Notes under the pieces: model-generated
What the model was told of the DNA's origin: nothing
Database searches by the model: none
What the model saw: the letters and a program-made list of their open reading frames with translations, nothing else
From: Minisyncoccia bacterium
Lineage (GTDB): Bacteria > Patescibacteriota > Minisyncoccia > UBA6257 > JAAZHW01
DNA: 64,000 nt
Assembly (NCBI GenBank): GCA_049720475.1
Contig: JBNASH010000033.1
Coordinates: forward strand, 3,784 to 67,783
Direction of reading: 5' to 3'
Part shown: piece after piece, positions 1 through 64,000 of the stretch
Numbering within the stretch: position 1 is the first letter of the stretch
How the letters are laid out: every line of letters starts with the position of its first letter
Made by a program: the position numbers and the translations under genes

Positions 1-1015
1 TGAGCATATTTAAAATAGAATACAAAGTAGTTGTTTTACCAGAGCCAGTCGGACCAGTTACCAAAATCATTCCGTAAGTTTTTTTAATACTCTCTTCAAT
101 TAATTTGGCAGTATCATCAAGCATTCCTAATTCTCTTAAACTCATTGGTTTGGCGGTGGCACGCAATAAACGCATTTCTACTTTCTCGCCATAAAAAGTT
201 GGCATAATGGACACACGAATATCCATTGCCTCCCCTAACGCTTCATAACGCAAACGACCATCTTGCGGCTTTCGATGTTCATCAATTTTTAAACCAGCTA
301 ATAATTTAATTCTTGCCACTATTGCTGGGTGAACTTCTTTTGGAATTCGCATCATTTCATGTAATACGCCATCAATGCGAAAGCGTACCAAAACCGCATC
401 TTTTAAAACTTCAATATGAATATCTGATGCATTTAAAGAAATGGCGTAGGCCAAAATACCATCAACAATATTAATAATTGGCAATTCTTCCGCCACTTCT
501 TTTTCGCCTACCATCTTCAACCGCGCCGTGGCTTTAATATTTTCTTCAATTAATTGTCTGAAGTCTTCAACAACTTCTTTGCCATAAAGCGAATAAACAT
601 AATTTAAATCTTTGTCAGTGGTAAGAAAAATTTTAATGGGCGCGTTGAGATATTTCTCTAAAAAATTAATTGTTTCCAAATCGCCCGGATCTTCCATCGC
701 CACATAAAAAACACCATTTTTATCCTGATCAAAAACTACCGCCCGCCGCATTCGAGCAATTTCCTCAGGAATTTTCGACAAAAGTGATTTTTTAATCAAG
801 CGGCCGCGCAATTTAATGACGGGCATCCTGAAATAATCCGCATAAAGTTGCAAAACATAATCCTCACTAATAAATCCGCGGGAAATTAAAATATCAATAA
901 TATCTTGGCCAGCTCTTTTACTTTCTTCAATGATTGTCTGAAAAACATCAGCCGGCACCAAACCACTATCCACCAAAAGTTCTTTTATTTTCTCAATTGG
1001 TAAACGCAAGGCCAT
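1..1015 (-). CDS. pilB: Type IV pilus / T2SS assembly ATPase (PilB/GspE family), N-terminal ~338 codons; the rest lies beyond the window start
   Basis: Absent from the ORF track because the window edge truncates it. Minus-strand translation from ATG 1015..1013 reads MALRLPIEKIKELLVDSGL... and ends in Walker A VTGPTGSGKTTTLYSILNML at nt 60..2. Confidence 0.85.
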   Translation of the reverse strand, partial: MALRLPIEKIKELLVDSGLVPADVFQTIIEESKRAGQDIIDILISRGFISEDYVLQLYADYFRMPVIKLRGRLIKKSLLSKIPEEIARMRRAVVFDQDKNGVFYVAMEDPGDLETINFLEKYLNAPIKIFLTTDKDLNYVYSLYGKEVVEDFRQLIEENIKATARLKMVGEKEVAEELPIINIVDGILAYAISLNASDIHIEVLKDAVLVRFRIDGVLHEMMRIPKEVHPAIVARIKLLAGLKIDEHRKPQDGRLRYEALGEAMDIRVSIMPTFYGEKVEMRLLRATAKPMSLRELGMLDDTAKLIEESIKKTYGMILVTGPTGSGKTTTLYSILNML

Positions 1016-1020
1016 AATTT

Positions 1021-1629
1021 TTAAAACCTGATGCTATTAATAAAATTGTTTATCCACTCAATGGGCAAATTGACTTTTTGCAAAAAGAAAACAACAATCG
1101 CCAATGGCAGCCATAAATAATAAAGGGGCAGGCGTTGATTAAACTGAATTTTTTTAAAAGCCAGCTGAACTAAATAAAGAATAATGGCAATGATTAAAAT
1201 TAAGAAAATATAAACGAGCCACATCGGATGCCCTAAAAAGATTATAGCATAAAATAACATCCATGGCTCTTCTTTTTCAAAAAAACGCTCGCCAGCCAAA
1301 CGATTTAAGATATTGGCTAAAAAGAAAAATAACAAGCCCACCAAAATAGGAAAAATCGCAGGCAAAAGAAAACGGTAATCAATATAGTGCAAAAAGAATT
1401 GAGATAATTTCTGATAGGGAGGAAGCAAATAAACAGCAATTTCGGAATTTTTAAATATTAAAAACTGCCCAATTACCTTAATGGTTAATTCAGCAATTTT
1501 CAAAATTAAAATTAAAATGACAGCAGGTTTGATTAACTGCTGGATTTTTTTAAACCCAATAATCAAACCTGCTGTAAGAACGAAATAAACAAAAGGCAGC
1601 TGATTTATAAGTCCATTTAAAAATTGCAT
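1021..1629 (-). CDS. Polytopic membrane protein of unknown function, between pilin and pilB
   Basis: 202-aa ORF with about 6 hydrophobic segments, 5 nt upstream of the pilB start. No GxGD prepilin-peptidase motif seen, so function is left open. Confidence 0.5.
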   Translation of the reverse strand: MQFLNGLINQLPFVYFVLTAGLIIGFKKIQQLIKPAVILILILKIAELTIKVIGQFLIFKNSEIAVYLLPPYQKLSQFFLHYIDYRFLLPAIFPILVGLLFFFLANILNRLAGERFFEKEEPWMLFYAIIFLGHPMWLVYIFLILIIAIILYLVQLAFKKIQFNQRLPLYYLWLPLAIVVFFLQKVNLPIEWINNFINSIRF

Positions 1630-1663
1630 AAAAAATTAATATCTGATAGTTAGAATAAAATGC

Positions 1664-2227
1664 TTAGAATAAAGTCAGATCTGAACCAACTTCATAAAGA
1701 TCACTATTATTCCCACCGTCTTTGCTTTCTACATCACCGGAACCACCATTAGAATAATAATTAGATTCCATATTGGCGTCCAGTTCAAAAGTCGTAGAGG
1801 CTGTTTTTGTTCCGTAATAATAAACATAGGAGGTTGTTGCGGATGTAGATGTTGTATTTTTAGGATCAATTGGTAAGGAAGAAAGAGGAGAACCAGAAGA
1901 AATGGAAGTAAAATTGATCGGGATCCATCCGCCGGTAATCGCCTGGGTAGTAGTGCCAGTAACACTTGAGCAAAGTGTACCACTTGCTGGAGCGCCAACT
2001 TGACTAGCGTAACAAGATGGTACTGATGATCCCATACTTGGCGAACTAACATCGGAAACGTACAAGTTAATCGCTGTTCTTAAGGCATCTAAATCAGCAA
2101 TTCTTTTGGTATCGCGGGTTTTCTTTAACATTTCCGCTGGATTTAAAGTAACAACAATCACACTCATTAACACCGCCAAAATAGCAATAACAACCAATAA
2201 TTCAATTAAAGTAAAACCTTTTTTCAT
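1664..2227 (-). CDS. Type IV pilin-like protein (class III signal peptide)
   Basis: N-terminus MKKGFTLIELLVVIAILAVLMSV carries the G/FTLIEL prepilin cleavage-methylation motif plus a hydrophobic helix. The core is Ser/Thr/Gly-rich and variable. Confidence 0.85.
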   Translation of the reverse strand: MKKGFTLIELLVVIAILAVLMSVIVVTLNPAEMLKKTRDTKRIADLDALRTAINLYVSDVSSPSMGSSVPSCYASQVGAPASGTLCSSVTGTTTQAITGGWIPINFTSISSGSPLSSLPIDPKNTTSTSATTSYVYYYGTKTASTTFELDANMESNYYSNGGSGDVESKDGGNNSDLYEVGSDLTLF

Positions 2228-2260
2228 ATTAATTAATTTTTGTTTTTAAATTAATTATTT

Positions 2261-2330
2261 CGACTTTTTAATATTTTCGACCTTTTGTTTTTAAATGATT
2301 TACATATTCTTTTTTTTTAAACGACCTTTT
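2261..2330 (-). promoter_or_regulatory. Three direct AAAARGTCG repeats in the spacer between the two pilin genes
   Basis: Plus-strand CGACTTTTT (2261), CGACCTTTTG (2278) and CGACCTTTTT (2322). A TATAAT (minus sense) lies at about 2331..2336. Confidence 0.25.
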
Positions 2331-2349
2331 TATTATAACAAATTTTAAA

Positions 2350-2931
2350 CTAATTTAAAATACTTAAATCCGAACCAATTTCATAAATTGTAGAGTTATT
2401 TCCACCATCTGTAGTTTCCAAAGAGGCATAGGCACTTGACTCTAAATTAGCATTTAATTCATAAGTTGTTAAGCTGCTTGAGGCGGCAAACACATAATAA
2501 TACCCTGAAGAAGTACTATTGGTTGGATCAATTGGCAATGCTGAAATTGGTGAGCGCAGAGTTAAAACACTAAAATTAATTGGTAGCCATCCTGTCGTAC
2601 CTATCGTCCGATAATTACTTAAAGCAGCACAATAAGCTGTTCGTCCACCATAAGAACCGCAGGTGCCAGCACTAGCTAATGGCACAGAAAGATAAGCATA
2701 GGTGGTGTAGCCGGAAAAATTATAATCCTCAGATAAATACAAATTTAATGCCGTTCTTAACGCCGCTAAATCAGAAAGTCTTCGTGAATCTCGAGATTTT
2801 TTTAACATTTCTGAAGGGTTTAAAGTAATTACAATCACACTCATTAACACCGCCAAAATAGCAATAACTATCAATAATTCAATCAAAGTAAAACCTTTTA
2901 AGGAGCTTTTCTGAATATTTTTCTTTGACAT
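2350..2931 (-). CDS. Type IV pilin-like protein, tandem paralogue
   Basis: KGFTLIELLIVIAILAVLMSV motif. The 5-prime ~100 nt and the C-terminal DGGNNSxxYExGSDL are conserved with 1664..2227, while the middle is divergent. Confidence 0.85.
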   Translation of the reverse strand: MSKKNIQKSSLKGFTLIELLIVIAILAVLMSVIVITLNPSEMLKKSRDSRRLSDLAALRTALNLYLSEDYNFSGYTTYAYLSVPLASAGTCGSYGGRTAYCAALSNYRTIGTTGWLPINFSVLTLRSPISALPIDPTNSTSSGYYYVFAASSSLTTYELNANLESSAYASLETTDGGNNSTIYEIGSDLSILN

Positions 2932-2971
2932 TTTGAAAAATTAGAAGTTTATTTTATTTATACCGGCTTTT

Positions 2972-3361
2972 TTATTTTTTGCTTTTATTTAAAAATTCTT
3001 TAATTTTAAAAATTAAATCATCAATGGAAATTTTGGCTTTAACAAAATATTCAACCGCGCCCAATTGTTTGCCTTTTTGAATATCAGTTGTTTGTCCAAG
3101 ATTGGAAATAATAATTACTGGTTTGTTCCTTAAACTAGGATTTTTGGAAATGTTTTCTAAAACTTCAAAACCACTTTTCTTAGGCAAAATTAAATCTAAT
3201 AAAATTAAATCGGGTTCAATTTCATTTAATTTTTTTATCGCTTCATCACCATCCACAGCGGAAATAACCTCCATTTGTTCCTTTTGGAGACGCAATTTTA
3301 AAAGATTAGACAAAAAAGGATCATCTTCAATAACTAAAATTTTAGCCATTGTTTCTGCCAT
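2972..3361 (-). CDS. Single-domain response regulator (CheY-like receiver)
   Basis: KILVIEDDPFL...DLILLDLILPKKSGFEVL...PVIIISN...K receiver signature. No output domain. Confidence 0.85.
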   Translation of the reverse strand: MAETMAKILVIEDDPFLSNLLKLRLQKEQMEVISAVDGDEAIKKLNEIEPDLILLDLILPKKSGFEVLENISKNPSLRNKPVIIISNLGQTTDIQKGKQLGAVEYFVKAKISIDDLIFKIKEFLNKSKK

Positions 3362-3430
3362 TAATTATATTATAAATAAAATAAATAATTTTTGACAAAT
3401 TAAATTGTGGATATCTTTGAGATAAAAAAC

Positions 3431-3460
3431 AAAAACCGCCATTTATTAATGGCGGTTTTT
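3431..3460. terminator. Bidirectional intrinsic terminator after the 16S trailer
   Basis: AAAAACCGCCATT-TATT-AATGGCGGTTTTT: an 8-bp GC core extended by A/T pairs, with T-runs on both strands. Confidence 0.7.
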
Positions 3461-3570
3461 GTTAAAAAATAAATCTCTTTTTCATTGTTTCGTGCCGCCC
3501 ATCGCTATTCTAAAAAGAATAGCGAACCGACCTAAGGACCTCATTCTCAGCGAGAATGAGCGTCATCCTT

Positions 3571-5095
<1,525 letters not shown>

Positions 5096-5208
5096 AAAAA
5101 ATTTGATCTAACCCCATCCGATTATTATCGAATGGGACTAATACAACTCAAAGGACGACACGAAACAATGAAGAAAAAATTTATTTTTTGTTATTAATGT
5201 GCTAAAAA

Positions 5209-5237
5209 CGAAAATGATAAATTTATTATCATTTTCG
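5209..5237 (-). terminator. 12-bp hairpin plus U-run between rpsI and the 16S (r-protein operon terminator or rRNA leader hairpin)
   Basis: CGAAAATGATAA-ATTTA-TTATCATTTTCG, followed on the minus strand by TTTTTAGCACATTAATAACAA (weakly boxA-like). Confidence 0.5.
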
Positions 5238-5245
5238 ATAGATTT

Positions 5246-5273
5246 ATTTTATTCTTAATTTTTCTGATGTCAA
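5246..5273 (-). promoter_or_regulatory. Sigma70-like promoter TTGACA-16-TAAAAT
   Basis: Minus-strand TTGACA (5273..5268), 16-nt spacer, TAAAAT (5251..5246). It sits right after the rpsI stop and upstream of the 16S leader. Confidence 0.45.
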
Positions 5274-5281
5274 GAATAAAA

Positions 5282-5788
5282 TTAACGCTTAGACCATTGA
5301 GGAGCGCGGCGCGCTTTCTTTAATCCGTACTTCTTTCTTTCAACCATTCTTGCATCGCGAGTAAGAAATCCTACTCGACGCAATCGTTTCTTAAAATCTG
5401 GATTGAAAGCAACCATCGCTCTGGCAATTCCCATTCGCACAGCCTCCGCTTGAGCAGATAACCCTCCTCCTCTCACTATAGCCGTTAAACCAAATTTACC
5501 AGGACATTTCATTTTTTCAAACGGGGCTTCAATCATTGCCTGCAATTTTTTAAAGGGAAAATAAACTTTATAATCTTTTCCATTAATCAAAATTTCTTTA
5601 TTCCGGGTATAAAGTCGAACAATAGCAGTGGCTGTTTTTCTTGAGCCAACGCCTTCATAATAAACTTTCCCTTTGCGTCCTCTTTTTTCTTCTTTAGTTT
5701 CTTCCTCTTCAGAAGTTAAAACTTCGGGATTTTTTTCTTCCGATAATTTATTTTCTTTTTCTTCTGTAGTAATTTTTTTCCTAGGCAT
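5282..5788 (-). CDS. rpsI: 30S ribosomal protein S9 with a ~40-aa acidic/basic N-terminal extension
   Basis: YYEGVGSRKTATAIVRL...GGGLSAQAEAVRMGIARAM...RDARMVERKKYGLKKARRAPQWSKR. Confidence 0.95.
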   Translation of the reverse strand: MPRKKITTEEKENKLSEEKNPEVLTSEEEETKEEKRGRKGKVYYEGVGSRKTATAIVRLYTRNKEILINGKDYKVYFPFKKLQAMIEAPFEKMKCPGKFGLTAIVRGGGLSAQAEAVRMGIARAMVAFNPDFKKRLRRVGFLTRDARMVERKKYGLKKARRAPQWSKR

Positions 5789-6125
5789 ACATCTTTAAAT
5801 TTTTAATTCTTTTTGACCGCAAACTATTTTTAGGCAACATTCCTAAAACAGCTCTTTTTAAAACCTCCGTGGGATTCTTCTCAAAAACTTCCCTTAACTT
5901 TTTTTCTTTTAAATGACCCAGATACCCTGTATGATGTCTGTAAACTTTCTGATAAAATTTCTTTCCCGTAAATTTCATTTTTGAAACATTTTCGACGATG
6001 ACTTTAACATTTGCCACTTTGTTAGGCGCATAATCAGGATTATCTTTGCCTTGCAAAAGAACGGCTATTTTTGAAGCCAAACGTCCTAATGGTTGATTGG
6101 TAGCGTCAATTTTATATTCTCTCAT
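5781..6125 (-). CDS. rplM: 50S ribosomal protein L13 (short form)
   Basis: IDATNQPLGRLASKIAVLLQGK...YRHHTGYLGHLKE...AVLGMLPKN. Overlaps rpsI by 8 nt. Confidence 0.9.
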   Translation of the reverse strand: MREYKIDATNQPLGRLASKIAVLLQGKDNPDYAPNKVANVKVIVENVSKMKFTGKKFYQKVYRHHTGYLGHLKEKKLREVFEKNPTEVLKRAVLGMLPKNSLRSKRIKNLKMYA

Positions 6126-6126
6126 A

Positions 6127-6483
6127 TTAATCCAAAATAAATTCGATTATTGCCATTGGAGCGCCATCGCGTTTCCGAGCGCGAGGACTTTTAATAATGC
6201 GTGTATAACCGCCACGGCGATTTTTCATTTTTGGAGCAATATTATAAAAAAGTTCTTTCGCGGCTGGCTCTCCAATTCGACTAATTAATAAACGATAAGA
6301 AGCAAGGGTTTGTTTTTTGGCTAAAGTTACTAATTTATCAACTAATCTTTTTAGTTCACGAGCTCGTGCTTCAGTAGTTTCGATTTTTTTAGACAAAACA
6401 AAATTATGAATTAAACTCTTCAAAAAGAGTTTGCGATCACCGCGTGTTCTTCCAAATTTTCTGCCTTTTTTTAAGTGACGCAT
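6127..6483 (-). CDS. rplQ: 50S ribosomal protein L17
   Basis: MRHLKKGRKFGRTRGDRKLFLKSLIHNFVLSKKIETTEARARELKRLVDKL. Confidence 0.95.
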   Translation of the reverse strand: MRHLKKGRKFGRTRGDRKLFLKSLIHNFVLSKKIETTEARARELKRLVDKLVTLAKKQTLASYRLLISRIGEPAAKELFYNIAPKMKNRRGGYTRIIKSPRARKRDGAPMAIIEFILD

Positions 6484-6492
6484 AAGTTCGAA

Positions 6493-7281
6493 TTATTTTT
6501 TAGTTGCTTTAGTTTTTTTAGTTTTTTTGGTAGTTGCCTTCTCTTTCTCTTTTTCTTTTATTTCTTCTTTCGTCGCTTTTGTTGTTTCCTCAGGCACTTG
6601 AATATCGGCAACGATTTTAAAATGATCGACCAAAATATCAGCGGCTTGTTTTAGAGCCACACGTGGCAAAATGCTTCCATCGGTTTCAATATAAATTCTT
6701 AAACGGTTATAATCGGTTCTTTCTCCAACGCGCATATTTTCAACTTCGTAGTTCACTTTTTTAACGGGAGTAAAAATTGCATCTAAATTAATTGTTCCGA
6801 TTGGCAATTTTTCTTTCTGACGTGTTTCCGCCGGCGAATAACCAACACCTTCTTCAACGGTTAAAACCATTTCCAATTCTGATTTTTTATCTGTTAAAGT
6901 GGCAATATGTGTTTCGGGATTGATAATTTCAACATTTGAATTTTTGGCAATATCTCGAGCTGTTACCTCTCTTTCTCCTTTGGCAGATAAAGTTAAAGTA
7001 TGAGGGCCGGGGCTATAAACTTTTACTCTGATTTTTTTCAAATTAAGAATAATCTGAATAACATCTTCCAAAACACCTTCAATAGTAGAAAACTCATGAT
7101 GAACGCCTTTGATTTTAACGCTAGTAATGGCTGCACCTTTTAAAGAGGATAAAAGAACCCGACGTAAGGCATTCCCCAAAGTTAAACCATAACCAGTGTA
7201 TAAATTTTCAATTTCAAAAACGCCTTCGGTTTCTGTCTCTTTTATAATTTTTGGTTTTGTGGGTAAAATTAACCCTAACAT
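6493..7281 (-). CDS. rpoA: DNA-directed RNA polymerase alpha subunit, N-terminal domain only, followed by a Lys/Thr/Glu-rich tail
   Basis: GYGLTLGNALRRVLLSSLKGAAITSVKIKGVHHEFSTIEGV is the alpha NTD signature. The ORF ends at 262 aa with EEIKEKEKEKATTKKTKKTKATKK. Confidence 0.9.
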   Translation of the reverse strand: MLGLILPTKPKIIKETETEGVFEIENLYTGYGLTLGNALRRVLLSSLKGAAITSVKIKGVHHEFSTIEGVLEDVIQIILNLKKIRVKVYSPGPHTLTLSAKGEREVTARDIAKNSNVEIINPETHIATLTDKKSELEMVLTVEEGVGYSPAETRQKEKLPIGTINLDAIFTPVKKVNYEVENMRVGERTDYNRLRIYIETDGSILPRVALKQAADILVDHFKIVADIQVPEETTKATKEEIKEKEKEKATTKKTKKTKATKK

Positions 7282-7292
7282 ATTTTTATAAA

Positions 7293-7919
7293 TTAACGTG
7301 AATAAAATTCGACGATTTGTCTAAAATCAAATGGCGGCAATTGTTTTGCCAAGCTTGGCTCGGCAATAATTTTAGCTTCTAGTTTTTCTGGATCAAAACT
7401 TAGATAATCTGGTAGTTGAACTTTTTTAAGTTTTTTATCTAAATTCACAAAAGGAGCCTTGTTCTTACTTTCCGGCCGAATAGAAATTATATCACCCTTT
7501 TTCAATTCATAAGCGGGAACATCGATTTTCTTGCCATTAACCAAAATATGACCGTGACTTACCAGCTGGCGCGCGCCTCGTCGAGAAGAAGAAAAACCCA
7601 AACGATAAATAACATTGTCCAATCGCAATTCTAATTTTTTAAAGAAAATGTCACTGGTTGATTGGGGACTTTTACTTGCTTCTTTAAAGTATTTTTTCAT
7701 TTGAGCTTCATTAACACCGTAAGTAAGCTTAACCTTTCTTACCTCATTCAATTGTTTTCCATATTCAGAAGTGGCTTTTGTGACTTTTTTGCGATGCATA
7801 CCGGGCGCATAAGGCTTTCTAATTAAAGCGCATTTTATAGAATAGCAACGATCCCCTTTCAAAAAAAGTTTTTCCCCAACTCTACGACATTTTCGACATT
7901 TAGCATCTAAAATTGCCAT
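7293..7919 (-). CDS. rpsD: 30S ribosomal protein S4
   Basis: Zinc-ribbon type N-terminus MAILDAKCRKCRRVGEKLFLKGDRC, and S4 domain RLDNVIYRLGFSSSRRGARQLVSHGHILVNG. I chose the ATG at 7919; the track ORF runs on to 7988 inside rpsK. Confidence 0.9.
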   Translation of the reverse strand: MAILDAKCRKCRRVGEKLFLKGDRCYSIKCALIRKPYAPGMHRKKVTKATSEYGKQLNEVRKVKLTYGVNEAQMKKYFKEASKSPQSTSDIFFKKLELRLDNVIYRLGFSSSRRGARQLVSHGHILVNGKKIDVPAYELKKGDIISIRPESKNKAPFVNLDKKLKKVQLPDYLSFDPEKLEAKIIAEPSLAKQLPPFDFRQIVEFYSR

Positions 7920-7923
7920 AATT

Positions 7924-8382
7924 TTATACTCTCCGTGGTTTTGGCGGTCGACATCCGCCGTGTGGAACCGGAGTAATATCTTTAACACTAACGACGTTTA
8001 AATTTTGAGCAATAAAACTTCTTAAAGCGGCTTCCCTACCAGCACCTAATCCTTTGATATAAACATGAAACTCTGGAATAATTAATTTCTTGATTTTTTG
8101 AACAATCGATTCGGCAACTTTGGTAGCCGCAAAGGCAGTTGCTTTTTTGGGTCCTTTAAATTGTAAATGTCCAGCCGATGACCAAGCCAAAGTATTTCCC
8201 AAATGATCAGTCACGGTAATAATAATGTTATTATAAGAAGAGGAAATATAAATATTAGCAAATGGATAACTTCCTTTTTTGCCAACTTCTTTTGATTCAA
8301 CTTTTTTAAGCGCTGATTCCAGCGTCTCTTTTTCTTTTAAAACTTCATTTTCATCTTGAACAGCTACTCTTTTCTTCCCCAT
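7924..8382 (-). CDS. rpsK: 30S ribosomal protein S11 with an N-terminal extension
   Basis: ANIYISSSYNNIIITVTDHLGNTLAWSSAG...KGLGAGREAALR...ITPVPHGGCRPPKPRRV. Confidence 0.95.
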   Translation of the reverse strand: MGKKRVAVQDENEVLKEKETLESALKKVESKEVGKKGSYPFANIYISSSYNNIIITVTDHLGNTLAWSSAGHLQFKGPKKATAFAATKVAESIVQKIKKLIIPEFHVYIKGLGAGREAALRSFIAQNLNVVSVKDITPVPHGGCRPPKPRRV

Positions 8383-8383
8383 A

Positions 8384-8770
8384 TTATTTAAGTTCTAATT
8401 TTCTGCGACCGCTACCGACTGTCCGACGAACATTACCACGAATGGTTCGCGAATTAGTTTTTGTTCGTTGACCGCGCACCGGTAATTTTCTTAAGTGTCT
8501 TATACCACGATAACAATTAATATCTTTTAATCGGCGGATATTAGATTGAATCTCTCGTCTTAAATCACCTTCAATTTTATAATTCGTTTCAATTATATTT
8601 TGCAAACGATTAATTTCTTCGGTTGTTAAATCTTTGGCTTTTTTGTTTTGATTAATATTAGCCATATTTAAAACTTTTCTAGCCAAAGATTGCCCGATTC
8701 CATAAATATAGGATAGGCTAACAAAAATTGGTTTATTATCAGGGATATTTACATTACAAATACGTACCAT
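8384..8770 (-). CDS. rpsM: 30S ribosomal protein S13
   Basis: MVRICNVNIPDNKPIFVSLSYIYGIGQSLARKVL...CYRGIRHLRKLPVRGQRTKTNSRT. Confidence 0.95.
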   Translation of the reverse strand: MVRICNVNIPDNKPIFVSLSYIYGIGQSLARKVLNMANINQNKKAKDLTTEEINRLQNIIETNYKIEGDLRREIQSNIRRLKDINCYRGIRHLRKLPVRGQRTKTNSRTIRGNVRRTVGSGRRKLELK

Positions 8771-8775
8771 ATTTT

Positions 8776-8892
8776 TTAACCTTGTCTTTGTTTATGTTTT
8801 GGATTTTTTTTACAAATAATAAAAACGCGGCCTTTGCGCCTTACTACTTTACAATCGCGACAAATTTTTTTAACCGACGCTCTTACCTTCAT
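8776..8892 (-). CDS. rpmJ: 50S ribosomal protein L36
   Basis: Too short for the ORF track. Hand translation gives [38 protein letters not shown], in the expected position between infA and rpsM. Confidence 0.9.
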
Positions 8893-8901
8893 AAGATTTT
8901 A

Positions 8902-9108
8902 TCATTTGCGATAGACAATACGTCCTCGCTTTTCATCATAAGGGCTTAGTTCAACCACTACCCTATCACCAACCATAATGCGGATAAAATTTAATCTTAA
9001 TTTACCTGATAAATGAGCTAAAACCTCTCTCCCATCATCCAGTTGGACTTTAAAAGTGGTACTGGGTAAGGCTTCGATCACTACGCCCTCAAATTGATTA
9101 TTCTTCAT
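8902..9108 (-). CDS. infA: Translation initiation factor IF-1
   Basis: [59 protein letters not shown]-16-TATAAT promoter lies at about 9146..9173. Confidence 0.95.
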
Positions 9109-9176
9109 AAAAAATGCTTTTCCAACCCAATGGTTGATTATTGTTCATTATAAAAATGTTTTTGAAATAGTCAACA

Positions 9177-10892
9177 CTAAATCGTTTTTTCATCAATTAA
9201 AACTTTGATTCTGTTGGGATTTAAAGGTGTAAACTTTAGGAATTTTGGCCAGATGTCTATTTCTACTTTATTGATAGTTTTATATTGCTTTAAAAATGAT
9301 TCGAGATTATTAACATTTTTTCCTGCCAAATTATTAATGAATTCAGATAAAGAAATTCTGTCACAGAAAACCAAATTAGCAGTAACAGGAAAAGATAAAA
9401 GTTTTTTATCAAAATCAAATCGAGCAGCGCCATAATTGAATTGATAACTAAATAATTCTTTATCCGATAATTGAGAATTGCTTTTTTGGGCTTCATTAAC
9501 AAACAATTTTTTAATATCTTCTTCATTAAATACCAAACTCTTCATCGTAATTTTAGCAGTAGCCTCAAATTGTTCTGCTTTTTCATCTAGTTTTGGATTG
9601 GTTGAAAAACTGACAATTGTAATTTGTTTCGCATCAGGCAAAACAATATCATTAGAAAGCAATTTACTCTTTAACTCTTCTTCCAAAGAAAGAGAAGCAA
9701 TTTCAATTAATTTACTTTTGGCTTGATTAATATCTGATTGACCAACTACTTTTGTTGTTCCTATATAACCACCGGTCATCGGCGAAAGAGATTCAGCATA
9801 AAATTTAGTATAGCGCGGCGTCCCTTCAAAACCAGGAATAGTAAAGGTTGTTGGGCCAATATTATAAGATTCGCCGGCTTGATCAGCGACAACTTCCGCA
9901 TCAATATAAGACGGAACAATTTTTCCATCCTGAATTTTAGCGCCGGGAATTGTTGTTTTGTTTACTAATCTAAAAAGTTTTCCTTCTTTTGATAAAAATC
10001 TTGTTGTTGCCACCAAAACCTGGGGTTCGGAGCTATAAGCATTATAAATTCTTATTGTACCCCTGGCTTTAGCTTGAATAGTTTTTATTTCGGTGGCAGG
10101 AAAGTTTTGAGTAATTGTACGGGAGAATTCAAAAAATTTTACAGGGATTTTAAAATTAGTTTGATCAATCTCGCTAATTCCAGCTGTTGCTAAAACTGGA
10201 ATTTGCTCGGACCAATTATATTTATTAGAAAAAATTCTTACTTCTGCTTTGGCAATAAAATAAATAAGGAAAAAAATGAGGAGAACAAAAACGAAAACGG
10301 AGGCTGACAAAATTTTGATGCCTTTTGTAATTTTAATTTTTGGCTTGAAAGATTTTTCTCTTTTTATTTCTGCTTCATCCAATTCAACGCCGCTGAAATC
10401 TGCTTCGTCAAAATAATCTGTAAAAAATTTTTTCTCAGTATTAATTTTACTCTCCTCACCTTTACCTTTTTTAACCTCAACTTTTTTGGGTTTTTCTGTT
10501 TCTATTTTTTGAATAATTTCTTTAATCTCTGGCAATTCTTCTTCTGATCTCACATCGATTTTCTTTTCAGTTTTTTTTCTTTTTGGTGGCTTAATATCAC
10601 CTAGAAAATTTTTTGTTTTTGGCTTAGGCCTGCTTATTTCTGCCATTTCAATTAATTTCATTCCTGCTTCTTTGGCCATAGCCACAATCTCCTCAACATC
10701 GCTACTAACAAAAAGTTTTTTATCAGCAGCAGCCGCTTCTCTTTTGATCAATTTGAAATTTAACAAAGAATCGGCGATTTTTGCGTTTTGCGGAATAATT
10801 AAAACAACGGTGTCGTTTTTAGAATTAATAATTTTTTCAACGACCTCAGAAACCGATTCAGTTATATCAACATAAATATTTTCTGCTTTCAT
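9177..10892 (-). CDS. Hypothetical membrane-anchored protein (571 aa)
   Basis: N-terminal cytoplasmic domain, Lys/Glu-rich linker, one TM helix (ILSASVFVFVLLIFFLIYFIA) and a large beta-rich extracytoplasmic part. I recognised no family. Confidence 0.5.
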   Translation of the reverse strand: MKAENIYVDITESVSEVVEKIINSKNDTVVLIIPQNAKIADSLLNFKLIKREAAAADKKLFVSSDVEEIVAMAKEAGMKLIEMAEISRPKPKTKNFLGDIKPPKRKKTEKKIDVRSEEELPEIKEIIQKIETEKPKKVEVKKGKGEESKINTEKKFFTDYFDEADFSGVELDEAEIKREKSFKPKIKITKGIKILSASVFVFVLLIFFLIYFIAKAEVRIFSNKYNWSEQIPVLATAGISEIDQTNFKIPVKFFEFSRTITQNFPATEIKTIQAKARGTIRIYNAYSSEPQVLVATTRFLSKEGKLFRLVNKTTIPGAKIQDGKIVPSYIDAEVVADQAGESYNIGPTTFTIPGFEGTPRYTKFYAESLSPMTGGYIGTTKVVGQSDINQAKSKLIEIASLSLEEELKSKLLSNDIVLPDAKQITIVSFSTNPKLDEKAEQFEATAKITMKSLVFNEEDIKKLFVNEAQKSNSQLSDKELFSYQFNYGAARFDFDKKLLSFPVTANLVFCDRISLSEFINNLAGKNVNNLESFLKQYKTINKVEIDIWPKFLKFTPLNPNRIKVLIDEKTI

Positions 10893-12157
10893 TTTTTATA
10901 ATTTTTTAATAAATTTTGATTTAACCATTTAATTCGACGTTTTAAAATTTTGTTCATTTCCTCATATTTAGGCTCTGACACAAAAGGATAAACTAAATTA
11001 GGTATAAGGTTAAAAGAGATATTTGCGGCTCTATTATCCTCTACTTCAATTTCCAAATCAGAAAGAAATCTTTCATTATCATAATAAATTATATTAACCG
11101 GCGTTTTAAAAATACTCACAGGCCAATGGTTTTTTTCAAAACTCTCTATTAAACCAGGAAAGTTTTTCAAAAGACCTATTAAATAAAAACCTTCGATTTT
11201 TTCTTTTGGCGATATTTCTTTAGCCGTTAAGTTCACGCCATCCAATAAAATTTTCAATTCCTTATCAAATAATTTTTTTAACCAATTACTTGCATTCTCG
11301 CTTAAATCACCATTCTCATATTTGTTTTTTATTTCTGTGGCGGTTGTCAAAGAAACAGAAAGGTTTTGAGAAATAGCGAGCAATAAATTCTTTTCTCCCC
11401 AATCAAAATATTTGGCTGTGTTTAAATAATCTGTTATCAATCCGGCGCTCGTAATCGTATAACCAATTTCGACAAGAATATTTTTCTCTATATTATTTAT
11501 TAAAGAAAAAGTTTTATCAAAAATCAAATTTTTTTCTCCGATAAAAAGCAGTTCGCCACCCCATTGCTCTAAAACATTCTTTACTGCTTCCCAAAAAAGG
11601 CAGTGCATGTAAACATTCTCAACACAAAAAGAAAATGTTTTGCCGGTAAAACCAAGAGGATTTAAAACTCTTTTATCATCAATGCGAGGATCGCTTAATT
11701 TTGAATGTGCCAAAACCACATCCCATTCAGAAATTTTCATTTTTTGTCCAACAAAAATACGCTCTTTATCATACAAACGCCAAATCAGATTTAAAATGAC
11801 ATTTTCCAATTCTTCGTGATCAATTGCGGTTAAAGGATTGTCCCTAACAACAGAAAGGCGCGTTTTCGTTGATTTAATAAACGGTTGTTCAAAACTGATA
11901 ATCGCTGGTGTTTTTTTGGAAATTTTTTTAATCTCTTTAGTTAAAATTTTCACCAAATCCTCTTCTCCAAATCCCTCATCATTATCACAAAAATAATTTT
12001 TGATTTTTTTAATTTTTATTTTCTTTTTTTCAAAATCTACCAACGCCAAAGCCGCAGCTATTTCTCTCATTCCTCCAAAAAAGCAAAAAACAGGTTTCCA
12101 ATTTTTATGAAATATTTTGAACATCGTAAATTTTCCTCTCTTTATAATTATAATCAA
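10889..12157 (-). CDS. Hypothetical protein (422 aa; alternative start at 12124)
   Basis: Long ORF whose stop overlaps the downstream start by 4 nt (ATGA). No motif recognised. Confidence 0.5.
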   Translation of the reverse strand: MIIIIKRGKFTMFKIFHKNWKPVFCFFGGMREIAAALALVDFEKKKIKIKKIKNYFCDNDEGFGEEDLVKILTKEIKKISKKTPAIISFEQPFIKSTKTRLSVVRDNPLTAIDHEELENVILNLIWRLYDKERIFVGQKMKISEWDVVLAHSKLSDPRIDDKRVLNPLGFTGKTFSFCVENVYMHCLFWEAVKNVLEQWGGELLFIGEKNLIFDKTFSLINNIEKNILVEIGYTITSAGLITDYLNTAKYFDWGEKNLLLAISQNLSVSLTTATEIKNKYENGDLSENASNWLKKLFDKELKILLDGVNLTAKEISPKEKIEGFYLIGLLKNFPGLIESFEKNHWPVSIFKTPVNIIYYDNERFLSDLEIEVEDNRAANISFNLIPNLVYPFVSEPKYEEMNKILKRRIKWLNQNLLKNYKK

Positions 12158-12165
12158 TAAAGCCG

Positions 12166-13947
12166 CTATTCCAAAATCGCTTTAATCCGTCTGACGCCGC
12201 TTGAAACCGCTTCTTCTTTAATTATTTTAAAATGTCCTAGAATACCTGTATTTTGCACGTGGGGTCCACCACAAATTTCTTTTGAATAAGCTTTTGCTGG
12301 ATCACCAATAAAATAAACTTTGACTCGTTCGCCATATTTATCTTCAAAAAGTCCAACAGCACCAATTTCTTTCGCTCTACTTAAACTCATTTCTTCCATA
12401 TAAACCGGCAGGTTCTCTTGTATTTTCTGATTAACTATTTCTTCAACTTTCTTTAATTGCTCTGGGGTAGGCTTTCCCGAATAAGAATAATCAAAACGCA
12501 ACCGCTCTTCATTGATATGACTACCTCTTTGTTTAACTTCCTCACCTAAAACTTCTCTTAAAGCTTTATGCAATAAATGAGTGGCTGTGTGATACTTGAT
12601 AGCTTTTTCAGAATGTTCCGCTAATCCTCCTTTAAACATCCCAGCCGATGCCGTACGTGATAATTCTTGATGTTTTTTAAATTCCTGATTAAAACCATCC
12701 TCGTCAATTTTTACCCCTTTTTCCTTGGCTATCTCTTTAATTAATTCCAAAGGAAAACCATAACTTTGATACAAACCAAAAGCATCCGCGCCACTAATCT
12801 CATTTTTGTTTTGAATAATTTTTTCTAATATATTAAGACCTCTTTCCAGTGTTTTGGTAAATTTTTCTTCTTCGCGAACTAATTGTTCTTCGATAAAATC
12901 CTTATTTTCCTTGATCTCTGAGTAAAAATCGCCATAAATTTCTAAAACAGGGGCAAGTAGTTGAAAAGAAAAAGTTTTTTGAACGCCTAACAATCGCCCA
13001 AACCGAACCGCTCGACGAATTAACCTTCTTAAAATATATCCCCTTTCCACATTCGATGGTTCTAACTTTTCAGCCAGCAAAAAAATAGCTGCTTTTAAAT
13101 GATCGGCAATAATTCTAAATTCTCTTGCATATTCACTATATTTTTTGCCAGTAATTTCCTCGATTTTTTTAATCAATGGTTCAAAAAGCTCGGTTTCAAA
13201 AACTGTTGGCAAACCATTAATGGCAGCAAGCGTTCTTTCTAACCCCATTCCCGTATCAACATTTTTTTGTTTCAAAACTTCATAAGTACCATCGGCTTTG
13301 CGATTATAAGTCATAAAAACATTATTCCAAATTTCTACCCAGTTAGGATTTTTTGGGTCAAAATTTTTTGGCGCTGGCTCATTAGAAATCCAATAAAAAA
13401 TTTCTGAATCAGGACCACAGGGTCCGGTTTCACCAATCGGCCCCCACCAATTATCTTTTTTGCCCAAAAAAGCAATCCGCTCCGCCGGAATACCTGAGCG
13501 GCGCCAGATTTGATAAGATTCCTCATCTTTCGGCGCATCTTCATCGCCACCAAAACAAGTCACCGCCAACCGATTTTTATCTAATGCCAGCCATTGGGGC
13601 GAAGTTAAAAATTCCAGACTCCAACTAAGCGATTCTTCTTTAAAATAATCACCCAAAGACCAATTGCCTAACATTTCAAAAAAAGTTAAATGTGAAGCAT
13701 CGCCCACTTCTTCAATATCATCAGTTCTCAAACATTTTTGAACATCACACAATCGCTTGCCCGCTGGATGCTTTTCACCAAGCAAAAAAGGAATTAAAGG
13801 ATGCATCCCGGCCGTCGTAAAAAGAACACTTGGATCGTTTTCTGGAATTAAAGGAGCCGAGGGTAATCTTTTGTGTCCTCTTTCTTCAAAAAATTTTAAA
13901 AATTTTTCTCGCAATTCATTTCCTCTCATAATTTTTATTCTAATCAT
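12166..13947 (-). CDS. alaS: Alanyl-tRNA synthetase, short form (likely start at 13929, MRGNELREKF)
   Basis: FLKFFEERGHKRLPSAPLIP...DPSVLFTTAGM, WNNVFM, HTATHLLHKALREVLG and CGGPHV motifs. The ORF ends soon after the editing-site motifs. Confidence 0.9.
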   Translation of the reverse strand: MIRIKIMRGNELREKFLKFFEERGHKRLPSAPLIPENDPSVLFTTAGMHPLIPFLLGEKHPAGKRLCDVQKCLRTDDIEEVGDASHLTFFEMLGNWSLGDYFKEESLSWSLEFLTSPQWLALDKNRLAVTCFGGDEDAPKDEESYQIWRRSGIPAERIAFLGKKDNWWGPIGETGPCGPDSEIFYWISNEPAPKNFDPKNPNWVEIWNNVFMTYNRKADGTYEVLKQKNVDTGMGLERTLAAINGLPTVFETELFEPLIKKIEEITGKKYSEYAREFRIIADHLKAAIFLLAEKLEPSNVERGYILRRLIRRAVRFGRLLGVQKTFSFQLLAPVLEIYGDFYSEIKENKDFIEEQLVREEEKFTKTLERGLNILEKIIQNKNEISGADAFGLYQSYGFPLELIKEIAKEKGVKIDEDGFNQEFKKHQELSRTASAGMFKGGLAEHSEKAIKYHTATHLLHKALREVLGEEVKQRGSHINEERLRFDYSYSGKPTPEQLKKVEEIVNQKIQENLPVYMEEMSLSRAKEIGAVGLFEDKYGERVKVYFIGDPAKAYSKEICGGPHVQNTGILGHFKIIKEEAVSSGVRRIKAILE

Positions 13948-13954
13948 TTTTTTA

Positions 13955-13984
13955 AAAAAGAAAAATCCGCCCTACTGGCGGATT
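13955..13984 (-). terminator. Intrinsic terminator of cassette A (stop codon in the loop)
   Basis: Minus strand AATCCGCC-AGTAG-GGCGGATT followed by TTTTCTTTTTT. The TAG stop of 13972..14352 lies in the loop. Confidence 0.7.
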
Positions 13985-14352
13985 GACTTTCTTAGAATTT
14001 CTACTCTTAAAAAGAAATTTCCTTCTTTTCTTTCAGCGATTTCTTCAATTTTTTCTTTTCCGACCGCCTTTTCTAACTCACCTACTTTAACCTCCACAAT
14101 TTGCAAAAATTTCTTTAAGGGCAACAGTTTGAAAACATTTACAGCTTCAACTTTCAATAATACTGGTTTAACTAATCTAACAATTCTGTTTTCTCTTTCT
14201 AAAATTATTTCTCTTCTTCCTCTCTTCTCCATTAATTTAATTAAACTTCTTTCGATTTTCTCTTCTTCTTTTTCTATGTGAGCCTTTTTTCTCCGCAGCT
14301 CCACTAGCTGCCTCCCTAATTTTTCCAACCGATGGTTTCTATTTTTTCTCAT
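13972..14352 (-). CDS. Hypothetical coiled-coil protein (126 aa), cassette A gene 2
   Basis: ATG at 14352 is preceded by GAAAGGAGGCAAA. N-terminal Arg/Lys/Glu coiled coil, then a beta-rich part. Any resemblance to phage Gam-like proteins is weak and unverified. Confidence 0.5.
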   Translation of the reverse strand: MRKNRNHRLEKLGRQLVELRRKKAHIEKEEEKIERSLIKLMEKRGRREIILERENRIVRLVKPVLLKVEAVNVFKLLPLKKFLQIVEVKVGELEKAVGKEKIEEIAERKEGNFFLRVEILRKSIRQ

Positions 14353-14611
14353 TTTGCCTCCTTTCAATCTTTTCAATAAAATCTCTTAAAACAAAAAATC
14401 GGCGTTTTTTTAGTTCATCCTGCCTCTGCTTCAAATTAGCAATTTTTTCATTGATTTCGTATAAATCCTGCATCCATCGCAACCGACTCAACTCTGCCCC
14501 CCAAAATTCCTGTTTGCTCAATAAACTTCTTTGTAGTTCCAATCTTTGCACCTCAGTTTCCAAAAAAGCAATCTCTCTACTGAGTAACAAAATAATTTCT
14601 CTTTCACTCAT
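14339..14611 (-). CDS. Hypothetical coiled-coil protein (90 aa), cassette A gene 1
   Basis: ATG at 14611 is preceded by TTAAAAATTTAATAAAGGAGGTTTTATAAA. Heptad-like sequence LETEVQRLELQRSLL...ANLKQRQDELKK. Confidence 0.55.
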   Translation of the reverse strand: MSEREIILLLSREIAFLETEVQRLELQRSLLSKQEFWGAELSRLRWMQDLYEINEKIANLKQRQDELKKRRFFVLRDFIEKIERRQNEKK

Positions 14612-14656
14612 TTTATAAAACCTCCTTTATTAAATTTTTAATTTTTGCTAACTTTA

Positions 14657-14684
14657 ATATTACAATTTTTTATTTATTTGTCAA
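14657..14684 (-). promoter_or_regulatory. Consensus promoter TTGACA-16-(TG)TAATAT of cassette A
   Basis: Minus-strand TTGACA 14684..14679 and TGTAATAT 14664..14657, about 45 nt upstream of the ATG at 14611. Confidence 0.6.
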
Positions 14685-14715
14685 CGATTACTTCCTATCT
14701 TGCTTTTAATAATTT

Positions 14716-16023
14716 TTACCAATTGAAAATCAATTTAATGGTTCTCATTATAATTGCCAAATCAAACCAAAAAGATTGATTGCGAATATAATACAAATCA
14801 TATTCAAATTTTTTTAATTCATCTTCCAAACAAGCGGCATAACGATAATTTAATTGCGCCCAACCAGCCAAACCAGGCTTGATTAAATTTCTCAAATAAT
14901 AAATTGGCTTTTCTTTCACGCATAAATCAAAAAGTTCTTTTTCAATCGGCCGCGGCCCAACAAAAGACATTTCTCCTTTCAAAATATTAACTAACTGCGG
15001 TAATTCATCTAAATGCGTCTTTCTCAAAAATTTTCCCACCCTCGTAATTCTTTCATCATTCTCTTTTGACCATCGCGATGAATTAGAAACATTTTGATAC
15101 ATTGAACGAAACTTATAAATTTTAAACAACTTGCCATTTTGGCCAACACGCCAAGAAGAATAAAAAATTGGCCCCGCAGAATCAATTTTTATTGCCAAAA
15201 TAATCAAAGGCCAAAACGGCAAACTCACAACTAAAAAAATCAACGCCAAAATAAAATCGCAAACATCTTTAATAAAAAGATTAATTTTTTGATGATAGAG
15301 ATTAAAGTAATCCAAAAACCAATTTTCATCAACAAAATTTAATGGCACGCACTTAAAAATCAACGAATAAAAATCAGCCGTATCATAAATCTCAACTTTT
15401 TTAAACATCATCTTTAAAAGCACGTCCTTTAATTCTTTCTGAGAAGATAAATTATCAACCACAATCACTTTAATGCCATCTTTTTCAAACATTCTTTCCA
15501 CATCTTCCTTTTTTATGCCATCAATTTTTTCAATATGTGTTATAAGTTTATAACCCAATTGAGGTGATTCTTCTAAGTGTTTTTTGATTTCCTTTATTTC
15601 TTCGCTTTCGCCGATTAATAAAGTTTTATAAACCAGATGTCGAGAGAAAACCGAATAAAAAACTAGCCGCCAAACCAAAACAAAAACAGAAGAAAAAACA
15701 ATAATCAAGATTAAATTGGTTTTTGGCGTAATGATGGGGTAAAGATAAAAAATGATAATGGCTAAAACAACATTAATGATCTGTAATTTTGTTAAAGAAG
15801 ATATTATTTTTTTTCTTTCCCTAAAATTTATTAACTCATAAAAATGTCCTATGTAAAAAATAAAAATCCAAACTAAAAAAATTATGGAAAAAAGCTTCAA
15901 GTGAATAATTAAATAATCAGCGCTTAAATTTCTAATAATCGCCATTAAATAAAGTGAAAAATAAAAACAGATGATGTCGCCTATCACCAAAATAATTTTT
16001 CTAATTTTTTCCGCGAAAGACAT
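14716..16023 (-). CDS. Polyprenyl-phosphate sugar phosphotransferase (WbaP/EpsL-type bacterial sugar transferase)
   Basis: N-terminal TM bundle plus a C-terminal domain with GPIFYSSWRVGQNGKLFKIYKFRSM...DELPQLVNILKGEMSFVGPRP. Confidence 0.85.
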   Translation of the reverse strand: MSFAEKIRKIILVIGDIICFYFSLYLMAIIRNLSADYLIIHLKLFSIIFLVWIFIFYIGHFYELINFRERKKIISSLTKLQIINVVLAIIIFYLYPIITPKTNLILIIVFSSVFVLVWRLVFYSVFSRHLVYKTLLIGESEEIKEIKKHLEESPQLGYKLITHIEKIDGIKKEDVERMFEKDGIKVIVVDNLSSQKELKDVLLKMMFKKVEIYDTADFYSLIFKCVPLNFVDENWFLDYFNLYHQKINLFIKDVCDFILALIFLVVSLPFWPLIILAIKIDSAGPIFYSSWRVGQNGKLFKIYKFRSMYQNVSNSSRWSKENDERITRVGKFLRKTHLDELPQLVNILKGEMSFVGPRPIEKELFDLCVKEKPIYYLRNLIKPGLAGWAQLNYRYAACLEDELKKFEYDLYYIRNQSFWFDLAIIMRTIKLIFNW

Positions 16024-16034
16024 ATTCGTCTTTA

Positions 16035-16940
16035 TTATCGCCTATTTTTTCTCTTTTGCAAAAACAAATACCAATCGTAAAGCAACGGACTAGCAATAAA
16101 AATAGACGAATAAGTGCCAAAGAAAGTGCCAATTAAAAGAACGAGGGTAAAATAAAAAAGATTGCTGAGACCAAAAATTAAAAGCGCTATAAGAACCAAG
16201 ATTAAAGTTGCAGAGGTTAAAATGGAACGGCGCATTGTTTCATTTATACTTTCGTTAATGACTTGCCCAAAATCTAAACCAGGATGAGTTCTTAATTTTT
16301 CACGAATCCGATCAAAAACAACAATGGTATCATGAACCGAAAAACCCAAAACAACAAGCAAAGCAACAATAAAATTCGAATCTATTTCCACTCCCTTTAA
16401 AAAACCTAAAAGAGCAAATAATCCAGCCGGAATACTAATATCATGAATTAAAGCTAAAATAGCAGTCACCCCATATCGCCATGAAGCCATTGGCCTTGAA
16501 ACCTGACGAAAAGCCCAAGCAAGATAAAGAATGATCAAGATGATGACTAAAATAATAGCGGTGATTGATTTATTTCTTAATTCCTTTCCAATGGTTGGAC
16601 CAAAAGAATCAAATCTCATTTCTTCAATTTTGGGATAGTGCTGTTTGATTTGAGAAAGAATTAATTGATGATTTTCTTCAGAAACATCATTTGAACGAAT
16701 TGTTAGTCCGTCATTTCCATTTGGAGAAATAGAAACAAATTGATAACCATATTGCTTATAAATATCTTCGATTACTTTATATTCTATTTGGGTGTTGTTC
16801 AATTTTAATTCTAAAAGTGAACCGCCCACAAAATCCATACCGGGCTTTAAACCAAAAACAATCAAAAATACCCAAGACGCTAATACTAAAATAGCAGATA
16901 TTCCATAAGCAATTTTTCTTTTTTGAACAAAATTAATCAT
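16035..16940 (-). CDS. secF: Protein translocase subunit SecF
   Basis: MDFVGGSLLEL..., FGPTIGKELR, and a C-terminal 6-TM domain with HDTIVVFDRIRE. Confidence 0.9.
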   Translation of the reverse strand: MINFVQKRKIAYGISAILVLASWVFLIVFGLKPGMDFVGGSLLELKLNNTQIEYKVIEDIYKQYGYQFVSISPNGNDGLTIRSNDVSEENHQLILSQIKQHYPKIEEMRFDSFGPTIGKELRNKSITAIILVIILIILYLAWAFRQVSRPMASWRYGVTAILALIHDISIPAGLFALLGFLKGVEIDSNFIVALLVVLGFSVHDTIVVFDRIREKLRTHPGLDFGQVINESINETMRRSILTSATLILVLIALLIFGLSNLFYFTLVLLIGTFFGTYSSIFIASPLLYDWYLFLQKRKNRR

Positions 16941-16945
16941 AATTT

Positions 16946-18241
16946 TTATTTAATAAAAACTCTCAAAAAAGACCGCGTTAAAACCACAGCTGAAAACATA
17001 CTCACCAAAACACCTATCAACAAAGTTAAAGCAAATCCTTTAATCATTGAACTGGTAAAATTATAAAGCACTAAACAAGTAATAATAGAAGATATATTGG
17101 AATCACGAATTGAAGGCCAAGCGCGACGAAAACCTTCTATTAAAGCGCGCTTTTTCTCCAAACCGCGTTTTATTTCTTCTTTATATCTTTCAAAAATTAA
17201 AATATTAGCATCAACCGCCATTCCAACCGACAAAATAAAACCAGCAATGCCGGATAATGTTAAAGTAACGGGTATTATTTTAAAGATAGAGAGATTAATA
17301 ATTGTATAGATAATTAAAGCCAAAGAGGCAACAAAACCAAGAAAGCCATACATTAAAATCATAAAAGCAATCACAACCAGCAAACCAATCAAGCCGGCTT
17401 TAATGCTAAGTTTTAAAAAGAATTCTCCTTGGAGAGCGCCCACTGATTGTTGAGAAATGAGTTTAATCGGTACTGGCAAAGCGCCAGCGTTTAAATTTTC
17501 AACCAGTTTTTTCGCCTCCTCAGCCGTGAATTTACCGGTAATCTGAGCCTGACCAGAACTAATTTCTTCCTGAACTACCGGCAAAGAAATTGGTTGACCA
17601 TCTAAATAAATCGCTAAAATTTTTCCTACATTCTTTTTGGTTAATTCGGCAAAAATTTTTGCGCCTTCATCATTAAATTCTAAACTCACCATTGGTTCAT
17701 AAGTGCGTGGATTGAAATCTAAACGAGCTGCCTTTAAATATTTACCCGTCAATAAAGGTTGCGATGGCACAAAATAAGGATCAACAAAAGCGTAATCAGG
17801 ATTTTTATTTTTTTGTTCCTCTAAAATTTTTTCTGTTTCTTCCTTTGGCCGCTCTTCGCGAAATTCTAAGTAGGGCGTTTCTCCGATCATTTGAATAGCC
17901 GAGGCAATATCTTTAACGCCGGCTAACTCAACATTTAAACGATAATCATTACCCACTTTGACCACTTCCACTCGCGGTTCACTCACTCCAAATAAATTAA
18001 CCCTTCGCTCAATAACATCGCGCAAACCATTCATTGCCGAATCACGATCTTTCGCTTCAACCTGCGATAAATCAGCCTCATAAATTAAACGCGTGCCCCC
18101 GCTTAAATCCAAACCTAAACGATACGGTTTTTTAAACCAATTGGGTAAAAAATTAAATTGGCCATAAGCAAATAGGCCACCAATAATTGCTAAAATTAAA
18201 ATGATAATAACAAAAATTAAATTCTTCGAATGTTCATTCAT
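16946..18241 (-). CDS. secD: Protein translocase subunit SecD
   Basis: LGLDLSGGTRLIYEAD, LEFREE, SIKAGLIGLLVVIAFMILMY and GMAVDANILIFERYKEE. Confidence 0.9.
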   Translation of the reverse strand: MNEHSKNLIFVIIILILAIIGGLFAYGQFNFLPNWFKKPYRLGLDLSGGTRLIYEADLSQVEAKDRDSAMNGLRDVIERRVNLFGVSEPRVEVVKVGNDYRLNVELAGVKDIASAIQMIGETPYLEFREERPKEETEKILEEQKNKNPDYAFVDPYFVPSQPLLTGKYLKAARLDFNPRTYEPMVSLEFNDEGAKIFAELTKKNVGKILAIYLDGQPISLPVVQEEISSGQAQITGKFTAEEAKKLVENLNAGALPVPIKLISQQSVGALQGEFFLKLSIKAGLIGLLVVIAFMILMYGFLGFVASLALIIYTIINLSIFKIIPVTLTLSGIAGFILSVGMAVDANILIFERYKEEIKRGLEKKRALIEGFRRAWPSIRDSNISSIITCLVLYNFTSSMIKGFALTLLIGVLVSMFSAVVLTRSFLRVFIK

Positions 18242-18302
18242 GGCAAATTAGTTTTATTCTAATCTAAAATAAATTATTTTCAAGCAATTTTTGTTTTTAT
18301 TG

Positions 18303-18375
18303 TCCCCCCGGCAGGACTCGAACCTGCAACTTTCTGCTTAAAAGGCAGCTACTCTACCAATTGAGTTACGGGGGG
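18303..18375 (-). tRNA. tRNA-Lys (anticodon UUU), CCA not encoded
   Basis: Hand-folded cloverleaf: CCCCCCG/CGGGGGG acceptor, anticodon loop CTTTTAA, T-arm GCAGG-TTCGAGT-CCTGC. Confidence 0.9.
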
Positions 18376-18410
18376 ATAAAAAGAACTTATTTAAAAATAA
18401 TAACTTTTTT

Positions 18411-18767
18411 TTAGAAAATTTCAAGAATTTTTGGTAGGAAAACAAGAAAACCGACAATTAAGGCAGTTAAAGAAGCAACTAGCACAGCGGCCGCCACTAA
18501 ATCTTTTGCTACTTTCACAATCGGATTAATTTCCGGCCGCAAATAATCAAAACTTCTTTCCCAAGCAGTATTAATAATTTCCAAAGTCAAAACCAAACCC
18601 ATACTTAAAACAATCATCACCCATTCCAACAAAGAAATTTTAAACAAAATTCCAAGAATACAAACCAAAATAACAATAAAAAGCATCACACGGAAAGAAT
18701 GTCCCTTTATCGCCTCCTTCAAACCATCAAATGCAAAAGAAAAACTTTTTATCAATTTTTGAAACAT
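18411..18767 (-). CDS. dgkA: Diacylglycerol/undecaprenol kinase (DgkA family)
   Basis: 118-aa 3-TM protein with FSFAFDGLKEAIK...EIINTAWERSFD. Confidence 0.8.
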   Translation of the reverse strand: MFQKLIKSFSFAFDGLKEAIKGHSFRVMLFIVILVCILGILFKISLLEWVMIVLSMGLVLTLEIINTAWERSFDYLRPEINPIVKVAKDLVAAAVLVASLTALIVGFLVFLPKILEIF

Positions 18768-18773
18768 AATTTT

Positions 18774-20174
18774 TTATCGCCAAGTTGGCAACCACAATCG
18801 CTGGAGATATTGTTGATCCGTTAAAGAAAGACCATAACTCAATGGCGCAAAATACAAAAAGGATTGAATAATAACAATAAAAATAACAATTAAAATCAAA
18901 GGTTTGATGCGCAAGAAAAACCATAATAAGAAGCCACTAATCAAAGTCATAAAAATAAAAGATGGAAAATAATGATAAATAAAAGCCGGCCGGGTAATAA
19001 AAACATAAGGCAAGAGGTTTAAAAGATAACCAAAGGTTAAGATGAGCAGCGGTTGGAAATAAATTGTTTTATCTTTAAATCGCAATTCATAAAGTAAAGC
19101 AAAAATAGCAAAAATAGCACATAAAAAACCCAACCACCAAATTAAAGGATTACCAATCAAATAAATTCTCTCATTCGTTTGATCACTAATATTTTTGTGC
19201 CATTCAAAAATAGGGCGATACATTATTGGCCAGCTATACCATTTCGAACTATAAGGATGACTTTGTTTAATGCTGGCATTAGCAGCAAACATTTTTACAT
19301 TTAATTCAATAATGCGTTTGATTAAATTTGGCGGTTCATATTTACCATAATATTGATTGCCCAACAAAGCGCTTTGCGATTGTGGGGATAGAAAAGCATC
19401 ATGATTTGGTCCGCCAGTATACGGCAAACTTAATAAATGGATAGCAAAAACCCCAAAATAAACCAAAACAAAAATAACAAACATTATTATTGATTCTTTA
19501 ATAAATAGTTGGAATTTTTTATGAGAAATTCTGTCCAACAACAAAATCAAAGCGCCGACAGCAACAAAAACCAAAGCCGTCCACTTGACCAAAACGCTAG
19601 CTGTTAAAAATAAACTGGCCAAGAATAATTCTGGAAAAGAATTAGCATCTAATTTTTTATAATCCCTCAAACGCAAAACAAAATAAATACCTAAAGCGCC
19701 AAACGCCAAAAGAAAAATATCGGTAAAAATATAGCGCGATTGAACTAAAATGGCGTTGTCAAAAATAATAAATAATGATGCCAAAAAGCCTGGCCATTTA
19801 TTGTAAAATAATCTTTTGCCAATTCCATAAACAGCCAAAACCAAAATTAAACTAAAAAACATTTCTACCGCTCTAAACAATTTATAAAAATCGCCTTTAT
19901 ATTTATTACCAATTTGGGAGAAATCAGTATTGTTTGTTTCATCAAAACCAAAAATTTTTCCAGTTGCTGCCAAAATCATTTTTGCCAGCGGCGGATGAAT
20001 ATCAAAATAAAATTCACCTTTGAAATAATTGGTTGACCAACGAGCAAAATAAACTTCATCAAAAACAACTTCATCCGGATGACCAAAATAAGGAATTCTA
20101 GTTGCAGCCGTTAAAATAATGAGGATTGTAATCAAAACCCATTCTTTTTGAAAAAATTTAAGCATTTTTTTCAT
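18774..20174 (-). CDS. PMT-family (GT39-like) glycosyltransferase, polytopic
   Basis: GHPDEVVFDEVYFARW...FDIHPPLAKMI loop motif followed by about 10 TM segments. Confidence 0.65.
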   Translation of the reverse strand: MKKMLKFFQKEWVLITILIILTAATRIPYFGHPDEVVFDEVYFARWSTNYFKGEFYFDIHPPLAKMILAATGKIFGFDETNNTDFSQIGNKYKGDFYKLFRAVEMFFSLILVLAVYGIGKRLFYNKWPGFLASLFIIFDNAILVQSRYIFTDIFLLAFGALGIYFVLRLRDYKKLDANSFPELFLASLFLTASVLVKWTALVFVAVGALILLLDRISHKKFQLFIKESIIMFVIFVLVYFGVFAIHLLSLPYTGGPNHDAFLSPQSQSALLGNQYYGKYEPPNLIKRIIELNVKMFAANASIKQSHPYSSKWYSWPIMYRPIFEWHKNISDQTNERIYLIGNPLIWWLGFLCAIFAIFALLYELRFKDKTIYFQPLLILTFGYLLNLLPYVFITRPAFIYHYFPSFIFMTLISGFLLWFFLRIKPLILIVIFIVIIQSFLYFAPLSYGLSLTDQQYLQRLWLPTWR

Positions 20175-20995
20175 AATTGAAATAAATTAAAACAATTTTC
20201 TGTAGTTATTTCAGCAATTTTATTTAAAGACATTTTTTTGATTTTGGCAACTTTTTCGGCAATAAATTCCACAAAAATCGGCTCATTTCTTTTTCCTCGA
20301 TAAGGAACCGGTGCGACATAAGGACAGTCTGTTTCTACTAATAATTTATCCAAGGGCAAAGAGGCGATAATATTATCATAACTTTCCGTAAAAGTAATCA
20401 CGCCTGGAAAAGAAATATAAAATCCGTGTTGAATAAATTCTTTAGCCAGTTTTAAATCGCCGGAAAAAAAATGAACCACTCCACTCCGAACACTTTTTTC
20501 ATTAAATCCATAATTTTTTAAAATTTCTAAAGCATCAAAGTAAGCATCTAAATTTTTGCTGGCGCGAAGATGCAAAACTAAAGGTTTTTGAATTTCTTTG
20601 GCAAATTCTATTTGTTTTTTAAATTCTTCCTTTTGCTTTTCTCTGGCTTCTTTTGATGAGTTATGAAAATAATCCAAACCACATTCGCCCACTCCTACTA
20701 TTTTCTTGCTTTGCGCCAATTGAAAAAATTTCTCTTTCATAAAAAATTCAACCTCGCTTTCTCCCTCATTTGGATCTCGAGATTCAAAAAGATGAATAGG
20801 ATGAAGTCCTATTACCGCATATAAAAAATCATATTCTTCTGCTAATTCCAATGCTTTTTGGGATAATAAAAAATTAGAACCAATATTAATGGCCCAAATA
20901 TTTTTCTGCTTCATCCGCTCAATGACTTCTTTTCTATCATTATCATAAGCGGCAAATTGCAAATGGGCGTGAGAATCAATTAGAAATGGTTTCAT
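20171..20995 (-). CDS. tatD: TatD-family metal-dependent hydrolase/DNase
   Basis: LIDSHAHLQF..., GECGLDY, LVLHLR, VETDCPYVAP. Confidence 0.85.
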   Translation of the reverse strand: MKPFLIDSHAHLQFAAYDNDRKEVIERMKQKNIWAINIGSNFLLSQKALELAEEYDFLYAVIGLHPIHLFESRDPNEGESEVEFFMKEKFFQLAQSKKIVGVGECGLDYFHNSSKEAREKQKEEFKKQIEFAKEIQKPLVLHLRASKNLDAYFDALEILKNYGFNEKSVRSGVVHFFSGDLKLAKEFIQHGFYISFPGVITFTESYDNIIASLPLDKLLVETDCPYVAPVPYRGKRNEPIFVEFIAEKVAKIKKMSLNKIAEITTENCFNLFQL

Positions 20996-20996
20996 A

Positions 20997-22475
20997 TTAA
21001 TTTAATCGCGGGAAAAGAGGCGGAATTCTTTTGACCGTAAATTCTTTGCCTAAAAAATTAATTTCGTTTTTAATCCCCAACGAATCCTTTATCTTTAAAG
21101 CGGTGTTGGGAAGATAAGGAGAAATTAAATCAGCTAAATTAGCGAGAATCAGCCACAAACTGCTCAAAATCTCATTCTTCTTTTGAACATCTTCAATCGC
21201 CCAAACTTGTGTTTGATTTATAAAAACATCAGCTTTGCTAATCAATTGCAAGAAAGCCTCGGCCGCTTGATTAAATCGGAAATCATTCATTGCTTCATCA
21301 TATTTTTGCCACGTCTCATCAATTTCATTTTTTAATAAATTGCTATTGATTTTAATTCTTCCTCCTTGTTTTTCGATTAATGCCACTACGCGATTTAATA
21401 AATTCCCCAAACCATTAGCCAATTCTTTTTCATAGCGCTCTTTAATGTTGGTTATTGTCAAATTGCCATCCTGCGCCAATGAAAATTCTTTTAGCAAATA
21501 ATAACGAATGGTTTCCACGCCAAATTGATTAGCCAATTCCACTGGATCAATAATATTGCCAATTGATTTAGACATTTTTTGACCTTCTACGGTAATAAAT
21601 CCATGAATAATAATTTTAGTTGGCAAACGCACACCAGCTGATAAAAGCATCGCCGGCCAATAAATGCAGTGGAATTTTGTAATGTCTTTACCAATAAAAT
21701 GCCAGATTTGGGTGGAAGGATCGTCCCACCAAGCGCGATACAAAGGAGAATTAATAGCATAACCCAAAGCTGTTATATAATTGCAAAGCGCATCAAACCA
21801 AACATAAATAATTTGACTATCGTCGTTCGGCACAGAAATACCCCAATTATGCGCTCGTTCTTTAGAACGTGAGATACTAAAATCTTTTAATCCGCCTTTA
21901 ATAAAATTCTCCACTTCCACCTTTCGATTTTCCGGCACAATTTGAATTTGATTAGTTTGATAAATCTCCTCTAATTTTTTCTCGTAATTAGAGAGTTTAA
22001 AAAAATAATTTCTTTCTGAAACCACCTGCGGCGGAGTTTTATGATTTGGGCATAATCCATCTATCAAATCCGTATCTTTTAAAAAATCTTCACAACCAAC
22101 ACAATATAATCCTTGATAATCACTCTGATAAATATCTTTTTGGGCGGCTTGCCAAAATTTTTTTACACCATCAATATGGCGCTTTTCGGTTGTGCGGATA
22201 AAATCAGAAATGCTAATATCATAAAGTTTTAAAATATCTTTAAATAACTGCGCCTTCTCATTAACCAAATCTATCGGCGAAATTCCTATCTTTTCCGCCG
22301 CTAAAGCATTCTTTAAACTATTTTCATCAACGCCGGTTAAAAAATAAACGTCATTGCCTTTGAGGCGTTGATAACGCGCCACGCAATCAGCTTGAATAAA
22401 TTCTAAAACATGACCAATATGCGGATCGGCATTAACATAAGGAATGGCAGTTGTAATATAAATTTTTTTGAGCAT
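20997..22475 (-). CDS. metG: Methionyl-tRNA synthetase
   Basis: ITTAIPYVNADPHIGHVLE (HIGH), zinc knuckle CVGCEDF...CPNH, and KMSKSIGN. Confidence 0.95.
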   Translation of the reverse strand: MLKKIYITTAIPYVNADPHIGHVLEFIQADCVARYQRLKGNDVYFLTGVDENSLKNALAAEKIGISPIDLVNEKAQLFKDILKLYDISISDFIRTTEKRHIDGVKKFWQAAQKDIYQSDYQGLYCVGCEDFLKDTDLIDGLCPNHKTPPQVVSERNYFFKLSNYEKKLEEIYQTNQIQIVPENRKVEVENFIKGGLKDFSISRSKERAHNWGISVPNDDSQIIYVWFDALCNYITALGYAINSPLYRAWWDDPSTQIWHFIGKDITKFHCIYWPAMLLSAGVRLPTKIIIHGFITVEGQKMSKSIGNIIDPVELANQFGVETIRYYLLKEFSLAQDGNLTITNIKERYEKELANGLGNLLNRVVALIEKQGGRIKINSNLLKNEIDETWQKYDEAMNDFRFNQAAEAFLQLISKADVFINQTQVWAIEDVQKKNEILSSLWLILANLADLISPYLPNTALKIKDSLGIKNEINFLGKEFTVKRIPPLFPRLN

Positions 22476-22517
22476 AATAAAATAATAATTGTCGATTTTT
22501 AAATTTCAAATTTAAAA

Positions 22518-23036
22518 ATGATTCTAAGTGTTCACTTTATCACCGGCGCGGCAATCACCAAACTAATTCCAAACAAATTGATTGCTTATCCTCTAGCATT
22601 TTTCAGTCATTTTTTGCTTGATGCTTTGCCGCATACTGATTATTCACTTAAAGGTCTTTCTGCTGGCTGGAAAAAACAAACTTTTTACGAAGCTATCTCA
22701 AGTTTAATTTTAGACTTATTATTTGGTATTGCTTTTATTATAATCTGGGCGATGGCTTTTGACAATTTTAATATCACAATGGCTTTAACAGGTGGCTTTT
22801 TGGGGGTTTTACCAGATTTTCTTAATCTTATCGCATATGGTCTGCACAATAAAAATTTTCTATTGTTTATTAAAGGTCATCCCCTAACCGAACTTGAAGA
22901 ATTTAAAACCAAGACCCAAAATCCTTATTATCGCTTTCATCATTTTATACACAACAAAAAAGAGCCGAGTAATTTTTTAGGCATTATAACGCAATTGATT
23001 GTTTTTTTAGTGAGTTTAATTGTTTTGGTAAAATAA
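22518..23036 (+). CDS. Small membrane protein (possibly a YdjM/DUF457-like membrane hydrolase)
   Basis: 172 aa, 4-5 TM segments, HFLLDALPH motif. The assignment is tentative. Confidence 0.35.
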   Translation: MILSVHFITGAAITKLIPNKLIAYPLAFFSHFLLDALPHTDYSLKGLSAGWKKQTFYEAISSLILDLLFGIAFIIIWAMAFDNFNITMALTGGFLGVLPDFLNLIAYGLHNKNFLLFIKGHPLTELEEFKTKTQNPYYRFHHFIHNKKEPSNFLGIITQLIVFLVSLIVLVK

Positions 23037-23070
23037 AAATGGCGAACCGGAGGCTCGCCATTTTTCTATT

Positions 23071-24117
23071 TTACGGCAAAGGGGGTGCTTCTGGCTCTCC
23101 TTTTTTATTAATCTCTTTAATTGTTTCTTCAATAACAATAATAGTTGGCAAAGCAATTAAAACGCCCACCACGCCACCTAATTTAGCACCAATCAATAAA
23201 CCCAAAATAACAATTACTGGATTAAACCCAATGGTTTTCTTCATCGTCAAAGGAATTACCAAATCATTTTCTAATCGCTGAATTAAAATAAAAGCAAGTG
23301 CTGTCCATAAGGCCAACGGCACTGATTGCGTTAAAGCAACTAAAGTTGCTACAATGCCAGCCAAAATTGGACCAACCACTGGAACTAATTCACAAAACGC
23401 ACCAAATAACGCCAAAACAAAAGCGTATCTTACACCCAACAAAAGCAAAGCCGCTAAATCCAAAACACCAATGAAAGTACTTAACAAAAGCTGAACCCGC
23501 AACCATTTCCCCAATCGCAATTTCGAACGATACCAAATTTTTAATACTGTTGTTTCAATGCTTGCCGGCAAAACAAATTTTATAAAATCCGCCACACCAT
23601 CTTTTTTAAGCAAAAGATAAAAGGAAATTAAAAAGACGGTTACAACCGAAACAATGCCGCCACCCAAATTAAACAAAATAGCAAAAAACCTGCCGGCATC
23701 CTGAAACAAAGAACCTTGATAAGTTGATAAGAAATCCAAAATTTTCTCACCTAATTGAGAAGTGGTGGCTGACCCAAAAAACTTTTCTGAAAATCCTGGC
23801 AATAAATTACCAATGTTTAAAATTTGCTCATAAACAATCGGAAAAGAAAAATACAAAATGGCAGCCAAAAGAAGCAAGATGCCTAAATAAATAATAATTG
23901 CGCCCAAAAAACGCGGCCAGCGCTTTTTTTCAAACCAATCAACCAAAGGCGTTAAAGCCGCCGCTACAATAATCGCCACAAAAAGCATCACAAAAACTGA
24001 CCTTAAAACATAAATTAAGGCCAAAATAATCACAAGCAAAAACAACCTCCAAAAACTCATCCACGATATTTCCAATGTTTGCCTCTCTTTAGCCATCAGT
24101 TTTATTATAAAAATCAA
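23071..24117 (-). CDS. AI-2E family transporter (PerM/UPF0118); probable true start at 24096
   Basis: 8-TM profile with a Pro/Gly-rich C-terminal core (ELVPVVGPILAGIVA...). A TATAAT at 24104..24109 lies 7 nt from the ATG at 24096. Confidence 0.7.
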   Translation of the reverse strand: MIFIIKLMAKERQTLEISWMSFWRLFLLVIILALIYVLRSVFVMLFVAIIVAAALTPLVDWFEKKRWPRFLGAIIIYLGILLLLAAILYFSFPIVYEQILNIGNLLPGFSEKFFGSATTSQLGEKILDFLSTYQGSLFQDAGRFFAILFNLGGGIVSVVTVFLISFYLLLKKDGVADFIKFVLPASIETTVLKIWYRSKLRLGKWLRVQLLLSTFIGVLDLAALLLLGVRYAFVLALFGAFCELVPVVGPILAGIVATLVALTQSVPLALWTALAFILIQRLENDLVIPLTMKKTIGFNPVIVILGLLIGAKLGGVVGVLIALPTIIVIEETIKEINKKGEPEAPPLP

Positions 24118-24182
24118 AAATAATTTAGCAAATAGAAACTCTGGGAAACTCAGTTTTTATTCTTTAAATCCTGGGTTATAAT
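24104..24182. promoter_or_regulatory. Divergent promoter pair giving leaderless mRNAs
   Basis: Minus-sense TATAAT at 24109..24104 is 7 nt from ATG 24096. Plus-sense TATAAT at 24177..24182 is 6 nt from ATG 24189. Confidence 0.55.
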
Positions 24183-24188
24183 AAAAAT

Positions 24189-25274
24189 ATGAAAATTTTA
24201 CTTGTTATTACACACGGAAAAATTGGCGGAGCTACTAATATGGTCTATTGGCTGGCGAAAGGAATAAAAGACGCTGGAGAAAATGTTGTGGTGAGTTTTG
24301 GTGAAGGAGAATATCTTAGACAAAAACTCGAAAAAGAAAATATTCCCTACTACAATTTCAAATGGCTCAAGAGAACGCACAATCCTTTTGCTAATCTCTG
24401 TTTTATTGCGGAAATTAAAAAATTCCTGGACAAAAACCATTTTGACATCATTCATTTGAATTCCACCAATGCTTTATTTGGTGCAATTGGTGCCAAACTT
24501 TCTCAATCAAAACCAAAAACCATTTTTACTTTTCACGGTCTTTCAATTTTAGATCCTAATTATAAAAAACTTTTCCTTTTGAAAATATTTTATTGGTTAT
24601 TATTCAAATTTTTGCTAATTTTTGTTGATATTCCAGTTTTTGTTTGTCAAAAAAATTTAGAAATTGCGCAAAAAATCGGCCTAATAAAAAAGGGAGTGGT
24701 AATTTACAATGGGATAGAAAAACCTGAATTTTTAGACAGAGAACGAGTTAGAAAATTTTTTGAAGAAAAATTAAAAATGTCTTTGAAAGATATTTTTGTT
24801 ATCGGCTCAATTGGCAGATTAGACTATTCAAAAAATTATGAGTTTTTAATTGGGATTTTTCCAGAAATTCTAAAAATTAAAGAAAAGGCCATTTTAATTA
24901 TTATCGGCGAAGGACCAGAAAGAAAAAAATATGAAAATTTAATTGCAAATTTGAATTTGAAAAATAAAATTTTTCTTATCGGAGAAATTCCAAACGCTTC
25001 ACAATATATAAAAGGTTTTGATTTGTTTGTTTTGCCATCGCGTTATGAAGGATTATCAGTTACTCTAATCGAAGCTGTATTTGCTCAAATACCAATTTTA
25101 GCTTCAGATGTAGGTGGAAATAAAGAAATTGTCGGGGAAGAACATACTTTCAACCTCAATAACAAACAAGATTTTTTAGAAAAAATTAAAAAAATTAAAA
25201 ATTCAGAAGAAAGAGGAAGTGTTTTCAAAATTGAAGAAATGATCAAGAAATATTTATCTTTTTATTTATCCTAA
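24189..25274 (+). CDS. Glycosyltransferase, GT4 (GT-B fold)
   Basis: GGATNMVYWLAKG N-terminal half. C-terminal EGLSVTLIEAVFAQIPILASDVGGNKEIV matches the E-x7-E region. Confidence 0.8.
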   Translation: MKILLVITHGKIGGATNMVYWLAKGIKDAGENVVVSFGEGEYLRQKLEKENIPYYNFKWLKRTHNPFANLCFIAEIKKFLDKNHFDIIHLNSTNALFGAIGAKLSQSKPKTIFTFHGLSILDPNYKKLFLLKIFYWLLFKFLLIFVDIPVFVCQKNLEIAQKIGLIKKGVVIYNGIEKPEFLDRERVRKFFEEKLKMSLKDIFVIGSIGRLDYSKNYEFLIGIFPEILKIKEKAILIIIGEGPERKKYENLIANLNLKNKIFLIGEIPNASQYIKGFDLFVLPSRYEGLSVTLIEAVFAQIPILASDVGGNKEIVGEEHTFNLNNKQDFLEKIKKIKNSEERGSVFKIEEMIKKYLSFYLS

Positions 25275-26465
25275 TAATTTCTTCCATTGATCAATAATCT
25301 TCTCTGCTGAAAAATCAACTGCTCTTTCTTTTGCTTTTTTTGAATATTCTTTTCTTAGACTCTCATTCTTTAAAAATTCCTTTAAGGTTTCAACCCAAAT
25401 TTTTTCCTTTTCTGTTAGAGGATCTTCTGCGTTTTGAAATTTATTCTCGAAAGCTGGCATTAAAATTCCGTATTCTCCAAATTCTGGTTTTTGAATCTTT
25501 TTTAACAAATTAGTATTCGGGGCCAAAATTTCCCTCGGACCAGATTGGCAATCAGAACTAATTATCGGAACCCCACACGCCAAAGATTCTAATAAAACCA
25601 TGGGAAAGCCCTCCCACAAAGAAGGTAAAACAAAAAGAGCTGATTTTGCTATAAATTTAAAAGGATTTTTTTGGAATCCCAAAAAGTAAACATCAAAATC
25701 CGAACTTAAATCATCCTTATCCCACATAAAAGTCTTTAAACCAAGTTCTGTGGAAATTTTAAATAAATAATTTCTTAATTCACCATCTCCCAATATAACA
25801 AGTTTTAACATTGGAAAATCGTCTTTTAATGCTTTATAAATTCTAAGCAAAAACCACTGCCCCTTTTGTCTAGTTAAACGCCCAATATTTATAAGGACAG
25901 GATTGCAAAAAATATCCTCATATTCTTTTAATTCTTCCTGCATTTTTTCTTGTATATCTTTAAAATCAATTGGATTATAAATAACTTTAATTTTTTGTGG
26001 TTGAATTTTATAGAATTTTTCAAGTTCACTTTTTATACCCTCAGAAACCGAAATTATTATATCCGCTTTAGGATAAAGAATTCTTGTTAATAAATTATAT
26101 GGATGCAACTTTGACCTTCCTACAGATTGGGACATATGTACAGAAATAATGGTTTTATGTTTACTTAACAAAGAAGCTAAAATATTAACATAATTTGCTC
26201 GCTCTAACATCGAAACTATTATAGAATCACTCCGAATTTTTTTAGCTAATCTCCAAGCATAAATTGGAATAAAAAGACTCTTCAAAATAGGACTGAATTT
26301 AATGTGATGATCTGATAAGAATTCTATTTGTTGGTTATTTAATTGGTACTTTACATCTTTTTCTAATAGGAAAATTTTAGAAAAATTCAAAAAATTGTAG
26401 AGATTTATAGCTACTCTTTCAGCGCCTCCAAAGGCTAATGAATTAATAAGAATGTATCTATTCAT
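25266..26465 (-). CDS. Glycosyltransferase, GT4 (GT-B fold)
   Basis: FGGAERVAINL..., and PSLWEGFPMVLLESLACGVPIISSDCQSGPREIL. Confidence 0.8.
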   Translation of the reverse strand: MNRYILINSLAFGGAERVAINLYNFLNFSKIFLLEKDVKYQLNNQQIEFLSDHHIKFSPILKSLFIPIYAWRLAKKIRSDSIIVSMLERANYVNILASLLSKHKTIISVHMSQSVGRSKLHPYNLLTRILYPKADIIISVSEGIKSELEKFYKIQPQKIKVIYNPIDFKDIQEKMQEELKEYEDIFCNPVLINIGRLTRQKGQWFLLRIYKALKDDFPMLKLVILGDGELRNYLFKISTELGLKTFMWDKDDLSSDFDVYFLGFQKNPFKFIAKSALFVLPSLWEGFPMVLLESLACGVPIISSDCQSGPREILAPNTNLLKKIQKPEFGEYGILMPAFENKFQNAEDPLTEKEKIWVETLKEFLKNESLRKEYSKKAKERAVDFSAEKIIDQWKKLLG

Positions 26466-27400
26466 TTTATATACAAATAATAAATAATTTCTATAATGTG
26501 TCTGGCTTTATAAGGAGAAATAAGATAGATAAGCCATTTAAAATAGTTATGAAGTTTGGGGCTAAATTTTATGATTATATTTTCTAAATATTGAGATAGA
26601 TAATCTAAAAATTTTGCAAAAAAATTAATTTTTCCATTTAAAACTTTTTTTAGATCAACTTCGCTCACTTCTTTATTTTTTCTTAAATTGTCTGCTATTA
26701 AAAAAGTCAATTTTAGCTGCATTGGTCGTTGGACAGATATTCTACCTCTTCGATACTCTACTCTATATTTAAGAAGAGGTTCATTAATGAAGCCTATTTG
26801 GCACCCATTTAAAACCGCTCGTGCTAATAATTCGTAATCCTCAACTGTTTGAAATTGAGGACGATAATAATTCAATTTTGTAATAAAAGATTTTCTAAAA
26901 AACCAAGTAGGGTGCGGGATTGGACTTATACCGGCGCAAAGTTTTTTTATGATTGTTTCTTTTGTTAAGCTTTTCGATTCGTTCAAAATCTGATTTTGGG
27001 GATTTATAAAAATTACCTTGCTACCAACCAAATCAATTTGTGGATTTTGTTTCATGTAATTTAATTGTGTTTCGAATCTATGCAATAAAGCAATATCATC
27101 AGCGTCCATACGGGCTATAAATTCTCCTTCGGCTAAGGAAATTGCTTTATTTAATGATTGTGGCAATCCCAAATTTTTCTCATTAATAATCAATCTTGCT
27201 CTGTCATCGTTGTTTAAACAATTTTTTACGGCATTATAAACTCTCAAAAATTCCGCATCATCTTTTCCTGTATCTATAACAATTAATAATTCAAATTTTT
27301 TAAAAGTTTGATTGAGTACGCTCTTTATAGATTCCTGAACATATTCATCCTTCTCTTTAAATACGGGTAAAATTACTGAAAGAGTAATTTTGTGAAACAT
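26462..27400 (-). CDS. Glycosyltransferase family 2
   Basis: LSVILPVFKEKDEYVQESIKSVLNQTF...ARMDADDIAL (DxD). Confidence 0.85.
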   Translation of the reverse strand: MFHKITLSVILPVFKEKDEYVQESIKSVLNQTFKKFELLIVIDTGKDDAEFLRVYNAVKNCLNNDDRARLIINEKNLGLPQSLNKAISLAEGEFIARMDADDIALLHRFETQLNYMKQNPQIDLVGSKVIFINPQNQILNESKSLTKETIIKKLCAGISPIPHPTWFFRKSFITKLNYYRPQFQTVEDYELLARAVLNGCQIGFINEPLLKYRVEYRRGRISVQRPMQLKLTFLIADNLRKNKEVSEVDLKKVLNGKINFFAKFLDYLSQYLENIIIKFSPKLHNYFKWLIYLISPYKARHIIEIIYYLYIK

Positions 27401-27434
27401 GCCTCTATCATAAAAAATAACGACGCTATAAAAA

Positions 27435-28460
27435 TTAAGCTTTAAAAATTCTTCTTAATTTAAACTTTATTCTACTTTTGTAAATTTTTTTTAAATCCTT
27501 CCACGATAAATCCCTTTTTATCCCATCAATTAGATCACATGTATAAAAACATGGCTGACATTTTTTTGATATAATTATATTTTTAATTTCTTCCACTTTA
27601 TTTGAATTTTGTTGAAATAAATTTATTAAACTTAAGTCATAATCCTTTAAATTGCCCAGACACAAATCTGCAACTAATCCATCACAAGGATAAACATTTC
27701 CATCGCTATCTATAACTATTTTTTTTATTAATCCATAACATGGAAAAATTGTTTGACCATTATTAATATTGCGAATTAAATAATATTGGGGGAGGTATTC
27801 TGGATAAATATGTGAGAGTTTTTGAAGGATCGTCTCCAACTCTCGCAAGTCTTTTGAAGAAAATTTTGTAAAACCTTGATTGCCATCTAAATCCCCATAT
27901 CTAGAATCCATACGCCCAATTCCCATAATAATATCTACCCCCCGACTTCTCCAATAATGAAAAAATGGTATTGTTTCCTGAATATTAAAAGGGAAGGCTG
28001 TATAACTTAAAGAAAATGTGATATTATTCTTTTTTAAAAAATAAATTAGATTTTCTATTTTTTGATAATTTCCCACTATATTGCGAGAAAAATCATGAAT
28101 TTGCTGAAATCCATTGCAAGACAAGGAAATATCAAAAGGAATTTTCTTTTTTTTCAATAAAAGTACGTCTCTTTTTATCTTATCTATTAAAATTCCATTT
28201 GTGGCAAAAGATATTCTTGCTCCTGAGGTGCGATGAATAATTTCTGCAATTTCAACAAAATTTTCTTTTAAAGAAACTTCACCTCCTGTTAAATAAACTA
28301 TTTTAGCTTTTACATTGGAATAGATTTTTTTTAGGCTTTCTATCTTTAGAATTTCATCATTGCTCTTTTTTATCTCACCTCGCCAGATAGAACATGTGAT
28401 ACATTTCGAATTGCATCGCCATGTTAAATATTGAATTATAGTGTCAAATTGTAATGACAT
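27435..28460 (-). CDS. Radical SAM enzyme with a SPASM/twitch-like Cys-rich C-terminus
   Basis: CNSKCITCSIW (CxxxCxxC), then FPCYG...GNVYPCDG...CQPCFYTC. Confidence 0.8.
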   Translation of the reverse strand: MSLQFDTIIQYLTWRCNSKCITCSIWRGEIKKSNDEILKIESLKKIYSNVKAKIVYLTGGEVSLKENFVEIAEIIHRTSGARISFATNGILIDKIKRDVLLLKKKKIPFDISLSCNGFQQIHDFSRNIVGNYQKIENLIYFLKKNNITFSLSYTAFPFNIQETIPFFHYWRSRGVDIIMGIGRMDSRYGDLDGNQGFTKFSSKDLRELETILQKLSHIYPEYLPQYYLIRNINNGQTIFPCYGLIKKIVIDSDGNVYPCDGLVADLCLGNLKDYDLSLINLFQQNSNKVEEIKNIIISKKCQPCFYTCDLIDGIKRDLSWKDLKKIYKSRIKFKLRRIFKA

Positions 28461-29102
28461 TTATTTTTGTTTTTTTCGACACTTAAAATAAAAAGTTTTC
28501 ATATAGCTTAAATTTCTAACACATTTAAAGTTTTCGATGATAAAATAACGTCCTAATATTTTTGAAATTTGTACAAAAGTAAAATGATGTGGATGAGGCT
28601 TATCTTCCCAAATGCCAAATATCTCTAAAATTTTTTCAATAATTAAAAAGGGTTTGGAATAAGTATTGATTAAAAAATTTAACTCCCCGTCATTTTTTAA
28701 TATTCGATGCATTTCTCTTAAACCAAGCTCTGGATCTTCGATATGATCTAAAACGTTGATACAAAAAACTATATCAACATAATCGTCTTCTAAAGGAATA
28801 GCCTCCGCGGTAGCATTAATAAATTTAGTATTAGAATCTAAAGTATATTTTTTACTATATAAATTTATAAGAGGGTCTAATCCTATTTTTTCTTTGGCAT
28901 CCGTAATATAATGTACAACCCCCCTTGGTCCACATCCAACATCAATAATAGTTTTGTTTTTGGTATTAATACCACTGAGCAAATATTTCTTCCATCTTTC
29001 TTCTTCAACTTCATTCAATGCTAAGGAATTCCAAAAATTTAACTCTGCATCTTGAGCCTCCTTCCATCTATTTTTTTTATCTTTTTTTTGTATTATTACC
29101 AT
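28461..29102 (-). CDS. Class I SAM-dependent methyltransferase
   Basis: IIDVGCGPRGVV motif I, DIVFCINVLDHIEDP, and LKNDGEL. Confidence 0.8.
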   Translation of the reverse strand: MVIIQKKDKKNRWKEAQDAELNFWNSLALNEVEEERWKKYLLSGINTKNKTIIDVGCGPRGVVHYITDAKEKIGLDPLINLYSKKYTLDSNTKFINATAEAIPLEDDYVDIVFCINVLDHIEDPELGLREMHRILKNDGELNFLINTYSKPFLIIEKILEIFGIWEDKPHPHHFTFVQISKILGRYFIIENFKCVRNLSYMKTFYFKCRKKQK

Positions 29103-29128
29103 ATTTTCATAAAACTTTTTAAATGCTG

Positions 29129-30409
29129 CTAAATTTTTAGATCTTTTTGTTGAGTGGCTTCTAACTTAATAATCTTATCTCTAAACCAAGTCAATAATCC
29201 AAAATTTGCCGCTTGGGATAAAATACTAGTGAAAGCGGCGGCGAACATGCCGAATTTTGGAATAAGCAAGAAATTAAGAACTAAGTTAATTATAGCACAA
29301 AAAGCCGTAAGATAAAAATTAAGCCATTGCTTGTTATAAGCAATATAAAGATAGCTTAAATAAACGGCTGGGAAGGTAAAAACAATAATCCAGCTTAAAA
29401 ATTGTGCCAAGGAAACTGATGGTTCATACTGTTTGCCAACAAAGAAGGGAAGAATTGGCGCAAAAATAAAGATTAATAAAGCAATTAAAAACCCTAAAGC
29501 TAAAAAGCCAATAAGCGCTTTTTGGGTAATTTTTTTGATTTTTTCTTTATCATTGATATTGGCGGAAAGATATGGGAAAAGAGCAATCATTATTAAACTC
29601 GGCAAAAGATTGATTAATAATATTCCTTTAGTAATAAGGGAATAATAACCAACTTCAGTTACTCCGCGCATTTTACCCAGCATAATTTGATCAGTCGAAA
29701 ATAAAATAAAATTTAAGAGACCAAACAAAGCAACTGGCAAACCATTAATAAATAATTGTTTGAAAAGATTTTTATCAAGTTGCGGCAAAAAATAATTTTT
29801 AAAAGGTTTTATCATCAAGCCAGCCGTAATAAAACTCAAAAGCACACCAATTAAATAACCCACGCTTAAAGAAATAATATTTTTATAAATTAAAATTAGA
29901 AAAATGCTAAATGCCATCACCGAAAAACTTTCAACCAAAATTACTATAAATTCCTTCTCCATTTTTTGAATGGCGCGCAAAAAAGAAACAAACAAATCTT
30001 TAATATTCGCCACAAAAAGATAAATTGAAATCACCAAAAAATTAAGACGGAATTCGGGATTTTGAAAAACAAAAAGTCCCAAGATTGCCGCAATTAAACA
30101 TAAAGAAGTGGTCAAAATTCTAAACAAAAACGCGGCGCGCGTATATTTTTCCCTTTCGACTGCTTGCTGATAATCGCGAATGATTAAAGTATTAATGCCC
30201 CAATCAGCAAACAAGAAGAAAAGCGTGCCAATTGATAAAATATAATTGAAGGTTCCAAAGCCTGTTGGTCCTAAAACGCGCGCTGAAACCAAAACTAAAA
30301 TCAACTTGAAAAGACGGCTCAAAATCTGACTAAACAAAAGCCAAAAACTATTTTTGAAAAAAGTTTGCTTGGGCGAAATGTTATTAAAAAGTAAATTTTC
30401 TAAATCCAT
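29129..30409 (-). CDS. Polysaccharide flippase (Wzx/MOP superfamily)
   Basis: 426 aa with about 12 TM segments, in a glycan cluster. Confidence 0.7.
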   Translation of the reverse strand: MDLENLLFNNISPKQTFFKNSFWLLFSQILSRLFKLILVLVSARVLGPTGFGTFNYILSIGTLFFLFADWGINTLIIRDYQQAVEREKYTRAAFLFRILTTSLCLIAAILGLFVFQNPEFRLNFLVISIYLFVANIKDLFVSFLRAIQKMEKEFIVILVESFSVMAFSIFLILIYKNIISLSVGYLIGVLLSFITAGLMIKPFKNYFLPQLDKNLFKQLFINGLPVALFGLLNFILFSTDQIMLGKMRGVTEVGYYSLITKGILLINLLPSLIMIALFPYLSANINDKEKIKKITQKALIGFLALGFLIALLIFIFAPILPFFVGKQYEPSVSLAQFLSWIIVFTFPAVYLSYLYIAYNKQWLNFYLTAFCAIINLVLNFLLIPKFGMFAAAFTSILSQAANFGLLTWFRDKIIKLEATQQKDLKI

Positions 30410-30412
30410 AAA

Positions 30413-30991
30413 TTAGGAGTTTTTCGCCTTTTCCACTCGTTCTACGTATTCACCTGTTTCAGTATTTACTCTAATAATATCTCCTTCGTTGATAAATAAT
30501 GGCACGGCAATTTTAGCACCAGTTTCAATTGTCACTGTTTTCGTGCCTCCTTGTGCTGTATCGCCTTTTATTCCCGGTGGCGCTTCTATAACTTTAAAAT
30601 CCATTTTAATTGGCAATTCGATATTGATAATTTTTCCGTTAAATTTAAAAGCGTCGATTGGAACTCCAGCTTTCAAAAAATTTTTATTATCCCCCAAAAC
30701 CGTTTCGTCTAATTGAAATCTTTTTGATCGATCGCCGGCTTCGCAAAACCAATATTCGCCGCGATGCTGATACAAAAACTCAACACTCAAGCGCTCGAGA
30801 TCGGCTTCTTCAAATTCTTCGGAATGCTGAATGTTTCGATCAATAACTTTGCCGTTAATTAAATTTTTGAGCCGCGTTTGAAGAACCGGTTTTCTCTGTT
30901 GCATCTTTAAAAAATTAGCGCTTAAAACTTCGTACGGCTCATCATCAATAATAATAATTGTTTTTGGTTTTAAATCATTGATTCCCAACAT
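30413..30991 (-). CDS. efp: Elongation factor P
   Basis: NDLKPKTIIIIDDEPYEVLSANFLKMQQRKPVLQTRLKNLINGKV...ETGAKIAVPLFINEGD. Confidence 0.95.
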   Translation of the reverse strand: MLGINDLKPKTIIIIDDEPYEVLSANFLKMQQRKPVLQTRLKNLINGKVIDRNIQHSEEFEEADLERLSVEFLYQHRGEYWFCEAGDRSKRFQLDETVLGDNKNFLKAGVPIDAFKFNGKIINIELPIKMDFKVIEAPPGIKGDTAQGGTKTVTIETGAKIAVPLFINEGDIIRVNTETGEYVERVEKAKNS

Positions 30992-31054
30992 ATTATCAAT
31001 AATCTTAAAAAATATTCGCTAACTGTCAATAAAAATTTTCCTCTTGAGAAAATT

Positions 31055-31300
31055 TCAGAGGGAAATATCAAAAATTTTTTGCCTGCTTTTCCCTCCTTTT
31101 AATAAATTAATTCGGGAAGGCGCAATATCAAAAAATTCTGCCAATAATTTAACAGCTGCTTCATTGGCTTTATTTTCTTTGGCCGGCGCTGTTACCAAAA
31201 TTTCAAATTGATTATCGCCAATTTTTTTAATTTTGTTTACTGAAGCATTAGGTTTTACTTTCACAAAAAAATGCATATTTTTAAAACGCCTATTTAACAA
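31055..31300 (-). CDS. YggU/DUF167 family protein
   Basis: VKVKPNASVNKI...ILVTAPAKENKANEAAVKLLAEFF...LLKGGKSRQKIF. Confidence 0.75.
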   Translation of the reverse strand: MLNRRFKNMHFFVKVKPNASVNKIKKIGDNQFEILVTAPAKENKANEAAVKLLAEFFDIAPSRINLLKGGKSRQKIFDISL

Positions 31301-31324
31301 AATGGTAACAAAGCTAAATTTTGA

Positions 31325-32992
31325 TTATTGACTCTCTTTATTTTCTTCTTTGTTTTCTTCTTTCTGGCTTAATTTAGCAAGTGATTCCCTTAAAGCCCTT
31401 TTTAATTCATCTACATTAGCTTGGGTTTTGGGTTTCTCTGTTGGTTGTTTGCTAATCAATTTTTTGCCGCTACTTTCAAAAATGTTTTTAACAATTTTTG
31501 TTTCTAAACGCAAAGGTTTTGTCGGCGGAATAATTTCGCCTTTCTCTACTCCGCTTAAACACGTTTTACAAAAAACCGGCCTTTTTCCATCTGGTTGAAA
31601 CGGCACTTCTGTTTCTGCTCCACACACCCAACAAAAATCAATATATGTTTTTTTCTTCTCTTTCTTCTCTTTTTTCTCTTCCTCATTATTTTCCTCGTTT
31701 CCCTCAAGCCATTCAGCGCTAATCTGTTTTTCTACTTCGCTGCGCGGCTGACAATAAATTTTTCTGGTGTTTTCTATAATTTGATTCTTAAAATTAACCT
31801 CGGGCTTTAATCGAGGTGGCAGAGTGACGGCTGAAAATGCTTTAGAAGTTATTCCATCAATCATTAATTTAAGATAAATATTGTATTTGGGCAGATTAAC
31901 TAAATCGGTTGCTGTAAATTCTGGCGCAAATTCTTTTTCCAGCCATTCTGCATCCTCTGCTCCTACTCGAAAAACAACAAAAGTGCCAACATTACCAAAA
32001 ATAGCTGCCTTTACGGATTCGGGCAACTGCCCAATGTATTGATGAGAAATAATTAGGGATAAATGGTATTTGCGCGCTTCGGATAAAATATTGGAAAAGG
32101 ATTCGGTAGCAAAAGTTTGAAACTCATCAACATATAAAAAGAAATCGGGCCGCTCTTCTGGTGGAACATCGGCTCGGCTCATCGCTGCTTGTTGAATACG
32201 CGTTATCATCATCGCTCCCAACAACGCCGAATTAACTTCTCCAATTCGTCCTTTGGACAAATTCACAATTAAAATTTTTCCCTCATCCATTATTTTTCTG
32301 ATATTAAAAGAAGATTTTGGTTGCCCAACAATATTTCTTACCAAAGGATTTGTCAGAAACTGCCCTACTTTATTTTGAATCGGCGCAATTGCTTCTACTT
32401 GAAATTTTTCATGATAACGGGCAAATTCATTAACCCAAAAATTTTTTACCACCGGATCCTTTAGGTTTGATACAATGTAATCGCGATATTTTTTATCTGT
32501 CAGCAATCGCATTATGCCCAACAGCGTTGAATTAGGATATTCAAGAAGCGCCATTAAACAATTGTTTAAAATATATTCCATTCGGGCGCTCCACACATCC
32601 GGCCAAATTTTCTTGAAAATTTCCAAAATACCACTGGCCACTAAATGTCTTTGCTCATCGTTGACTGATTCTAATGGATTAAAAGCAATGGGATAATTTG
32701 TATCGTGTGGACAAAAATAAATCACATCGTCAACGCGCTTTTCAGGAATATGCTCAAGCAATTGCTCGGCTGATTCGCCATGAGGATCAATAAAAGCCAA
32801 ACCAAATCCCGATTCAATATCAGAAATAGCCATATTGGTTAACATAACAGTTTTGCCCATGCCGGTTTTACCAATTGCATACATATGCTTTCGGCGGTCA
32901 TCTAATTTGATGCCAAATTTCACTTTCTGATTTCGAAAATTGGTCTCGGCAAAAAAATTGATGTTTTCTTCGCTGTATTTTGCTTTCTTCAT
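31325..32992 (-). CDS. VirD4/TraG/TraD-like P-loop ATPase with a C-terminal CxxC...CxxC zinc ribbon
   Basis: GKTGMGKTVML (Walker A), FFLYVDEFQTF (Walker B), LSLIISHQY, then CWVCGAETEVPFQPDGKRPVFCKTCL and a Lys/Glu tail. Confidence 0.7.
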   Translation of the reverse strand: MKKAKYSEENINFFAETNFRNQKVKFGIKLDDRRKHMYAIGKTGMGKTVMLTNMAISDIESGFGLAFIDPHGESAEQLLEHIPEKRVDDVIYFCPHDTNYPIAFNPLESVNDEQRHLVASGILEIFKKIWPDVWSARMEYILNNCLMALLEYPNSTLLGIMRLLTDKKYRDYIVSNLKDPVVKNFWVNEFARYHEKFQVEAIAPIQNKVGQFLTNPLVRNIVGQPKSSFNIRKIMDEGKILIVNLSKGRIGEVNSALLGAMMITRIQQAAMSRADVPPEERPDFFLYVDEFQTFATESFSNILSEARKYHLSLIISHQYIGQLPESVKAAIFGNVGTFVVFRVGAEDAEWLEKEFAPEFTATDLVNLPKYNIYLKLMIDGITSKAFSAVTLPPRLKPEVNFKNQIIENTRKIYCQPRSEVEKQISAEWLEGNEENNEEEKKEKKEKKKTYIDFCWVCGAETEVPFQPDGKRPVFCKTCLSGVEKGEIIPPTKPLRLETKIVKNIFESSGKKLISKQPTEKPKTQANVDELKRALRESLAKLSQKEENKEENKESQ

Positions 32993-33086
32993 AATTCTTT
33001 TTTATTGTAATTTAAAATAATGAAAAACTCAAATACAAGCTTTAATCTTGTTTAATCCGATTTTTTATAGTAAAATCCATTATTGT

Positions 33087-35294
33087 ATGACAGAAATGGA
33101 TAAAGTTTATAATCATTTAGCCATCGAGAAAAAAATTTATCAAAGCTGGGAAAAATCCGGCTATTTTAATCCAGATAAATTACCGACCAAAAGCAAAAAA
33201 TTTTTCTCTATTATTATGCCGCCGCCCAATGCTAACGGCGCGCTTCATTTAGGGCATGCTTTAACCGTAACGCTGGAAGATATAATGATTCGCTATAAAA
33301 GAATGCGGGGTTTTAAAACTTTGTGGCTGCCAGGGGCTGATCATGCTGGCTTTGAAACTCAAGTCGTTTTTGAGAAAAAACTGGAAAAGGAAGGAACAAG
33401 CCGTTTTGAAATTTTGAAAGAGGAAGGCGGCCGCGAGAAACTTTATCAAATGATTTGGGATTTTACTCAGACTAATAAAATTCAGATGGAAAACCAATTG
33501 CGACAATTGGGCGCTTCCTGTGATTGGTCAAGAGAAAAATTCACTCTCGATCCTTCGATTATTAAAGTAGTTTATGAAACTTTTAAAAAACTCTACGATG
33601 ATGGGCTGATTTATAAAGCCAATCGCATTATTAATTGGTGTCCCAAACATCAAACAGCGCTTTCTGATTTGGAAATTTTGTGGGAGGAAAGAAAGGATAA
33701 ATTGTATTATGTAAGATATTTTTTGGAAGAAGATCCTTCTCAATTTTTAACTGTTGCAACCACTCGACCAGAAACTATTCCGGCTGATATGGCGATTGCT
33801 GTTCATCCGAATGATAAAAGATACAAGAATTGGGTGGGCAAAAAATTGACTAATCCTTTGATTAAAAATCGCGGAAAATACGGCGATAGTATTGAAATTA
33901 TTGCCGATGAATTAGTGGATAAAGACTTTGGCACGGGCGCTTTAAAAATTACGCCCGCCCACGATCCAATTGATTTTGAAATTGGAACAAAGCATAATTT
34001 GCCTCTTGATTACCAAATCATTGATTGGGATGGCAAAATGAATGATTTAGCTGGTGAATTGAAAGGCTTAAAACCCGAGCCGGCCAGAGAATTATCAATT
34101 AAAATTTTAAGCGAGAGCGGCGCTTTGGAAAAAATCGAAGATTATTCCCACAAAGTGCCTCTTTGTTATAAATGTAAATCGGTTATTGAGCCATTGCCGC
34201 GTAAACAATGGTTTTTAAAAATGACGACGCCGCCAAAAAACAGCAAAAAATCTTTGCGCGATTTAGCGGTGGAAGCAGTAAAAAAAGGAAAGATTAAATT
34301 TGTTACTAAACGCTTTGAAAAAATTTTTTATCATTGGATGAAAAATATTAAAGATTGGAATATTTCCCGACAAATTGTTTGGGGCATTCCTATTCCTGTT
34401 TGGTACTGCAATGATTGCGGAAAAGAAATTGTCCATATTGAAAAAAAGCCGCTGCGTCAATGTCCGAAATGTCACAGCAAAAATTTAACTAAAGAAACTG
34501 ATGTTTTTGATACTTGGTTCTCGTCTGGTCAATGGCCATTTGCTACTTTGGGCTATCCTAATAATTCTGATTACAAAAAATTCTATCCAACCGATGTTAT
34601 GGAAACAGGCTGGGATATTTTATTCTTCTGGGTAGCAAGAATGATTATGTTTGGATTATACAGAACCAAAAAACCACCTTTCAAATATGTCTATCTTCAT
34701 GGTTTAATCCGCGATAAAGAACGCCAGAAGATGTCGAAATCCAAAGGAAATGTTATTGATCCTTTAGGCGTGATTGACTTATATGGCGTTGATGCTTTGA
34801 GAATGGCTTTTGTTGTGGGAACCGCGCCCGGCAATGATCCTATTATTTCCGAAGACAAAATTCGAGCTTATCGCAACTTTTCTAATAAAATCTGGAATGC
34901 TTCTCGTTTTGTTTTAATGAACCTCTCGAATTTTGATAGCAAACCAGTTAAGTTAAACAATAAGGACAAAAGAATTTTAAAACAGTTGGAAAAATTAATA
35001 TCGGATGTTACTAAAGAAATGGAAAATTTCCAATTCCATCGTGCTTCCGAAAAATTATATCACTATTTCTGGCATGTTTTCGCGGATAAAATTATCGAAG
35101 AAAATAAACCGCGACTTCAAAATCCCCAAGAACGTCGAATGGCCCAATATCTTCTTTTAACTATTCTAACAACGCTTTTGAAATTGCTTCATCCATTTAT
35201 GCCTTTTGTTACTGAAGCGATTTACCAATTGCTGCCAAACAAAAATAAAAAGTTTATAATGATTGAGGATTGGCCCCAAAAAATCAAACTTTAA
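33087..35294 (+). CDS. valS: Valyl-tRNA synthetase (short, no long C-terminal coiled coil)
   Basis: PPPNANGALHLGHAL (HIGH), TRPETIPADMA, KMSKSKGNVIDP. I preferred the ATG at 33087 to the TTG at 33048 used in the track. Confidence 0.9.
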   Translation: MTEMDKVYNHLAIEKKIYQSWEKSGYFNPDKLPTKSKKFFSIIMPPPNANGALHLGHALTVTLEDIMIRYKRMRGFKTLWLPGADHAGFETQVVFEKKLEKEGTSRFEILKEEGGREKLYQMIWDFTQTNKIQMENQLRQLGASCDWSREKFTLDPSIIKVVYETFKKLYDDGLIYKANRIINWCPKHQTALSDLEILWEERKDKLYYVRYFLEEDPSQFLTVATTRPETIPADMAIAVHPNDKRYKNWVGKKLTNPLIKNRGKYGDSIEIIADELVDKDFGTGALKITPAHDPIDFEIGTKHNLPLDYQIIDWDGKMNDLAGELKGLKPEPARELSIKILSESGALEKIEDYSHKVPLCYKCKSVIEPLPRKQWFLKMTTPPKNSKKSLRDLAVEAVKKGKIKFVTKRFEKIFYHWMKNIKDWNISRQIVWGIPIPVWYCNDCGKEIVHIEKKPLRQCPKCHSKNLTKETDVFDTWFSSGQWPFATLGYPNNSDYKKFYPTDVMETGWDILFFWVARMIMFGLYRTKKPPFKYVYLHGLIRDKERQKMSKSKGNVIDPLGVIDLYGVDALRMAFVVGTAPGNDPIISEDKIRAYRNFSNKIWNASRFVLMNLSNFDSKPVKLNNKDKRILKQLEKLISDVTKEMENFQFHRASEKLYHYFWHVFADKIIEENKPRLQNPQERRMAQYLLLTILTTLLKLLHPFMPFVTEAIYQLLPNKNKKFIMIEDWPQKIKL

Positions 35295-35295
35295 T

Positions 35296-36060
35296 ATGCC
35301 CACTATCCTGCAAATCTTATTTCTAGTTAGTTTAGCAATTTTACCTAGTTTAATTTGGTTAGGATATTATTTGAGACGCGATGATCGGCCTGAACCGCGT
35401 TCTCGTTTAATGATTTCTTTTGCCATTGGCGTTTTAATTACTCTTTTAGCGGCCTTTTTGGAAGGTGCTTTAGCTAAAATTTCTCCCAAAAACAATATCC
35501 TTCTCTCAACGGTAATCTTCTTTTTTGCTTTCCCTTTTATTGAAGAATTGAGTAAATTTATCACGACCCTAATTAGCAATATTAAAAATCGTTACTTCGG
35601 AGATGAATATACTGACCCGATGATTTATAGTATTACCGCTGCTTTGGGGTTTGCCGCTGCTGAAAATTTAAAAGTGTGTCTTTCTATCCTTCAAGAAAAC
35701 TCAATTGTATTAAAAATGCCTCTTTTAGCCAATTTAACTATTCCGTCTCTCGTGTTAAACACTTTAGTAATTACTATTTTCATTCGCTTTCTTTCAGCTG
35801 TTTTTCTCCACGCTAATGCCTCCTCAGTTTATGGATATTTTTGGGGGATTAGTTTAATTCTAAAAAAGGATAGAAAAACGAAATTTTTGCTTATTGCTTT
35901 TGGAATTATTATGGCTACACTTTTGCATTCTTTTTATAATTATCTTATAATGAAAACAAGTGAAAATTTATACTTTGCTTTAATGGTTATTGGGTTTTTA
36001 TTTATTACTAATTACATAATGGGTCGCGGTTTTAAACAATTAAAATCTTATCAACAATAA
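35296..36060 (+). CDS. PrsW-family intramembrane protease
   Basis: YLRRDDRPEP, FIEELSKF, LGFAAAENL and HSFYN motifs. The ATG lies 1 nt after the valS stop. Confidence 0.75.
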   Translation: MPTILQILFLVSLAILPSLIWLGYYLRRDDRPEPRSRLMISFAIGVLITLLAAFLEGALAKISPKNNILLSTVIFFFAFPFIEELSKFITTLISNIKNRYFGDEYTDPMIYSITAALGFAAAENLKVCLSILQENSIVLKMPLLANLTIPSLVLNTLVITIFIRFLSAVFLHANASSVYGYFWGISLILKKDRKTKFLLIAFGIIMATLLHSFYNYLIMKTSENLYFALMVIGFLFITNYIMGRGFKQLKSYQQ

Positions 36061-36065
36061 ACAAT

Positions 36066-36497
36066 ATGGCTTTTAGATTTTTTAAATCAAAAGAGGAAAA
36101 CGAAGAAAAAAAGATTGACATCAAAAATCATTTAGAAACTGAAGAAAACGATGATGTTTTGGAAGGAGAAGGACAATTAATGGTCGATGTTTATCAGACG
36201 CCCTCGGAAATCGTTATTAAATCAGCCGTAGCGGGAGTTAAACCAGAAGATATCGATATTTCTATTGTGAATGATATGATAACTATTAAAGGAAAGAGAG
36301 AGTTGGACGAAGTTGTTAAAAGCGATGATTATTTTTATCAGGAATGTTATTGGGGTTCATTTAGCCGTTCAATCATTTTGCCAATCGAAATTGATGCCGA
36401 TCGGGTAAATGCAACACTGAAAAACGGAATTCTAACTATTCGCCTGCCAAAAATTGATAAAAACAAGGTGAAAAAAGTAAAAATTAAATCCGAATAA
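36066..36497 (+). CDS. Small heat-shock protein (Hsp20/alpha-crystallin)
   Basis: VDVYQTPSEIVIKSAVAGVKPEDIDISIVNDMITIKGKR...GSFSRSIILP...ATLKNGILTIRLPK. Confidence 0.9.
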   Translation: MAFRFFKSKEENEEKKIDIKNHLETEENDDVLEGEGQLMVDVYQTPSEIVIKSAVAGVKPEDIDISIVNDMITIKGKRELDEVVKSDDYFYQECYWGSFSRSIILPIEIDADRVNATLKNGILTIRLPKIDKNKVKKVKIKSE

Positions 36498-36524
36498 AAA
36501 ATCTCCCCGAAAGGGGAGATTTTA
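36496..36524. terminator. Bidirectional intrinsic terminator
   Basis: AAAAATCTCCCC-GAAA-GGGGAGATTTT between convergent genes. Confidence 0.8.
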
Positions 36525-36527
36525 AAT

Positions 36528-37049
36528 TTATTGAAAAAACTTTATTTTTATCGCCAATTTTTCCACAAACCAAGCCGACAAAACTCCCAAAATTATCCCT
36601 CCTAAAATATCTGAAGGATAGTGAACACCACTATAAATTCGCGCAATTCCCATCAAAACACCCAAAACAATAAAAGCTAACCCGATTTTTTTGTTGGCCA
36701 GCGCCACAAAGTAAATTAAAGGAAAAATAAAGGTCATGTGGCCTGAAGGAAAAGAACCGCTAATATCGTGAGAAATTAAATTATTTACTTGGTGAGTTAA
36801 AAATGGTCGGGGACGGTAATAAAAAAATCGGATTATTTCTGTAATAATGCCACGACTTAAAATAATGGCTGAAATCACCTTTAAAATTTTTTTCCAATTT
36901 TTTTGATAAGCAAAAAATAGATAAATCAATCCAAAAACAGCCATCAAATAAATCAAATCTTCGGCAAGAAAAACCATTAATTTATCAAACCAAGGACATT
37001 GCCCGACCAAATTATTAATTTTTTGAAAAATTAAATAATCAAGATTCAT
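36528..37049 (-). CDS. PAP2-family phosphatase (undecaprenyl-diphosphatase-like)
   Basis: RPRP...SFPSGH...RIYSGVHYPSDILGG tripartite PAP2 motif. Confidence 0.85.
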   Translation of the reverse strand: MNLDYLIFQKINNLVGQCPWFDKLMVFLAEDLIYLMAVFGLIYLFFAYQKNWKKILKVISAIILSRGIITEIIRFFYYRPRPFLTHQVNNLISHDISGSFPSGHMTFIFPLIYFVALANKKIGLAFIVLGVLMGIARIYSGVHYPSDILGGIILGVLSAWFVEKLAIKIKFFQ

Positions 37050-38407
37050 AATTCAATTTGATAATGCGTCTTAACAAAATCGACCATTTTTAAAATATCT
37101 GATTTAACATCATCGGATTTTAAAGCAATAAAAACGATTGGGCGTTTTTCGCCATTAAATTGAAGTTCAAAAACCGCCAGCATTGTTTCTTTACTAACAT
37201 CGGTTTTGCCAACTTTTCCACCAACAAAATCATTATTATCCGCAAAAAAATTTAGATTTTTCAATTCATAGATTGGCTGGCCATAATAAGTGTTATCAAA
37301 AATTCCTTTGGTCATTTTGAAAATAAAACTGCGATTAAAATAAAGATAACGCGCCAATTGATAGAGATCAATGGGCGTTGAAACGTTTTCGCTTTCAATA
37401 CCATTGGCATCAACAAAATTCGTATTTATCATCCCGATGCTTTTAGCAATATCATTCATCCACTCAATTAATTTATCTGTCCCTAAATAGTTAGCCAAAG
37501 TAACTCCGGCTTCATTAGAAGATTCAACTAAAAGCAAAGCCAGCAAATCAAAAACAGAAATTTTTTGACCCGCCTTTAGTCTCGGAATGGAAGTAAAAAT
37601 TAATGCCTCTTTTGGTACGGTAATATTGTATTCTAAAAAAGTGTGATCCAACACTGCCAGCGCCGTCACCAATTTGGTAATTGAAGCAATGGGGAATTTT
37701 TGGTTTTTATTTTTTTCCAAAAAAACAAAGTTATTTTTTAAATCCACCGCTAAATACGCTTCGGCTGATAATTCAGGAATTGAGTAACGGTAACTCGAAT
37801 TTTCGGTTAATAAATCTTTTTTAAATACTAAAACTGGCATATCAATTTCGGCCAAATCATAAATTTTTTTTGCATCCTCATCAAATAAACGAATGCAACC
37901 ACCAGAATAAGAACTGTCTACTTTGCGGCCATTAGGATAATAAGGCCAGCCATGAATTAAAAAATTTCCTTCAAAAGCCAAGGCATAATTCATATAAACA
38001 TTGGCGAATCTAGAATAGGCCTTATTAAATTTAGCTTCGATTTTATATAATCCGACGGGCGTTTCAAACCAAGAACCCTCGCGACCCTTAGCAATAATCG
38101 GCACTGCTTCTACTATTTCTCCATTTTTATAAACGGTTATTTTCATTTCATCTAAATCCGCTAGAATAAAATCCATTTTTTGATTTATCATCTTGTTTAA
38201 AACATTATGGAAAAAATTAACATCACCCAATTCGGGCCAAATACCATATTGGAATTTAATTTCTTTATTATTGCCACCATCAAGTTGAATATTGTATTCT
38301 TTAACTTCTTTTTTTGGATAAAAATAAAATAAGGCAACAAGACTTAAAGCAACTATTAAAAAGCCGAAAATTAACCAAAAAGAAATTTTTTTTGATTGTC
38401 CGCTCAT
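37046..38407 (-). CDS. Fusion of an L,D-transpeptidase (YkuD) domain and a serine DD-peptidase (S11/PBP5-like) domain
   Basis: N-terminal TM; HGWPYYPNGRKVDSSYSGGCIRL (YkuD catalytic motif); then ASITKLVT (SxxK), ESSNEA (SxN) and GKTD. Confidence 0.75.
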   Translation of the reverse strand: MSGQSKKISFWLIFGFLIVALSLVALFYFYPKKEVKEYNIQLDGGNNKEIKFQYGIWPELGDVNFFHNVLNKMINQKMDFILADLDEMKITVYKNGEIVEAVPIIAKGREGSWFETPVGLYKIEAKFNKAYSRFANVYMNYALAFEGNFLIHGWPYYPNGRKVDSSYSGGCIRLFDEDAKKIYDLAEIDMPVLVFKKDLLTENSSYRYSIPELSAEAYLAVDLKNNFVFLEKNKNQKFPIASITKLVTALAVLDHTFLEYNITVPKEALIFTSIPRLKAGQKISVFDLLALLLVESSNEAGVTLANYLGTDKLIEWMNDIAKSIGMINTNFVDANGIESENVSTPIDLYQLARYLYFNRSFIFKMTKGIFDNTYYGQPIYELKNLNFFADNNDFVGGKVGKTDVSKETMLAVFELQFNGEKRPIVFIALKSDDVKSDILKMVDFVKTHYQIEL

Positions 38408-39033
38408 AAAATTATTACTTTCCGGCCATTAATTTTAATTCGGCCCTCAGCAAAAACTTTAATTCCCTCGCATAAAATTTCTTCTTCTTTTTGATGAATT
38501 TTTTCTTCTAAACTTTCTATGGTTTCATCATCTTTAATATCCACCGCGCGTTGAAAAATAATTGGACCTGTATCAACGCCCTCATCAACAAAATGTAAAG
38601 TACAACCTGTAATTTTTGCACCATAATCGAGAGCTTGCTTTGGTGCATCAAGCCCTGGAAAAGCCGGGCATAAAGAAGGATGAATATTGATTACAGCATT
38701 TGGAAAATTTTTTAGGAAGGTTGGAGAAAGTATCAAATCCCAACCAGCCAAAACAACTAAATTAATTTTTCTTTCTTTTAAAATATTCGCCAATTCTTTA
38801 TCAAAAGATTCTCTATTTTTACCTTGATTCTTCCAATCGCTCAAACGAAAATAAAAAGCTTCGATACCTTGCTGTCTGGCCCATTCAACACCTGGTGACT
38901 CTTTTTTGTGGGAAATAACAACAGCTAATTCAACTAGAGGATGATTTTGGCAACATTCATAAATAGCCTTTAAACGGCCGCCTCTTCCTATTAAAGCCGC
39001 AACGCGACATCGATTGGTTGAAGAAAAAATCAT
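38404..39033 (-). CDS. purN: Phosphoribosylglycinamide formyltransferase-like (PurN/formyl_trans_N)
   Basis: LVVLAGWDLIL...INIHPSLCPAFPG...GCTLHFVDEGVDTGPII. Confidence 0.75.
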   Translation of the reverse strand: MIFSSTNRCRVAALIGRGGRLKAIYECCQNHPLVELAVVISHKKESPGVEWARQQGIEAFYFRLSDWKNQGKNRESFDKELANILKERKINLVVLAGWDLILSPTFLKNFPNAVINIHPSLCPAFPGLDAPKQALDYGAKITGCTLHFVDEGVDTGPIIFQRAVDIKDDETIESLEEKIHQKEEEILCEGIKVFAEGRIKINGRKVIIL

Positions 39034-39042
39034 AATTTCGAG

Positions 39043-39594
39043 TTATTTTTGATTTTCTAATTCTTTGCTTTGTTCTGCCTGCTTTTTTAAATAATCTCCC
39101 ACCAATTTAGCTTCAGTTTTTCTAAAAGCAGTTTCCGCTCCTGCTTCCATCATTTCTTCATTTTTAGCTTCCGAACTGCTAAAACCAATTATTTTTATTC
39201 CATTCGCTAATTTTTTTATTTGATTAACAACAAGAGGGCCGCTATTCAATTCTTCATCATCTAAATCCAAATAACCGTCAACTAAAATTGTACCTGGCAA
39301 TTTTTCTTTATTTTCTATTCTTCTTTTTAACTCCTCAATAGCATCTTTAGCCTTATCAAAATGATTAAATTGATAATCAGATCCTTTACTTTCAAATTCC
39401 CACAATCTTAAACAAGCATCAACAATATTTTTATCATCATCAATAATCCAAATTTCTTTCTGGTTTAAATCCAGCAATTCTCTTTTTTCTATTTTTTCAT
39501 TAATGTTTTGGGGTGGTTGATCGCTTTTGGAAGATGATTGGTCTGTTTTTTTAAATTTGTCTATTTTATCAATAAAGCCAAACATATTATTCAT
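39043..39594 (-). CDS. Receiver-like (REC) domain protein with a ~45-aa N-terminal extension
   Basis: IWIIDDDKNIV...TILVDGYL...IIGFSS...FRK resembles the CheY fold. No output domain. Confidence 0.5.
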   Translation of the reverse strand: MNNMFGFIDKIDKFKKTDQSSSKSDQPPQNINEKIEKRELLDLNQKEIWIIDDDKNIVDACLRLWEFESKGSDYQFNHFDKAKDAIEELKRRIENKEKLPGTILVDGYLDLDDEELNSGPLVVNQIKKLANGIKIIGFSSSEAKNEEMMEAGAETAFRKTEAKLVGDYLKKQAEQSKELENQK

Positions 39595-39654
39595 TATATC
39601 TTATAATCTAAAAATCTGCAATTGAGCGGTGTGTATTTGAAAAAATCCGAACTG

Positions 39655-39760
39655 ATTTTGTGACTGATTGGCTCGGCGGGCGGAATTCCCTCCGAATATC
39701 CCTCTTCCGCCTACCTCGCACTGAAGCGGAAGCGAAAAGGACGATCTCAAATTTTTATTT
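39655..39760. other. GC-rich structured spacer (candidate ncRNA or decayed tRNA-like remnant)
   Basis: GGCGGA...TCCGCC and CTTCCGC...GCGGAAG stems share the TCTTCCGCC segment, so they are mutually exclusive. The minus strand ends in ...CCGCCCGCCGAGCCA. It stands out from the AT-rich flanks. Confidence 0.3.
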
Positions 39761-39808
39761 AGCAGCAAATTCTTTGGTTATTCTTTTAAATATTTCTTCC
39801 AAGAATGT

Positions 39809-40012
39809 TTAAAATCTGCTTCTAAATCTATGTTTTGTTTTGGAATTTGAATAACTACTACAAACAAAATTATCGTCAAACTTAAATAATAAATATTTAA
39901 GTTTTCTGACCAAAATTTCCCAATCGCCCAAAAAGAAACCCATATAAACACACTCCAAATAACCGGCGCGATTAAAAATGTAGAAATCGGGATCTGATTT
40001 TTTAGTTTTCAT
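39809..40012 (-). CDS. Hypothetical protein (67 aa), last gene of the XRE-led operon
   Basis: Its ATG overlaps the stop of the upstream small ORF (ATGA). No motif recognised. Confidence 0.4.
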   Translation of the reverse strand: MKTKKSDPDFYIFNRAGYLECVYMGFFLGDWEILVRKLKYLLFKFDDNFVCSSYSNSKTKHRFRSRF

Positions 40013-40122
40013 TCGCGCTTTAATTTTTTCGCTCTGGACAAAGCTAAAAAAAGAAGGTAAATAATTTGGCTAAAAGCAAACATCCTAAAAAATAAACCAA
40101 ATATGAAAATTGCAATTCCCAT
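40009..40122 (-). CDS. Small hydrophobic protein (37 aa)
   Basis: Not in the track. Hand translation gives MGIAIFIFGLFFRMFAFSQIIYLLFLALSRAKKLKRE. Its start lies 1 nt after the upstream stop. Confidence 0.4.
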   Translation of the reverse strand: MGIAIFIFGLFFRMFAFSQIIYLLFLALSRAKKLKRE

Positions 40123-40123
40123 A

Positions 40124-40834
40124 TTAGTAGTTTAAATTATTTTTAATAATAACCTCATTTGGCAATTCGGTTTGACCTGCCATAGAGCGACAATCTACTG
40201 CTGAATGGCCTTTTAATAAATCAGTGATTGAATTATCTAATTTTTCTTTCTTATCCTTGTTTCGTAATTTGTGCACTACATATTCGTATAAAATCCCGAC
40301 CGTAAGCGGAAGCAAAATAATATCGGGTCCGGCAGACATATGAAAGATATGACCCAAGCCATTGCCACCGGAACGCTCAAAAACTAAAAAACTATATTTT
40401 GCCAACGAATAACGCGGTTCTTCATCTTCTGAAAAAGTTAGGGGTGGCATTGGCAAAAATCTATTATAGATTTTGAATAATCCAAGCGTTGCATCTTTTT
40501 CCATTTGATCTAAGGTTTGAAAAATGATCTCATACAACTTTGGTGTAATCTCATTAGATTTTGATTTTTCGATTTCGTTTAAAAGAAATTTCCTAACAAC
40601 CTCTATCTGTCTATCATCACAGATGAAAAAGTATCGGGCTAAAAATAAGATATAACCGGCGATCAATAAGTCATCAGGTAAAAATTGCTCTTTGTATTTT
40701 GTTTCAATTTTTACAAACGAGGGGCCATAATTAAAATGCCACTCTAAAACATTGTCCTTTCGTTGAGTAAATAAATTTGTCAACCACCTAATTGGGGCGA
40801 AAATAATTGAAAATATAAAACGGAATATTGCCAT
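40124..40834 (-). CDS. Hypothetical protein (236 aa) with a hydrophobic N-terminus
   Basis: Long ORF tightly coupled to its neighbours (1-nt gaps). No family recognised. Confidence 0.5.
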   Translation of the reverse strand: MAIFRFIFSIIFAPIRWLTNLFTQRKDNVLEWHFNYGPSFVKIETKYKEQFLPDDLLIAGYILFLARYFFICDDRQIEVVRKFLLNEIEKSKSNEITPKLYEIIFQTLDQMEKDATLGLFKIYNRFLPMPPLTFSEDEEPRYSLAKYSFLVFERSGGNGLGHIFHMSAGPDIILLPLTVGILYEYVVHKLRNKDKKEKLDNSITDLLKGHSAVDCRSMAGQTELPNEVIIKNNLNY

Positions 40835-40835
40835 A

Positions 40836-41198
40836 TTATTCTTTGTTCGTTGTTAATCTATTACCACTGAAAGCACCAAAAACGACAGGAATATATAACA
40901 GCGTCATGAAATAAGCAAAATTTGCGGCTCTTTGTTCGGTGGTTGGCTCAAAACCATCATCAGCATATTGTTCGCAACCGCCATATACTGGATCAGATTG
41001 TTCTATGCAAGAGGGATTTCCCAAAGTGAAACTCGCGAATAAAGCAATCCCAGCACACCACAAAAGTCCTTTCCATAAAACTTTTTTAAGTTTTCCGTTT
41101 TTTGAGTTGTCGCGTGCTGTCTTCCAAGCAAACAACGCAACACCTGCGATTAACAGGTAGCCAAGTGCTCTAAAAATTTCATGAAAAATCAATTCCAT
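40836..41198 (-). CDS. Hypothetical 3-TM membrane protein (120 aa)
   Basis: Three hydrophobic helices and a Cys-containing loop (NPSCIEQSDPVYGGCEQY). Confidence 0.5.
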   Translation of the reverse strand: MELIFHEIFRALGYLLIAGVALFAWKTARDNSKNGKLKKVLWKGLLWCAGIALFASFTLGNPSCIEQSDPVYGGCEQYADDGFEPTTEQRAANFAYFMTLLYIPVVFGAFSGNRLTTNKE

Positions 41199-41199
41199 A

Positions 41200-41397
41200 T
41201 TATTTCAATAAATCCTCAACCGAAACGCCTAATGCTTTGGCAATTTTGGCCATAACTTGGACGCTCGGTTTTTTAACAAAATCGCCCTCTATTTTGGTAA
41301 GGGTAGTGTGTTTTACGCCAGACTTTTTCACCAAATCGTCCTGCGTTAAATCAAGTTTGTTGCGGTATTTTTTGATATTTTCACCTATTGTTGCCAT
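41200..41397 (-). CDS. XRE-family helix-turn-helix transcriptional regulator (65 aa)
   Basis: IKKYRNKLDLTQDDLVKKSGVKHTTLTKIE...MAKIAKALGVSVEDLL. A TGATATCA palindrome lies at 41411..41418 upstream. Confidence 0.85.
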   Translation of the reverse strand: MATIGENIKKYRNKLDLTQDDLVKKSGVKHTTLTKIEGDFVKKPSVQVMAKIAKALGVSVEDLLK

Positions 41398-41590
41398 AGT
41401 TTCAAAACTTTGATATCATTAAACCATAAAAGGTGATTTCAAATATATAATATTAAAAAATTTCAATTCAGTAAAGAAAGCCCGCTTCTGGCGTCCTCGC
41501 TTTGCGGGACAAAGACAAAAAATTCAATTTTACGTTTAAAATCGGCTGGCGAGCCCTTGCAGAGGGCGAGCCAGCAACCTTTTTTTTGAT

Positions 41591-41682
41591 TGGCGGTGGG
41601 GGCGAGACTCGAACTCGCATGTCCGCTCATCACGGACCCCGCTTTTCGAGAGCGGTGCCTTACCAATTCGGCGCACCCCACC
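41591..41682 (-). tRNA. tRNA-Ser (anticodon CGA), class II long variable arm, CCA encoded
   Basis: GGTGGGG/CCCCACC acceptor, anticodon loop CTCGAAA, variable arm GGTCCGTGATGAGCGGACAT, T-arm GCGAG-TTCGAGT-CTCGC, and G-CCA. Confidence 0.9.
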
Positions 41683-41699
41683 AATTTTTAAATTTCTTT

Positions 41700-43139
41700 T
41701 TATTCTAATTCGAAGGTTTGGCCGCAATCCGGTATCTCAGTAACAACACCAAAATTATCTTTTACTTTTTGAGCCAATTCTTTGGATGCTTCCTCTTCGC
41801 CATGTACAACAAATAATTTTTTAAGTCGGAATCTTAATTCTTTTATCCAATCCAAAAGCATTCTTTGATCAGCATGGGCTGAATACCCCGTAATTTGCAT
41901 TACCTTACAATTAACATTAATCAATTCATTATGAATTTCAACTTGTTTTGCTCCTTCTAAAATTTTCCTTCCTAAGGAATTTTTTGCCTGGTAAGAAACA
42001 ATTAATAAAATGCTGTGGGGGTCAGAAAGATATCTTTTTTCATGATGCAAAATTCGGCCGCCTTCCGACGATCCAGAACCAGCCAAAATCACTTTGGGTG
42101 GCGGCACAGCATTAATTGCTTTTGATTCTTCTGTTGTTAAAGTAAAAGTTAGACCCGGAAACTCAAATAATCCGCGGCCATTGCCCACAAATTTAAAAGC
42201 CTCAATTTTGATATATTCGAGATATTTTTGATAAACAGCAGTTAATTTCCCGGCTAAAGGACTATCCATAAAAATCGGTACCAAAGGAACGCGATGGTGA
42301 ACAACTAACTCATTTAACTCCACTAAAATTTCTTGTGTTCTTTCTAACGCTAAAACAGGAATCATCAACACTCCTCTATTTCGTATCACTTCTTCAATAG
42401 CATCTTCTAATAAATCTTTTCTAATCTCAGCATCTTCGTGAATTTTATTGCCATAAGTTGATTCGACTATGCAGTAATCTGCTTCCTCGCTAATAACATC
42501 AGTATCAGGCAATAAAATATTAAATGAATTTCCTAAATCTCCAGAAAATAAAATTTTTACTTCCTTTTCGGGTTTTTTTATTTTTAATAAAACAATTGCT
42601 GACCCCAAAATATGACCGGCATTATAAAAAATAAAAGAAATGCGTGGCGAAATTTTAACCTCTTGATAGTATTTTTGAGGACTAAACAGTTTTAAAGTTT
42701 CTTGCATATCATTCTCGTCATACAACAAAGGCAATCCTTGTTTTTCTGCTGCTTCTTTCATTAAATTAAAAGCATCTTCCCACAAAATAGAACAACAATC
42801 TATTGTTGGCGGCGTAGCATAAATTTTTCCTCGAAAACCATTTTTATACAACAAAGGAGCTAAACCGCTATGATCAATATGGGCATGAGTTAAGATAACG
42901 GCCTTTAATTCTTTTGGGTCAAAAGGTAATGGTTCATAATTTCTTTCGTTTCTTATATCGCGATAAATTCCGCAGTCAATTAAAACTTTTTCATTTTTAT
43001 ATTCAACTAAAAAGCGGCTTCCTTCTACTTCTTTCGCAGCGCCATAAAAAGAAATTTTAATTTTGTTATTGGTTTTTTTGCGATTAATTTGGCTATTTTT
43101 AGAATTTTTCTTTGGTTGTTTATTAATCTTCTTTGGCAC
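41700..43139 (-). CDS. MBL-fold beta-CASP ribonuclease (RNase J/CPSF-like)
   Basis: LIDCG..., ILTHAHIDHSG, STYG, and a C-terminal ...GYSAHAD...VHGE. Confidence 0.8.
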   Translation of the reverse strand: MPKKINKQPKKNSKNSQINRKKTNNKIKISFYGAAKEVEGSRFLVEYKNEKVLIDCGIYRDIRNERNYEPLPFDPKELKAVILTHAHIDHSGLAPLLYKNGFRGKIYATPPTIDCCSILWEDAFNLMKEAAEKQGLPLLYDENDMQETLKLFSPQKYYQEVKISPRISFIFYNAGHILGSAIVLLKIKKPEKEVKILFSGDLGNSFNILLPDTDVISEEADYCIVESTYGNKIHEDAEIRKDLLEDAIEEVIRNRGVLMIPVLALERTQEILVELNELVVHHRVPLVPIFMDSPLAGKLTAVYQKYLEYIKIEAFKFVGNGRGLFEFPGLTFTLTTEESKAINAVPPPKVILAGSGSSEGGRILHHEKRYLSDPHSILLIVSYQAKNSLGRKILEGAKQVEIHNELINVNCKVMQITGYSAHADQRMLLDWIKELRFRLKKLFVVHGEEEASKELAQKVKDNFGVVTEIPDCGQTFELE

Positions 43140-43620
43140 TTTTTTGACGATTTGTTATTAATTCGACAGCTTGAAGAAAAATTTTACGAGTATTAGCAAA
43201 AGTTATAGTTTTTGATGCTTCGTTTGTTGTCATCCATTTTGCTTCCGTGTGTTCGGGCGATAATCGAATGTCGCTTTCTTTAGTCTCGCCTAATAAAAAA
43301 ATGACTTTTTTATAAATCCACTCTTTCTTGCCCGTGTATTTTTGATTATTAAACCAGTAGGTAATTGATTTTTGAAAATTCGGATAAATTTGAAAATTTT
43401 TGATGCCCGTTTCTTCAAAAACTTCCCTTCTTATAGTTTCCTCTATTTTTTCATTTTTTTCAATATGTCCTTTCACAAAATCCCAGTGGCCAGCCGGATA
43501 ATGAAGGAGGAGCCAAAAAATTTTTTCGTTTTCTTTTCGAAAAAGAAAAATGCCAACAGAAATTTCAAATTTTACTTTTTTCTTTTTGCGGTTTTGAGTA
43601 ATTTTAACATTTCTGGCCAT
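43123..43620 (-). CDS. Nudix hydrolase
   Basis: GHWDFVKGHIEKNEKIEETIRREVFEETGI matches the Nudix box. The ORF overlaps the polX 3-prime end by 49 nt if the ATG at 43620 is used. Confidence 0.8.
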   Translation of the reverse strand: MARNVKITQNRKKKKVKFEISVGIFLFRKENEKIFWLLLHYPAGHWDFVKGHIEKNEKIEETIRREVFEETGIKNFQIYPNFQKSITYWFNNQKYTGKKEWIYKKVIFLLGETKESDIRLSPEHTEAKWMTTNEASKTITFANTRKIFLQAVELITNRQKSAKED

Positions 43621-45326
43621 GGTCTTGTATTAATAACATCTTCTTTTGTTGCCCAACCGCGCCGCGCTTGAGCAATACCAAATTTTAAATAATTCAGATG
43701 AGTAATCGAGTGGGCATCAGAATCAATAGAAAGTTTAACTCCAGCTTCAATAGCTTTTTTTATATGCTCATCTTTCAAATCCAATCTATCGGGAGAAGCA
43801 TTAATTTCCAAACACGTCCCGCTTTTCTTCGCTTCTTCAATAATTCTTTCAATATCAATTTCATAAGCCGGCCGTCTTAAAAGCACTCGACCAGTGGGAT
43901 GGAAAATTATATCAACATAGGGATTGCGGATGGCTTTGATTATTCTTTCAGTCATTTCTTTTTTATTCATATGAAAATGGGAATGAATGGCCGCTGCCAC
44001 TAAATCAAGTTTTTTCAAAACTGATTCATCAATATCCAAAGAGCCATCTTCTAAAATATTAACCTCAGCGCTTTTCAAAACTTTAAATTTGATCCCTTCT
44101 TTTTCTAATTTTTGATTAATACCATCAATCTCTTTCATTTGTTTCATCAATTTCTTTTCATCATTGCCACCGGTCATGGCTAAACTTTTAGTATGATCAG
44201 TAATAGCAATATACTCTAAACCAATTTTCATTGCCGCCTCAATATATTCTTCAATGGAATTGCTTCCATCAGTCCAGGTTGTTTGAATTTGGAGATCGCC
44301 TTTTAAATCATTGTAAGAAATTAATTTCGGCAATTGATGTTTTAAAGACAGCTCAATCTCTCCCCAGTCCTCTCGCATTTCTGGCTCAATATAATCCATT
44401 CCCAATTTGTGATAAATTTCTTCTTCATTTTTACCAGCAATTCTAATTTCTTTTCCTTTTTTTATTTCAAACAATCCGTACTCATTTAGTTTATAACCTT
44501 TTTTCATGGCAATTTCGCGTAAATGAATGCCGTGGGATTTAGAACCAGTAAAATAATTCAGGGCGGCACCAAAAGATTCTTCCGGCACAACCCGCAAATC
44601 AACATCCAAACCATTATTTAAGCGAATGGCTGACTTTGTTTCACCATGTGCCACCACCTCAAAAACATCATCAAGATTAACAAAATAATCCATCACCGGC
44701 TTCGGATTATCAGAAATAATTAAAATATCCAAATCGCCGATTGTTTCTTTCATTCGTCTGACTGAACCAGCAGCAATAATTTTTTTCACTTGTTTTAATT
44801 TGGCTAATTTTTCAATAATAGCTTCGATCTGCGGATAAATAAAACCCAAAATAAAACGATTGCCACCTTGTTTTAAAAATTCAATACTTTTTAAAATTTT
44901 TGCTTCGCTTTTTTCACCAAAACCTTCAATTTTTCTAATTTTTCCATCTCGCGCGGCCTTCTCTAAATCATTTATTGTTTTAATTTTTAATTTTTCATAA
45001 AGTTTTTTTAATGATTTAGGACCAACCCCTTCAACGCGCGTCAAATTATCCAAATCCAAAGGATATTTTTTGCGAAATTGTTCATAATATTTTAATTTGC
45101 CGGTTTTCAACAATTCTTCGATTTTTTCTGCAATTGAAACGCCAACACCAGGAATTTCCTCAATTCCCTTAATCCCTTTCTTTTTATAAATCTCTTTTAA
45201 TGGCGTATCTAAAGCCTCAATTGCCGAAGCAGCTTTTTCATAAGCGCGCGGTTTAAATGGTTCGCCTTCCATTTCCAAATAAAAAGAGAGATGGGATAAA
45301 ATTTTAGCAATCTCCCAATTTTGCAT
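43572..45326 (-). CDS. polX: Family X DNA polymerase with a C-terminal PHP domain
   Basis: N-terminal HhH (PRAYEKAASAIE, IPGVGVSIAEKI), GSVRRMKETIGDLDILI, then PHP motifs ITDHT and IDSDAH. Confidence 0.9.
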   Translation of the reverse strand: MQNWEIAKILSHLSFYLEMEGEPFKPRAYEKAASAIEALDTPLKEIYKKKGIKGIEEIPGVGVSIAEKIEELLKTGKLKYYEQFRKKYPLDLDNLTRVEGVGPKSLKKLYEKLKIKTINDLEKAARDGKIRKIEGFGEKSEAKILKSIEFLKQGGNRFILGFIYPQIEAIIEKLAKLKQVKKIIAAGSVRRMKETIGDLDILIISDNPKPVMDYFVNLDDVFEVVAHGETKSAIRLNNGLDVDLRVVPEESFGAALNYFTGSKSHGIHLREIAMKKGYKLNEYGLFEIKKGKEIRIAGKNEEEIYHKLGMDYIEPEMREDWGEIELSLKHQLPKLISYNDLKGDLQIQTTWTDGSNSIEEYIEAAMKIGLEYIAITDHTKSLAMTGGNDEKKLMKQMKEIDGINQKLEKEGIKFKVLKSAEVNILEDGSLDIDESVLKKLDLVAAAIHSHFHMNKKEMTERIIKAIRNPYVDIIFHPTGRVLLRRPAYEIDIERIIEEAKKSGTCLEINASPDRLDLKDEHIKKAIEAGVKLSIDSDAHSITHLNYLKFGIAQARRGWATKEDVINTRPWPEMLKLLKTAKRKK

Positions 45327-45353
45327 AATTTATTTTATTATAATCCTTTTGTT

Positions 45354-46388
45354 TTAAATAATAAACATGGCGTCACCAAAGCTGAAAAAACGATAATTAT
45401 TTTTGATAGCTTCCTTATAGGCCTTAAAAATCAAATCCTTTCCAGCAAAAGCAGAAACAAGCATTAATAAAGTTGATTTCGGTAAATGAAAATTGGTGAT
45501 TAAAGCATCAATAAATTTAAATTGATAACCGGGATAAATAAAAAGATCTACAAATTTCTGGCCGGCTTTTAAGTGATTCTTTTCGGCAAAACTTTCTAAA
45601 GTACGAGTAGTAGTTGTGCCAACAGCAATAATTCTTTGTCCTTTATCTTTGGCCTGATTTAAAAATTGGGCTGTTTTTTTATCTATCTCTGCCCATTCAG
45701 CCTCCATTTTATGTTTTTCGATTTCTTCCACTCTCACCGGTTGAAAAGTTCCCAATCCCACATGCAATGTCACATATTTAAAAATAACACCCTTCTTTTT
45801 TAATCTTTTAATCAAACGCGGAGTAAAATGAAAACCAGCCGTTGGCGCCGCCACTGATCCCAAACGTTTCGCATAACTCGTTTGATATTCCTTTAAATTT
45901 GAAAGGCGTTTAATATAAGGTGGGGTTGGTGCTTGTCCGACTTGATAAATTAATCGTTTTAATTTTTCACCTTGATAATTAAATTCAATAATTCTTTCAT
46001 AATTCAAAACTTCCTTCACTTCAGCCTTTAAACCATTTTTAAAAATAATCTCTTGCCCTCTATTTAATCCCGGCTTGCCAATCGCAATCCATTTTTTGCT
46101 CCATTGATAATTTTTTAAATTTTTGACCTGCGGACGAATTAACAAAATTTCAATTTTGCCTTTTGTGTCTGGTTTTTGCCCAATTAATCGCGCTGGCAGA
46201 ACTTTGGTGTTATTTAAAACCAAAACATCACCTCTTTTTAAAAACTTCTCTATTTCATAAAAATAATGATGGGAAATTTCACCAGTTTGGCGGTTGACAA
46301 TCATTAATTTCGAATGGTCACGAGGAGAAACTGGTTTTTGAGCAATATATTCTTTTGGTAAAAAATAATCAAATTCAGAAAGTTTCAT
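45354..46388 (-). CDS. queA: S-adenosylmethionine:tRNA ribosyltransferase-isomerase
   Basis: MKLSEFDYFLPKEYIAQKPVSPRDHSKLM...APTAGFHFT...VTLHVGLGTFQPV...GTTTTRTLES. Confidence 0.9.
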   Translation of the reverse strand: MKLSEFDYFLPKEYIAQKPVSPRDHSKLMIVNRQTGEISHHYFYEIEKFLKRGDVLVLNNTKVLPARLIGQKPDTKGKIEILLIRPQVKNLKNYQWSKKWIAIGKPGLNRGQEIIFKNGLKAEVKEVLNYERIIEFNYQGEKLKRLIYQVGQAPTPPYIKRLSNLKEYQTSYAKRLGSVAAPTAGFHFTPRLIKRLKKKGVIFKYVTLHVGLGTFQPVRVEEIEKHKMEAEWAEIDKKTAQFLNQAKDKGQRIIAVGTTTTRTLESFAEKNHLKAGQKFVDLFIYPGYQFKFIDALITNFHLPKSTLLMLVSAFAGKDLIFKAYKEAIKNNYRFFSFGDAMFII

Positions 46389-46390
46389 AA

Positions 46391-47068
46391 TTAATAATGA
46401 TAATCCCTGATTTTAAACGGTGAAAAATTAGTTTGAAAATCAAAAGTATCAATTTTTTCTTTTTTCTTCAAAAAATTAGCTACCCAATAAGTAATCGGTG
46501 TAAACAAAACTTCAATTAAAACTTTGAAAATATAATTGGAGATTATAATGGCAAAAAGAAGAGAAGAGGGAATTTTCCCTAAAAAAGCAATTAGACAAAA
46601 AATTAAGGAATCTAAAAATTCAGCTACTAAAGTTGAACCAATAGTGCGCATCCATAAAAATCGGCCCTTAGTAAAAATTTTCATTTTGGCCAATATAAAA
46701 GAATTAACAAATTCGCCCACCCAATAAGCAATAATACTTGCCAAAACAATTCTCGGCACCCAGCCTAAAATGGCTTCATAAGCCTTTTGATTGTTCCATC
46801 CTTCGGCTGGCGGCAATTTCGAAACAATTATAAAAACAAAAGCCATCAAAATATTAGCTAAAAACCCTAACCAAATCACCCGACGCATTCTTTTATAGCC
46901 ATAAACTTCAGTAAAAACATCACCTAAAATATAAGCCAAAGGAAATAAAATAGTGCCTCCATCAAAAGTCAAAGGACCGAATTTTAAAATTTTGGCTGAA
47001 ACAACATTGGAAACCAAAAGAACAACAATAAATAATGCCAAAAGAAAATCAAAATATTTAAAAAACAT
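46391..47068 (-). CDS. yhhQ: Queuosine-precursor transporter (YhhQ/DUF165 family)
   Basis: VVSAKILKFGPLTFDGGTILFPLAYILGDVFTEVYGYKRMRRVIW. Adjacent to queA. Confidence 0.75.
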   Translation of the reverse strand: MFFKYFDFLLALFIVVLLVSNVVSAKILKFGPLTFDGGTILFPLAYILGDVFTEVYGYKRMRRVIWLGFLANILMAFVFIIVSKLPPAEGWNNQKAYEAILGWVPRIVLASIIAYWVGEFVNSFILAKMKIFTKGRFLWMRTIGSTLVAEFLDSLIFCLIAFLGKIPSSLLFAIIISNYIFKVLIEVLFTPITYWVANFLKKKEKIDTFDFQTNFSPFKIRDYHY

Positions 47069-47069
47069 A

Positions 47070-48557
47070 TTATTGGAAAATTAATTTGTCTCCAACAGCA
47101 ATTTCTACATCAGAATCAATTAATATTCCGCATTCTTTGCCTTCTAAGACTTCTTTACTATCAATTTTGTTGCATTGTAAATTTAGAATTTTGCCGCGGC
47201 CAACAATTTCTTCTCCTCGCATTATTTTCACTTGCGCGCCCTTAACAATGCGGCCGTTAATAACTTTTCCACCAATTACTTGCTCGCTGCGTTTTTTGCT
47301 GAATAAAGCCAAAATTTCAACTTCTCCTTTAATCGGCGGCTCTTGCGGTTTAAACATCGTCTCTATTTCCTCTTTTAAGAATTTTTCCATTTCATAAATA
47401 ATATCAAAAGTATAAACGCGAATATTTTTAGCTTGAATAATTGTTTGCAAATCTTTTGGAATTTTAATACGGAAACCCAAAATTACTGCTGGCGCTGTTT
47501 CTGCCAAAGAAACATCCGAAACAAAAACATCACCAATTGATTCACTGATAATTTTAAGCGCTGTTCCTTCTGGTAAAGTTAAATTATTTAAAATTTTCTT
47601 CATTGCCTCAAGCGAACCAACAACATCGGCTTTTAAAATAAGATTGAGAGTATTCTCTTCGGTGGTTTTCTTTTGGATCTCAATTTGTTTTGTCTCTCTA
47701 ATTTTTTTCAATTCTTCTTCTGTTTTTTCGCCAACAAAAAATTCTTCGCCCACCTGAGGCATATCCTTAAAACCAACAATTAAAACGGGTGAGGAAAAAG
47801 TGGCTTCTTTAATTTGCTTGCCATTGCAATCCTCTAACAAACGCACTTTTCCTAAACTTGTTTCCGTATAAATTGGGTCGCCGATTTTTAAAACGCCATT
47901 CTTAATAACGGCACTCACTAAAATTCCGCGTTTATTATCAAATTTAGTTTCTAAAATGACACCATTTGCCGGCCCATCTTTTTCAGCCGTCAAATTTTCC
48001 ATATCAGCCACCAAAAGAATTAATTCCAATAATTCTTCAATATTTTTGCCTTCTTTGGCAGAGATATTAACGATCGGCACATTACCACCCCATCCCTCAA
48101 CAAAAACTCCCAATTCCGCTAATTGAGTCTTTACTCTGTCTGGATTGGCCTCGGCTCGATCAATTTTATTCAAGGCAACAATAAAGGGAATTTTAGCTTG
48201 TTGAATATGATTTAATGCCTCAATTGTTTGCGGCTTAACGCCTTCATCAGCCGCAATAATTAAAATTGCTACATCACCTACTTGCGCCCCTCGCGCTCTA
48301 ATAGCAGAAAAGGCTTCGTGTCCTGGTGTATCAATAAAAGTAATTTTTCGGCCATTGTATTCTGGATTTTTGCTCTGAACAGTAATTTCATAAGCGCCGA
48401 TATGCTGGGTAATTCCGCCTGCTTCTTTAGCTGCCACATTGCTTTTGCGAATGGTATCCAAAAGAGTGGTTTTCCCATGATCAATATGGCCCATTACTAC
48501 AACAATCGGTGGTCTGGAAACTTGATTATTTAATTGTTGCCCTTTTTTATCTGCCAT
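47070..48557 (-). CDS. infB: Translation initiation factor IF-2 (short form)
   Basis: [37 protein letters not shown] chose the ATG at 48557 (MADKKGQQ). Confidence 0.95.
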
Positions 48558-48623
48558 AATTTTTATTTCCAAACTATTTTTTGTGTTTTTATCTTATCAC
48601 AAAAAATTCTTTTCGTCCACTTT

Positions 48624-48656
48624 AAAAAACAAAAAGGGACTCAAATGAGTCCCTTT
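48624..48656 (-). terminator. Intrinsic terminator of cassette B
   Basis: Minus strand AAAGGGACTC-ATTT-GAGTCCCTTT followed by TTGTTTTTT. Confidence 0.75.
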
Positions 48657-48663
48657 ATAAAAA

Positions 48664-49077
48664 TTACCTTCTTTCCACATACAATCGCCCATCCGACCCT
48701 TGTCGGATGGTGAAAGTATAAGAATATCTGGAATACGAGGAATAAACCCAGAGGGCATCGCTATAAGCGAAGCCCTTTTTATCAATAATCTGAAGTGCTA
48801 CTTGAACGCCATAATAAGATCCATTCCATAATCCTCCAACCCATTTTCCGTAGGATTCCACCACCCCTTTCTCTTCCCCATCAATTAAAACATAAAAATA
48901 ATAAGGAGTGGCGTTGATTACAGTAATACGAGTCGTCTGGATGGGAAGATTGGTATCAACCGCCATCGTTATCCCCAGCGGGGTACAGCTGGAAAACAAC
49001 AGCAGAGCCGCCAACAACCCTAGCAATATCAAAACAATAAAAAATCTCCTTGCGAATTCTTCAATTAATTCTTTCAT
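48664..49077 (-). CDS. Putative lipoprotein (137 aa), cassette B gene 2
   Basis: ATG at 49077 is preceded by TTTAAAAGGAGGAAAAAA. Signal peptide with lipobox LLLFSSC. The mature part is Tyr/Gly-rich and beta-like. Confidence 0.6.
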   Translation of the reverse strand: MKELIEEFARRFFIVLILLGLLAALLLFSSCTPLGITMAVDTNLPIQTTRITVINATPYYFYVLIDGEEKGVVESYGKWVGGLWNGSYYGVQVALQIIDKKGFAYSDALWVYSSYSRYSYTFTIRQGSDGRLYVERR

Positions 49078-49103
49078 TTTTTTCCTCCTTTTAAATTTTA
49101 AAA

Positions 49104-49628
49104 TTAAAATAAAATTTCGTTTTTCCAAAAATGTCTCTGCCAACCATGGGTTGGGGGGACATTAATACCCATTCGTCTGGCCAGTTTAACAACTTCATAA
49201 TCTAAGGAAAGTAATTTTACTTTGCCTTCGCCGCCATTTTTGAGGGCAATGGCTGTCGCCACCACCCGAATATCTGCTATAGAAATGGACTTTAAATTCA
49301 TTTTTTGTGCCTCTAAAATCAAGCTGGGTACAATCCTTTTTCGATAGGATCCAGCAACCTTCCATTCGCCGGATCTAATTTTCTTTTCAATCTGTGGCCA
49401 TCGCCTTAACGCTAAAGCGATGGTTTTTTTCCACTTTTTAACCTCTCCCTTTTGCGGCTTAGTTTTTAGCCGCTTTAATTTTTCAAGATCGGCGGCATTT
49501 CGAAGTTCTTCCACTACTGCCCGCGGAACTACTATCTGAATCTCATCTTCTTTTCCCAACATTTCCACAAAAGCAAAACTTCTCAACAACATATTACTAT
49601 CAACAATCAAAAACAACCTTTCTTCCAT
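49104..49628 (-). CDS. PIN-domain protein (putative ribonuclease) with a ~60-aa basic insertion, cassette B gene 1
   Basis: Acidic quartet in the expected order: LIVDSN, VVEEL, IADIRVVATA, LLSLDYE. ATG preceded by AAATAAAAGGAGGAAGAA. Confidence 0.65.
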   Translation of the reverse strand: MEERLFLIVDSNMLLRSFAFVEMLGKEDEIQIVVPRAVVEELRNAADLEKLKRLKTKPQKGEVKKWKKTIALALRRWPQIEKKIRSGEWKVAGSYRKRIVPSLILEAQKMNLKSISIADIRVVATAIALKNGGEGKVKLLSLDYEVVKLARRMGINVPPTHGWQRHFWKNEILF

Positions 49629-49679
49629 TTCTTCCTCCTTTTATTTAATTTTTAAAGATCTCTTTTCTTTGCCGCCTAA

Positions 49680-49707
49680 ATTATAATAGATTTTAATCTT
49701 TTGTCAA
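49680..49707 (-). promoter_or_regulatory. Consensus promoter TTGACA-16-TATAAT of cassette B
   Basis: Minus-strand TTGACA 49707..49702 (overlaps the stop of the upstream rluD-like gene) and TATAAT 49685..49680. Confidence 0.65.
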
Positions 49708-50414
49708 ATGTTTGGACTGCCGCCTGTTTTTCTTAAAACAAACTCTAAATCTTGAGGTAAATCACTTTCTAAATGCAAAACTGTGCCATTGGGCGCTTTA
49801 AATTCCAAAAAATAAGCATGTAAAAATAAACGCGGGGATAAATCGTTTTTCTTCCGACCATAAATTTTATCTCCCACAATCGGATGCCCAATACTTGATA
49901 AATGAACTCTAATTTGATGGGTTCGACCGGTTTTAGGGAAAACTTTTAATAAAGAATATTTTTCGCCTTCAAACTCCCAACTATCGACCACTTCATATTC
50001 AGTAATGGCCTCTTTTAATTCCTTCATCTTCTTAGCAGCCGTCGAACGCTTAATTGAAGAGGAAACAATGCCAATGGGTTTATCAATTATTCCTTTTTTG
50101 TTTTTAAACTCGCCATAAACTAAAGCTAAATATCCTTTTTTAATTTGATGTTCTTGAAAAAGTTTTTTGAAATATTCGAAAGCTTTTTGATTTTTAGCAA
50201 CCAAAAGCAAACCGGAAGTTTCTCTGTCCAAACGATGAACAATGCCCGGCCGCGTTCTGTCCTCGCCTACATCTTTTATTTTAGGATAACGATTGAGTAA
50301 CCAATCAACCAGCGTTTTTTCATCTTTTTTTGCTGAATGCACCAAAAGGCCATTGGGTTTATTCACCACTAAAAAATCTTCATTTTCAAAAATAATTTTA
50401 ATTTTTTCCAGCAT
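49704..50414 (-). CDS. RluA/RluD-family pseudouridine synthase (no N-terminal S4 domain)
   Basis: FLVVNKPNGLLVH...GIVHRLDRETSGLLLVAKN...RTHQIRVHL. Confidence 0.85.
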   Translation of the reverse strand: MLEKIKIIFENEDFLVVNKPNGLLVHSAKKDEKTLVDWLLNRYPKIKDVGEDRTRPGIVHRLDRETSGLLLVAKNQKAFEYFKKLFQEHQIKKGYLALVYGEFKNKKGIIDKPIGIVSSSIKRSTAAKKMKELKEAITEYEVVDSWEFEGEKYSLLKVFPKTGRTHQIRVHLSSIGHPIVGDKIYGRKKNDLSPRLFLHAYFLEFKAPNGTVLHLESDLPQDLEFVLRKTGGSPNI

Positions 50415-50489
50415 TGATAATATCCTAACATCTATTGATTTTTTTGCAAATAAAAAGCGCCTTCTAAGAGGCGCCTTTGTTTTTTTAAA

Positions 50490-51038
50490 TTACAACCCAC
50501 CAAACCACTTAACAAAAAGATAGCCATTACCAAGAACAAGCAAATTATAAGCAAGATGAGAAAAAATTACACTTAGAGCTGCTGGGGCAAATTTTTGCCG
50601 ATACCCGCCATTTTTTAAAAAGAGATAAGACCAGATTAATCCTAAAACGCCTTGAATAAAAATATTAAACGACGTTGAATGTTCAAGAGCAAATCCCCAC
50701 GATAAAAAAATAATCGCAATAATCAACAATAAATTTCCCAATCTTTTATCTTTTAATTTACTAAACAATGACACGAGTAAAGATAATGGCAAAATTCGCC
50801 AAATAACTTCTTCGCCAACTGAAAAAATAATTATTGTTTTTAAATTAATAGCGGAATTTTTTAAAAACCACATCCAGAATTTCGCAAAATAAACCTGTGG
50901 GAAAAAGAAATTATCAGAAATAAACGAAAAAAAATAACAGAAAAACAGCGTATAAATAAATCCAACAAGAGTAACAATCATTACCAAAACAGCTTTTTCT
51001 ATATTATTTAATTCGGTCAGTTGATTTTTTCCAAACAT
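50490..51038 (-). CDS. CPBP-family (CAAX/Abi) intramembrane metalloprotease
   Basis: EEVIWR (EExxxR), FALEH (FxxxH) and HLAYN (HxxxN) in a 6-TM frame. ATG preceded by TTTAAAGGAGGTCAAA. Confidence 0.8.
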   Translation of the reverse strand: MFGKNQLTELNNIEKAVLVMIVTLVGFIYTLFFCYFFSFISDNFFFPQVYFAKFWMWFLKNSAINLKTIIIFSVGEEVIWRILPLSLLVSLFSKLKDKRLGNLLLIIAIIFLSWGFALEHSTSFNIFIQGVLGLIWSYLFLKNGGYRQKFAPAALSVIFSHLAYNLLVLGNGYLFVKWFGGL

Positions 51039-51121
51039 TTTGACCTCCTTTAAATTTTTAAATTGCTAATTTTATTATAAAGTGTTTAAAAAAATAAAAA
51101 AACCCACTAGCAGGTTTTAAG

Positions 51122-51193
51122 TGCGCCCTGGAGGGATCGAACCTCCGACCTTTTCGATGTCAACGAAACGCTCTACCACTGAGCTAAGGGCGC
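51122..51193 (-). tRNA. tRNA-Val (anticodon GAC), CCA not encoded
   Basis: GCGCCCT/AGGGCGC acceptor, anticodon loop TTGACAT, T-arm GGAGG-TTCGATC-CCTCC. Confidence 0.9.
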
Positions 51194-51255
51194 AATCTGA
51201 AATTTAAAGATCTTCTTTATATTAGAATAACAAAAGAAAAAATTTAGTCAATCAA

Positions 51256-51330
51256 TGGTGGACCGGATGGGAGTTGAACCCACGACCTTCCCGATGCGAA
51301 CGGGACGCTCTGCCACTGAGCTACCGGCCC
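51256..51330 (-). tRNA. tRNA-Ala (anticodon CGC), CCA encoded
   Basis: GGGCCGG acceptor with a G3:U70 pair, anticodon loop TTCGCAT, T-arm GTGGG-TTCAACT-CCCAT, A-CCA. Confidence 0.9.
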
Positions 51331-51396
51331 AGAAATTATTTTAACTAACCTTATTAATCTTAATAATTTTTCTTGTTTTTTCAATTCCTGATTTAT

Positions 51397-51424
51397 TTGA
51401 CAAAAAATAAAAAAGTTCTAAGAT
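51397..51424 (+). promoter_or_regulatory. Promoter TTGACA-16-TAAGAT
   Basis: TTGACA 51397..51402 and TAAGAT 51419..51424, about 37 nt upstream of the ATG at 51462. Confidence 0.55.
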
Positions 51425-51461
51425 TAAATTGGTTTTTTAAAAATTTTTTAGGAGGTAAAAA

Positions 51462-52463
51462 ATGAATAAAAAAAGAAATGAAAAAGTTTTTCCCCTATTG
51501 GAACCCATTCATACTATTCAACCAGATACTCTGACTGGAATCGTTTTTGGAGATGACCCTGAGATAGATGCCAGCGATTTTCCTTTAGTTTTCATCGATG
51601 CTGATGCCACTATTATGCCTATTACGCTTTTTAAGGGGTATGGAGAAATTGGTAGTGATGCTTTTGTTTCCAATTGTTTTTTATCCAAAGCAACCATAAA
51701 AGATGGAGTTAAAATTATTGATAGTAGAATTTTTACGGCGGTAATTGAAGAGGGATCAGTGGTAATCGACTCCACCATCGAAGGTTCAAAGTTTGGACCG
51801 GGCTGTTATGTTAACGGGTCTATAATTATGGAAAGCGTTTTCGGCAAAGAAGTGGTTGTTTGCGGAAATTCGCATATTAATTGCTCAAGGATTTATGATG
51901 AGGTTGTATTGGGACCACAAGTTGTTGTAGACAATGCTAAAATTGAAAATTTTTCTTATTTAGAAACCGGAGTAAAAATTATAGGACACAAGGGAAAAGA
52001 GCAAGCAATAGTAATTATTAAATCAAAGGTTTATATTGGGGCTGGTGCTTGGATTATTGGGCCGGCACTGATTGATCATAATTGTTACATTGATAACAAT
52101 GTTATACTTGATCCAGGAAAAAATTCTATTGGTATTTTTATTCCGCCATTTTCTTGGGTTCGAAAAAGCAATAATGCAGAAGGATATGAAATTTTAGAAA
52201 AGAGGGCATGCTATTTACTCGATGGGTTGTGGTATGTATCAAAAGCAGAACCGATAAAAATCAAAGAGTTGGTGGATGTAAAAAGAAAAATAAGATTATT
52301 AGAAGAAGAAGTTGCGAAAAAAAGAATAGATATCAAGGAAATATTGCAAGAACCAAATCATTTAACTCAAAATCAACCACCAGTTAGTACTCTCCTTGAA
52401 AAAAATGGATTGGAAAAATTTAGAAATTTCCTTCAATCAATCATAGAAACCCTGGTCAATTGA
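51462..52463 (+). CDS. Left-handed beta-helix (hexapeptide-repeat) protein with a C-terminal coiled-coil tail
   Basis: About 10 imperfect [LIV]-x-x-x-x-x repeats (VKIIDSRIFTAVIEEGSVVIDSTIEGSKFG...VYIGAGAWIIGPALIDHNCYIDNNVIL). ATG preceded by TTTTAGGAGGTAAAAA. Confidence 0.6.
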   Translation: MNKKRNEKVFPLLEPIHTIQPDTLTGIVFGDDPEIDASDFPLVFIDADATIMPITLFKGYGEIGSDAFVSNCFLSKATIKDGVKIIDSRIFTAVIEEGSVVIDSTIEGSKFGPGCYVNGSIIMESVFGKEVVVCGNSHINCSRIYDEVVLGPQVVVDNAKIENFSYLETGVKIIGHKGKEQAIVIIKSKVYIGAGAWIIGPALIDHNCYIDNNVILDPGKNSIGIFIPPFSWVRKSNNAEGYEILEKRACYLLDGLWYVSKAEPIKIKELVDVKRKIRLLEEEVAKKRIDIKEILQEPNHLTQNQPPVSTLLEKNGLEKFRNFLQSIIETLVN

Positions 52464-52473
52464 CCAGGGTTTT
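52450..52473 (+). terminator. Terminator formed by a 20-nt perfect palindrome that contains the stop codon
   Basis: CCCTGGTCAATTGACCAGGG followed by TTTT. The TGA of 51462..52463 is at the centre. Confidence 0.7.
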
Positions 52474-52508
52474 GACTTATTAATGGAAAATTTATAAAAT
52501 TAAAAAGT

Positions 52509-53771
52509 ATGAAAACAAATATTTTTGATGAATTAGAATGGCGCGGTCTGATTAATCAGACAACCGATGCCAATCAATTAAAAAAACGGCTAGAAAAACC
52601 GATTGTGTTATATTGTGGTTTTGATGCCACTGCTGATAGTTTGCACGTTGGCCATCTTCTGCCTTTAATAACTTTAAAACGCTTTGCTCAATTTAATCAT
52701 ACGGCTATTGCTGTTTTAGGTACTGGCACGAGTTTAATTGGCGATCCCAGCGGAAAAAAATCAGAAAGAAAATTACAAGCAGAAGAATTAATTGATGAAT
52801 GGGCAAAAAAATTAGAAAAACAATTCTTATGGTTATTAAATGAAGAGATAGAAAACAAAAAAGCGCTTGTTTTAAAAAATAAAGATTGGTTGAAAAAATT
52901 AACTATGCTTGAATTTATCCGGGATATTGGCAAGCATTTTGGCATTGGTTATATGCTGGCAAAAGAATCAATCAAAAACCGATTAGAAGTAGGTATATCT
53001 TTTACCGAATTTAGCTACATGCTTTTACAGGCCTATGATTATCTCTGGCTTTTTAGAAATTATAACTGTGAACTTCAAATTGGTGGCAGCGATCAATGGG
53101 GCAACATCACAGCAGGCATTGATTTAATTAAAAAATTGGAAAATAAAGAAGTTTTTGGTTTAACTTTGCCCTTGCTTCTTAAAGCAGATGGAACAAAATT
53201 TGGTAAAACCGAAGGAGGGGCAATCTGGCTCGATGCGCAAAAAACTTCTCCTTATCAATTCTACCAATTTCTTATTAATACTGATGATCGTGATGTGATT
53301 AATCTTTTAAAACTTTTGACATTCTTAGCCAAAGAAGAAATCGCCGAATTAGAAAATGAGGTAAAAAATCGTCCGGAACAAAGAAAAGCGCAAAAACGTT
53401 TGGCCGAAGAATTAACAAAAATGATTCATGGTGAAAAAGCTTTAGAACGCGCTCAAAAAATATCTGAAGCTTTGTTTTACAATAATTTAAAAAATCTTTC
53501 GGCTGAAGAATTAAAAGAAGGATTAAACGATGTTCCTTCTGCAATAATTAAAAGCAAAAAAGAATTAAATATTGTTGATTTTCTAATAGAAACGGGAGTT
53601 TGCCCATCCAAAAGACAAGCACGTGAAGATATAAACAATAAGGCCATTTCTTTAAATGGCGAGATTGTGAAGGATATTAATTTAATTCTTACACCCCGAA
53701 AAGCTTTGGTTGAAAATATCTTTGTTGTTCGCCGCGGCAAGAAAAATTATTATCTAATTTATTGGCAATAA
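52509..53771 (+). CDS. tyrS: Tyrosyl-tRNA synthetase
   Basis: YCGFDATADSLHVGHLLP (HIGH), GGSDQWGNI, KFGKTEGG (KMSKS), and a C-terminal S4 domain. TTGACT-17-TAAAAT ends 8 nt before the ATG. Confidence 0.95.
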   Translation: MKTNIFDELEWRGLINQTTDANQLKKRLEKPIVLYCGFDATADSLHVGHLLPLITLKRFAQFNHTAIAVLGTGTSLIGDPSGKKSERKLQAEELIDEWAKKLEKQFLWLLNEEIENKKALVLKNKDWLKKLTMLEFIRDIGKHFGIGYMLAKESIKNRLEVGISFTEFSYMLLQAYDYLWLFRNYNCELQIGGSDQWGNITAGIDLIKKLENKEVFGLTLPLLLKADGTKFGKTEGGAIWLDAQKTSPYQFYQFLINTDDRDVINLLKLLTFLAKEEIAELENEVKNRPEQRKAQKRLAEELTKMIHGEKALERAQKISEALFYNNLKNLSAEELKEGLNDVPSAIIKSKKELNIVDFLIETGVCPSKRQAREDINNKAISLNGEIVKDINLILTPRKALVENIFVVRRGKKNYYLIYWQ

Positions 53772-53816
53772 TTTAAAATTGACATTCTCTTTTTATCAAT
53801 TAATATCAATTCTGAT

Positions 53817-54296
53817 ATGACAGGGCTCATATTTAATTCGTCGGATAACAAGAAATTCAGCCTCAAAAAATTAATTGGGGAAATTTTTAGTTTCATCCAA
53901 GAAAATCCCACTGCCACTTACAAATTAGTTATTGGCACGGATTCTTTGAATGCAGCCGACCATTCAGATTTTGTCACAGCCATTATTATTTGGCGAGTTG
54001 GTAATGGCGGTCGTTATTTCTGGCGACGGATTAAAGATAAAAATTTTAAGAGTTTAAGGGAGCGTATCTATAAAGAAGTCTATCTTTCTTTGGAAATCGG
54101 CCAACAATTGTTAAAGCTTTTGGAAAAAAATAAATTTTATAATTTTGATTTAGAAATTCATGTTGATGTGGGTCAAAATGGCGAAACGCGCAATTTAATC
54201 AATGAAGTTACCGGCTTAGTAAGAGGCTGCGGTTTCTTGGTTAAAACCAAACCCGAAAGCTTTGCCGCTTCAAGCGTCGCTGATCATTGTATTTAA
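53817..54296 (+). CDS. YkuK/DUF458-like RNase H-fold protein
   Basis: YKLVIGTDSLNAADHSDFVTAIIIWRVGNGGRYFWRR...EIHVDVGQNGETR recalls the DUF458 pattern. The assignment is from memory only. Confidence 0.5.
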   Translation: MTGLIFNSSDNKKFSLKKLIGEIFSFIQENPTATYKLVIGTDSLNAADHSDFVTAIIIWRVGNGGRYFWRRIKDKNFKSLRERIYKEVYLSLEIGQQLLKLLEKNKFYNFDLEIHVDVGQNGETRNLINEVTGLVRGCGFLVKTKPESFAASSVADHCI

Positions 54297-54297
54297 A

Positions 54298-54915
54298 ATG
54301 CTTGATAAAATAGTTCTTGATTTAGAAACAAAAAATTCTTTTGCTGATGTTGGAGGAAAACAAAATCTTCACAAACTCCAAATTTCTCTCATTGGCGTTT
54401 ATTCTTATAAACGAGACGAATATCTGGCTTTTACGGAAAAAGAATTTCATCTTTTTGAAAAGTTACTTCATGAATCAGGTGTTATTGTTGGTTTTTCAAT
54501 TTATAATTTTGATTTGCCGCTAATTGAAAAACATTTTAATTATAAATTCGACGATCATATTGTTTTGGACATTTTGAAAGAAATCGAAGAAAAACGCGGG
54601 CATAAAATCAGCTTAGACGAATTGGCTCTTGCAAATATAGGACAAGGAAAAAATGGTAATGGTTTGGAGGCAATTCAATTATACAAAGAAGGCAAAATCG
54701 AAGAGCTTAAAAAATATTGCTTAAATGATGTTAAAATAACTAAAGAGTTATACGAGCTTATTTTAAAAAAAGATCATTTAATTATTCCCTCCAAATTTCA
54801 TGCGCCCGTCAAAGTGCCTTTTAATTGGTTATCATTGCATCGGGAATTAGAGAAAAAATTAGAAGAATTGGAAAAAAAGCGTTTTGCAACACCCTCTCAA
54901 AATTCTTTATTCTAA
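54298..54915 (+). CDS. DEDD-type 3-prime-5-prime exonuclease-like protein (RNase H superfamily, YprB-like)
   Basis: IVLDLETKN (Exo I), GFSIYNFDLPLI (Exo II), CLNDVKITKELY (Exo III). The ATG is 1 nt after the upstream stop. Confidence 0.6.
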   Translation: MLDKIVLDLETKNSFADVGGKQNLHKLQISLIGVYSYKRDEYLAFTEKEFHLFEKLLHESGVIVGFSIYNFDLPLIEKHFNYKFDDHIVLDILKEIEEKRGHKISLDELALANIGQGKNGNGLEAIQLYKEGKIEELKKYCLNDVKITKELYELILKKDHLIIPSKFHAPVKVPFNWLSLHRELEKKLEELEKKRFATPSQNSLF

Positions 54916-54946
54916 AACCAACCGCCGAAAGGCGGTTGGTTTTTTA
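54914..54946. terminator. Bidirectional intrinsic terminator
   Basis: AAACCAACCGCC-GAAA-GGCGGTTGGTTTTTT. Confidence 0.8.
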
Positions 54947-54947
54947 G

Positions 54948-55020
54948 TGGACCTGAGGGGACTCGAACCCCTGACCTCCTCGATGCCATCGAGGCGCTCT
55001 ACCAACTAAGCTACAGGCCC
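54948..55020 (-). tRNA. tRNA-Ala (anticodon GGC), CCA not encoded
   Basis: GGGCCTG acceptor with G3:U70, anticodon loop ATGGCAT, T-arm AGGGG-TTCGAGT-CCCCT. Confidence 0.9.
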
Positions 55021-55071
55021 TTAAATTTTTAACGTTTTTTATTTTACTTCTTTTTCAAAATTTTTCAACTT

Positions 55072-56388
55072 TTAAAGTGAAGACGCGATATAACGCTTGG
55101 GCAATAATTTTTCATCCATTGGAAGCGTAAAATAGAAAGTGGAACCGCGATTCTCAATTGATTCAGCCCAAATTTTTCCTCCGTGCGCTTCAACAATATT
55201 CTTAGTGATGTAAAGACCAAGTCCTGTTCCTTCGGTTTCATATTTTAATACATTGGTAGCACGGAAAAATTTATTAAATAATTTGGGAATTTCATCTTTA
55301 GGAATGCCGATACCAGTGTCTGTAACGGAAACCTCAACATAAGGCGGCTTTTTTTCGATTTTGATAATAATTTGCCCATTTTCAACATTGTAACGCAAAG
55401 CGTTTTCAATAAGATTTTGAATAACGATTTTTATTCGCATTGGATCAAATTTGAAAGGATCCAAACCATCAGCTGGCGGCTGAAAATAAATTTTAATTCC
55501 ATGTCTTTCAGCTAAAGAAACATACCCTTCTATGACTTTATGGATTAGAGCAATTAAATCACTTTGCACAAATTCATAACCAAATTTACCTGCTTCAATA
55601 TTAGCCGTATCAAGCAAATCATTAGCCAATTTCAAAACTTTATCCGTTGCTTCCAATGTTCTCTTTAATAAATCCCTCTGGGTTTCAGTCAAATTTTTAT
55701 TATCTTCACCCAGCAAAGTCTCCAAACTCCAGCGAATACCCGATAAAGGCGTTCGCATCTGATGGGCTGCTACCGTCAAAAATTCTGATTTGGTCTTTAA
55801 AATTTCCTCTTCTCTTGTCCTGTCCTTAATAACTTTAAAAAATCCCAAAATTTTTCCTTTTTGATCCAAAACTCGAATAGTGGTTACAACTAATTCTATA
55901 AATGGATCAGTAATTGAAATTTCCATTATATTGGGGAAAACAGCTGGATCGCTTTTCCAAGTCATCGTTGGTGCTAAACTGGGAAAAAGAACCTGGGCCA
56001 ACAATTTGGTTTTTGAATTTTTAGCCCACTCAGGAGTAACAATCTGACCTACAATGTCAATCGCTTTTAAACCAAAAAGTTCTTCAGCAGCGCTATTAAA
56101 AACAGTGATTCTAAAATCGCTGTCATAAGCAATAATTGCTTCGGTAAAATTAGCAATTATTGTTTTAATTTGATTGCGTTCGGCCAAAAGCTCGTAGTGT
56201 CTAATTGTATTGCGTAAAGTTAAAAAGAAGCTGATTAGCAAAAAAACTATTATGACTACAAGACCAATTGTTTCCCAAATCCCTTCGCCAAAATACAAAA
56301 TAATGCCTAGTAAAAATAGCATCACAACCAACATCATCCAAAACAAAATCATTTCTGGTAATGACAAATAGGCTAAAATTTTCTTCAT
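55072..56388 (-). CDS. Sensor histidine kinase (2 TM, PAS, HisKA, HATPase_c)
   Basis: H-box AAHQMRTPLSGI, N-box NLIENALRY, DTGIGIP, GTGLGLYITKNIVEAHGG. A TATAAT lies 7 nt upstream of the ATG. Confidence 0.9.
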   Translation of the reverse strand: MKKILAYLSLPEMILFWMMLVVMLFLLGIILYFGEGIWETIGLVVIIVFLLISFFLTLRNTIRHYELLAERNQIKTIIANFTEAIIAYDSDFRITVFNSAAEELFGLKAIDIVGQIVTPEWAKNSKTKLLAQVLFPSLAPTMTWKSDPAVFPNIMEISITDPFIELVVTTIRVLDQKGKILGFFKVIKDRTREEEILKTKSEFLTVAAHQMRTPLSGIRWSLETLLGEDNKNLTETQRDLLKRTLEATDKVLKLANDLLDTANIEAGKFGYEFVQSDLIALIHKVIEGYVSLAERHGIKIYFQPPADGLDPFKFDPMRIKIVIQNLIENALRYNVENGQIIIKIEKKPPYVEVSVTDTGIGIPKDEIPKLFNKFFRATNVLKYETEGTGLGLYITKNIVEAHGGKIWAESIENRGSTFYFTLPMDEKLLPKRYIASSL

Positions 56389-56454
56389 CTTTTTAATTAT
56401 ATAAAAAACTTAAAAAAATAAAAACCCCCAAAGGCTTAGGGGGTTTATTTTGAT

Positions 56455-56700
56455 TTATTTTAGAAGTCCTTTTTCCTTTAAAATTCTTTCTAATTCTGCC
56501 CTATTAAAGCCAACAATGATTTCTCCATCAATATCAATAACTGGCACACCCATTTGACCACTTTTTTCAATCATTTCTTGCGCTGCTGCTTCATCTTGAG
56601 AAACATCAACATCTTCAAACTCAACATTCATCGCTTTTAAAAATTCTTTGGCTAAATGACAATAAGGGCAGGTTGGGGTTGAATAAATTTTAATTTGCAT
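56455..56700 (-). CDS. Glutaredoxin-like protein (NrdH/YruB type)
   Basis: IKIYSTPTCPYCHLAKEFL...GVPVIDIDGEIIVGFN. I preferred the ATG at 56700 to 56712. Confidence 0.85.
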   Translation of the reverse strand: MQIKIYSTPTCPYCHLAKEFLKAMNVEFEDVDVSQDEAAAQEMIEKSGQMGVPVIDIDGEIIVGFNRAELERILKEKGLLK

Positions 56701-56701
56701 A

Positions 56702-57478
56702 TTATCGCGCATAAGTATCTAAAATCGACTTCACAACAGTGTAGGGCTGGGCTCCGATTAGTAATGTTGCATTGCCCAGATCAGCCGAAGGACTAGAACC
56801 CTCAAAAGCTGCCTTAATTTTTTGAACATCAATATCTAAAGGCAAGTTTTTGGTAGGTGTAATAATCAATGAGGGTGTTCCAATAATTCCCAATTTAAAA
56901 GCTAGATCAAGAGATTGTTGAACTCGCGCTGCATATTTATTTGAATTCAAACAATCAGAAAAATTCGCAGGGTCTAGTTTTAATTCCTTGGCATAATTTA
57001 TTAACGAATCAATTTTTAAACCATCCGCACTTTCAGCTGAAGCAAATATTTTGTCATGCATTTCCCAAAATTTATTTTGGTCTTTGGCGCACCAAACTGC
57101 TTCTGAAGCCTTTTGAGCAAACTCGTGGAAGGGCAATGGCGTATCAACAAAGACAATTTTGGCTAATCCTGTATCAACATAATCTTTAACTAAATCAAGA
57201 TGACTTAATAAATAAAAACGGCGGCAATAAGGACACTGATAATCCGCAAATTCAAAAATAGTTATTGGCGCATTCTCTTTACCTAAAACAACATCATCGG
57301 AAGCAATATTTAACTTTAAAATATTGCCCGACGATTGTTGTTCTGTTTCTTGCGTTTTTTGGGAAACATTTAATCCCTTACTATAAATAAAAGCGCCACC
57401 AATAATCAAAGCTGCCAAAACAATAGAAATTGGCAATAAATAATCTTTTTTCTTAGGAGTTTGATTTTGTGTTTCCAT
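56702..57478 (-). CDS. DsbA-like thiol:disulfide oxidoreductase, membrane-anchored
   Basis: N-terminal TM, EFADYQCPYCRRF (CxxC), and GTPSLII. Confidence 0.85.
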   Translation of the reverse strand: METQNQTPKKKDYLLPISIVLAALIIGGAFIYSKGLNVSQKTQETEQQSSGNILKLNIASDDVVLGKENAPITIFEFADYQCPYCRRFYLLSHLDLVKDYVDTGLAKIVFVDTPLPFHEFAQKASEAVWCAKDQNKFWEMHDKIFASAESADGLKIDSLINYAKELKLDPANFSDCLNSNKYAARVQQSLDLAFKLGIIGTPSLIITPTKNLPLDIDVQKIKAAFEGSSPSADLGNATLLIGAQPYTVVKSILDTYAR

Positions 57479-57537
57479 AATTGTAAATTTTATTTTGACC
57501 TTTCTAAAATCTTAAACAACTTTTAATTTTATGCAAG

Positions 57538-60051
57538 TTAGAAAAGTTTATCCCATTGTTCGTTTTCAACTAAATTAATAAATTCCTGAACATCAGTTGC
57601 ATAACGCGAATCAATTTTTAAAACTTGTTTCGCATATTCGATAGCCTTTTCTTTATTATGTAACTGAGCGTAAGCAGCAGCTAATTTAATAATTATTTGG
57701 AGGCGATTTTTTTGATATTGATTAGCTTTTTCTAAATAGGCAATAACTTTATTGATATGTTCTGGATCTTTAGGTGGATTGCTAATTTCTACAAAAATAG
57801 CCAAATCAATTAACCCTTTGACTTTATTTAACAGAAGGCCTTTTTGGAAAGCCGACAATTTTTTATCTTGAAGCATTGCTTCTGTTTTTTCAATTTCTTG
57901 ATCCACTAAATTAATTAACTTTCCTTGTTGCTGAAAATAAGAAACTTGCGGCATAACATTCATAATGAAATCAGAGGTATTTTCCAAAGAAAACTCATAG
58001 CCATTATCAAAAGCAGTGTTCATATATTTGAAAATTTCCTCCTCGCTTTTTTGATCTTGAATAGCCAAAACTGCCTTCAACCACCAAGCGGGTGCATATT
58101 TAGGAGTTTTCTCTAGCATTTCTGATAATTCCTGTTGTGTTTTTTCTTTTGTTGGCTGACTCAAAACATATTGCAAAATCAAATCGCTTCTTTTCGGATA
58201 ATTTTTCTTCAAAAAACCAAAATATTCATCCATTTCATTTAGGTATAACTGTCTTTCTGTTTCTGATAAATTAGGAAGTTTTGGCATTTGCGAGGCAATA
58301 TAGCTCAAATAAACATAAAAATCTACCATTGGCTCTCTTTTATAACCCGATAGTAATTGATCTTTAATCTTTTCATAATCTTTAATTACTTGATTCGTGT
58401 CAATTTTAATCTGACCAGAGTTGGCATAGGATAAATAAGAAAAGAAGTAATCGGCCCAAGGCTTTTTTATTTCGGTATTAATGAAAGTGTTCAAATTGAC
58501 CGCCTTCTCAAAAATTACAAATCTCCCTTCTAAATCCTGGGGGTTAACCCGATTTGCTTCAAAAACTAATTGGGCGGCCTTATAAGGTTTGTAATCAACA
58601 TGATAAAAGATAAAGGCGGCCACCAATAAAAACGCTCCTATTACTAATACATCCAAAACATCGAGCGAGTTTTTGGAAATAAATTTTTTTGACTCATTTT
58701 TATCATCAATGATATTTTTTCGAATTTTTATATTAGTAGTTGATAAATTGATAAATGCTAAAAAGAAATAGAAAAAGATTGAGTTAGCTGGCGTATCAAA
58801 AACAAAAAAGTTATGAACATTATAGGCTATAAACAAAGAAAAAATGATGATCCAACTAATTTTATCTTTTAATGTTTCGGATGATTTAACTTTTTTATAA
58901 ATCAAATACCCGACCACAAACAACAAAAATAAATAAGCTAGAAAACCAACTATTCCATTCATCACTAAGACATCAAAAAATTTATTATGCGCTCTATCAA
59001 AACGTTCATGACTTAAGGCATAATCATTGGCATCATAATGACTATCAAAAACAGCATAATACATATCTTGGCCATAACCAAAAATAGGTCTTTCTTTCCA
59101 CCAATTAAAACTGCGCTGCCAATTTAAAATACGGGCGCGCGTCGAAGCATCGGACAAAGAAATACTGGCCAAACGACCGATAAAAGGAATTTTTTCGCTA
59201 ATAACACTTTTTTGAATTTTGGGTTGAAAAACAAAAAACAAAACACCCAAAATAATAATCGCGACGGCAACAATAGCACTAATTTTTTTGTATTTTTTAT
59301 CAGGAATAGTAAAAATACTCAAAATTAACCCAACAAACAATCCCAAACCCAAACCTAAAATAGAACCGCGCGTCTGAGCCCACCAAAAAACGAAAAACGA
59401 AACAATGCCCATTATTAATACTAAATTTTTTTGCTGTTTAAACTCAGATTGCTGAATAAAATTAAGATAATACCAAACGATTAAAAACAAATGCACGAGC
59501 AAAAAGCCGGCAAAGAATGTTGGATTGCCAAAAACACCACCGGGCCGGGACAAATTTTCACCTCCCACTACCGGCACAATTTTTAAAATTTCCAAAATAG
59601 GAAAAATAGCGCCAAAAAAACTAATACAAATCGAAGTAAAAATTAATTTGCGGATCGCTTCTTTATCTTCAAAAAAAATCGAAGAAATGGCTAAAAAGAA
59701 AACATAAAAATGAAGCAAAGAAATAAAACCCTCCATTCGCTCAGCATTACCCCAAAAACTACGATAAGGAACAAGGCTAAAAATACAACTAATTAAAATG
59801 GCTAGATAAAAAATTGAGATGGCAATCGTTAAGAGATTAAAATGCGGCTTATATTTTTGAAAATTAATCACCATTAAAATTACCCAGACAAACAAAAGCA
59901 AAAGGACAAAAAACTGAAAAGGAAACATTTTGCCTAAAATAAATGGCCTTAAAATATTAGGCAAAAACATTAATGCGGAAAATAAAGCCGCGCCCACCAA
60001 GAAAAAAGCAACTTTTTTTAAATTTTTCTCCAGAGAAATTAATTGGTTCAT
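57538..60051 (-). CDS. O-antigen-ligase-like (Wzy_C) polytopic membrane protein with a C-terminal TPR-like domain
   Basis: About 12 TM segments with the WAQTRGSILGLGLG loop, then a ~350-aa helical-repeat region (AIEYAKQVLKIDSRYA). Confidence 0.6.
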   Translation of the reverse strand: MNQLISLEKNLKKVAFFLVGAALFSALMFLPNILRPFILGKMFPFQFFVLLLLFVWVILMVINFQKYKPHFNLLTIAISIFYLAILISCIFSLVPYRSFWGNAERMEGFISLLHFYVFFLAISSIFFEDKEAIRKLIFTSICISFFGAIFPILEILKIVPVVGGENLSRPGGVFGNPTFFAGFLLVHLFLIVWYYLNFIQQSEFKQQKNLVLIMGIVSFFVFWWAQTRGSILGLGLGLFVGLILSIFTIPDKKYKKISAIVAVAIIILGVLFFVFQPKIQKSVISEKIPFIGRLASISLSDASTRARILNWQRSFNWWKERPIFGYGQDMYYAVFDSHYDANDYALSHERFDRAHNKFFDVLVMNGIVGFLAYLFLLFVVGYLIYKKVKSSETLKDKISWIIIFSLFIAYNVHNFFVFDTPANSIFFYFFLAFINLSTTNIKIRKNIIDDKNESKKFISKNSLDVLDVLVIGAFLLVAAFIFYHVDYKPYKAAQLVFEANRVNPQDLEGRFVIFEKAVNLNTFINTEIKKPWADYFFSYLSYANSGQIKIDTNQVIKDYEKIKDQLLSGYKREPMVDFYVYLSYIASQMPKLPNLSETERQLYLNEMDEYFGFLKKNYPKRSDLILQYVLSQPTKEKTQQELSEMLEKTPKYAPAWWLKAVLAIQDQKSEEEIFKYMNTAFDNGYEFSLENTSDFIMNVMPQVSYFQQQGKLINLVDQEIEKTEAMLQDKKLSAFQKGLLLNKVKGLIDLAIFVEISNPPKDPEHINKVIAYLEKANQYQKNRLQIIIKLAAAYAQLHNKEKAIEYAKQVLKIDSRYATDVQEFINLVENEQWDKLF

Positions 60052-60124
60052 TGTTTAAAAAATTTTAAATTAATCTTAATTCGCGACATTAATCTATATT
60101 ATAGACAATAATTTATTTATGACA

Positions 60125-60153
60125 AACAAAAAAGCCCATAAAAGGGCTTTTTG
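60125..60153 (-). terminator. Intrinsic terminator
   Basis: AAAGCCC-ATAAAA-GGGCTTT with flanking A/T runs, downstream of 60172..60990. Confidence 0.7.
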
Positions 60154-60171
60154 CTTTAAATCTCAGCAATT

Positions 60172-60990
60172 TTACAATCCCATCTTCTGTTTCAATTCAT
60201 CAATAATTATCAAAACATCTACGCAACGATTATTGCTTAATAATTCATCAGCTTGTTTTAACTGATTTATAACTTCTTCTTTTTCCTCCATACTGAAATC
60301 TATGTAATCAATTTTGTCTTTAATATAATTTAAATCGTCTTCCAAATAAACAGGGCAATGATTAATTTTTTCTTCTGCTTCTGATTTTAAGGCAAAAACT
60401 TTATTTTCTACTTCCTGCAGTTGATTTTGAATTTTAACTATTTCGCTTGCCGATTCGTTTTTATTTGCAATTTGTTTCAAACTCTCTTTTGCTTTGTTGG
60501 TTTCTTTTTGTAATTGTTCGGATAAAATAGCCACTTGTTGAGGATTGGAAATTTGTTTTATTTGATTGGTCAATTCCTCTAAATTCTGAGCAACGGTTTC
60601 AAAAGCCAGCTGATTGTAATAATCACCTACTTTTTTATTTAAATCATTAACGACTGCTTGCGTCAGCATCATTTTCAAATCCAACTTGTATTCAGCCGGC
60701 GCTAAAGCAATTAAGCTTTTATTTATTAAGAGTTTAAAGCTGTAAAGAGGGCTATCAATGGAAGCGGTTTGAGCTAAATTAACGATACCGCCGAACAAAA
60801 GCAAGAAAGCACAAAAAACGGCTGCTAATTTATATTTCCAACCAAAAACAAAAATAGGCGCTTGAGCGCTTTTTATTTCAGTTTTCTCAATTTGGGCCAT
60901 TAAAATTCTTTTGCTTGAATCCAACCATTCTTGATCAGGCCTTATCATCTTTAATTGTTTGATTCTGGCAATAATTTCGGCTTTTTTCAT
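60172..60990 (-). CDS. Hypothetical single-pass membrane protein with an extracytoplasmic coiled coil
   Basis: One TM (LAAVFCAFLLLFGGIV) after a ~50-aa cytoplasmic head, as in anti-sigma-like layouts. No motif recognised. Confidence 0.45.
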   Translation of the reverse strand: MKKAEIIARIKQLKMIRPDQEWLDSSKRILMAQIEKTEIKSAQAPIFVFGWKYKLAAVFCAFLLLFGGIVNLAQTASIDSPLYSFKLLINKSLIALAPAEYKLDLKMMLTQAVVNDLNKKVGDYYNQLAFETVAQNLEELTNQIKQISNPQQVAILSEQLQKETNKAKESLKQIANKNESASEIVKIQNQLQEVENKVFALKSEAEEKINHCPVYLEDDLNYIKDKIDYIDFSMEEKEEVINQLKQADELLSNNRCVDVLIIIDELKQKMGL

Positions 60991-61036
60991 ATTGTCCCTC
61001 TATAATATATAACGAAAAACTTGCCAAAATATTACC

Positions 61037-62710
61037 TTAATAACCAAACCATTGACGATTGGCAATAGCCCGCGTTAAAGGACCAAAATAACCGGTGGCT
61101 GGCAGACCATTTTTCTGCTGGAATTTTTGAATGGCTGCCTTGGTTAGATCCAAAAAATTACCAGTGATTAATCTTTCGCTATAAAGATCGGGTTCTTTTT
61201 CAGAAAGCATCTTTTGCAAACACTTTACTTCATTATCATTTCTTAAACCATAATACAAGTCTCTTTGGAAAAATGAGCAAGAAAGATTTGTTTGATTCAT
61301 TGCGTTCAATTGAGCAATAAGCGTTGATAGCTGGGCTTTTAATTGAGCAATCCGTTGAGTGAGCTGCTCTATTAAAGCAGAATTATTGGAAGCGCTGCTA
61401 GAAATTTGAGCATCATACTTGAATAAAACGCCGCCGGAAGAGCTATCGGTAATTATTGGTAAAAGATAAAGAGTATTGGTATCAACGCCGAAATCATTAA
61501 TCGAGATTGTCCCTTTTTTATTCTCACTACTAACCGTTTCAATCTTTTTGTTGTTACTTTTATCAGTGGTGATATAAACTAAAATAAATTGGGTGTCTTG
61601 AGGAAATTCATAATAAATTTTTAAATCACCTCGGCCGCCACTAATTTTAATCCAGTTGCCAGCATATAAATTTAAATAAGTGCTAGCAGTTAAAGAAACC
61701 ACGCCATATTCCGGCAAATAGGTAGTATAGGGATAAATATGAAAGTTTTTTAAATTAGCATTATCAAAACAATAAAGTTTGCCCAACGAACAATCATTAA
61801 AAAGGAGGGTAATCAACCAATTTTTGAAAATAGTATTAAAATCTTCCGAATAACCATTTTTTGCTAAAGCATAATTGATGGAAGCAATACCAGTTAAATT
61901 AGAACGCAAAGAGTCAACTAAAATTTTAATGCCATACTTCTCAACAATGTATTCTGCTAAAAGATGGACCGCGGCATAATCGCTGTTTGTACCTCTAAAT
62001 TCTAACAAAGAAAAGCTTGGGTTTTGACGTAAATCATTAAGATGTTTTTCTAAAAAACTGCCGCTTAAATTAGTGTTATAACCCAAAAAGGTGGAGAGAT
62101 AATCAGAACGCGCTTCGGCTAACCAGCGCTCATCGTCAGAATTAACAAAAATCCCCTTTTGATTAAACGAAATAAGATGCAATACTTCATGAGAAAGATA
62201 ATAGCCAAGTTGATTAATCGACGCGTCCCAAAAAATACTCGTGCTTAAATAAACCATCTCATGCTGATTGGAAAAATTGCCAGAGGCGGCTGGCAAAGAA
62301 TCAACAAAGCGAGCATAACCAACATAATTTTCTTTCAAAGGATGAATTAAAACATAAATGTGGTAATCATTGTCATAGCCGGGAAGCGCTTCAGAGCCAA
62401 AAGTAGCAACAATTCGTGGATAATCGTACTGCTCAAAATAAGTAGCTAAGGTAGCAAATTTGGCGCTGATGGTGTTTTGATTATTGAAAGAAAGGCTTTG
62501 CCACCAATTAGTATCAACGAAAAAATTAAGTTTATTGGTTTGATAAACAAGGGTGGCATTAAGTTGATTGCGCGAATAATAATCATAATCGCTTTCAACA
62601 TAAAAAACGCTCTGAGAATTAATTGATTGCGCAAAAACAGCTGGCGAGAGAAAAACAAAAAGTGCCGCGATAATAAAGATAATTTTCCAATTAAATATCT
62701 TTTTTGGCAT
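61037..62710 (-). CDS. Secreted protein with an HExxH motif and a C-terminal peptidoglycan-binding domain (track ORF extends to 62746)
   Basis: Signal peptide MPKKIFNWKIIFIIAALFVFLSPAVFA, SHEVLHLISF, and C-terminal QKFQQKNGLPATGYFGPLT. TTGAAA-17-TATAAT ends 7 nt before the ATG at 62710. Confidence 0.65.
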   Translation of the reverse strand: MPKKIFNWKIIFIIAALFVFLSPAVFAQSINSQSVFYVESDYDYYSRNQLNATLVYQTNKLNFFVDTNWWQSLSFNNQNTISAKFATLATYFEQYDYPRIVATFGSEALPGYDNDYHIYVLIHPLKENYVGYARFVDSLPAASGNFSNQHEMVYLSTSIFWDASINQLGYYLSHEVLHLISFNQKGIFVNSDDERWLAEARSDYLSTFLGYNTNLSGSFLEKHLNDLRQNPSFSLLEFRGTNSDYAAVHLLAEYIVEKYGIKILVDSLRSNLTGIASINYALAKNGYSEDFNTIFKNWLITLLFNDCSLGKLYCFDNANLKNFHIYPYTTYLPEYGVVSLTASTYLNLYAGNWIKISGGRGDLKIYYEFPQDTQFILVYITTDKSNNKKIETVSSENKKGTISINDFGVDTNTLYLLPIITDSSSGGVLFKYDAQISSSASNNSALIEQLTQRIAQLKAQLSTLIAQLNAMNQTNLSCSFFQRDLYYGLRNDNEVKCLQKMLSEKEPDLYSERLITGNFLDLTKAAIQKFQQKNGLPATGYFGPLTRAIANRQWFGY

Positions 62711-62775
62711 TTTTTTGATTATAAAATAAAAAAGATGAGGTTTCAATAATGAAAGGAAAATGAAAGGAAAAAGAA

Positions 62776-62806
62776 AAGCGGCTGCGTTGTCCCAACGCAG
62801 CCGCTT
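62776..62806. terminator. 13-bp bidirectional terminator at the left edge of the GC-rich island
   Basis: AAGCGGCTGCGTT-GTCCC-AACGCAGCCGCTT, with A-run/T-run flanks, 5 nt after the stop of 62811..63605. Confidence 0.8.
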
Positions 62807-62810
62807 GTTT

Positions 62811-63605
62811 TTAATTTTCTTCTTGGAAGTCCCTCAGGGACAGGCCCCGAGGGTTTTTTTCTACCTCATCCGCTGCCCGAAGGGGCAATTCCTTGCCCCT
62901 TCTCGCCTCAACCACCCTTCTTTTTTCTTTTATTTTTTTATTTTTAGAAGGGGAAGGGGAGGCAGGGGAGGCAGGCTCCGGTGGTTGTGGCCGAATTAGT
63001 TGCGGTGGACGGGTTGGGATTGGGACTTTTTTAAGCCCCGCTTCCCATTTGGGGTTGGGAAGTCTCCGATCGGACTCAAAGAGTTCGACCGAGACTTTCA
63101 GGATTTCCTCGTCAACCTGACCGACGAGGAAATCCCGCAGGGATTCCTTATCCCGCACATAGTGCGGGATATCAATCATTACTCTCTCTCTTTCTAAGAG
63201 AGAGTAATGATTTCCCTGACGGGCTACCCCTAGGTAGTCCGCCACCAGTTTCCGGCCATGGAACCGTACAACGGTCCCATTCCGGAAAAGAAGTAACCAC
63301 TTCCCCACTTTATTGTTAAAGTGGGGAGTGATAAGTTTGTTCTCCCCAACCACTACAGCCCAGCCCTTGGGACCGGGCACAGAAAGGGAAATCTGAAACC
63401 ACTGGGGCTGCCCCAGTTGGGGCAAAAACACCCAAGGTTTCACAATTCCCCGCTCTACCACCACGCACGGCACTTTCAGCCGTGCTTTTAAAGGATCAAA
63501 GTGGACGCCCTGAAGGGCGCCACTTTTAATCCTCTCCAGAATGTCCTGCGGTTTGGGAATGCGTTCCCAAACCGCCCAGATTTTCAAAAAATTACTCCTG
63601 ATCAT
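62811..63605 (-). CDS. Hypothetical protein (264 aa) of the GC-rich island: beta-rich N-domain, Pro-rich linker, basic tail
   Basis: ATG preceded by TTAAAAATTTAATAGGAGGTTTTAA. Plausible protein composition. The ORF is overlaid by many perfect hairpins (see findings). Confidence 0.55.
   Translation of the reverse strand: MIRSNFLKIWAVWERIPKPQDILERIKSGALQGVHFDPLKARLKVPCVVVERGIVKPWVFLPQLGQPQWFQISLSVPGPKGWAVVVGENKLITPHFNNKVGKWLLLFRNGTVVRFHGRKLVADYLGVARQGNHYSLLERERVMIDIPHYVRDKESLRDFLVGQVDEEILKVSVELFESDRRLPNPKWEAGLKKVPIPTRPPQLIRPQPPEPASPASPSPSKNKKIKEKRRVVEARRGKELPLRAADEVEKNPRGLSLRDFQEEN
63101..63212. repeat. Three consecutive perfect inverted repeats (13, 10 and 16 bp stems) inside the ORF
   Basis: GGATTTCCTCGTC-N9-GACGAGGAAATCC (63101..63135); TATCCCGCAC-ATA-GTGCGGGATA (63149..63171); AATCATTACTCTCTCT-N7-AGAGAGAGTAATGATT (63174..63212). 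Confidence 0.9.
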
Positions 63606-63628
63606 TTAAAACCTCCTATTAAATTTTT

Positions 63629-63672
63629 AACAAGGTGTGGCCCGGGCCGATAGCCCTAAGGTTCACCTTGTT
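63629..63672 (-). promoter_or_regulatory. 5-prime-UTR stem-loop immediately upstream of the SD leader
   Basis: AACAAGGTG...CACCTTGTT 9-bp stem enclosing GGCCCGGGCC and GGGC-N5-GCCC sub-helices. A TATTGACTTTTT promoter-like box lies at 63701..63712. Confidence 0.5.
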
Positions 63673-63726
63673 GCTGTTTTAAGAATATCATAAAAATACA
63701 AAAAGTCAATAGGGTTGAAGAATAAA

Positions 63727-63746
63727 AGCGGGCTTAAAAGCCCGCT
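63727..63746 (-). terminator. Intrinsic terminator with the stop codon in the loop
   Basis: Minus strand AGCGGGC-TTTTAA-GCCCGCT followed by TTTATTC. The TAA of 63734..63931 lies in the loop. Confidence 0.7.
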
Positions 63747-63931
63747 TTTTTTCTTTCGCCCTTTTCCTTCTTCCTGTCCTCTAGGACAGAAAGAAGGACC
63801 ATTAAAAAGACTGAGAACAGCATCAGTCCCCCAGTCAACCCCGTCCATCCAACCTTTTCCTGTCCCCACGGCCGAAAGGCGTAGAGAACCAGATTCTCAA
63901 TTAATAACAAAAACAATAAAAAATATTTCAT
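63734..63931 (-). CDS. Small 2-TM membrane protein (65 aa) of the GC-rich island
   Basis: ATG at 63931 preceded by GAAAGGAGGTTTTTTG. MKYFLLFLLLIENLVLYAF...GLMLFSVFLMVLLSVL...KKEKGERKKAGF. A TATTGACTTTTT box lies at 63989..64000. Confidence 0.55.
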   Translation of the reverse strand: MKYFLLFLLLIENLVLYAFRPWGQEKVGWTGLTGGLMLFSVFLMVLLSVLEDRKKEKGERKKAGF

Positions 63932-64000
63932 CAAAAAACCTCCTTTCTTTTTTTTAAAAAGCTTCTTATATTCCAGCATAAAAATTTAAAAAAGTCAATA

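Follow-up and report, generated by a model that had tools for sequence, protein, structure and literature searches.

The loss of the anti-Shine-Dalgarno (anti-SD) motif from 16S rRNA has been surveyed in Parcubacteria by Tsurumaki et al. (2022, RNA 28:1041; PMC9297842), who detected the motif in only 48% of them. For organisms without an anti-SD, Amin et al. (2018; PMC6107228) described Shine-Dalgarno (SD) motifs as absent too (120 of 128), or else the loss as recent or an error. Bacteroidia, on the other hand, keep the anti-SD, hidden under bS21, bS18, and bS6 (Jha et al. 2021, PMC7797042; PMC13000453). The assembly GTPase Era, which binds GAUCACCUCC during assembly, is missing from most CPR (PMC10582724).

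Here, we analyzed 64,000 nucleotides of the genome of a Minisyncoccia bacterium (assembly GCA_049720475.1, contig JBNASH010000033.1), referred to below as the window. A first-pass annotation of this DNA had claimed that its 16S rRNA lacks the CCUCC core of the anti-SD at the canonical position, and that this makes the AGGAGG-led genes found on the same stretch puzzling.

The 16S rRNA tail

The Rfam bacterial SSU model RF00177 matches the minus strand from 5099 to 3569 over its full length and scores 1469.8 bits, where the gathering score is 50. The gene follows S13-S11-S4-rpoA-L17-L13-S9 and precedes a response-regulator gene (Pfam identification), and it stands alone, with no 23S found within the 64-kb window. 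Its extent and the features at its 3' end are as follows.

3569..5099, minus strand: 16S rRNA gene (RF00177 model positions 1-1533, 1469.8 bits)
3582..3605, minus strand: helix 45 (CACCGGUAGC-GGAA-GCUGUCGGUG), intact in the covariance-model alignment
3577..3582, minus strand: GGAUCA, conserved, 3' of helix 45 (sequence and model alignment)
3572..3576, minus strand: UCUUU in place of the anti-SD core CCUCC (model alignment)

The minus strand from 3600 to 3571 reads GTAGCGGAAGCTGTCGGTGGATCATCTTTA, letter for letter as the first-pass annotation quoted it, and the RF00177 alignment bears out its claim that helix 45, the GGAA loop, and GGAUCA are intact. After GGAUCA, the tail is UCUUUAAA here and CCUCCUUU in the consensus of the RF00177 alignment. 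In a covariance alignment of the 3' end, the stretch ACCUCCUUu of the model is aligned to AUCUUUAAA with maximal posterior probability; the core differs from CCUCC by three C-to-U changes, and the next UUU is replaced by AAA. A string search of the pre-rRNA from promoter to terminator (5290-3420) found no CCUCC on the sense strand. The gene therefore has the GGAA-loop helix 45 and the GGAUCA of a bacterial SSU and lacks its anti-SD core, and the claim that this core is absent from its canonical position held when checked against RF00177, with UCUUU aligned there and no CCUCC in the pre-rRNA. The computed duplex of AGGAGG with this tail has an energy of -1.8 kcal/mol, versus -9.2 kcal/mol with the canonical tail.

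Judged from the sequence, the anti-SD of this stand-alone 16S has very probably been truly lost, an assessment that we extend to the whole explanation set out below. The loss itself is correct as observed, and it is ordinary for the clade; calling it unusual was an overstatement, as loss of the anti-SD motif has already been reported for about half of Parcubacteria (PMC9297842).

Tails in related 16S genes

Related 16S ends were collected by scanning GTDB species genomes for the helix 45 3' strand plus GGATCA, which gave at least 100 loci, of which roughly half are Patescibacteria 16S genes. Further syntenic loci came from an rpoA-anchored search of metagenomes and assemblies, and the sequence compared comprised 64 kb of this genome and pieces of up to 21 kb of its relatives. 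By 16S and rpoA, the closest relatives bear the name Candidatus Paceibacterota, which places the genome among Parcubacteria/Paceibacteria-type CPR. Among the matches listed, the helix 45 sequence is identical across 53 Patescibacteria 16S genes, and their ends, which come from the first 100 pattern matches and are not an unbiased census, divide into 29 that are canonical (CCUCCUUUCU) and 24 without CCUCC. At least 12 different, unrelated tail sequences occur among these 24 variant ends, a diversity that indicates a relaxation of constraint and not a new anti-SD that is conserved. The split agrees with the 48% of Parcubacteria in which Tsurumaki et al. (2022) detected the motif. Relatives sampled down to about 85% 16S identity all have U(C/U)UUUAAAGG or a similar tail. 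The percentages below are 16S identities to the window.

L183: 96.8%, tail UCUUUAAAGGAU
L102: 90%, tail UUUUUAAAGGAU
L185, L186, and L069: 89%, tail UUUUUAAAGGUU
L034: 87%, tail UCUUUAAAGGAU
L036: 85%, tail UUCUAAAAGGAA, of a related type
L096: 78%, tail AUCUUUUUAGAG
L084 (Candidatus Paceibacter normanii): 76%, tail CUACAUUUAAUU

A comparison with the tails of related CPR 16S genes had been suggested along with the original claim; it identifies the variant tail as a lineage trait and not an error.

Relatives with rpoA of 72% identity or less have rpoB, not 16S, after S9. S9 and the response regulator, with the 16S between them, are about 1.9 kb apart in the window (3361-5282) and in L183, and about 2.6 kb apart in L185 (12059-14664) and L186 (6162-8767). 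BLAST of L185 and L186 against the same-species locus L069 gave two pieces, split near the 16S 5' end, and the 16S genes of L185 and L186 probably carry an insertion there. In five Patescibacteria 16S (L012, L055, L061, L080, and L098), the universal AAGUCGUAACAAGG just 5' of helix 45 is replaced by ..ACAUGAACAAGG, which suggests an insertion or an intron boundary. Patescibacteria-type 16S contigs were also seen in MAGs whose labels point to unrelated phyla, namely Desulfosporosinus (L023), Thermogutta (L057), Thermoplasmatales (L087), Humimicrobiaceae (L090), and Gammaproteobacteria (L001, L009, L012, L022, L070, and L080); these labels probably reflect binning contamination or mislabelling in public records.

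Translation starts of most genes

The window holds 63 to 66 ORFs, most of which have AT-rich upstream regions and no SD. Strong sigma-70-like promoters end 2 to 14 nt before the ATG of seven genes and 37 to 51 nt before that of four others; the former distance indicates that the seven genes are leaderless, a call made from promoter-like hexamers. Upstream regions and promoter positions thus agree with the earlier description of most genes as SD-less and many as leaderless-looking. The top enriched k-mers at positions -20 to -2 are TATAA and TTATA.

No variant SD for the new tail was found in these upstream regions: their complementarity to the tail is no better than to shuffled tails (z = -0.6), which argues against a co-evolved variant SD, and AAAGA and TAAAG are not enriched. 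Motifs complementary to AUCAUCUUUAAA were likewise tried as a variant SD and showed no enrichment, the sole fit being the S9 start (UUUAAAGAUG, -9 kcal/mol). Upstream of this start (5788, minus strand), positions 5789-5807 read AUUAAAAAUUUAAAGAUGUAUG, that is, the AU-rich motif that also occurs in the leaders described below, followed by UUUAAAGAUG, a perfect complement of the variant tail CAUCUUUAAA at -9 kcal/mol that is identical in L183. As S9 is the only gene with such a fit, it may be due to chance.

Coding regions do not avoid internal SD-like motifs, with 12 AGGAGG observed versus 7.8 expected and 32 GGAGG versus 31.4; internal GGAG is somewhat low. This lack of avoidance is weakly consistent with elongating ribosomes that have no anti-SD. 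At the 8-kb rRNA loci of relatives, which hold few genes, SD use is low in both the canonical-tail and the variant-tail group.

AGGAGG-led genes

Eight ORFs of the window (about 12%) have a perfect AGGAGG 4 to 9 nt before the ATG, and 55 of 63 ORFs do not. The hexamer is found eight times at a spacing of 4 to 10 nt and zero to one times in other spacing windows, and 14 permuted hexamers give counts of zero to two. An SD motif is therefore enriched before ORFs here, unlike in organisms that do not use SD as defined by Amin et al. (2018). The eight sites are listed with the relatives in which they are kept.

14621..14626, minus strand: AGGAGG 9 nt before the ATG of a 90-aa ORF (14339..14611); kept in L183, L103, and L185
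14357..14362, minus strand: AGGAGG 4 nt before the ATG at 14352 of a 126-aa ORF, inside the upstream ORF; kept in L103 and L183
49634..49639, minus strand: AGGAGG of a PIN-domain gene (49104..49628); kept in L181
49084..49089, minus strand: AGGAGG of a 137-aa ORF starting at 49077; kept in L181
51044..51049, minus strand: AGGAGG of a CAAX/Rce1-like protease gene (50490..51038); kept in L181
51450..51455, plus strand: AGGAGG of a hexapeptide-repeat gene (51462..52463); kept in L181 and L182
63612..63617, minus strand: AGGAGG of a 264-aa ORF (62811..63605, GC3 0.55); kept in L191, L192, and L193
63939..63944, minus strand: AGGAGG of a 65-aa ORF starting at 63931; kept in L193

The hexamer is kept at all 13 orthologous sites examined in relatives, so that the puzzle of the AGGAGG-led genes is real and sharper than first stated. 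In L181 (GCA_026415775.1), whose housekeeping proteins are 73 to 92% identical to those of the window and whose 492-kb contig apparently stops short of the rRNA region, all four SD-led orthologues keep AGGAGG, while TyrRS, IF2, RluA, and PolX stay SD-less. In L183 and L185, the kept AGGAGG and an anti-SD-less 16S are on the same contig. The SD of the 126-aa gene overlaps coding sequence and is kept in three codon contexts, GAA-AGG-AGG, AAA-GGA-GGT, and GAG-GAG-GTT (encoding RR, KGG, and EEV), which suggests that the RNA motif itself is selected. As read from these alignments, the AGGAGG sites are under purifying selection.

Among the four leadered genes with strong promoters, three have an SD. 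The extended leader tTTTAAAAATTTaAnAGGAGG is common to six of the eight SD-led genes. In the general form tTTTAAAAATTTaA(n)AGGAGG, this AU-rich leader is T-rich at -17 to -12, has A at -10 in all eight, and has T at -6 to -4. It was seen at the following positions.

14622-14642, 49091-49103, 49644-49656, 51050-51062, and 63619-63631, minus strand: extended AU-rich leaders
51430-51449, plus strand: extended AU-rich leader

The leader core, TTAAA-AA-TTTAA, is a near-palindrome and may serve as an operator or AU-rich enhancer. Over the whole window, the A/T leader motif is not enriched (11 matches versus 9.5 expected); 5 of the 11 are directly before AGGAGG.

The SD-led genes are clade-specific (a search of 5.8 billion proteins yielded just 3 and 11 homologues), and apart from the PIN, CAAX protease, and hexapeptide-repeat genes they are mostly without known domains (Pfam). 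They evolve faster than their neighbours (in L193, for example, 82% identity versus 99% for the flanking gene), and their mean GC3 is 0.38 versus 0.27 ± 0.04, rising to 0.66 in orthologues. Defence or phage cargo was considered and rejected, as PADLOC gave no match and PHROG one uninformative match. A clade-specific family of 264 to 287 aa has a GC3 of 0.54 to 0.66 in genomes with a GC3 of about 0.25. Its members are at these positions.

62811-63605 and 63734-63931: GC-rich family, window
10001-10834: GC-rich family, L191
10001-10864: GC-rich family, L192
2793-3605: GC-rich family, L193

Possible readers of AGGAGG in rRNA

A second 16S elsewhere in the genome, for instance one linked to a 23S, could carry the CCUCCUUU tail, so that of two ribosome populations the canonical one would read AGGAGG. 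In favor of this, each SD is perfectly complementary to the canonical tail (-11 to -18 kcal/mol), the sites are under purifying selection, as would be expected with a CCUCC-bearing ribosome, and the 16S of the window has no 23S linkage. However, in eight independent assemblies the contigs, 14 to 322 kb long, continue across this 16S, whereas short-read contigs would normally end at a near-identical repeat, and among the matches listed the helix-45 scan found two 16S loci in no assembly. Internal SD-like motifs are not avoided either, and CPR genomes typically have one rRNA set, which also counts against a second copy. We regard this explanation as improbable.

Wobble pairing with the variant tail is less probable still. 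The changes in the core are all C-to-U, which leaves G-U pairing possible: UCUUU with GGAGG would form one G-C, one A-U, and three G-U pairs, and only perfect SDs would be usable, in keeping with the fact that the surviving SDs are all full hexamers. The predicted duplex, however, has only -1.8 kcal/mol, and the core has changed further in relatives, to UUUUU in the tails of L185 and L102 and to UUCUA in that of L036, yet AGGAGG is kept on the same contig as the L185 tail.

Other complements were searched for. Within the 16S, the best sites for AGGAGG, GGCCUUCU and AAACUCCUUU, are in helices and have nothing special about them. Elsewhere in the window, no GATCACCTCCTTT-like sequence was found except the reverse complements of the SDs themselves. 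An intergenic element at 39640..39760, which is GC-rich in an AT-rich genome, was considered as a C-rich or GGA-rich small RNA and rejected, because Rfam gave no match and its folding is no better than that of shuffled sequences (z of -0.02 and +1.3). The minus strand of this element has GGCGGAAGAGGGAUAUUCGGAGGGAAUUCCGCC; on the plus strand, CCCUCC would be in a loop.

The pre-16S trailer

The annotation had offered a second option besides loss, namely an anti-SD reduced to GUCC and moved downstream by an insertion with two hairpins. The sequence in question is flanked by signals of pre-rRNA synthesis and processing, which are given here from promoter to terminator.

5246..5273, minus strand: 16S promoter, TTGACA, 16-nt spacer, TAAAAT (11 of 12 consensus positions)
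5153..5185, minus strand: predicted processing stem, 5' strand (leader), AAUAAAUUUUUUCUUCAUUGUUUCGUGUCGUCC (cofold)
3565..3571, minus strand: SD-like AAAGGAU (RNAalifold and pair counts, alignment A3)
3540..3560, minus strand: hairpin 2, CUCAUUCUC-GCU-GAGAAUGAG (7 of 8 pairs with compensatory double changes, six relatives)
3526..3539, minus strand: GUCCUU-AGGUCGGU, helix strand and GGUCG box (alignment A3, RNAalifold)
3503..3524, minus strand: hairpin 3, CGCUAUUC-UUUUUA-GAAUAGCG (compensatory changes in 4 of 6 pairs)
3468..3500, minus strand: predicted processing stem, 3' strand (trailer), GGGCGGCACGAAACAAUGAAAAAGAGAUUUAUU (pairs with 5185..5153 in cofold)
3428..3463, minus strand: intrinsic terminator 3' of the 16S trailer (16-bp stem, then a T run)

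In the cofold, a leader-trailer duplex of about 30 bp encloses the 16S, and its trailer strand is highly conserved in relatives. Such a duplex around pre-16S is the substrate of RNase III in Escherichia coli and Bacillus subtilis, and the trailer is removed during maturation; by analogy, RNase III-type cleavage of the stem is inferred here. Between the promoter, which is just upstream, and the processing stem, the 16S leader has a hairpin resembling a terminator, with a T run behind it (5209-5237, minus strand; CGAAAAUGAUAAUAAAUUUAUCAUUUUCG UUUUU), which may be an attenuator or an antitermination site.

Since the leader-trailer stem encloses them, the hairpins and GUCCUUA belong to the 3' trailer and not to the tail. 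Alignment A3, made of six trailers, shows from 5' to 3' the tail, AAAGGAU, a variable hairpin 2, G(U/G)(C/U)C(U/C)(U/G)AGGUCG(G/A)U, a variable hairpin 3, and the stem strand. The partner of AAAGGAU is the GUCCUU further downstream, with weak pairing to the tail as an alternative, and in the RNAalifold structure the helix of AAGGAU and GUCCUU closes hairpin 2. Pair counts on A3 give 91% paired cells versus 32 to 55% with slid partners, and double-sided changes occur in 11 pairs (seven of eight for hairpin 2, four of six for hairpin 3), with a covariation score reached by 0 of 500 shuffles. The annotation had placed the hairpin CUCAUUCUC-GCU-GAGAAUGAG at 3560..3540 and GUCCUUA at 3539..3533, and both positions are correct. 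Its other hairpin, UCAUCUU/AGGAUGA, fared less well: it can fold in the window (-5.4 kcal/mol) but is poorly kept in relatives, where four to six of its seven pairs hold and a count on A3 found no compensatory changes.

A GGUCG/GUCGA box within 70 nt of the tail was found, among the matches listed, in 24 of 29 canonical and 21 of 24 variant 16S genes. In these 45 of 53 Patescibacteria, the GGUCG/GUCGA(C) box, which is at 3526-3533 in the window, lies about 15 to 60 nt past the tail, whatever the tail type. Directly after the tail, 27 of 29 canonical relatives among the matches listed have AGGGAG or AAGGAG, which makes an SD-like element directly behind the 16S an ancestral feature.

For the anti-SD to have been displaced, the mature 16S would have to extend to GUCCUUA (3533), with UCCUU pairing to the AAGGA of AAGGAGG. 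It is true that UCCUUA equals the last six bases of the E. coli 16S, that an A precedes six of the eight SDs and so gives AAGGA, and that close relatives conserve GUCCUU. In the consensus structure, however, GUCCUU is paired with the AAGGAU of the trailer itself; it lies within the processing stem, in a part that maturation normally removes; relatives vary there (GCCUU, UUCCU, and UCCUG); it offers no partner for the invariant 3' GG of AGGAGG; and the adjoining GGUCG box follows canonical tails too. GUCCUU is better read as a strand of a trailer helix than as a degraded and displaced anti-SD, which we find even harder to credit than wobble pairing. We give next to no probability to an error of sequencing or assembly at 3571..3582 or to a 16S pseudogene in decay, the error being ruled out by the same tail type in eight independent assemblies and the pseudogene opposed by 1469.8 bits over the full model and by the gene's own promoter, processing stem, and terminator, conserved with compensatory changes.

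Proposed history of the loss

We favor true loss of the anti-SD. CCUCC would have decayed to UCUUU by C-to-U transitions, with the tail past the core shortened and changed. The roughly 100 nt downstream would be the pre-16S 3' trailer, composed of AAGGAU/GUCCUU around hairpin 2, the GGUCG box, hairpin 3, the stem strand, and the terminator. The loss may have been tolerable because initiation would be mostly SD-independent, with first cistrons largely leaderless (-10 box 2 to 14 nt before the ATG) and internal cistrons coupled, and because most CPR are without Era, so that a second constraint on GAUCACCUCC would be gone. Tsurumaki et al. (2022) report a link of anti-SD loss with the loss of uL1 (PMC9297842); no rplK-rplA region was found within the window, and the candidates at 40124..41198 had no Pfam match.

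A minority of clade-specific, fast-evolving, GC3-rich genes would have kept a perfect AGGAGG together with strong promoters and an AU-rich leader; the reader of the AGGAGG would be something other than the 16S encoded here. The remaining options are a putative non-16S reader (a protein or RNA factor) or a putative regulatory use of the shared leader. Put more broadly, and only as a tentative proposal, a clade in which an anti-SD-less 16S is the only one detectable may keep, by purifying selection, a small regulon of genes that evolve fast, with the leader UUUAAAAAUUUAA-n-AGGAGG at SD-like spacing, served by a non-16S reader, a repurposed regulatory site, or a second specialised ribosome population.

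Comparison with known systems

With this loss, a trait known from Parcubacteria gains one more well-documented case. As in the anti-SD-less Parcubacteria of Tsurumaki et al., there is no CCUCCU at the 16S 3' end, the absence is lineage-wide, and the ribosome is otherwise typical of the group (PMC9297842). That survey covers the presence or absence of the motif, without tail sequences, trailer anatomy, or an analysis of SD use (PMC9297842); what is added here is the anatomy, namely the tail variants, a covarying pre-16S trailer, and the processing stem. The rule from published surveys, no anti-SD and no SD, conflicts with a selected AGGAGG next to an absent anti-SD. If complete genomes hold one 16S, the clade would offer a natural test of SD-like elements working without 16S pairing versus a regulatory takeover.

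With E. coli and B. subtilis pre-16S, the locus shares a long leader-trailer duplex that encloses the 16S, here predicted from sequence. Unlike in those bacteria, the spacer from the mature end to the stem is long, about 70 to 75 nt, and carries two covarying hairpins and an internal helix of SD-like and anti-SD-like strands.

Mammalian mitochondrial 12S rRNA also combines a missing anti-SD with leaderless initiation (PMC10582724), but in an organelle and without a residual class of SD-led genes. Bacteroidia, with their "SD-blind" ribosomes, resemble the window in a genome that is almost SD-free and has very few strong-SD genes, rpsU in their case (PMC7797042; PMC13000453). They retain the anti-SD in their 16S, which the window does not, and as the sequence itself is gone here, the autoregulatory logic of Bacteroidia cannot apply as described. 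The loss also has a parallel in Chryseobacterium, Elizabethkingia, Blattabacterium, some Mycoplasma, and Carsonella, in which CCUCC is lost, most genes are SD-less, and there is no variant SD (Lim 2012; PMC6107228). Unlike those anti-SD-less bacteria, the genome described here keeps a perfect AGGAGG before about 12% of its ORFs in the window, conserved across relatives.

Follow-up and report, generated by a model that had tools for sequence, protein, structure and literature searches.

The RNA polymerase α subunit encoded in a 64,000-nucleotide stretch of a Minisyncoccia bacterium genome (contig JBNASH010000033.1; hereafter the window) ends after its N-terminal domain (NTD) and a short tail, without a C-terminal domain (α-CTD). 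A textbook component of bacterial transcription, the α-CTD recognises UP elements, notably those of rRNA promoters, and offers CRP-type and many other activators a surface on which to dock. In the family studied here the CTD is absent from a frameshift-free gene, the same pattern extends across whole clades, the tail is conserved in length and charge, and near-consensus promoters are enriched in the window. We consider it highly probable that this reflects a genuine, inherited loss of the α-CTD, which has left a complete NTD followed by a disordered tail of linker length with a polybasic end, in an RNA polymerase (RNAP) that would rely on σ and whose tail perhaps acts as a tether to DNA.

The rpoA open reading frame encodes 262 amino acids (Table 1), and the ORF list and the Pfam matches agree with the sequence-only reading that its NTD is clear. 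The RpoA insert domain (PF01000, RNA_pol_A_bac) was matched over residues 55–171 (E 6.3e-34) with the profile fully covered from position 1 to 119, and the Rpb3/Rpb11-type dimerisation domain (PF01193, RNA_pol_L) over residues 29–221 (E 1.3e-23). In NCBIfam the protein scored 272.8 bits against TIGR02027, above the curated equivalog cut-off of 227.8, and 298.3 bits against NF003519 (cut-off 277), and it fell below the cut-offs of six other PRK05182 sub-models because the CTD portion is missing: only the first ~234–255 positions of the rpoA models, which run to 298–344 positions, are covered. The alignments with α subunits in the PDB (305–368 aa) stop at query residue ~249 (their own residues ~15–257), the best of them being of the E 1e-62 class (down to 4e-62) and covering the NTD and the start of the linker. 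An AlphaFold2 model built from an alignment of 70 sequences placed residues 11–220 mostly at a pLDDT of ~87–93, with brief drops to 71–77. Among 70 homologs, 29 NTD columns are invariant and the LGNALRR motif, which aligns with LGNSLRR of B. subtilis, is conserved, while the NTD is 50–60% identical to the NTDs of CTD-bearing relatives. Judging by this conservation, the NTD-only α should dimerise (α2) and assemble β and β′. The window holds no second α paralog.

Table 1 Features of the rpoA locus and its surroundings (positions in the window)
Feature	Position	Strand	Basis and remarks
rpoA, RNA polymerase α subunit without α-CTD	6493..7281	minus	ATG start, 262 aa plus stop; Pfam, NCBIfam and PDB matches
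α N-terminal domain, residues 1–227 (dimerisation; β/β′ assembly platform)	6601..7281	minus	Pfam, AlphaFold2, conservation
Linker-like tail part of mixed acidic and basic residues, residues 228–248, QVPEETTKATKEEIKEKEKEK	6538..6600	minus	Aligns with the B. subtilis α linker (residues ~228–247); pLDDT 54–62
Polybasic C-terminal cap, residues 249–262, ATTKKTKKTKATKK	6496..6537	minus	K+R content; pLDDT <50 at 254–262
rplQ (L17)	6127..6483	minus	PF01196, E 6e-28; begins 9 nt past the rpoA stop
rpsD (S4), immediately upstream of rpoA	7293..7919	minus	PF00163, PF01479
infA-rpmJ-rpsM-rpsK, upstream genes of the rpoA operon	7924..9108	minus	PF01176, PF00444, PF00416, PF00411
rplM-rpsI, downstream genes of the rpoA operon	5282..6125	minus	PF00572, PF00380
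Putative rpoA-operon promoter, TTGACT-16-TATAAT, 11/12, upstream of infA	9147..9174	minus	Consensus match only
Predicted 16S promoter, TTGACA-16-TAAAAT	5246..5273		Consensus scan; directly after the rpsI stop

Canonical bacterial RpoA (TIGR02027/PRK05182; B. subtilis 6WVJ chain A, E. coli) possesses the same complete NTD, with PF01193 and PF01000, and the same rpsM-rpsK-rpsD-rpoA-rplQ gene order; the B. subtilis α aligned with the window protein at E 4e-62 over residues 14–248. However, the canonical subunit has a helix-hairpin-helix α-CTD of ~65 aa (PF03118), whereas the window protein ends in a tail of linker length with a polybasic cap. Archaeal RpoD and eukaryotic Rpb3, which are homologous assembly-platform subunits, likewise have no α-CTD, but the window protein is clearly of the bacterial type and reaches only 29.2 bits against the archaeal RpoD model NF001988 (cut-off 153). 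By its NTD, its curated score and its gene order we thus classify it as a bacterial RpoA, one without the CTD.

The claim that nothing but a low-complexity tail follows the NTD is borne out by the profile searches. PF03118 (RNA_pol_A_CTD) gave no match in RpoA even at E ≤ 10, in the same Pfam comparison that recovered PF01000, and both the family models and the solved α subunits stop aligning at the NTD or the linker. The tails of 150 CTD-less homologs show no leftover CTD similarity either (best E 0.23). Some details of the first description needed small corrections, one of them being that rpoA lies on the minus strand: the NTD (…HFKIVADI) ends at residue 227 rather than 228, and the tail has 35 residues rather than ~34 (QVPEETTKATKEEIKEKEKEKATTKKTKKTKATKK).

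The gene occupies its place in a canonical operon, infA-rpmJ-rpsM-rpsK-rpsD-rpoA-rplQ-rplM-rpsI, in which each neighbour was identified by Pfam, and the window as a whole carries the ribosomal and other gene set normal for a CPR bacterium. A short rpoA could in principle be an artefact of assembly, sequencing or gene calling (a frameshift, a premature stop or a chimeric contig) that hides a true protein with a CTD, and public PF03118-only ‘proteins’ do stem from ordinary rpoA genes that are frameshifted, broken by an N-gap or cut off where a contig ends. Here, however, rplQ begins 9 nt after rpoA and rpsD ends 11 nt before it, so that no spare DNA is left for a frameshifted CTD. The identical 262-aa protein, again with a 9-nt gap to the L17 gene, is present in an independent Logan assembly, and a 94%-identical 260-aa RpoA lies in a like gene order on a 322-kb JGI contig. 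The rpoA-rplQ junction is equally tight (−4 to +7 nt) in four CTD-less loci of species representatives. Moreover, among the 120 best matches (90%-identity clusters) from a 5.8-billion-protein collection, 108 are 244–291 aa long and lack PF03118; these come from NCBI, JGI, ENA and Logan, on contigs of up to 322 kb, so that the build recurs in over 100 distinct clusters of homologs. No frameshift or sequencing error that would restore a longer rpoA was found, and as far as sequence can show the artefact is refuted; we give it practically no chance. The CTD might instead have its own gene at another place in the genome and join RNAP in trans, an idea favoured by the size of the genome (probably 0.5–1 Mb, of which 64 kb were searched) and by the many PF03118-only proteins of 60–112 aa from Patescibacteria-type samples. 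We built a custom α-CTD HMM from 12 CTD-bearing CPR relatives and the E. coli CTD, which detected the CTDs of 76 related loci at E 1e-15 to 1e-27 and those of the control loci at E 1e-20 to 1e-23. Run with filters off on all six frames of the window, it returned at best a 28-residue fragment at E 0.46, which is noise; it found no match in the 20.8 kb around rpoA of the 94%-identical relative, and no CTD lies within 3 kb on either side of the four CTD-less species loci. As for the free-standing proteins, a profile search of a large protein collection with 16 CPR CTDs listed 120 matches of 60–112 aa that carry PF03118 alone, and the six on the longest contigs all occupy the usual rpoA place, with rpsD (or a fragment of the NTD) on one side and rplQ on the other. 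One (L085) is at a contig end, one (L081) has its linker interrupted by a run of N, one (L082) belongs to an assembly of 1.1x coverage in which several genes are broken, one (L083) has NTD DNA upstream that was left uncalled, and one (L084) follows a 223-aa NTD ORF with which it overlaps by 4 nt. Since the six examined are pieces of canonical rpoA loci (contig end, N-gap, frameshifted or uncalled NTD), such proteins offer no evidence of a split gene. Furthermore, a free CTD would be deprived of the covalent tether that positions it. Neither the window nor the related loci nor the PF03118-only proteins checked for their context yielded a stand-alone CTD gene, and we regard a split α as very improbable.

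CTD loss is not a general trait of CPR or Parcubacteria. Among 80 Paceibacteria loci of GTDB species representatives (Sung-, Portnoy-, Kaiser-, Yonath-, Taylor-, Nomura-, Niyogi- and Tagabacteria, Paceibacter and others), 76 retain a normal linker and CTD, and only L001, L002, L013 (Brennerbacteria) and L060 are CTD-less; on these sequences, the loss is confined to certain clades and is not CPR-wide. Similarly, the best 150 representatives of 50%-identity clusters comprise ~90 sequences with a CTD, ~40 short ones with Lys-rich ends and several obvious frameshift products. In a neighbour-joining tree of 348 near-complete NTDs (214 NTD columns), the window RpoA falls into a purely CTD-less clade (n = 44) that adjoins another (n = 56) with named Wolfebacteria and Brennerbacteria; jointly the two hold 99 CTD-less sequences, four CTD-bearing ones (P0052, P0126, L076 and L079) and one unclassified. 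Other parts of the tree contain additional CTD-less groups, with 12, 11 and fewer members. Fitch parsimony counts 24 changes on this tree, a figure not to be taken literally because the tree is weakly resolved and includes fragments. For the same reason our conclusion goes no further than the existence of two or more large CTD-less clades and a probable loss of the domain on several independent occasions. The taxonomy of the CTD-less sequences rests on a few named matches (Wolfebacteria, Brennerbacteria, ‘Paceibacterota’ and ‘Parcubacteria group’).

We next turn to the tail itself, which the AlphaFold2 model renders as a low-confidence helix followed by coil (pLDDT 39–62). Across 150 CTD-less sequences the tail is 15–58 aa long with a median of 33, against a median of 31 for the interdomain linker of 182 CTD-bearing relatives, and no lineage has trimmed it below ~15 aa. 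The two segments differ in charge: the tails have a median net charge of +5 and are positive in 85% of cases, whereas the linkers have a median of −5 and are positive in 15%, a difference whose p-value should be read as nominal, given the phylogenetic relatedness of the sequences. The linkers of the 76 Paceibacteria loci alone have a median of −7, and 4% of them are positive. The basic residues are gathered at the end: the first 12 tail residues contain 31% D+E, while the last 12 average 56% K+R and reach at least 50% in 86% of the 150 sequences. In the window RpoA the figure for the last 12 residues is 58%, the most basic C-terminus among the 61 genes of the window (mean 21%). Overall the tails consist of K (34%), E (19.5%), A (8%) and T (7%), and N, I, F and Y are nearly absent; these four are the residues that neutral A+T drift would favour. 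Between relatives that are still 75–94% identical, the tails already differ in exact sequence and length and show many indels; such rapid turnover is usual for a disordered segment in which composition, and not the individual position, is constrained. The low-complexity tail of the first description is therefore present, but its conserved length and basic end across CTD-less lineages are not those of mere filler.

The promoters of the window had likewise been called very regular and close to consensus. This holds: a match of at least 10 of 12 positions to TTGACA-N16-18-TATAAT is found in 16 of 34 intergenic regions, against 2.7 ± 1.5 in composition-matched shuffles, mostly with a 16-nt spacer and in one case perfect (12/12). 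A generic promoter scan of 5000..24000 gave 87 sites versus 68 ± 7 in shuffles. The proposed tie between these promoters and the loss of the CTD is plausible but only correlative. The near-consensus site ahead of infA is likely the promoter of the rpoA operon. The distal region upstream of the predicted 16S promoter falls within the end of rpsI and is therefore G+C-rich coding DNA rather than the A/T-rich sequence of an UP element. Upstream of the 16 strongest promoters, positions −36 to −65 have an A+T content of 72%, which gives no signal for or against upstream contacts because the genome itself is 67% A+T.

How might such an enzyme work? Work on E. coli α truncated to residues 1–235 found that it supports assembly and basal transcription but neither UP-element use nor CRP-type activation (Igarashi & Ishihama 1991; Hayward et al. 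1991; Ross et al. 1993, as cited in PMC8321222). On these grounds, an RNAP without α-CTD would touch neither UP elements nor activators of the class I/II type through this domain, and by analogy the NTD-only enzyme of the window would be expected to have lost the response to both; any such contacts might then take a different route, as the sequence-only reading proposed. Because α-CTD contacts would be impossible, the enzyme would rely on σ–promoter contacts, and the promoters of the window do lie unusually near the −35/−10 consensus. The likeliest role for the conserved basic end, of which each enzyme would carry two, would be a weak, sequence-independent electrostatic contact with upstream DNA, and in that case it would stand in only for the non-specific share of α-CTD function.

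Whether the tail does anything at all is the question on which the remaining readings divide. The main alternative accepts the loss as real but takes the tail to be an inert leftover of the linker, kept K/E-rich by a general leaning of AT-rich proteomes towards low complexity, with no α-mediated upstream contact by RNAP. The equal lengths of tail and linker and the fast turnover of the tail fit this idea, as do the genome’s base composition (33% G+C) and lysine content (9.4%). In L076 and L079, the closest relatives that retain a CTD, the linker is already K/E-rich and of mixed charge, and the tail could therefore be what remains of such a linker; S9 and S11 of the window bear K/E-rich N-terminal extensions that resemble the RpoA tail, so proteomes of this kind may be prone to basic, low-complexity tails in general. 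Against it stand the inversion of charge between the acidic linkers of relatives and the basic tails, the lack of any lineage with a tail under ~15 aa, and the near absence of the other residues with AT-rich codons (N, I, F and Y). In addition, the polybasic cap recurs on tails that are rich in Ala, Gly, Pro and Ser (P0151, P0173, P0180 and P0210), which argues against pure AT bias. We consider an inert remnant quite possible, if short of probable. That the polybasic cap, held on a tether of linker length, touches upstream DNA weakly and non-specifically is a tentative proposal, which we would call possible rather than expected. Somewhat more doubtful still is the broader form of this proposal, according to which the α-CTD was replaced and not merely lost in several Parcubacteria/Paceibacteria lineages, the disordered tether and its cap holding upstream DNA so that ‘upstream DNA wrapping’ is kept while UP-element reading and α-CTD-dependent activation are abolished. 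Another factor might also have assumed the role of the α-CTD, be it an unrelated DNA-binding protein that docks on the tail, an extended σ, or an insertion in β or β′. Nothing speaks for this directly; the window has many unannotated ORFs (for example 9177..10892 and 10889..12157, without a Pfam match), but none is an α-CTD-like or helix-hairpin-helix-like candidate, and we judge the idea improbable. The rpoB, rpoC and σ genes lie outside the window.

Several known systems resemble parts of this arrangement. RNAP with E. coli α(1–235) shares the NTD-only α, and by analogy with it assembly and basal σ-directed transcription would be expected of the window enzyme, and UP-element use and CRP class I activation would not. 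However, that α is a laboratory construct with a blunt end, whereas the state described here is natural, fixed in whole clades and accompanied by a conserved basic tail. In nature, an NTD-only α is known from the endosymbionts Hodgkinia and Tremblaya and from the Euglena plastid rpoA (PMC8321222). As in the window, the NTD is kept, the CTD is gone, the state is heritable and the genomes are reduced; but those are organelles or obligate intracellular symbionts under extreme erosion, some with a damaged NTD, whereas here the NTD is intact and conserved, the group is an environmental CPR group represented by hundreds of sequence clusters, and the tail appears to be under compositional constraint. 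For the tail, the closest functional analogy is Rpo13, a subunit of Sulfolobus RNAP with a disordered Glu-rich N-terminal tail and a Lys-rich C-terminal tail, deletion of which abolishes non-sequence-specific binding of double-stranded DNA (PMC3479171). The window tail is likewise disordered and Lys-rich and may bind DNA in a similar manner, although Rpo13 is an unrelated protein from another domain of life, without homology, and acts near downstream DNA, not upstream of the promoter. More generally, as a disordered, lysine-rich terminal segment the tail matches the polybasic DNA-binding tails of the Rpo13-like and histone H1-like kind, a likeness that would be functional only.

A CTD-less α in Parcubacteria is not categorically new, because the bare fact has already been remarked upon, in one sentence of a 2021 paper (PMC8321222). 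The source given there for the claim (Nelson & Stegen 2015, PMC4508563) does not contain the word ‘polymerase’ in its main text, and its supplement just lists rpoA as a core gene; no other documentation of the loss was found in the literature searched, and a comparative study of 2025 calls the α-CTD ubiquitously present across Bacteria (PMC12531629). What is undocumented, as far as we could find, is that the loss is restricted to certain clades, that an environmental lineage combines it with an intact NTD, and that the tail is conserved, with the length of a linker and the opposite charge.

A well-populated environmental clade with an intact NTD and no CTD amounts to a natural experiment on RNAP without α-mediated contacts to promoters and activators. 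It predicts a promoter architecture dominated by strong −35/−10 elements, with which the window is consistent, and it means that the regulatory models and rpoA profile cut-offs derived from model bacteria do not transfer to the CTD-less lineages. Should the α-CTD have been replaced rather than merely lost, a large natural bacterial radiation would initiate transcription on near-consensus σ promoters without α-mediated regulation, and evolution would have reached this solution repeatedly. If the basic tail binds DNA, it would constitute a new, minimal means of upstream contact; if it does not, these lineages would still present a clear-cut example, not documented so far, of a core enzyme that has lost a domain as a module.

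The intergenic regions of the window are strongly enriched for near-consensus promoters of the sigma-70 type, as predicted from their match to the consensus: 16 of the 34 regions carry a site matching at 10 or more of the 12 positions, against 2.7 ± 1.5 in shuffled sequences. The spacer of these intergenic sites is mostly 16 nt rather than 17 nt long. The individual sites, together with the other features of the window and of L087, the contig of a relative whose RpoA is 94% identical, are collected in the table below.

Features in the window and in the related contig L087
Feature	Position	Strand	Remarks
Near-consensus promoter-like site	9147..9174	-	consensus match
Near-consensus promoter-like site	5246..5273	-	consensus match
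Perfect TTGACA-16-TATAAT	upstream of gene 49104..49628	-	one such site; consensus match
Complete 16S rRNA gene	3569..5099	-	directly downstream of rpsI
ORF, 571 aa	9177..10892	-	immediately upstream of infA; without Pfam match
ORF, 422 aa	10889..12157	-	pairs with 9177..10892 upstream of infA; without Pfam match
rpsI (S9), with a K/E-rich N-terminal extension of ~45 aa	5282..5788	-	Pfam domain from residue 48
rpsK (S11), with a K/E-rich N-terminal extension of ~45 aa	7924..8382	-	Pfam domain from residue 44
G+C-rich hairpin, 8-bp stem	13964..13984	both	terminator-like score on each strand
Type IV pilus/T2SS-like cluster	L087 13897..19651		94% relative; downstream of the r-protein operon

The place upstream of infA, usually occupied by secY-adk-map, holds two large ORFs for which a Pfam search returned zero matches; the relative keeps both of these unannotated genes, at lengths of 573 and 411 aa. 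Its pilus-like cluster comprises N_methyl pilins, a T2SSE ATPase and T2SSF, with an adjoining response regulator, and the ATPase has 569 aa, the length also of one ORF of the window, which may be its counterpart. Within the window, the terminator-like hairpin adjoins the ORFs 12166..13947 and 13972..14376 and has its clearer T-run on the minus strand. The extensions of S9 and S11 are low-complexity and charged, resembling the tail of rpoA.

At locus L084 of a MAG (2333..3315; GCA_964589525.1, CAZPRM010000013.1), the gene calls divide rpoA between two ORFs that overlap by 4 nt, one encoding a 223-aa NTD and the other a 104-aa linker and CTD. This arrangement is probably a frameshift error; less probably, alpha is genuinely split there. 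Three cluster representatives among the RpoA homologues, P0121 (569 aa), P0122 (526 aa) and P0172 (664 aa), show similarity to the alpha NTD either over two stretches lying apart or at a long distance from their own N-terminus. They may thus stem from duplication or fusion of alpha genes, or else be chimeras of the assembly.

The 16S rRNA gene has its own promoter-like site, which abuts the stop codon of rpsI. Since an Rfam search of the whole 64-kb window matched neither 23S nor 5S rRNA, the rRNA genes appear to be unlinked.

Follow-up and report, generated by a model that had tools for sequence, protein, structure and literature searches.

A conserved class of Shine-Dalgarno-led genes in a Minisyncoccia lineage whose 16S rRNA tail lacks CCUCC

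Background

The loss of the anti-Shine-Dalgarno (anti-SD) sequence and the scarcity of Shine-Dalgarno (SD) sites have already been published for Parcubacteria (PMC9297842, PMC10783764). The 64,000-nucleotide stretch of DNA analysed here (the window), assigned to Minisyncoccia/Paceibacterota (CPR), resembles the published CPR/Parcubacteria cases in its 16S rRNA tail devoid of CCUCC, in the restriction of SD to a small minority of genes and in the variation of the tail among relatives. The share of SD-led starts is 12% here (8/67 curated starts) versus 2-7% in published Parcubacteria. In the portions of these reports considered here, only percentages and tails are given; by comparison, the residual AGGAGG of the present lineage is distinguished by belonging to a fixed orthologous gene set kept under purifying selection, in which the genes have promoters of their own and an A/U block in the leader, GC3 is raised and the proteins evolve fast. 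While the anti-SD loss and SD scarcity were already known, the finding that recent acquisition does not account for the SD class is new.

Two other systems offer partial parallels. The ribosomes of Bacteroidia are SD-blind, while rpsU (and prfB) has an SD and start contexts are Kozak-like, with A at -3 (PMC6847099, PMC9976891, PMC13000453). As in the window, most of their genes lack an SD and display an A-rich upstream region with A at -3 (PMC6847099), and the strong SD of a very small gene set serves a special mode of regulation. Their anti-SD, however, retains its sequence and is sequestered by bS21, bS18 and bS6, whereas it is mutated here, and the gene with the SD is there rpsU itself, in contrast to the non-ribosomal, fast-evolving genes of the window. 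In the mixed initiation of the Actinobacteria/Deinococcus type (e.g. mycobacteria, PMC4633059), a -10 box lies a few nt before many first-gene ATGs and leadered SD genes coexist, both as found here; that type nevertheless has a canonical anti-SD and SD generally on operon-internal genes, while in the window internal genes have no SD and the anti-SD is degenerate.

Two classes of translation starts

The 16S rRNA gene of the window ends with GGAUCAUCUUUAAA, CCUCC having turned into UCUUU at the former anti-SD position (Table 1). The AGGAGG design of a minority of genes thus mismatches the encoded tail, as the sequence-only reading had proposed. The eight leaders that it quoted as carrying a perfect AAGGAGG were all found verbatim at their starts; six do carry it, but two (63605 and 51462) read TAGGAGG, so that AGGAGG is the motif common to all eight. 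Across the window, the pattern AGGAGG-N3-10-ATG was counted 10 times where 1.85 would be expected, a number reached by 0 of 100 shuffles, and GGAGG precedes an intergenic or operon ORF of at least 65 aa only at these eight sites. SD strength was scored on 67 curated starts as the duplex energy of positions -22 to -3 with the canonical 16S tail. The distribution is bimodal, with eight starts between -11.4 and -12.8 kcal/mol and the other 59 at -7.8 kcal/mol or weaker, a single one of which (1/59) contains GGAG. SD and non-SD starts are therefore discrete classes, which supports the earlier claim of coexisting initiation designs, here two or more.

The similarity previously proposed among the A/T-rich leaders held only for part of the evidence: the exact 12-mer TTAAAAATTTAA is found 5 times against 1.22 expected, and shift-tolerant identity reaches 0.62 among SD leaders versus 0.53 and 0.49 for non-SD intergenic leaders (permutation p=0.0005), but with one mismatch the 12-mer shows no excess (21 vs 20.8 expected). 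Likewise, the eight genes are largely organized in self-contained promoter-to-terminator units, yet not one per ORF, since they form five units of which two are bicistronic. Consensus promoters are located 30-70 nt upstream and terminators at the unit ends; a 5'UTR hairpin also lies upstream of the AGGAGG of the 63605 gene. The SD-led genes are non-core, as had been stated, but accessory status does not define the class: pilins, a glycosyltransferase island (28% GC), a VirD4-like ATPase and several ORFs without known function have no SD. No family match was obtained for the 90-aa product of cc1.

Table 1. Position of the 16S rRNA gene and of the elements of the SD-led units in the window
Feature	Position	Strand	Remark
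16S rRNA gene	3569..5099	-	Full-length Rfam match and sequence
UCUUU at former anti-SD CCUCC position	3572-3576	-	
cc1-cc2 promoter, TTGACA-16-TAATAT	14657..14684	-	Sigma-70-like; conserved in L014
TTAAAAATTTAA upstream of cc1 AGGAGG	14630-14641	-	
AGGAGG of cc1	14621..14626	-	9 nt upstream of ATG 14611
cc1, SD-led ORF	14339..14611	-	90 aa, coiled-coil-like
AGGAGG of cc2	14357..14362	-	4 nt upstream of ATG 14352; within cc1 3' end
cc2, SD-led ORF, second cistron	13972..14352	-	126 aa
Hairpin at end of cc1-cc2 unit	13964..13984	-	Intrinsic-terminator-like
PIN-lipoprotein unit promoter, TTGACA-16-TATAAT	49680..49707	-	Consensus, 12/12 matches
TTAAAAATTAAA upstream of PIN ORF AGGAGG	49644-49655	-	
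AGGAGG of PIN ORF	49634..49639	-	5 nt upstream of ATG 49628
PIN-domain protein, SD-led ORF	49104..49628	-	174 aa; Pfam PIN_4
AGGAGG of lipoprotein-like ORF	49084..49089	-	6 nt upstream of ATG 49077
Small lipoprotein-like protein, SD-led ORF	48664..49077	-	137 aa
Hairpin at end of PIN-lipoprotein unit	48633..48656	-	Terminator-like
TATAAT box of CPBP gene	51074-51079	-	~35 nt upstream of ATG
TTAAAAATTTAA adjoining CPBP AGGAGG	51050-51061	-	
AGGAGG of CPBP ORF	51044..51049	-	5 nt upstream of ATG 51038
CPBP/Rce1-like membrane protease, SD-led ORF	50490..51038	-	182 aa; Pfam
Beta-helix gene promoter, TTGACA-16-TAAGAT	51397..51424	+	Conserved in L003, L002
AGGAGG of beta-helix gene	51450..51455	+	6 nt upstream of ATG 51462
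Left-handed beta-helix (hexapeptide) protein, SD-led ORF	51462..52463	+	333 aa; Pfam, NCBIfam
AGGAGG of holin-like ORF	63939..63944	-	7 nt upstream of ATG 63931
Holin-like membrane peptide, SD-led ORF	63734..63931	-	65 aa, GC3 0.53; weak Pfam Phage_holin_2 match
63605 gene promoter, TTGACT-16-TATTCT	63682..63709	-	Promoter-like
TTAAAAATTTAA upstream of 63605-gene AGGAGG	63619-63630	-	
AGGAGG of 63605 gene	63612..63617	-	6 nt upstream of ATG
63605 gene, SD-led ORF	62811..63605	-	264 aa, GC3 0.55
Hairpin past 63605-gene ORF	62776..62806	-	Strong, terminator-like

Conservation of the SD-led class

The comparison covered relatives from within the genus (L003, L014, L015, L137, L138, L140 and L141). 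With 16S rRNA 97% identical and neighbour proteins 64-99% identical, near-clonality was rejected. The SD-led genes are syntenic in the relatives and AGGAGG is intact in the leaders of all 22 orthologues, 4-9 nt ahead of the start codon, against only 41% identity over the 20 flanking nt; U directly follows GGAGG in 15 of them. AAGGAGG is kept by cc1 in L014 and L015, and GGAGG by cc2 in all four of L014, L015, L137 and L138. The L003 orthologues of the PIN protein (49-51% identical) and CPBP protease (47-48%) have the leaders TAAGGAGGT and AAAGGAGG, respectively, the latter motif being also kept before the lipoprotein-like ORF of L003 and the beta-helix gene of L002, for which L003 has TAAGGAGG. 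The 63605-gene orthologues are led by AAGGAGGT in L140 and TAGGAGGT in L141, and the holin-like one of L141 by AAAGGAGGT. Conversely, no inspected orthologue of a non-SD gene gained an SD in any relative.

The 16S tail is the same as in the window in L014, L015 and L138 and is the variant UUCUU in L137; CCUCC is absent from these five tails, all tied to SD-led orthologues. The comparison indicates that both the hexamer and class membership are under purifying selection in lineages without CCUCC, which argues that the SD is functional in this Minisyncoccia bacterium and not the leftover of a recent transfer: AGGAGG persists throughout the relatives compared, so that it must still be under some form of selection.

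The earlier suggestion of recently acquired or mobile genes is not supported, given this synteny and SD retention. Promoters and leaders are also conserved like those of housekeeping neighbours, those of cc1 and the 63605 gene being 77-90% identical to the relatives' (74-81% for neighbours) with coding sequences at 59-66%. The SD-led genes gave no PHROG hits of note and no relatives among viral contigs or phages, and integrases are absent. The other suggestion, a dedicated expression mechanism, is a plausible hypothesis. GC3 of the SD-led genes is raised in the window, L003, L014, L015 and L138, and weakly in L137. Their divergence is about twice as fast as that of neighbours (protein identity 42-56% vs 64-99%). 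Both features would still fit a foreign or otherwise unusual history of some kind.

Reading of the SD leaders

The most likely mechanism, to which we assign a probability of roughly 0.45, is that the 30S subunit still docks on an inherited class of SD leaders through its encoded 3' tail, in the canonical register. The eight genes form a separate class of leadered mRNAs. Their units combine a promoter of the sigma-70 type and a terminator with a 5'UTR of 25-70 nt, in which a T-run/A-run block (TTTAAAAATTTAA-like) is followed by AGGAGG(U) at 4-9 nt from the ATG. GGAGGU would pair with A1534-U-C-U-U-U by one G-C, two A-U and three G·U wobble pairs, each of the three C-to-U tail changes still pairing with G, and the unstructured A/U-rich block just 5' of the SD would assist as a landing site. 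A small fast-evolving set of cell-envelope and lysis-like genes, with the PIN-domain protein, CPBP protease and beta-helix protein, would thereby initiate by a route other than that of housekeeping genes. This docking is supported by the canonical spacing, by the frequent U after GGAGG, which would pair with conserved A1534, and by positions 1535-1539, which remain pyrimidine in the five SD-linked tails and in that of L069 (the UUCUA of L029 has one A).

Several observations weigh against it. The possible wobble pairing with the remnant UCUUU is weak, about -3.5 kcal/mol: the AGGAGGU duplex yields just -3.0 to -3.7 kcal/mol versus -11 to -12.5 with the canonical tail, and the native-tail energies of the eight leaders overlap those of non-SD genes. 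The tail-perfect AAAGAUGAU would reach -9.0 kcal/mol and could arise through G-to-A changes, expected to be favoured in this AT-rich genome, yet it is not used. Beyond GGAUCA the tail varies among close relatives (UCUUU, UUCUU, UUUUU, UUCUA), and L137 still keeps TAAGGAGGT, although pairing in the canonical register would there create an A·C mismatch. Neither the raised GC3 nor the fast divergence is explained by native-tail docking, and some leadered mRNAs, such as those of rpsM and infA, have no SD.

The weak duplex, the neglect of a better-matched motif and a tail that drifts while all six AGGAGG positions stay invariant would be accounted for by another reader with true CCUCC-like specificity, which we consider somewhat unlikely. 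This reader might be a 16S allele encoded at a second locus of the genome (specialised ribosomes), a mature 3' end that is longer or processed in some other way, a different RNA or a GGAGG-binding protein. An unusual mature 16S end could be indicated by the 3' trailer, which has conserved, covarying hairpins and an invariant linker, GGUCCUUAGGUCGG; this linker however pairs with AAGGA alone, leaving the last GG unpaired, and the covariation of the hairpin 1 strands points to selection on structure and not on the CUCC sequence. A search of ~200 kb of genus sequence revealed neither a tail nor another RNA with CCUCC, the GATCACCTCC matches being 23S antisense or a structured region, possibly RNase P RNA. 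CPR genomes also carry, as a rule, just one rRNA operon.

It is unlikely that the SD-led genes are portable cassettes exchanged among CPR lineages, some with a near-canonical UCUCC tail, in which SD, consensus promoter and terminator are retained for being functional in whatever lineage receives them, the SD being neutral here. The raised GC3 and low protein identity would fit such exchange, as would the conflict- or lysis-type functions (PIN, CPBP, holin-like, SLT), a 250-nt recombination tract inside the beta-helix gene, between contigs otherwise identical, and the existence of relatives sharing helix 45 but ending in UCUCC. These UCUCC-tailed CPR relatives are nevertheless also SD-scarce (0-1 strong SD per 3-13 genes), and exchange agrees poorly with strict synteny in every relative, with divergence confined to coding sequence and with the lack of mobile or viral signatures; moreover, AT pressure would be expected to erode a GGAGG that is neutral. 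Finally, sites without present function, either relics of an ancestor that used SD or chance purine runs, as anti-SD decay and SD loss from most genes might suggest, are highly improbable and effectively refuted by the ortholog conservation of AGGAGG well above its flanks, its excess before ATG, its fixed spacing and a class membership stable both ways across relatives.

Default initiation and flanking genes

Default translation initiation in this genome is without SD. Start contexts are A-rich and G-poor, with A at -3 and at -13; A occupies -3 in 73% of non-SD starts and G in just 8%. Upstream of non-SD first genes, -10-like hexamers 5-9 nt before the start are in excess (10 vs ~4 expected, p=0.004), which suggests leaderless mRNAs for many first genes. 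Operon-internal non-SD genes are tightly coupled to the preceding gene. In L141, the holin-like orthologue is preceded by an SD-led SLT_2 lytic transglycosylase, whose counterpart position lies beyond the window end.

Two classes of translation starts

SD/anti-SD pairing is the textbook route by which bacterial ribosomes find start sites, and lineages without an anti-SD are assumed to have abandoned this mode of initiation. In the window, eight genes that form a fixed set have each retained a perfect canonical SD, maintained by purifying selection, where the 16S rRNA cannot form the corresponding Watson-Crick pairs. The upstream strings quoted for these genes by the sequence-only reading were all retrieved exactly as given, confirming its observation; the perfect AAGGAGG attributed to all of them stands for six leaders, those at 63605 and 51462 reading TAGGAGG, so that AGGAGG is the motif common to the eight. 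The arrangement AGGAGG-N3-10-ATG occurs 10 times for 1.85 expected (0/100 shuffles reach 10) and, when all GGAGG sites are listed, only these eight stand before a real ORF start. Duplex energies calculated between positions -22 to -3 of 67 curated starts and the canonical CCUCC-bearing tail GAUCACCUCCUUA are bimodal, with the eight genes at -11.4 to -12.8 kcal/mol and the 59 others at -7.8 kcal/mol or weaker, mostly weaker than -5. GGAG is nearly absent from this second class (1/59). Strong SDs therefore precede 12% of the starts (8/67), and relatives display the same pattern. The coordinates of the genes and of the other features discussed are collected in the table.

Coordinates of the features discussed (in the window, unless a contig of a relative, L-numbered, is named)
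Feature	Position	Strand	Remarks
16S rRNA gene	3569-5099	minus	full-length Rfam match; no 23S gene after it
16S 3' trailer	3400-3568	minus	L014 12218-12330; L015 ~15195-15300; L138 ~20310-20390
String before rpsI start	5790-5806	minus	TTAAAAATTTAAAGATG
Unit 1, promoter	14684-14657
Unit 1, coiled-coil-like ORF cc1	14339-14611	minus	SD-led
Unit 1, coiled-coil-like ORF cc2	13972-14352	minus	SD-led
Unit 1, terminator	13984-13964
Unit 2, promoter	49707-49680		12/12 consensus matches
Unit 2, PIN protein	49104-49628		SD-led
Unit 2, lipoprotein-like ORF	start 49077		SD-led
Unit 2, terminator	48656-48633
Unit 3, CPBP protease	50490-51038		SD-led; TATAAT box
Unit 4, promoter	51397-51424
Unit 4, beta-helix protein	51462-52463	plus	SD-led
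Unit 5, promoter	63709-63682
Unit 5, 264-aa ORF	62811-63605	minus	SD-led
Unit 5, terminator	62806-62776
Unit 5, holin-like ORF (65 aa)	63734-63931	minus	SD-led; upstream of the 264-aa ORF
Genes with a -10 box near ATG (examples)	2972-3361; 23071-24096; 24189-25274; 55072-56388; 61037-62710		also tyrS
Polysaccharide-synthesis island	24000-30400		glycosyltransferases, radical SAM/SPASM protein, methyltransferase, flippase
TrwB/VirD4-like coupling ATPase	31325-32992		treble-clef zinc finger; chromosomal; no SD
GC-rich noncoding island (80 nt)	39665-39745		in AT-rich spacer; GGA/GGAGGG-rich minus strand, CCCUCC-rich plus strand; no significant fold on either strand, no Rfam match
Copy of leader 12-mer TTAAAAATTTAA	55021-55032	minus	exact; abuts tRNA-Ala(GGC) 5' end, downstream of TTGAAA-16-TAAAAT promoter
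Stem-loop in 5'UTR of 264-aa ORF	63625-63672	minus	GC-rich; -22.6 kcal/mol, z=-2.6
SD-led run beyond window end	L141 8537-10864; L140 7794-10834		in L141: 99-aa ORF, SLT_2 lytic transglycosylase, holin-like peptide, 264-aa ORF

The 16S rRNA tail and its published background

On the basis of its TyrS, AlaS and S9 homologues and of one identical protein at NCBI, the window belongs to Candidatus Paceibacterota / Minisyncoccia, among the Patescibacteria (CPR), and the nearest genomes carry either of these two names. The 16S rRNA gene ends in GGAUCAUCUUUAAA, where CCUCC is changed into UCUUU; the mismatch previously reported between the minority AGGAGG design and the encoded tail thus holds, the Watson-Crick partner CCUCC being absent. 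The UCUUU tail is shared with the contigs L014, L015 and L138 of relatives, on each of which it accompanies SD-led orthologues, and the tail of a fourth contig, L137, reads UUCUU. Close relatives with the same helix 45 display UCUUU, UUCUU, UUUUU or UUCUA, and one contig a near-canonical UCUCC. A metagenome scan for non-canonical tails uncovered a great diversity of them, on contigs too short for linking other tails to SD-led genes.

According to Tsurumaki et al., the anti-SD motif is found in only 48% of Parcubacteria 16S genes, and formation of SD helices is considered not to take place in those lineages (PMC9297842). The SD-scarce, anti-SD-less class iv, including Campbellbacteria and Wolfebacteria, has 2-5% of SD genes and fully degenerate tails (PMC10783764). 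The window shares with these groups a tail without CCUCC, few SD genes and its Parcubacteria/Paceibacterota membership. Since two papers already cover the general phenomenon, the coexistence of a large non-SD majority and a tail without CCUCC is not new; the orphan SD regulon, with its conservation, adds a new form to this published background. It turns the general statement that SD helices are considered not to arise in these Parcubacteria into a concrete question: what reads AGGAGG, and why only in these genes? The answer bears on the replacement of initiation mechanisms during genome reduction, on how genes and their starts are predicted in CPR genomes, and on the expression by CPR of envelope, lysis and toxin-type genes, which may have a role in host interaction.

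The 3' trailer of the 16S rRNA is highly organised. In a short hairpin, the former anti-SD tract pairs with a downstream GGA(W)U (UCAUCU/GGAUGA in the window), and the contigs L137 and L029 display AUUCU/GGAAU at this place, with a compensatory indel. Two further hairpins covary and are separated by an invariant linker, GGUCCUUAGGUCGG, beyond which the trailer pairs with the 5' leader in a processing stem (CTTCATTGTTTCGTGTCGTCC / GGGCGGCACGAAACAATGAAAAAG). Large insertions interrupt the 16S gene of L015 (11348-15200), a close relative, and among them are an ORF for a LAGLIDADG homing endonuclease and a fragment of a group II intron close to the 3' end; none of these insertions occurs in the window.

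Initiation of the ordinary genes

Around the non-SD starts, A is abundant (73% at -3, 63% at -13) and G is scarce (8%), while T occupies -1 in 66%. A comparable Kozak-like A-rich context, with A at -3, is known from SD-less Bacteroidia (PMC6847099), whose anti-SD is intact but sequestered on the platform, whereas in the window the anti-SD sequence itself is mutated; moreover, the SD-led gene of Bacteroidia is rpsU (bS21) or prfB, while those of the window encode PIN, CPBP, beta-helix, holin-like, coiled-coil and uncharacterised proteins. Among 31 non-SD first genes, -10-like hexamers lie 5-9 nt before the ATG in 10 cases for about 4 expected (p=0.004), and this proximity suggests that many first genes of the majority class would be transcribed into leaderless mRNAs. 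Operon-internal genes, with gaps of -17 to +11 nt, have no SD. A few transcripts are apparently leadered without SD, as in the rpsM and infA operons, and a rule by which every leadered mRNA would have an SD was rejected on the basis of these two cases. The rpsI start presents a single case of another kind: the last 10 nt of the string preceding it (TTTAAAGATG) are perfectly complementary to the tail of the native 16S rRNA (CAUCUUUAAA), fall within the end of the rplM coding sequence at a distance of just 2 nt from the ATG, and are conserved in L014, L015 and L137.

Conservation of the SD-led genes

Syntenic orthologues of all eight SD-led genes were found in relatives with 97% identical 16S rRNA, on contigs L014, L015, L137 and L138 for the coiled-coil pair, L003 and L002 for the PIN, CPBP and beta-helix genes, and L140 and L141 for the right end; L139, a more distant syntenic contig, is an exception without coiled-coil genes. 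AGGAGG is present in 22/22 orthologous leaders with a spacer of 4-9 nt, so that a GGAGG-type motif located 4-10 nt upstream is kept among orthologues, and no gain of an SD was seen in the orthologues of non-SD genes inspected in relatives. The proposal that these are recently acquired or mobile-element genes finds no support, in view of this synteny, of the maintenance of AGGAGG and of the lack of a phage link. The SD-led genes do present an atypical base composition, one criterion for mobile genes; a phage or mobile origin was nevertheless rejected, as PHROGs, NCBIfam and four viral-contig scans yielded no relatives other than a single weak PHROG match (E=1.4e-4) to a family without assigned function. 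The alternative proposal of a dedicated expression design is sustained as far as a conserved and selected class is concerned, its mechanism being putative.

Organisation of the SD-led units and of their leaders

The eight genes form five units, and both cistrons of the two bicistronic units have their own SD. The predicted 5'UTRs of the class are 25-70 nt long and almost pure A/U, with a T-run/A-run/T-run block of the TTTAAAAATTTAA type. The SD leaders resemble one another more than non-SD leaders do (permutation p=0.0005), in line with the shared A/T leader described earlier; an exact 12-mer of this leader occurs five times for 1.22 expected, an excess that disappears when one mismatch is allowed. 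The block is present in relatives without a fixed register, and identity among orthologous SD leaders (41%) is no higher than among non-orthologous ones (also 41%), which makes it a class-level feature rather than a gene-specific element. A/U-rich blocks immediately 5' of an SD are known translational enhancers, and we infer such a role here. The exact copy of the 12-mer next to tRNA-Ala(GGC) indicates that the motif is not restricted to SD leaders.

In the 5'UTR of the 264-aa ORF, a stem-loop immediately precedes the A/U block and the SD and may have a regulatory role. It is also found in L140 and L141, just upstream of position 10001, and the 90 nt upstream of this ORF show 90% identity to L141, a stronger conservation than that of the gene. 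A search of this leader against Rfam gave no match above threshold.

Possible readings of AGGAGG

Wobble pairing with the native tail is the most economical reading, and we favour it with no more than moderate confidence. In the canonical register, GGAGGU would pair with A1534-U-C-U-U-U through one G-C, two A-U and three G·U wobbles, the three C-to-U changes of the tail all being wobble-compatible with G. A U follows GGAGG in 15/22 leaders and the spacing is canonical. Our confidence goes no further because the duplex of AGGAGGU with the native tail is weak (-3.0 to -3.7 kcal/mol, against -11 to -12.5 with the canonical tail), the tail-perfect AAAGAUGAU is not used despite its -9.0 kcal/mol, tails vary, and L137 retains TAAGGAGGT even though pairing in the canonical register would include an A·C mismatch. 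Wobble pairing would stay viable if the mature 16S end lies near ...AUCAUCUUUA.

A separate reader of the motif remains as a rival, whether a protein, some other RNA, a second allele of the 16S gene or a mature 3' end of unusual form, but about 200 kb of sequence from this genus yielded no tail of the CCUCC type elsewhere. It appears unlikely to us that the ribosomes as a whole, or a specialised fraction, dispense with a complementary tail and recognise AGGAGG by means of a different RNA, a protein or a mature 16S 3' end of non-canonical form; if true, the fast-evolving envelope, lysis and toxin-type genes would constitute a regulon with a translation channel of its own. Cassette exchange with lineages still having an anti-SD remains as well, but identity over promoter and leader (77% for cc1, 90% for the 264-aa ORF) equals or exceeds that of the neighbours (74-81%) and only the coding parts are strongly diverged, which argues against replacement of whole cassettes.

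Three further candidates were rejected. Extended pairing of the A/T leader and SD with the altered tail (complement TTTAAAGATGA) concerns only the CPBP leader (-10.6 kcal/mol); in the other leaders the distance from TTTAA to GGAGG differs by 0-5 nt, and energies computed with the native tail leave the two classes unseparated. An anti-SD displaced beyond an inserted trailer hairpin, at the invariant linker, would pair only with AAGGA, and the CUCC-like strand of hairpin 1 is structural, as it covaries. As for another CCUCC-bearing RNA, the GATCACCTCC matches in the relatives' loci correspond to 23S antisense or to a structured region, possibly RNase P RNA; the GC-rich noncoding island of the window (39665-39745), considered here for its CCUCC-rich strand, has neither a significant fold nor an Rfam match.

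Composition and functions of the SD-led class

Several properties set the SD-led genes apart. Their proteins are 42-56% identical between relatives, for 64-99% in neighbouring proteins. Their GC3 is raised, at 0.38 vs 0.27 (p=0.004), and they account for five of the six genes with the highest GC3 in the window (0.55 for the 264-aa ORF). The SD-led genes of L003, L014, L015 and L138 likewise have a raised GC3; the single SD-led gene of L137 (0.34) falls inside the spread of its neighbours. The initiation model leaves both the raised GC3 and the fast divergence unaccounted for; they fit fast diversification or allelic exchange within coding regions. Over 5.8 kb, the Logan contig L001 differs from the window solely by 69 substitutions, which cluster within 250 nt of the beta-helix gene (52155-52403) and cause 27 amino-acid changes in the C-terminal part of the protein. 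This cluster is a localised recombination or hypervariable tract and does not resemble the work of a diversity-generating retroelement, since the changes are mostly conservative.

A rule equating SD with accessory genes was rejected, many accessory genes having no SD: pilins, the glycosyltransferase island (28-29% GC), the VirD4-like ATPase, PrsW, HSP20 and several uncharacterised ORFs. That island, which has the lowest GC of the window, contains no SD-led gene, and compositional oddity alone is therefore no predictor of an SD. The coupling ATPase may belong to a system for DNA uptake or transfer. In L138 (4691-5341), thyX (thymidylate synthase) is SD-led (TAAGGAGG), so the class is not strictly limited to unknown or accessory functions. 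Beyond the window end, four consecutive SD-led genes in L141, flanked by peptidoglycan-binding proteins, look like a module for lysis or remodelling of the cell wall; in L140, a GC-rich ORF of 168 aa takes the place of the holin-like gene.

Follow-up and report, generated by a model that had tools for sequence, protein, structure and literature searches.

A two-gene operon with strain-variable alleles beside alaS in a Minisyncoccia clade and its possible mobile-element ancestry

Organization of the operon and its products

The window, i.e., the whole stretch of 64,000 nucleotides analyzed here, originates from an uncultivated Minisyncoccia bacterium. Beside alaS, positions 13954-14684 of its minus strand are a self-contained two-gene operon with its own promoter and terminator (Table 1). 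The original prediction had described this anatomy, namely a TTGACA-16 promoter, two ORFs of 90 and 126 amino acids that share 14 nt and each follow a Shine-Dalgarno sequence, and a terminator hairpin whose loop contains the TAG stop, and all of these features are borne out.

Table 1. Coordinates of the operon, its signals, and the adjoining alaS start in the window
Feature	Position	Strand	Remarks
Strain-variable tract	13975..14652		~80% identity to L007 and L009; flanks of 12.4 kb and 4.4 kb ~99.5% identical
Promoter, sigma-70-type	14657..14684	-	-35 TTGACA (14684-14679), 16-nt spacer, -10 TAATAT (14662-14657); TG abuts the -10 hexamer
Leader	14612..14656	-	about 40-45 nt; Shine-Dalgarno AAGGAGG at 14627-14621
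ORF1	14339..14611	-	90 aa, pI 9.5; AAGGAGG at 14627-14621
ORF2 Shine-Dalgarno AAGGAGG	14357..14363	-	within the 3'-terminal part of ORF1
ORF2	13972..14352	-	126 aa, pI 10.4, ATG start
Intrinsic terminator	13954..13984	-	GC-rich stem of 8 bp; TAG stop within the 5-nt loop; T-run
alaS -10 box	13927..13942	-	TAGAAT at 13942-13937, 7 nt before the ATG at 13929; no Shine-Dalgarno

The promoter agrees with the consensus in 10 of 12 positions and is the top-scoring promoter-like site between 12 and 17 kb of the window. Its layout and the -35 hexamer are kept at the loci of the relatives L006-L009, L001, and L177. A canonical TGn extended -10 element is ruled out, as the TG immediately adjoins the -10 hexamer, and no convincing operator-like palindrome was found at the promoter. 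A search of the region against Rfam returned only sub-threshold, terminator-like leader matches, and neither a T-box nor a riboswitch, which rules out a reading of the operon as a leader RNA of alaS.

At the distal end, the terminator stem AATCCGCC/GGCGGATT (13984-13964) encloses the ORF2 stop codon (13974-13972) and is followed by the T-run. Its folding energy amounts to -18 kcal/mol (z = -4.7), and none of 200 shuffles folds as well. Stem pairing is kept in relatives despite sequence changes: L177 has G-C in place of an A-T pair, and in L006 the stem is longer and includes a G-T wobble. In L216-L219, about 45 nt separate the ORF2 stop from the hairpin downstream of it.

The alaS start had been placed about 25 nt past the terminator. 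Homology corrects this assignment to position 13929, giving a protein of 587 aa, instead of the first ATG at 13947. The sequence comprising the -10 box and this start is conserved across the window, L001, and L177. Judged by the inferred transcription start site, the alaS mRNA is probably leaderless; with a -10 box of its own, alaS would thus form a transcription unit separate from the operon.

The position of the second Shine-Dalgarno sequence inside the 3' end of ORF1 and the overlapping reading frames, which in L006 take the form of an ATGA overlap, predict that ORF1 and ORF2 are translationally coupled. Both genes are subject to purifying selection (dN/dS of 0.15-0.29 for ORF1 and 0.06-0.21 for ORF2) and their differences are concentrated at third codon positions, which argues that both are real coding genes.

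The products had been characterized as heptad-like helices. For residues 7-44 of ORF2 this view is supported by a significant heptad periodicity, the score being reached by 13 of 2000 shuffles; helix 1 of ORF1 is marginal (83 of 2000), and for helix 2 the periodicity is not significant. The ORF1 product is probably a two-helix coiled-coil hairpin, and hhalign gave no signal for an origin as a duplicate of the ORF2 N-terminus. The AlphaFold2 model of ORF2 was derived from a 17-sequence alignment (pLDDT 79; the model from a 6-sequence alignment, with pLDDT 53, was discarded) and consists of a long helix, formed by residues 4-44, and a small alpha/beta domain C-terminal to it. The heptad helix of about 40 residues probably serves as a dimerizing coiled coil, and the small basic domain may bind nucleic acid or a protein of replication or recombination. 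ORF1 is probably a coiled-coil partner or modulator of ORF2.

Synteny and allele exchange among related strains

The gene order SecD-SecF-Bac_transf (sugar transferase)-ORF2-alaS, with or without ORF1 ahead of ORF2, occurs in at least ten independent contigs, over which ORF2 identity drops from 94% to 40%. Down to this lowest identity, ORF2 occupies the same slot in every relative found, within a neighborhood of housekeeping genes (secDF, alaS, infA, rpsM, rpsK, rpsD, and rpoA). The variable component is ORF1 alone, which a single sub-clade carries: it is found in L006-L010 and L216-L219 and missing from L001-L005 and L177. In the genomes lacking ORF1, ORF2 directly follows a promoter and a leader homologous to those that now lie 5' of ORF1, which argues that ORF2 is the older gene and that ORF1 later entered the space separating ORF2 from its ancestral leader.

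The unit had been envisaged as a cassette wedged between the sugar transferase gene and alaS. A recently inserted mobile cassette, be it integron-, IS-, or island-like, is rejected by the occupation of the site in all relatives; in addition, no direct repeats bounding the operon were found, and both promoter and leader go back to the ancestral locus. The operon is a long-standing resident of one Minisyncoccia clade. Universal synteny combined with a lack of mobile-element homology had been named as grounds for refuting the cassette. Synteny is indeed universal within the clade, but remote homology to mobile-element genes exists, as described in the following section.

The contigs used for comparison come mostly from metagenome assembly, which can join strains into chimeras. 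Between the window and L007, 0-3 differences per 200 nt are observed in the flanks, as compared with about 137 within 13975-14652. L009 reveals the same mosaic pattern with a tract of 14015-14632, and its allele and flanks are found again, with 99.9% identity, in L010, which comes from an independent sample. Within the variable tract, dS ranges from 0.4 to 1.0 and transitions exceed transversions by about 2.5:1. This allele divergence, with the substitution pattern of old alleles, implies that alleles were replaced by recombination. A diversity-generating retroelement or hypermutation is ruled out as the origin of the tract, since the substitutions are balanced, transition-rich, and most frequent at third codon positions.

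In L008, a breakpoint lies inside ORF2. The population also swaps large blocks, of at least 6 kb in L008. Short tracts over the operon therefore need not reflect selection on the operon. ORF2 evolves faster than every neighboring gene. In L217 and L218, Bac_transf is 82% identical to its counterpart in the window and ORF2 only 48%; for L006, the corresponding values are 74% and 63%.

Distant relatives of ORF2 and resemblance to phage proteins

Together with its relatives, ORF2 constitutes a very rare, uncurated protein family without an entry in Pfam, PHROGs, NCBIfam, or PADLOC. Sequence and profile searches of ORF1, ORF2, and the distant ORF2 relatives against these collections and the PDB yielded nothing significant; ORF1 gave a faint match to DivIC (E = 0.48). 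Only five protein clusters among 5.8 billion proteins match ORF1, and only about 20 clusters among billions of proteins are related to ORF2. A profile (A1) built from the six closest ORF2 sequences, searched against 1.84 billion representative proteins, retrieved nine proteins at E <= 1e-3, and the distant relatives P0013-P0017 align with it over their full length and collinearly (E of 1e-6 to 7e-5). The HMMER E-values of this remote homology lie between 1e-6 and 1e-4, with part of the score contributed by the coiled-coil segment. No match to ORF2 or P0017 was obtained by tblastn in 50,697 phage genomes, no relative turned up when patterns from the ORF2 alignment were scanned against IMG/VR and the genomes of all GTDB species representatives, and both genes are absent from the alaS neighborhoods of 80 GTDB species representatives.

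Wherever their context is readable, the distant relatives are surrounded by genes for helicases, primase, and replication initiators, on contigs that resemble phages or plasmids. The neighbors include SNF2 and DEAD/ResIII helicases (phrog_62, phrog_16), a primase (phrog_47), a DnaB-like helicase (phrog_19), a replication initiator, an FtsK-like protein, DUF932, and Pam3_gp32. The phage-like contigs carry replication genes and no structural genes within reach, and may instead represent plasmids or integrative elements. Judged by the size of the called genes, the ORF2 homologs in these contexts have no partner like ORF1 beside them. The link to mobile elements drawn in the original prediction is thus upheld, with the only distant relatives of ORF2 residing in replication modules of this kind.

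On the level of structure, Foldseek found nothing for the ORF2 model in the PDB. Among viral models (BFVD), the best fold matches are uncharacterized Caudovirales proteins of 118-154 aa with a TM of about 0.5. Proteins such as A0A6J7WQQ0 (135 aa) and A0A6J5NEL6 (128 aa) resemble ORF2 in length and in the combination of a long helix with a small domain (TM 0.5-0.58, Foldseek E of 1e-4 to 2e-2), but they share only 14-19% identity with it, and helix and domain stand at a different angle to each other, hence the high rmsd.

A faint resemblance of ORF2 to phage Gam-like DNA-end-binding proteins had been part of the original prediction. In its full form, this reading makes ORF2 a highly diverged miniature member of the Mu Gam/Sipho_Gp157/Ku group, which as a dimer would bind double-strand DNA ends and protect them from nucleases or block these. 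Mu Gam (PF07352, a Ku-like DNA-end binder) and ORF2 are both small and basic, both are tied to mobile-element DNA metabolism, and in both, a long coiled-coil helix at the N-terminus is followed by a beta-hairpin and a region of mixed alpha/beta structure; even the order of secondary structure elements is the same (coiled-coil helix, beta-hairpin, helix, F-h-x-h segment, helix, final strand). The local likeness is short and consists of the hairpin and an L-x-L-x-x-F-h motif: hhalign repeatedly pairs the hairpin and the segments LPLKKFLQ and LGLQRFIR (P = 0.016-0.03), a score reached by one of 200 column shuffles. Weak matches were also noted for P0016 to PF22709, the Mu_Gam-Sipho_Gp157-TOTE domain (E = 0.11), and for P0017 to the C-terminal parts of recombination exonucleases from phages (phrog_434, E = 6e-4).

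Gp157 (PF05565; orf157 of Streptococcus phage Sfi21) is, like ORF2, rich in coiled coil and about 120-160 aa in length. It heads the phage replication module just upstream of NTPase and helicase genes, and the ORF2 relatives P0015, P0021, and P0022 are likewise located upstream of a helicase in phage-like contigs, with phrog_16 following three to five small genes downstream. The arrangement is loosely Gp157-like, but the intervening genes differ from those of the Gp157 module and ORF2 of the window is chromosomal. A connection between Gp157 and phage resistance has been discussed (PMC6356513).

Purpose-built profiles with shuffle and reverse controls were applied to both families. Not a single ORF2-family member matches PF05565 even at E <= 1, or PF07352 at cut-offs of E <= 1-10, while Mu Gam itself, as the positive control for PF07352, scores 4e-42. 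The hhalign probability for Gam is 1.3-2.9% over 36-39 columns (P about 0.02-0.03), and the reversed-sequence control scores higher; the global alignment fails, and ORF2 is about 50 residues shorter. No signal was obtained against Sfi21 orf157 (probability 0.1%). Mu Gam does not occur among the 50 BFVD matches listed, where a Gp157 comes no higher than rank 34 (E ~1). Furthermore, the copy in the window is chromosomal and syntenic and not part of a transposable phage. In the absence of any significant sequence, profile, or fold match, the Mu Gam resemblance appears to be at noise level and membership in either family could not be established; we regard it as decidedly unlikely.

Possible origin and role

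CPR bacteria (Patescibacteria) have tiny genomes with few recognized defense systems and many proteins without assigned function.

ORF1 and ORF2 might be lineage-specific housekeeping genes, encoding small, basic, abundant coiled-coil proteins associated with the nucleoid, the ribosome, or division, with no role in conflict and with phages having borrowed a host gene. The strict synteny within the secDF, alaS, and ribosomal protein neighborhood, the consensus promoter and strong Shine-Dalgarno sites, the high isoelectric points, the purifying selection on both genes, and the faint DivIC match of ORF1 are all consistent with such a role. Housekeeping genes fit less well with an absence from the alaS loci of 80 GTDB representatives and from the GTDB-wide pattern scan, or with so few clusters among billions of proteins; moreover, ORF2 is the fastest-evolving gene of its surroundings, alleles are 20% apart between strains with identical flanks, and ORF1 is dispensable in two lineages. 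Hence, a housekeeping role is possible but rather unlikely. If it applied, the pair would represent clade-specific accessory proteins of the nucleoid or the ribosome.

A type II toxin-antitoxin-like addiction module is suggested by the architecture, as the operon comprises two small coupled genes of 90 and 126 aa with an overlap of 4-14 nt, its own promoter and terminator, and alleles varying between strains; relatives of ORF2 on mobile elements add to this similarity. Unlike such modules, the genes are not always paired: ORF2 stands alone in two lineages (L001-L005 and L177), and, judged by the size of the called genes, it has no partner like ORF1 in the mobile contexts. No toxin, antitoxin, or defense model of Pfam, NCBIfam, or PADLOC was matched, ORF1 has no recognizable DNA-binding domain, and the promoter lacks a convincing operator palindrome. 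An addiction module is therefore very improbable.

We favor, with a probability of roughly one half, a history in which ORF2 derives from a mobile element, ORF1 joined it later as a partner, whole alleles are exchanged between strains, and the products act in conflict with phages or other mobile elements. The other members of the family reside in replication modules of phage- or plasmid-like elements, and ORF2 is thus most likely a gene captured from such a module. ORF1 would then have been inserted between the ancestral leader and ORF2 and become its coupled partner. The conserved flanks, i.e., promoter and leader on one side, terminator and alaS promoter on the other, may have served as anchors for homologous recombination, through which entire ORF1-ORF2 alleles would pass from strain to strain. 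Based on the diverged alleles in near-identical backgrounds and on the mobile-element ancestry, a role in conflict, e.g., interference with the replication of incoming elements, appears to be the most likely biology.

Under this favored history, the locus represents a compact and bounded case of a probable replication-module gene of a mobile element that was fixed in a housekeeping neighborhood, later acquired a partner, and now exists as diverged alleles. A more far-reaching version, which we consider unlikely, is that ORF1 and ORF2 constitute an unrecognized, CPR-specific conflict module directed against the replication or recombination machinery of incoming phages. It would pair a protein captured from a phage replication module, dimeric through its coiled coil and equipped with a small domain for binding DNA or protein, with a coiled-coil partner, its multiple ancient alleles being maintained by balancing selection and swapped through the flanks. 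If a conflict role applies, the operon would add a new and very small module to the defense repertoire of an uncultivated phylum and would, in addition, be of use as a marker in strain-level population genetics.

A minor observation concerns the leader, which is homologous to the one directly 5' of ORF2 in genomes without ORF1 and had been described as shared almost exactly with an ORF at 63605. The sharing holds only for the 24-26 nt adjoining the Shine-Dalgarno sequence of ORF1, TTAAAAATTTAATA(AA)GGAGGTTTTA, which recur at 63607-63630; elsewhere the two leaders differ. Exactly two copies of this stretch are present in the window, where none is expected by chance.

Anatomy of the operon

The two overlapping small genes beside alaS, ORF1 and ORF2, form an autonomous, strongly signalled and translationally coupled operon, whose elements are collected in the table below. 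Its TTGACA/TAATAT pair is the top-ranking promoter-like site within 12-17 kb, the reading frames overlap by 14 nt, and the terminator has a folding energy of -18 kcal/mol (z = -4.7), equalled by none of 200 shuffles. The original prediction described this anatomy (promoter, leader, two Shine-Dalgarno-led ORFs, overlap, terminator) accurately, apart from three corrections. TG directly abuts the -10 hexamer, and therefore the promoter is not a canonical extended -10. By homology, alaS starts at 13929 (587 aa) rather than at the first ATG, 13947. The leader said to be common to ORF1 and a GC-rich ORF at 63605 is shared only over 24-26 nt by the Shine-Dalgarno site (24 nt common to both genes), a stretch that occurs exactly twice in the window versus zero expected. 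This 264-aa ORF has no Pfam match and lies in a region of 42% GC, compared with about 32% elsewhere. A GC-rich hairpin, AACAAGGTG...CACCTTGTT, is found farther upstream in the leader of this ORF, behind a promoter of TTGACT/TATGAT type.

Coordinates of the operon and of neighbouring or compared features in the window
Feature	Position	Strand	Remarks
Promoter -35, TTGACA	14684-14679	minus	16 nt to -10
Promoter -10, TAATAT	14662-14657	minus
ORF1 Shine-Dalgarno, AAGGAGG	14627-14621	minus	leader of ~40 nt
ORF1	14611-14339	minus	90 aa
ORF2 Shine-Dalgarno, AAGGAGG	14363-14357	minus	within ORF1 3' end
ORF2	14352-13972	minus	126 aa counted from ATG
Terminator	13984-13964	minus	8-bp GC-rich hairpin, 5-nt loop holding TAG stop, then T-run
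alaS -10 box region	13927-13963	minus	also L001 5860-5881, L177 7625-7651 (related contigs)
Gene following alaS	10889-12157	minus	~411 aa
GC-rich ORF	62811-63605	minus	264 aa; region 62811-63700

Both ORFs are genuine genes: in pairwise comparisons of five to six orthologous loci, dN/dS ranges from 0.15 to 0.29 in ORF1 and from 0.06 to 0.21 in ORF2, and differences lie mostly at third codon positions. In the NCBI annotation, ORF1 is a hypothetical protein from a MAG named 'Minisyncoccia bacterium'. In shuffle tests, heptad periodicity is significant for ORF2 residues 7-44 (reached by 13 of 2000 shuffles), marginal for ORF1 helix 1 (83 of 2000) and not significant for ORF1 helix 2.

The alaS gene lacks a Shine-Dalgarno site. 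In three diverged genomes, a conserved -10 box TAGAAT or TACAAT after TGAT lies 6-7 nt ahead of the homology-supported alaS ATG, which suggests a leaderless alaS mRNA from its own promoter. This putative promoter overlaps the T-run of the operon terminator.

Conserved position and order of gene gain

Among 5.8 billion proteins, only five close ORF2 clusters exist, and likewise five of ORF1. Every contig carrying ORF1/ORF2 has the order SecD-SecF-Bac_transf-[ORF1]-ORF2-alaS-two unknown genes-infA-rpsM-rpsK, Bac_transf being the adjoining sugar transferase gene; these include GCA_020049655.1 (L177), with a 40%-identical ORF2, and four JGI contigs (L216-L219). Conservation of gene order down to this identity rejects a recent insertion. 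The picture of a cassette wedged beside alaS finds no support, as ORF2 occupies one slot in all relatives, no direct repeats bounding the operon were found, and promoter and leader are ancestral. In 80 GTDB species representatives, no ORF1/ORF2 relatives occur at a distance of 5 kb or less from alaS; the best AlaRS identity there is only 59%, so that the lineage is poorly represented among them.

ORF2 is ancient and ORF1 came later. In L001-L005 and L177, ORF1 is absent, and a TTGACA promoter and leader TTAGCAA...AAAAATTT(T)AATAAGGAGG, homologous to those upstream of the window's ORF1, directly precede ORF2. Therefore, the ancestral unit was promoter-leader-ORF2-terminator, with ORF1 gained between leader and ORF2, whose new Shine-Dalgarno site sits in the ORF1 3' end. 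Terminator pairing persists despite changes on both sides, with A-T replaced by G-C in L177 and a wobble pair and longer stem in L006. ORF2 of L216-L219 is four codons shorter and stops about 45 nt ahead of the hairpin; therefore, the loop position of the stop and the final residues S-I-R-Q reflect a clade-specific overlap and are not essential to the protein.

Members of this sister clade (L216-L219) carry ORF1 and a 122-aa ORF2. In L177 the ORF2-alaS spacer measures 265 nt and contains (7400-7600) two additional long palindromes, AGCTCATGAATTAATTCATGAATTAATTCATGAGCT and GGCGGCGGCGATTTTTCT...AAAAATCGCCGCCGCC, absent from the window. In all related loci, two conserved genes, of ~411 aa and then ~560-573 aa, are syntenic between alaS and infA; the former has no Pfam match in the window, and neither has a recorded one in the related loci.

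Allele replacement between strains

Over 12.4 kb, the window and the related contig L007 share 98.6% identity. Almost all differences fall within 13975-14652 (~137), against 0-3 per 200 nt outside this tract. Identity of the neighbouring proteins is 99-100%, that of ORF2 80% and that of ORF1 ~76-79%. L009 repeats the pattern with a different allele (tract 14015-14632, ORF2 83% identical), and this allele with its flanks was found again at 99.9% identity in contig L010 of an independent sample. Within the tract, dS is 0.4-1.0, dN/dS ~0.15 and ts:tv ~2.5:1, which indicates old, constrained alleles and rules out local hypermutation or a diversity-generating retroelement as its origin. The old alleles entered near-identical backgrounds via homologous recombination whose ends lie in the conserved promoter/leader and terminator/alaS-promoter segments.

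Divergence of operon and flanks is decoupled at greater distance, too: Bac_transf and ORF2 are 82% and only 48% identical to the window in L217/L218, and 74% and 63% in L006. L219 has its ORF1 allele in common with L216 and its ORF2 allele with L218, i.e., alleles are reassorted among these contigs. In L008, a large-scale recombination breakpoint lies in the ORF2 3' part (window ~14000-14100): the SecDF/Bac_transf/ORF1 side almost equals the window, and the alaS side is ~82% identical to it for at least 6 kb. Long blocks are therefore swapped in this population between lineages ~18% diverged. Alleles at ORF1-ORF2 are replaced between strains. Selection on the operon we infer only, because the comparisons rest on metagenome assemblies and large blocks are also swapped.

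Relatives, fold and possible role of ORF2

Neither ORF matches Pfam, PHROGs, NCBIfam, PADLOC or PDB sequences, and the locus, with its interesting population-genetic signature in an uncultivated host, defines a new small protein family. A search of 1.84 billion representative proteins with a profile built from the six nearest ORF2 sequences retrieved nine at E <= 1e-3, among them proteins of 116-170 aa matched collinearly over the full length (E 1e-6 to 7e-5); an enlarged alignment added four clusters. Among the shared positions, Gly98 is invariant, Phe82 and Val117 nearly so. In readable contexts, the distant relatives sit within long runs of small same-strand genes, among them SNF2 and DEAD/ResIII helicases (phrog_62, phrog_16), a primase (phrog_47), a DnaB-like helicase (phrog_19), a replication initiator, DUF932, an FtsK-like protein and Pam3_gp32. 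These contexts represent the replication modules of mobile elements, phages or others; the elements are likely, but only likely, phages, since no virion genes lie within reach. By profile similarity, ORF2 is thus remotely akin to replication-module proteins, and the originally suggested mobile-element link is partly supported. Most economically, an ancestor of the Minisyncoccia clade acquired such a gene by capture, and it became fixed beside alaS; possibly, mobile elements instead borrowed the host gene.

An AlphaFold2 model from 17 sequences (pLDDT 79, usable) comprises a helix (4-44), a beta-hairpin (48-61), four short helices (70-105) and a strand (114-119). Against a Mu Gam profile (21 IMG/VR sequences), hhalign aligned the ORF2 hairpin and 'LPLKKFLQ' with the Gam hairpin and 'LGLQRFIR' (P = 0.016-0.03, probability 1.3-2.9%). 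Of 200 column shuffles, just one reached this score, yet a reversed control exceeded it and global alignment failed; Sfi21 Gp157 gave no signal. The faint Gam likeness noted before is a reasonable but unproven lead, ORF2 is not classed with Gam, Ku or Gp157, and we consider it improbable that it is a true Gam/Ku member beyond detection.

We propose that the heptad helix dimerises ORF2, whose basic alpha/beta domain (pI 10.4) would bind nucleic acid or a replication/recombination protein, and that ORF1, probably a helical hairpin, packs on the ORF2 helix and modulates ORF2. The pair may work where host and mobile elements meet, and this would account for the persistence of diverged alleles. A clade-specific housekeeping pair of nucleoid or ribosome proteins is a rather unlikely alternative to such an interface role, and a toxin-antitoxin-like module, weakened by loci with ORF2 alone, a very improbable one.

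On two phage-like contigs (L011 5064-7907, L012 9001-12289) and that of P0021, the distant relative always precedes 3-5 small unannotated ORFs, beyond which lies the phrog_16 DEAD/ResIII helicase; this arrangement may be a conserved module of small proteins.
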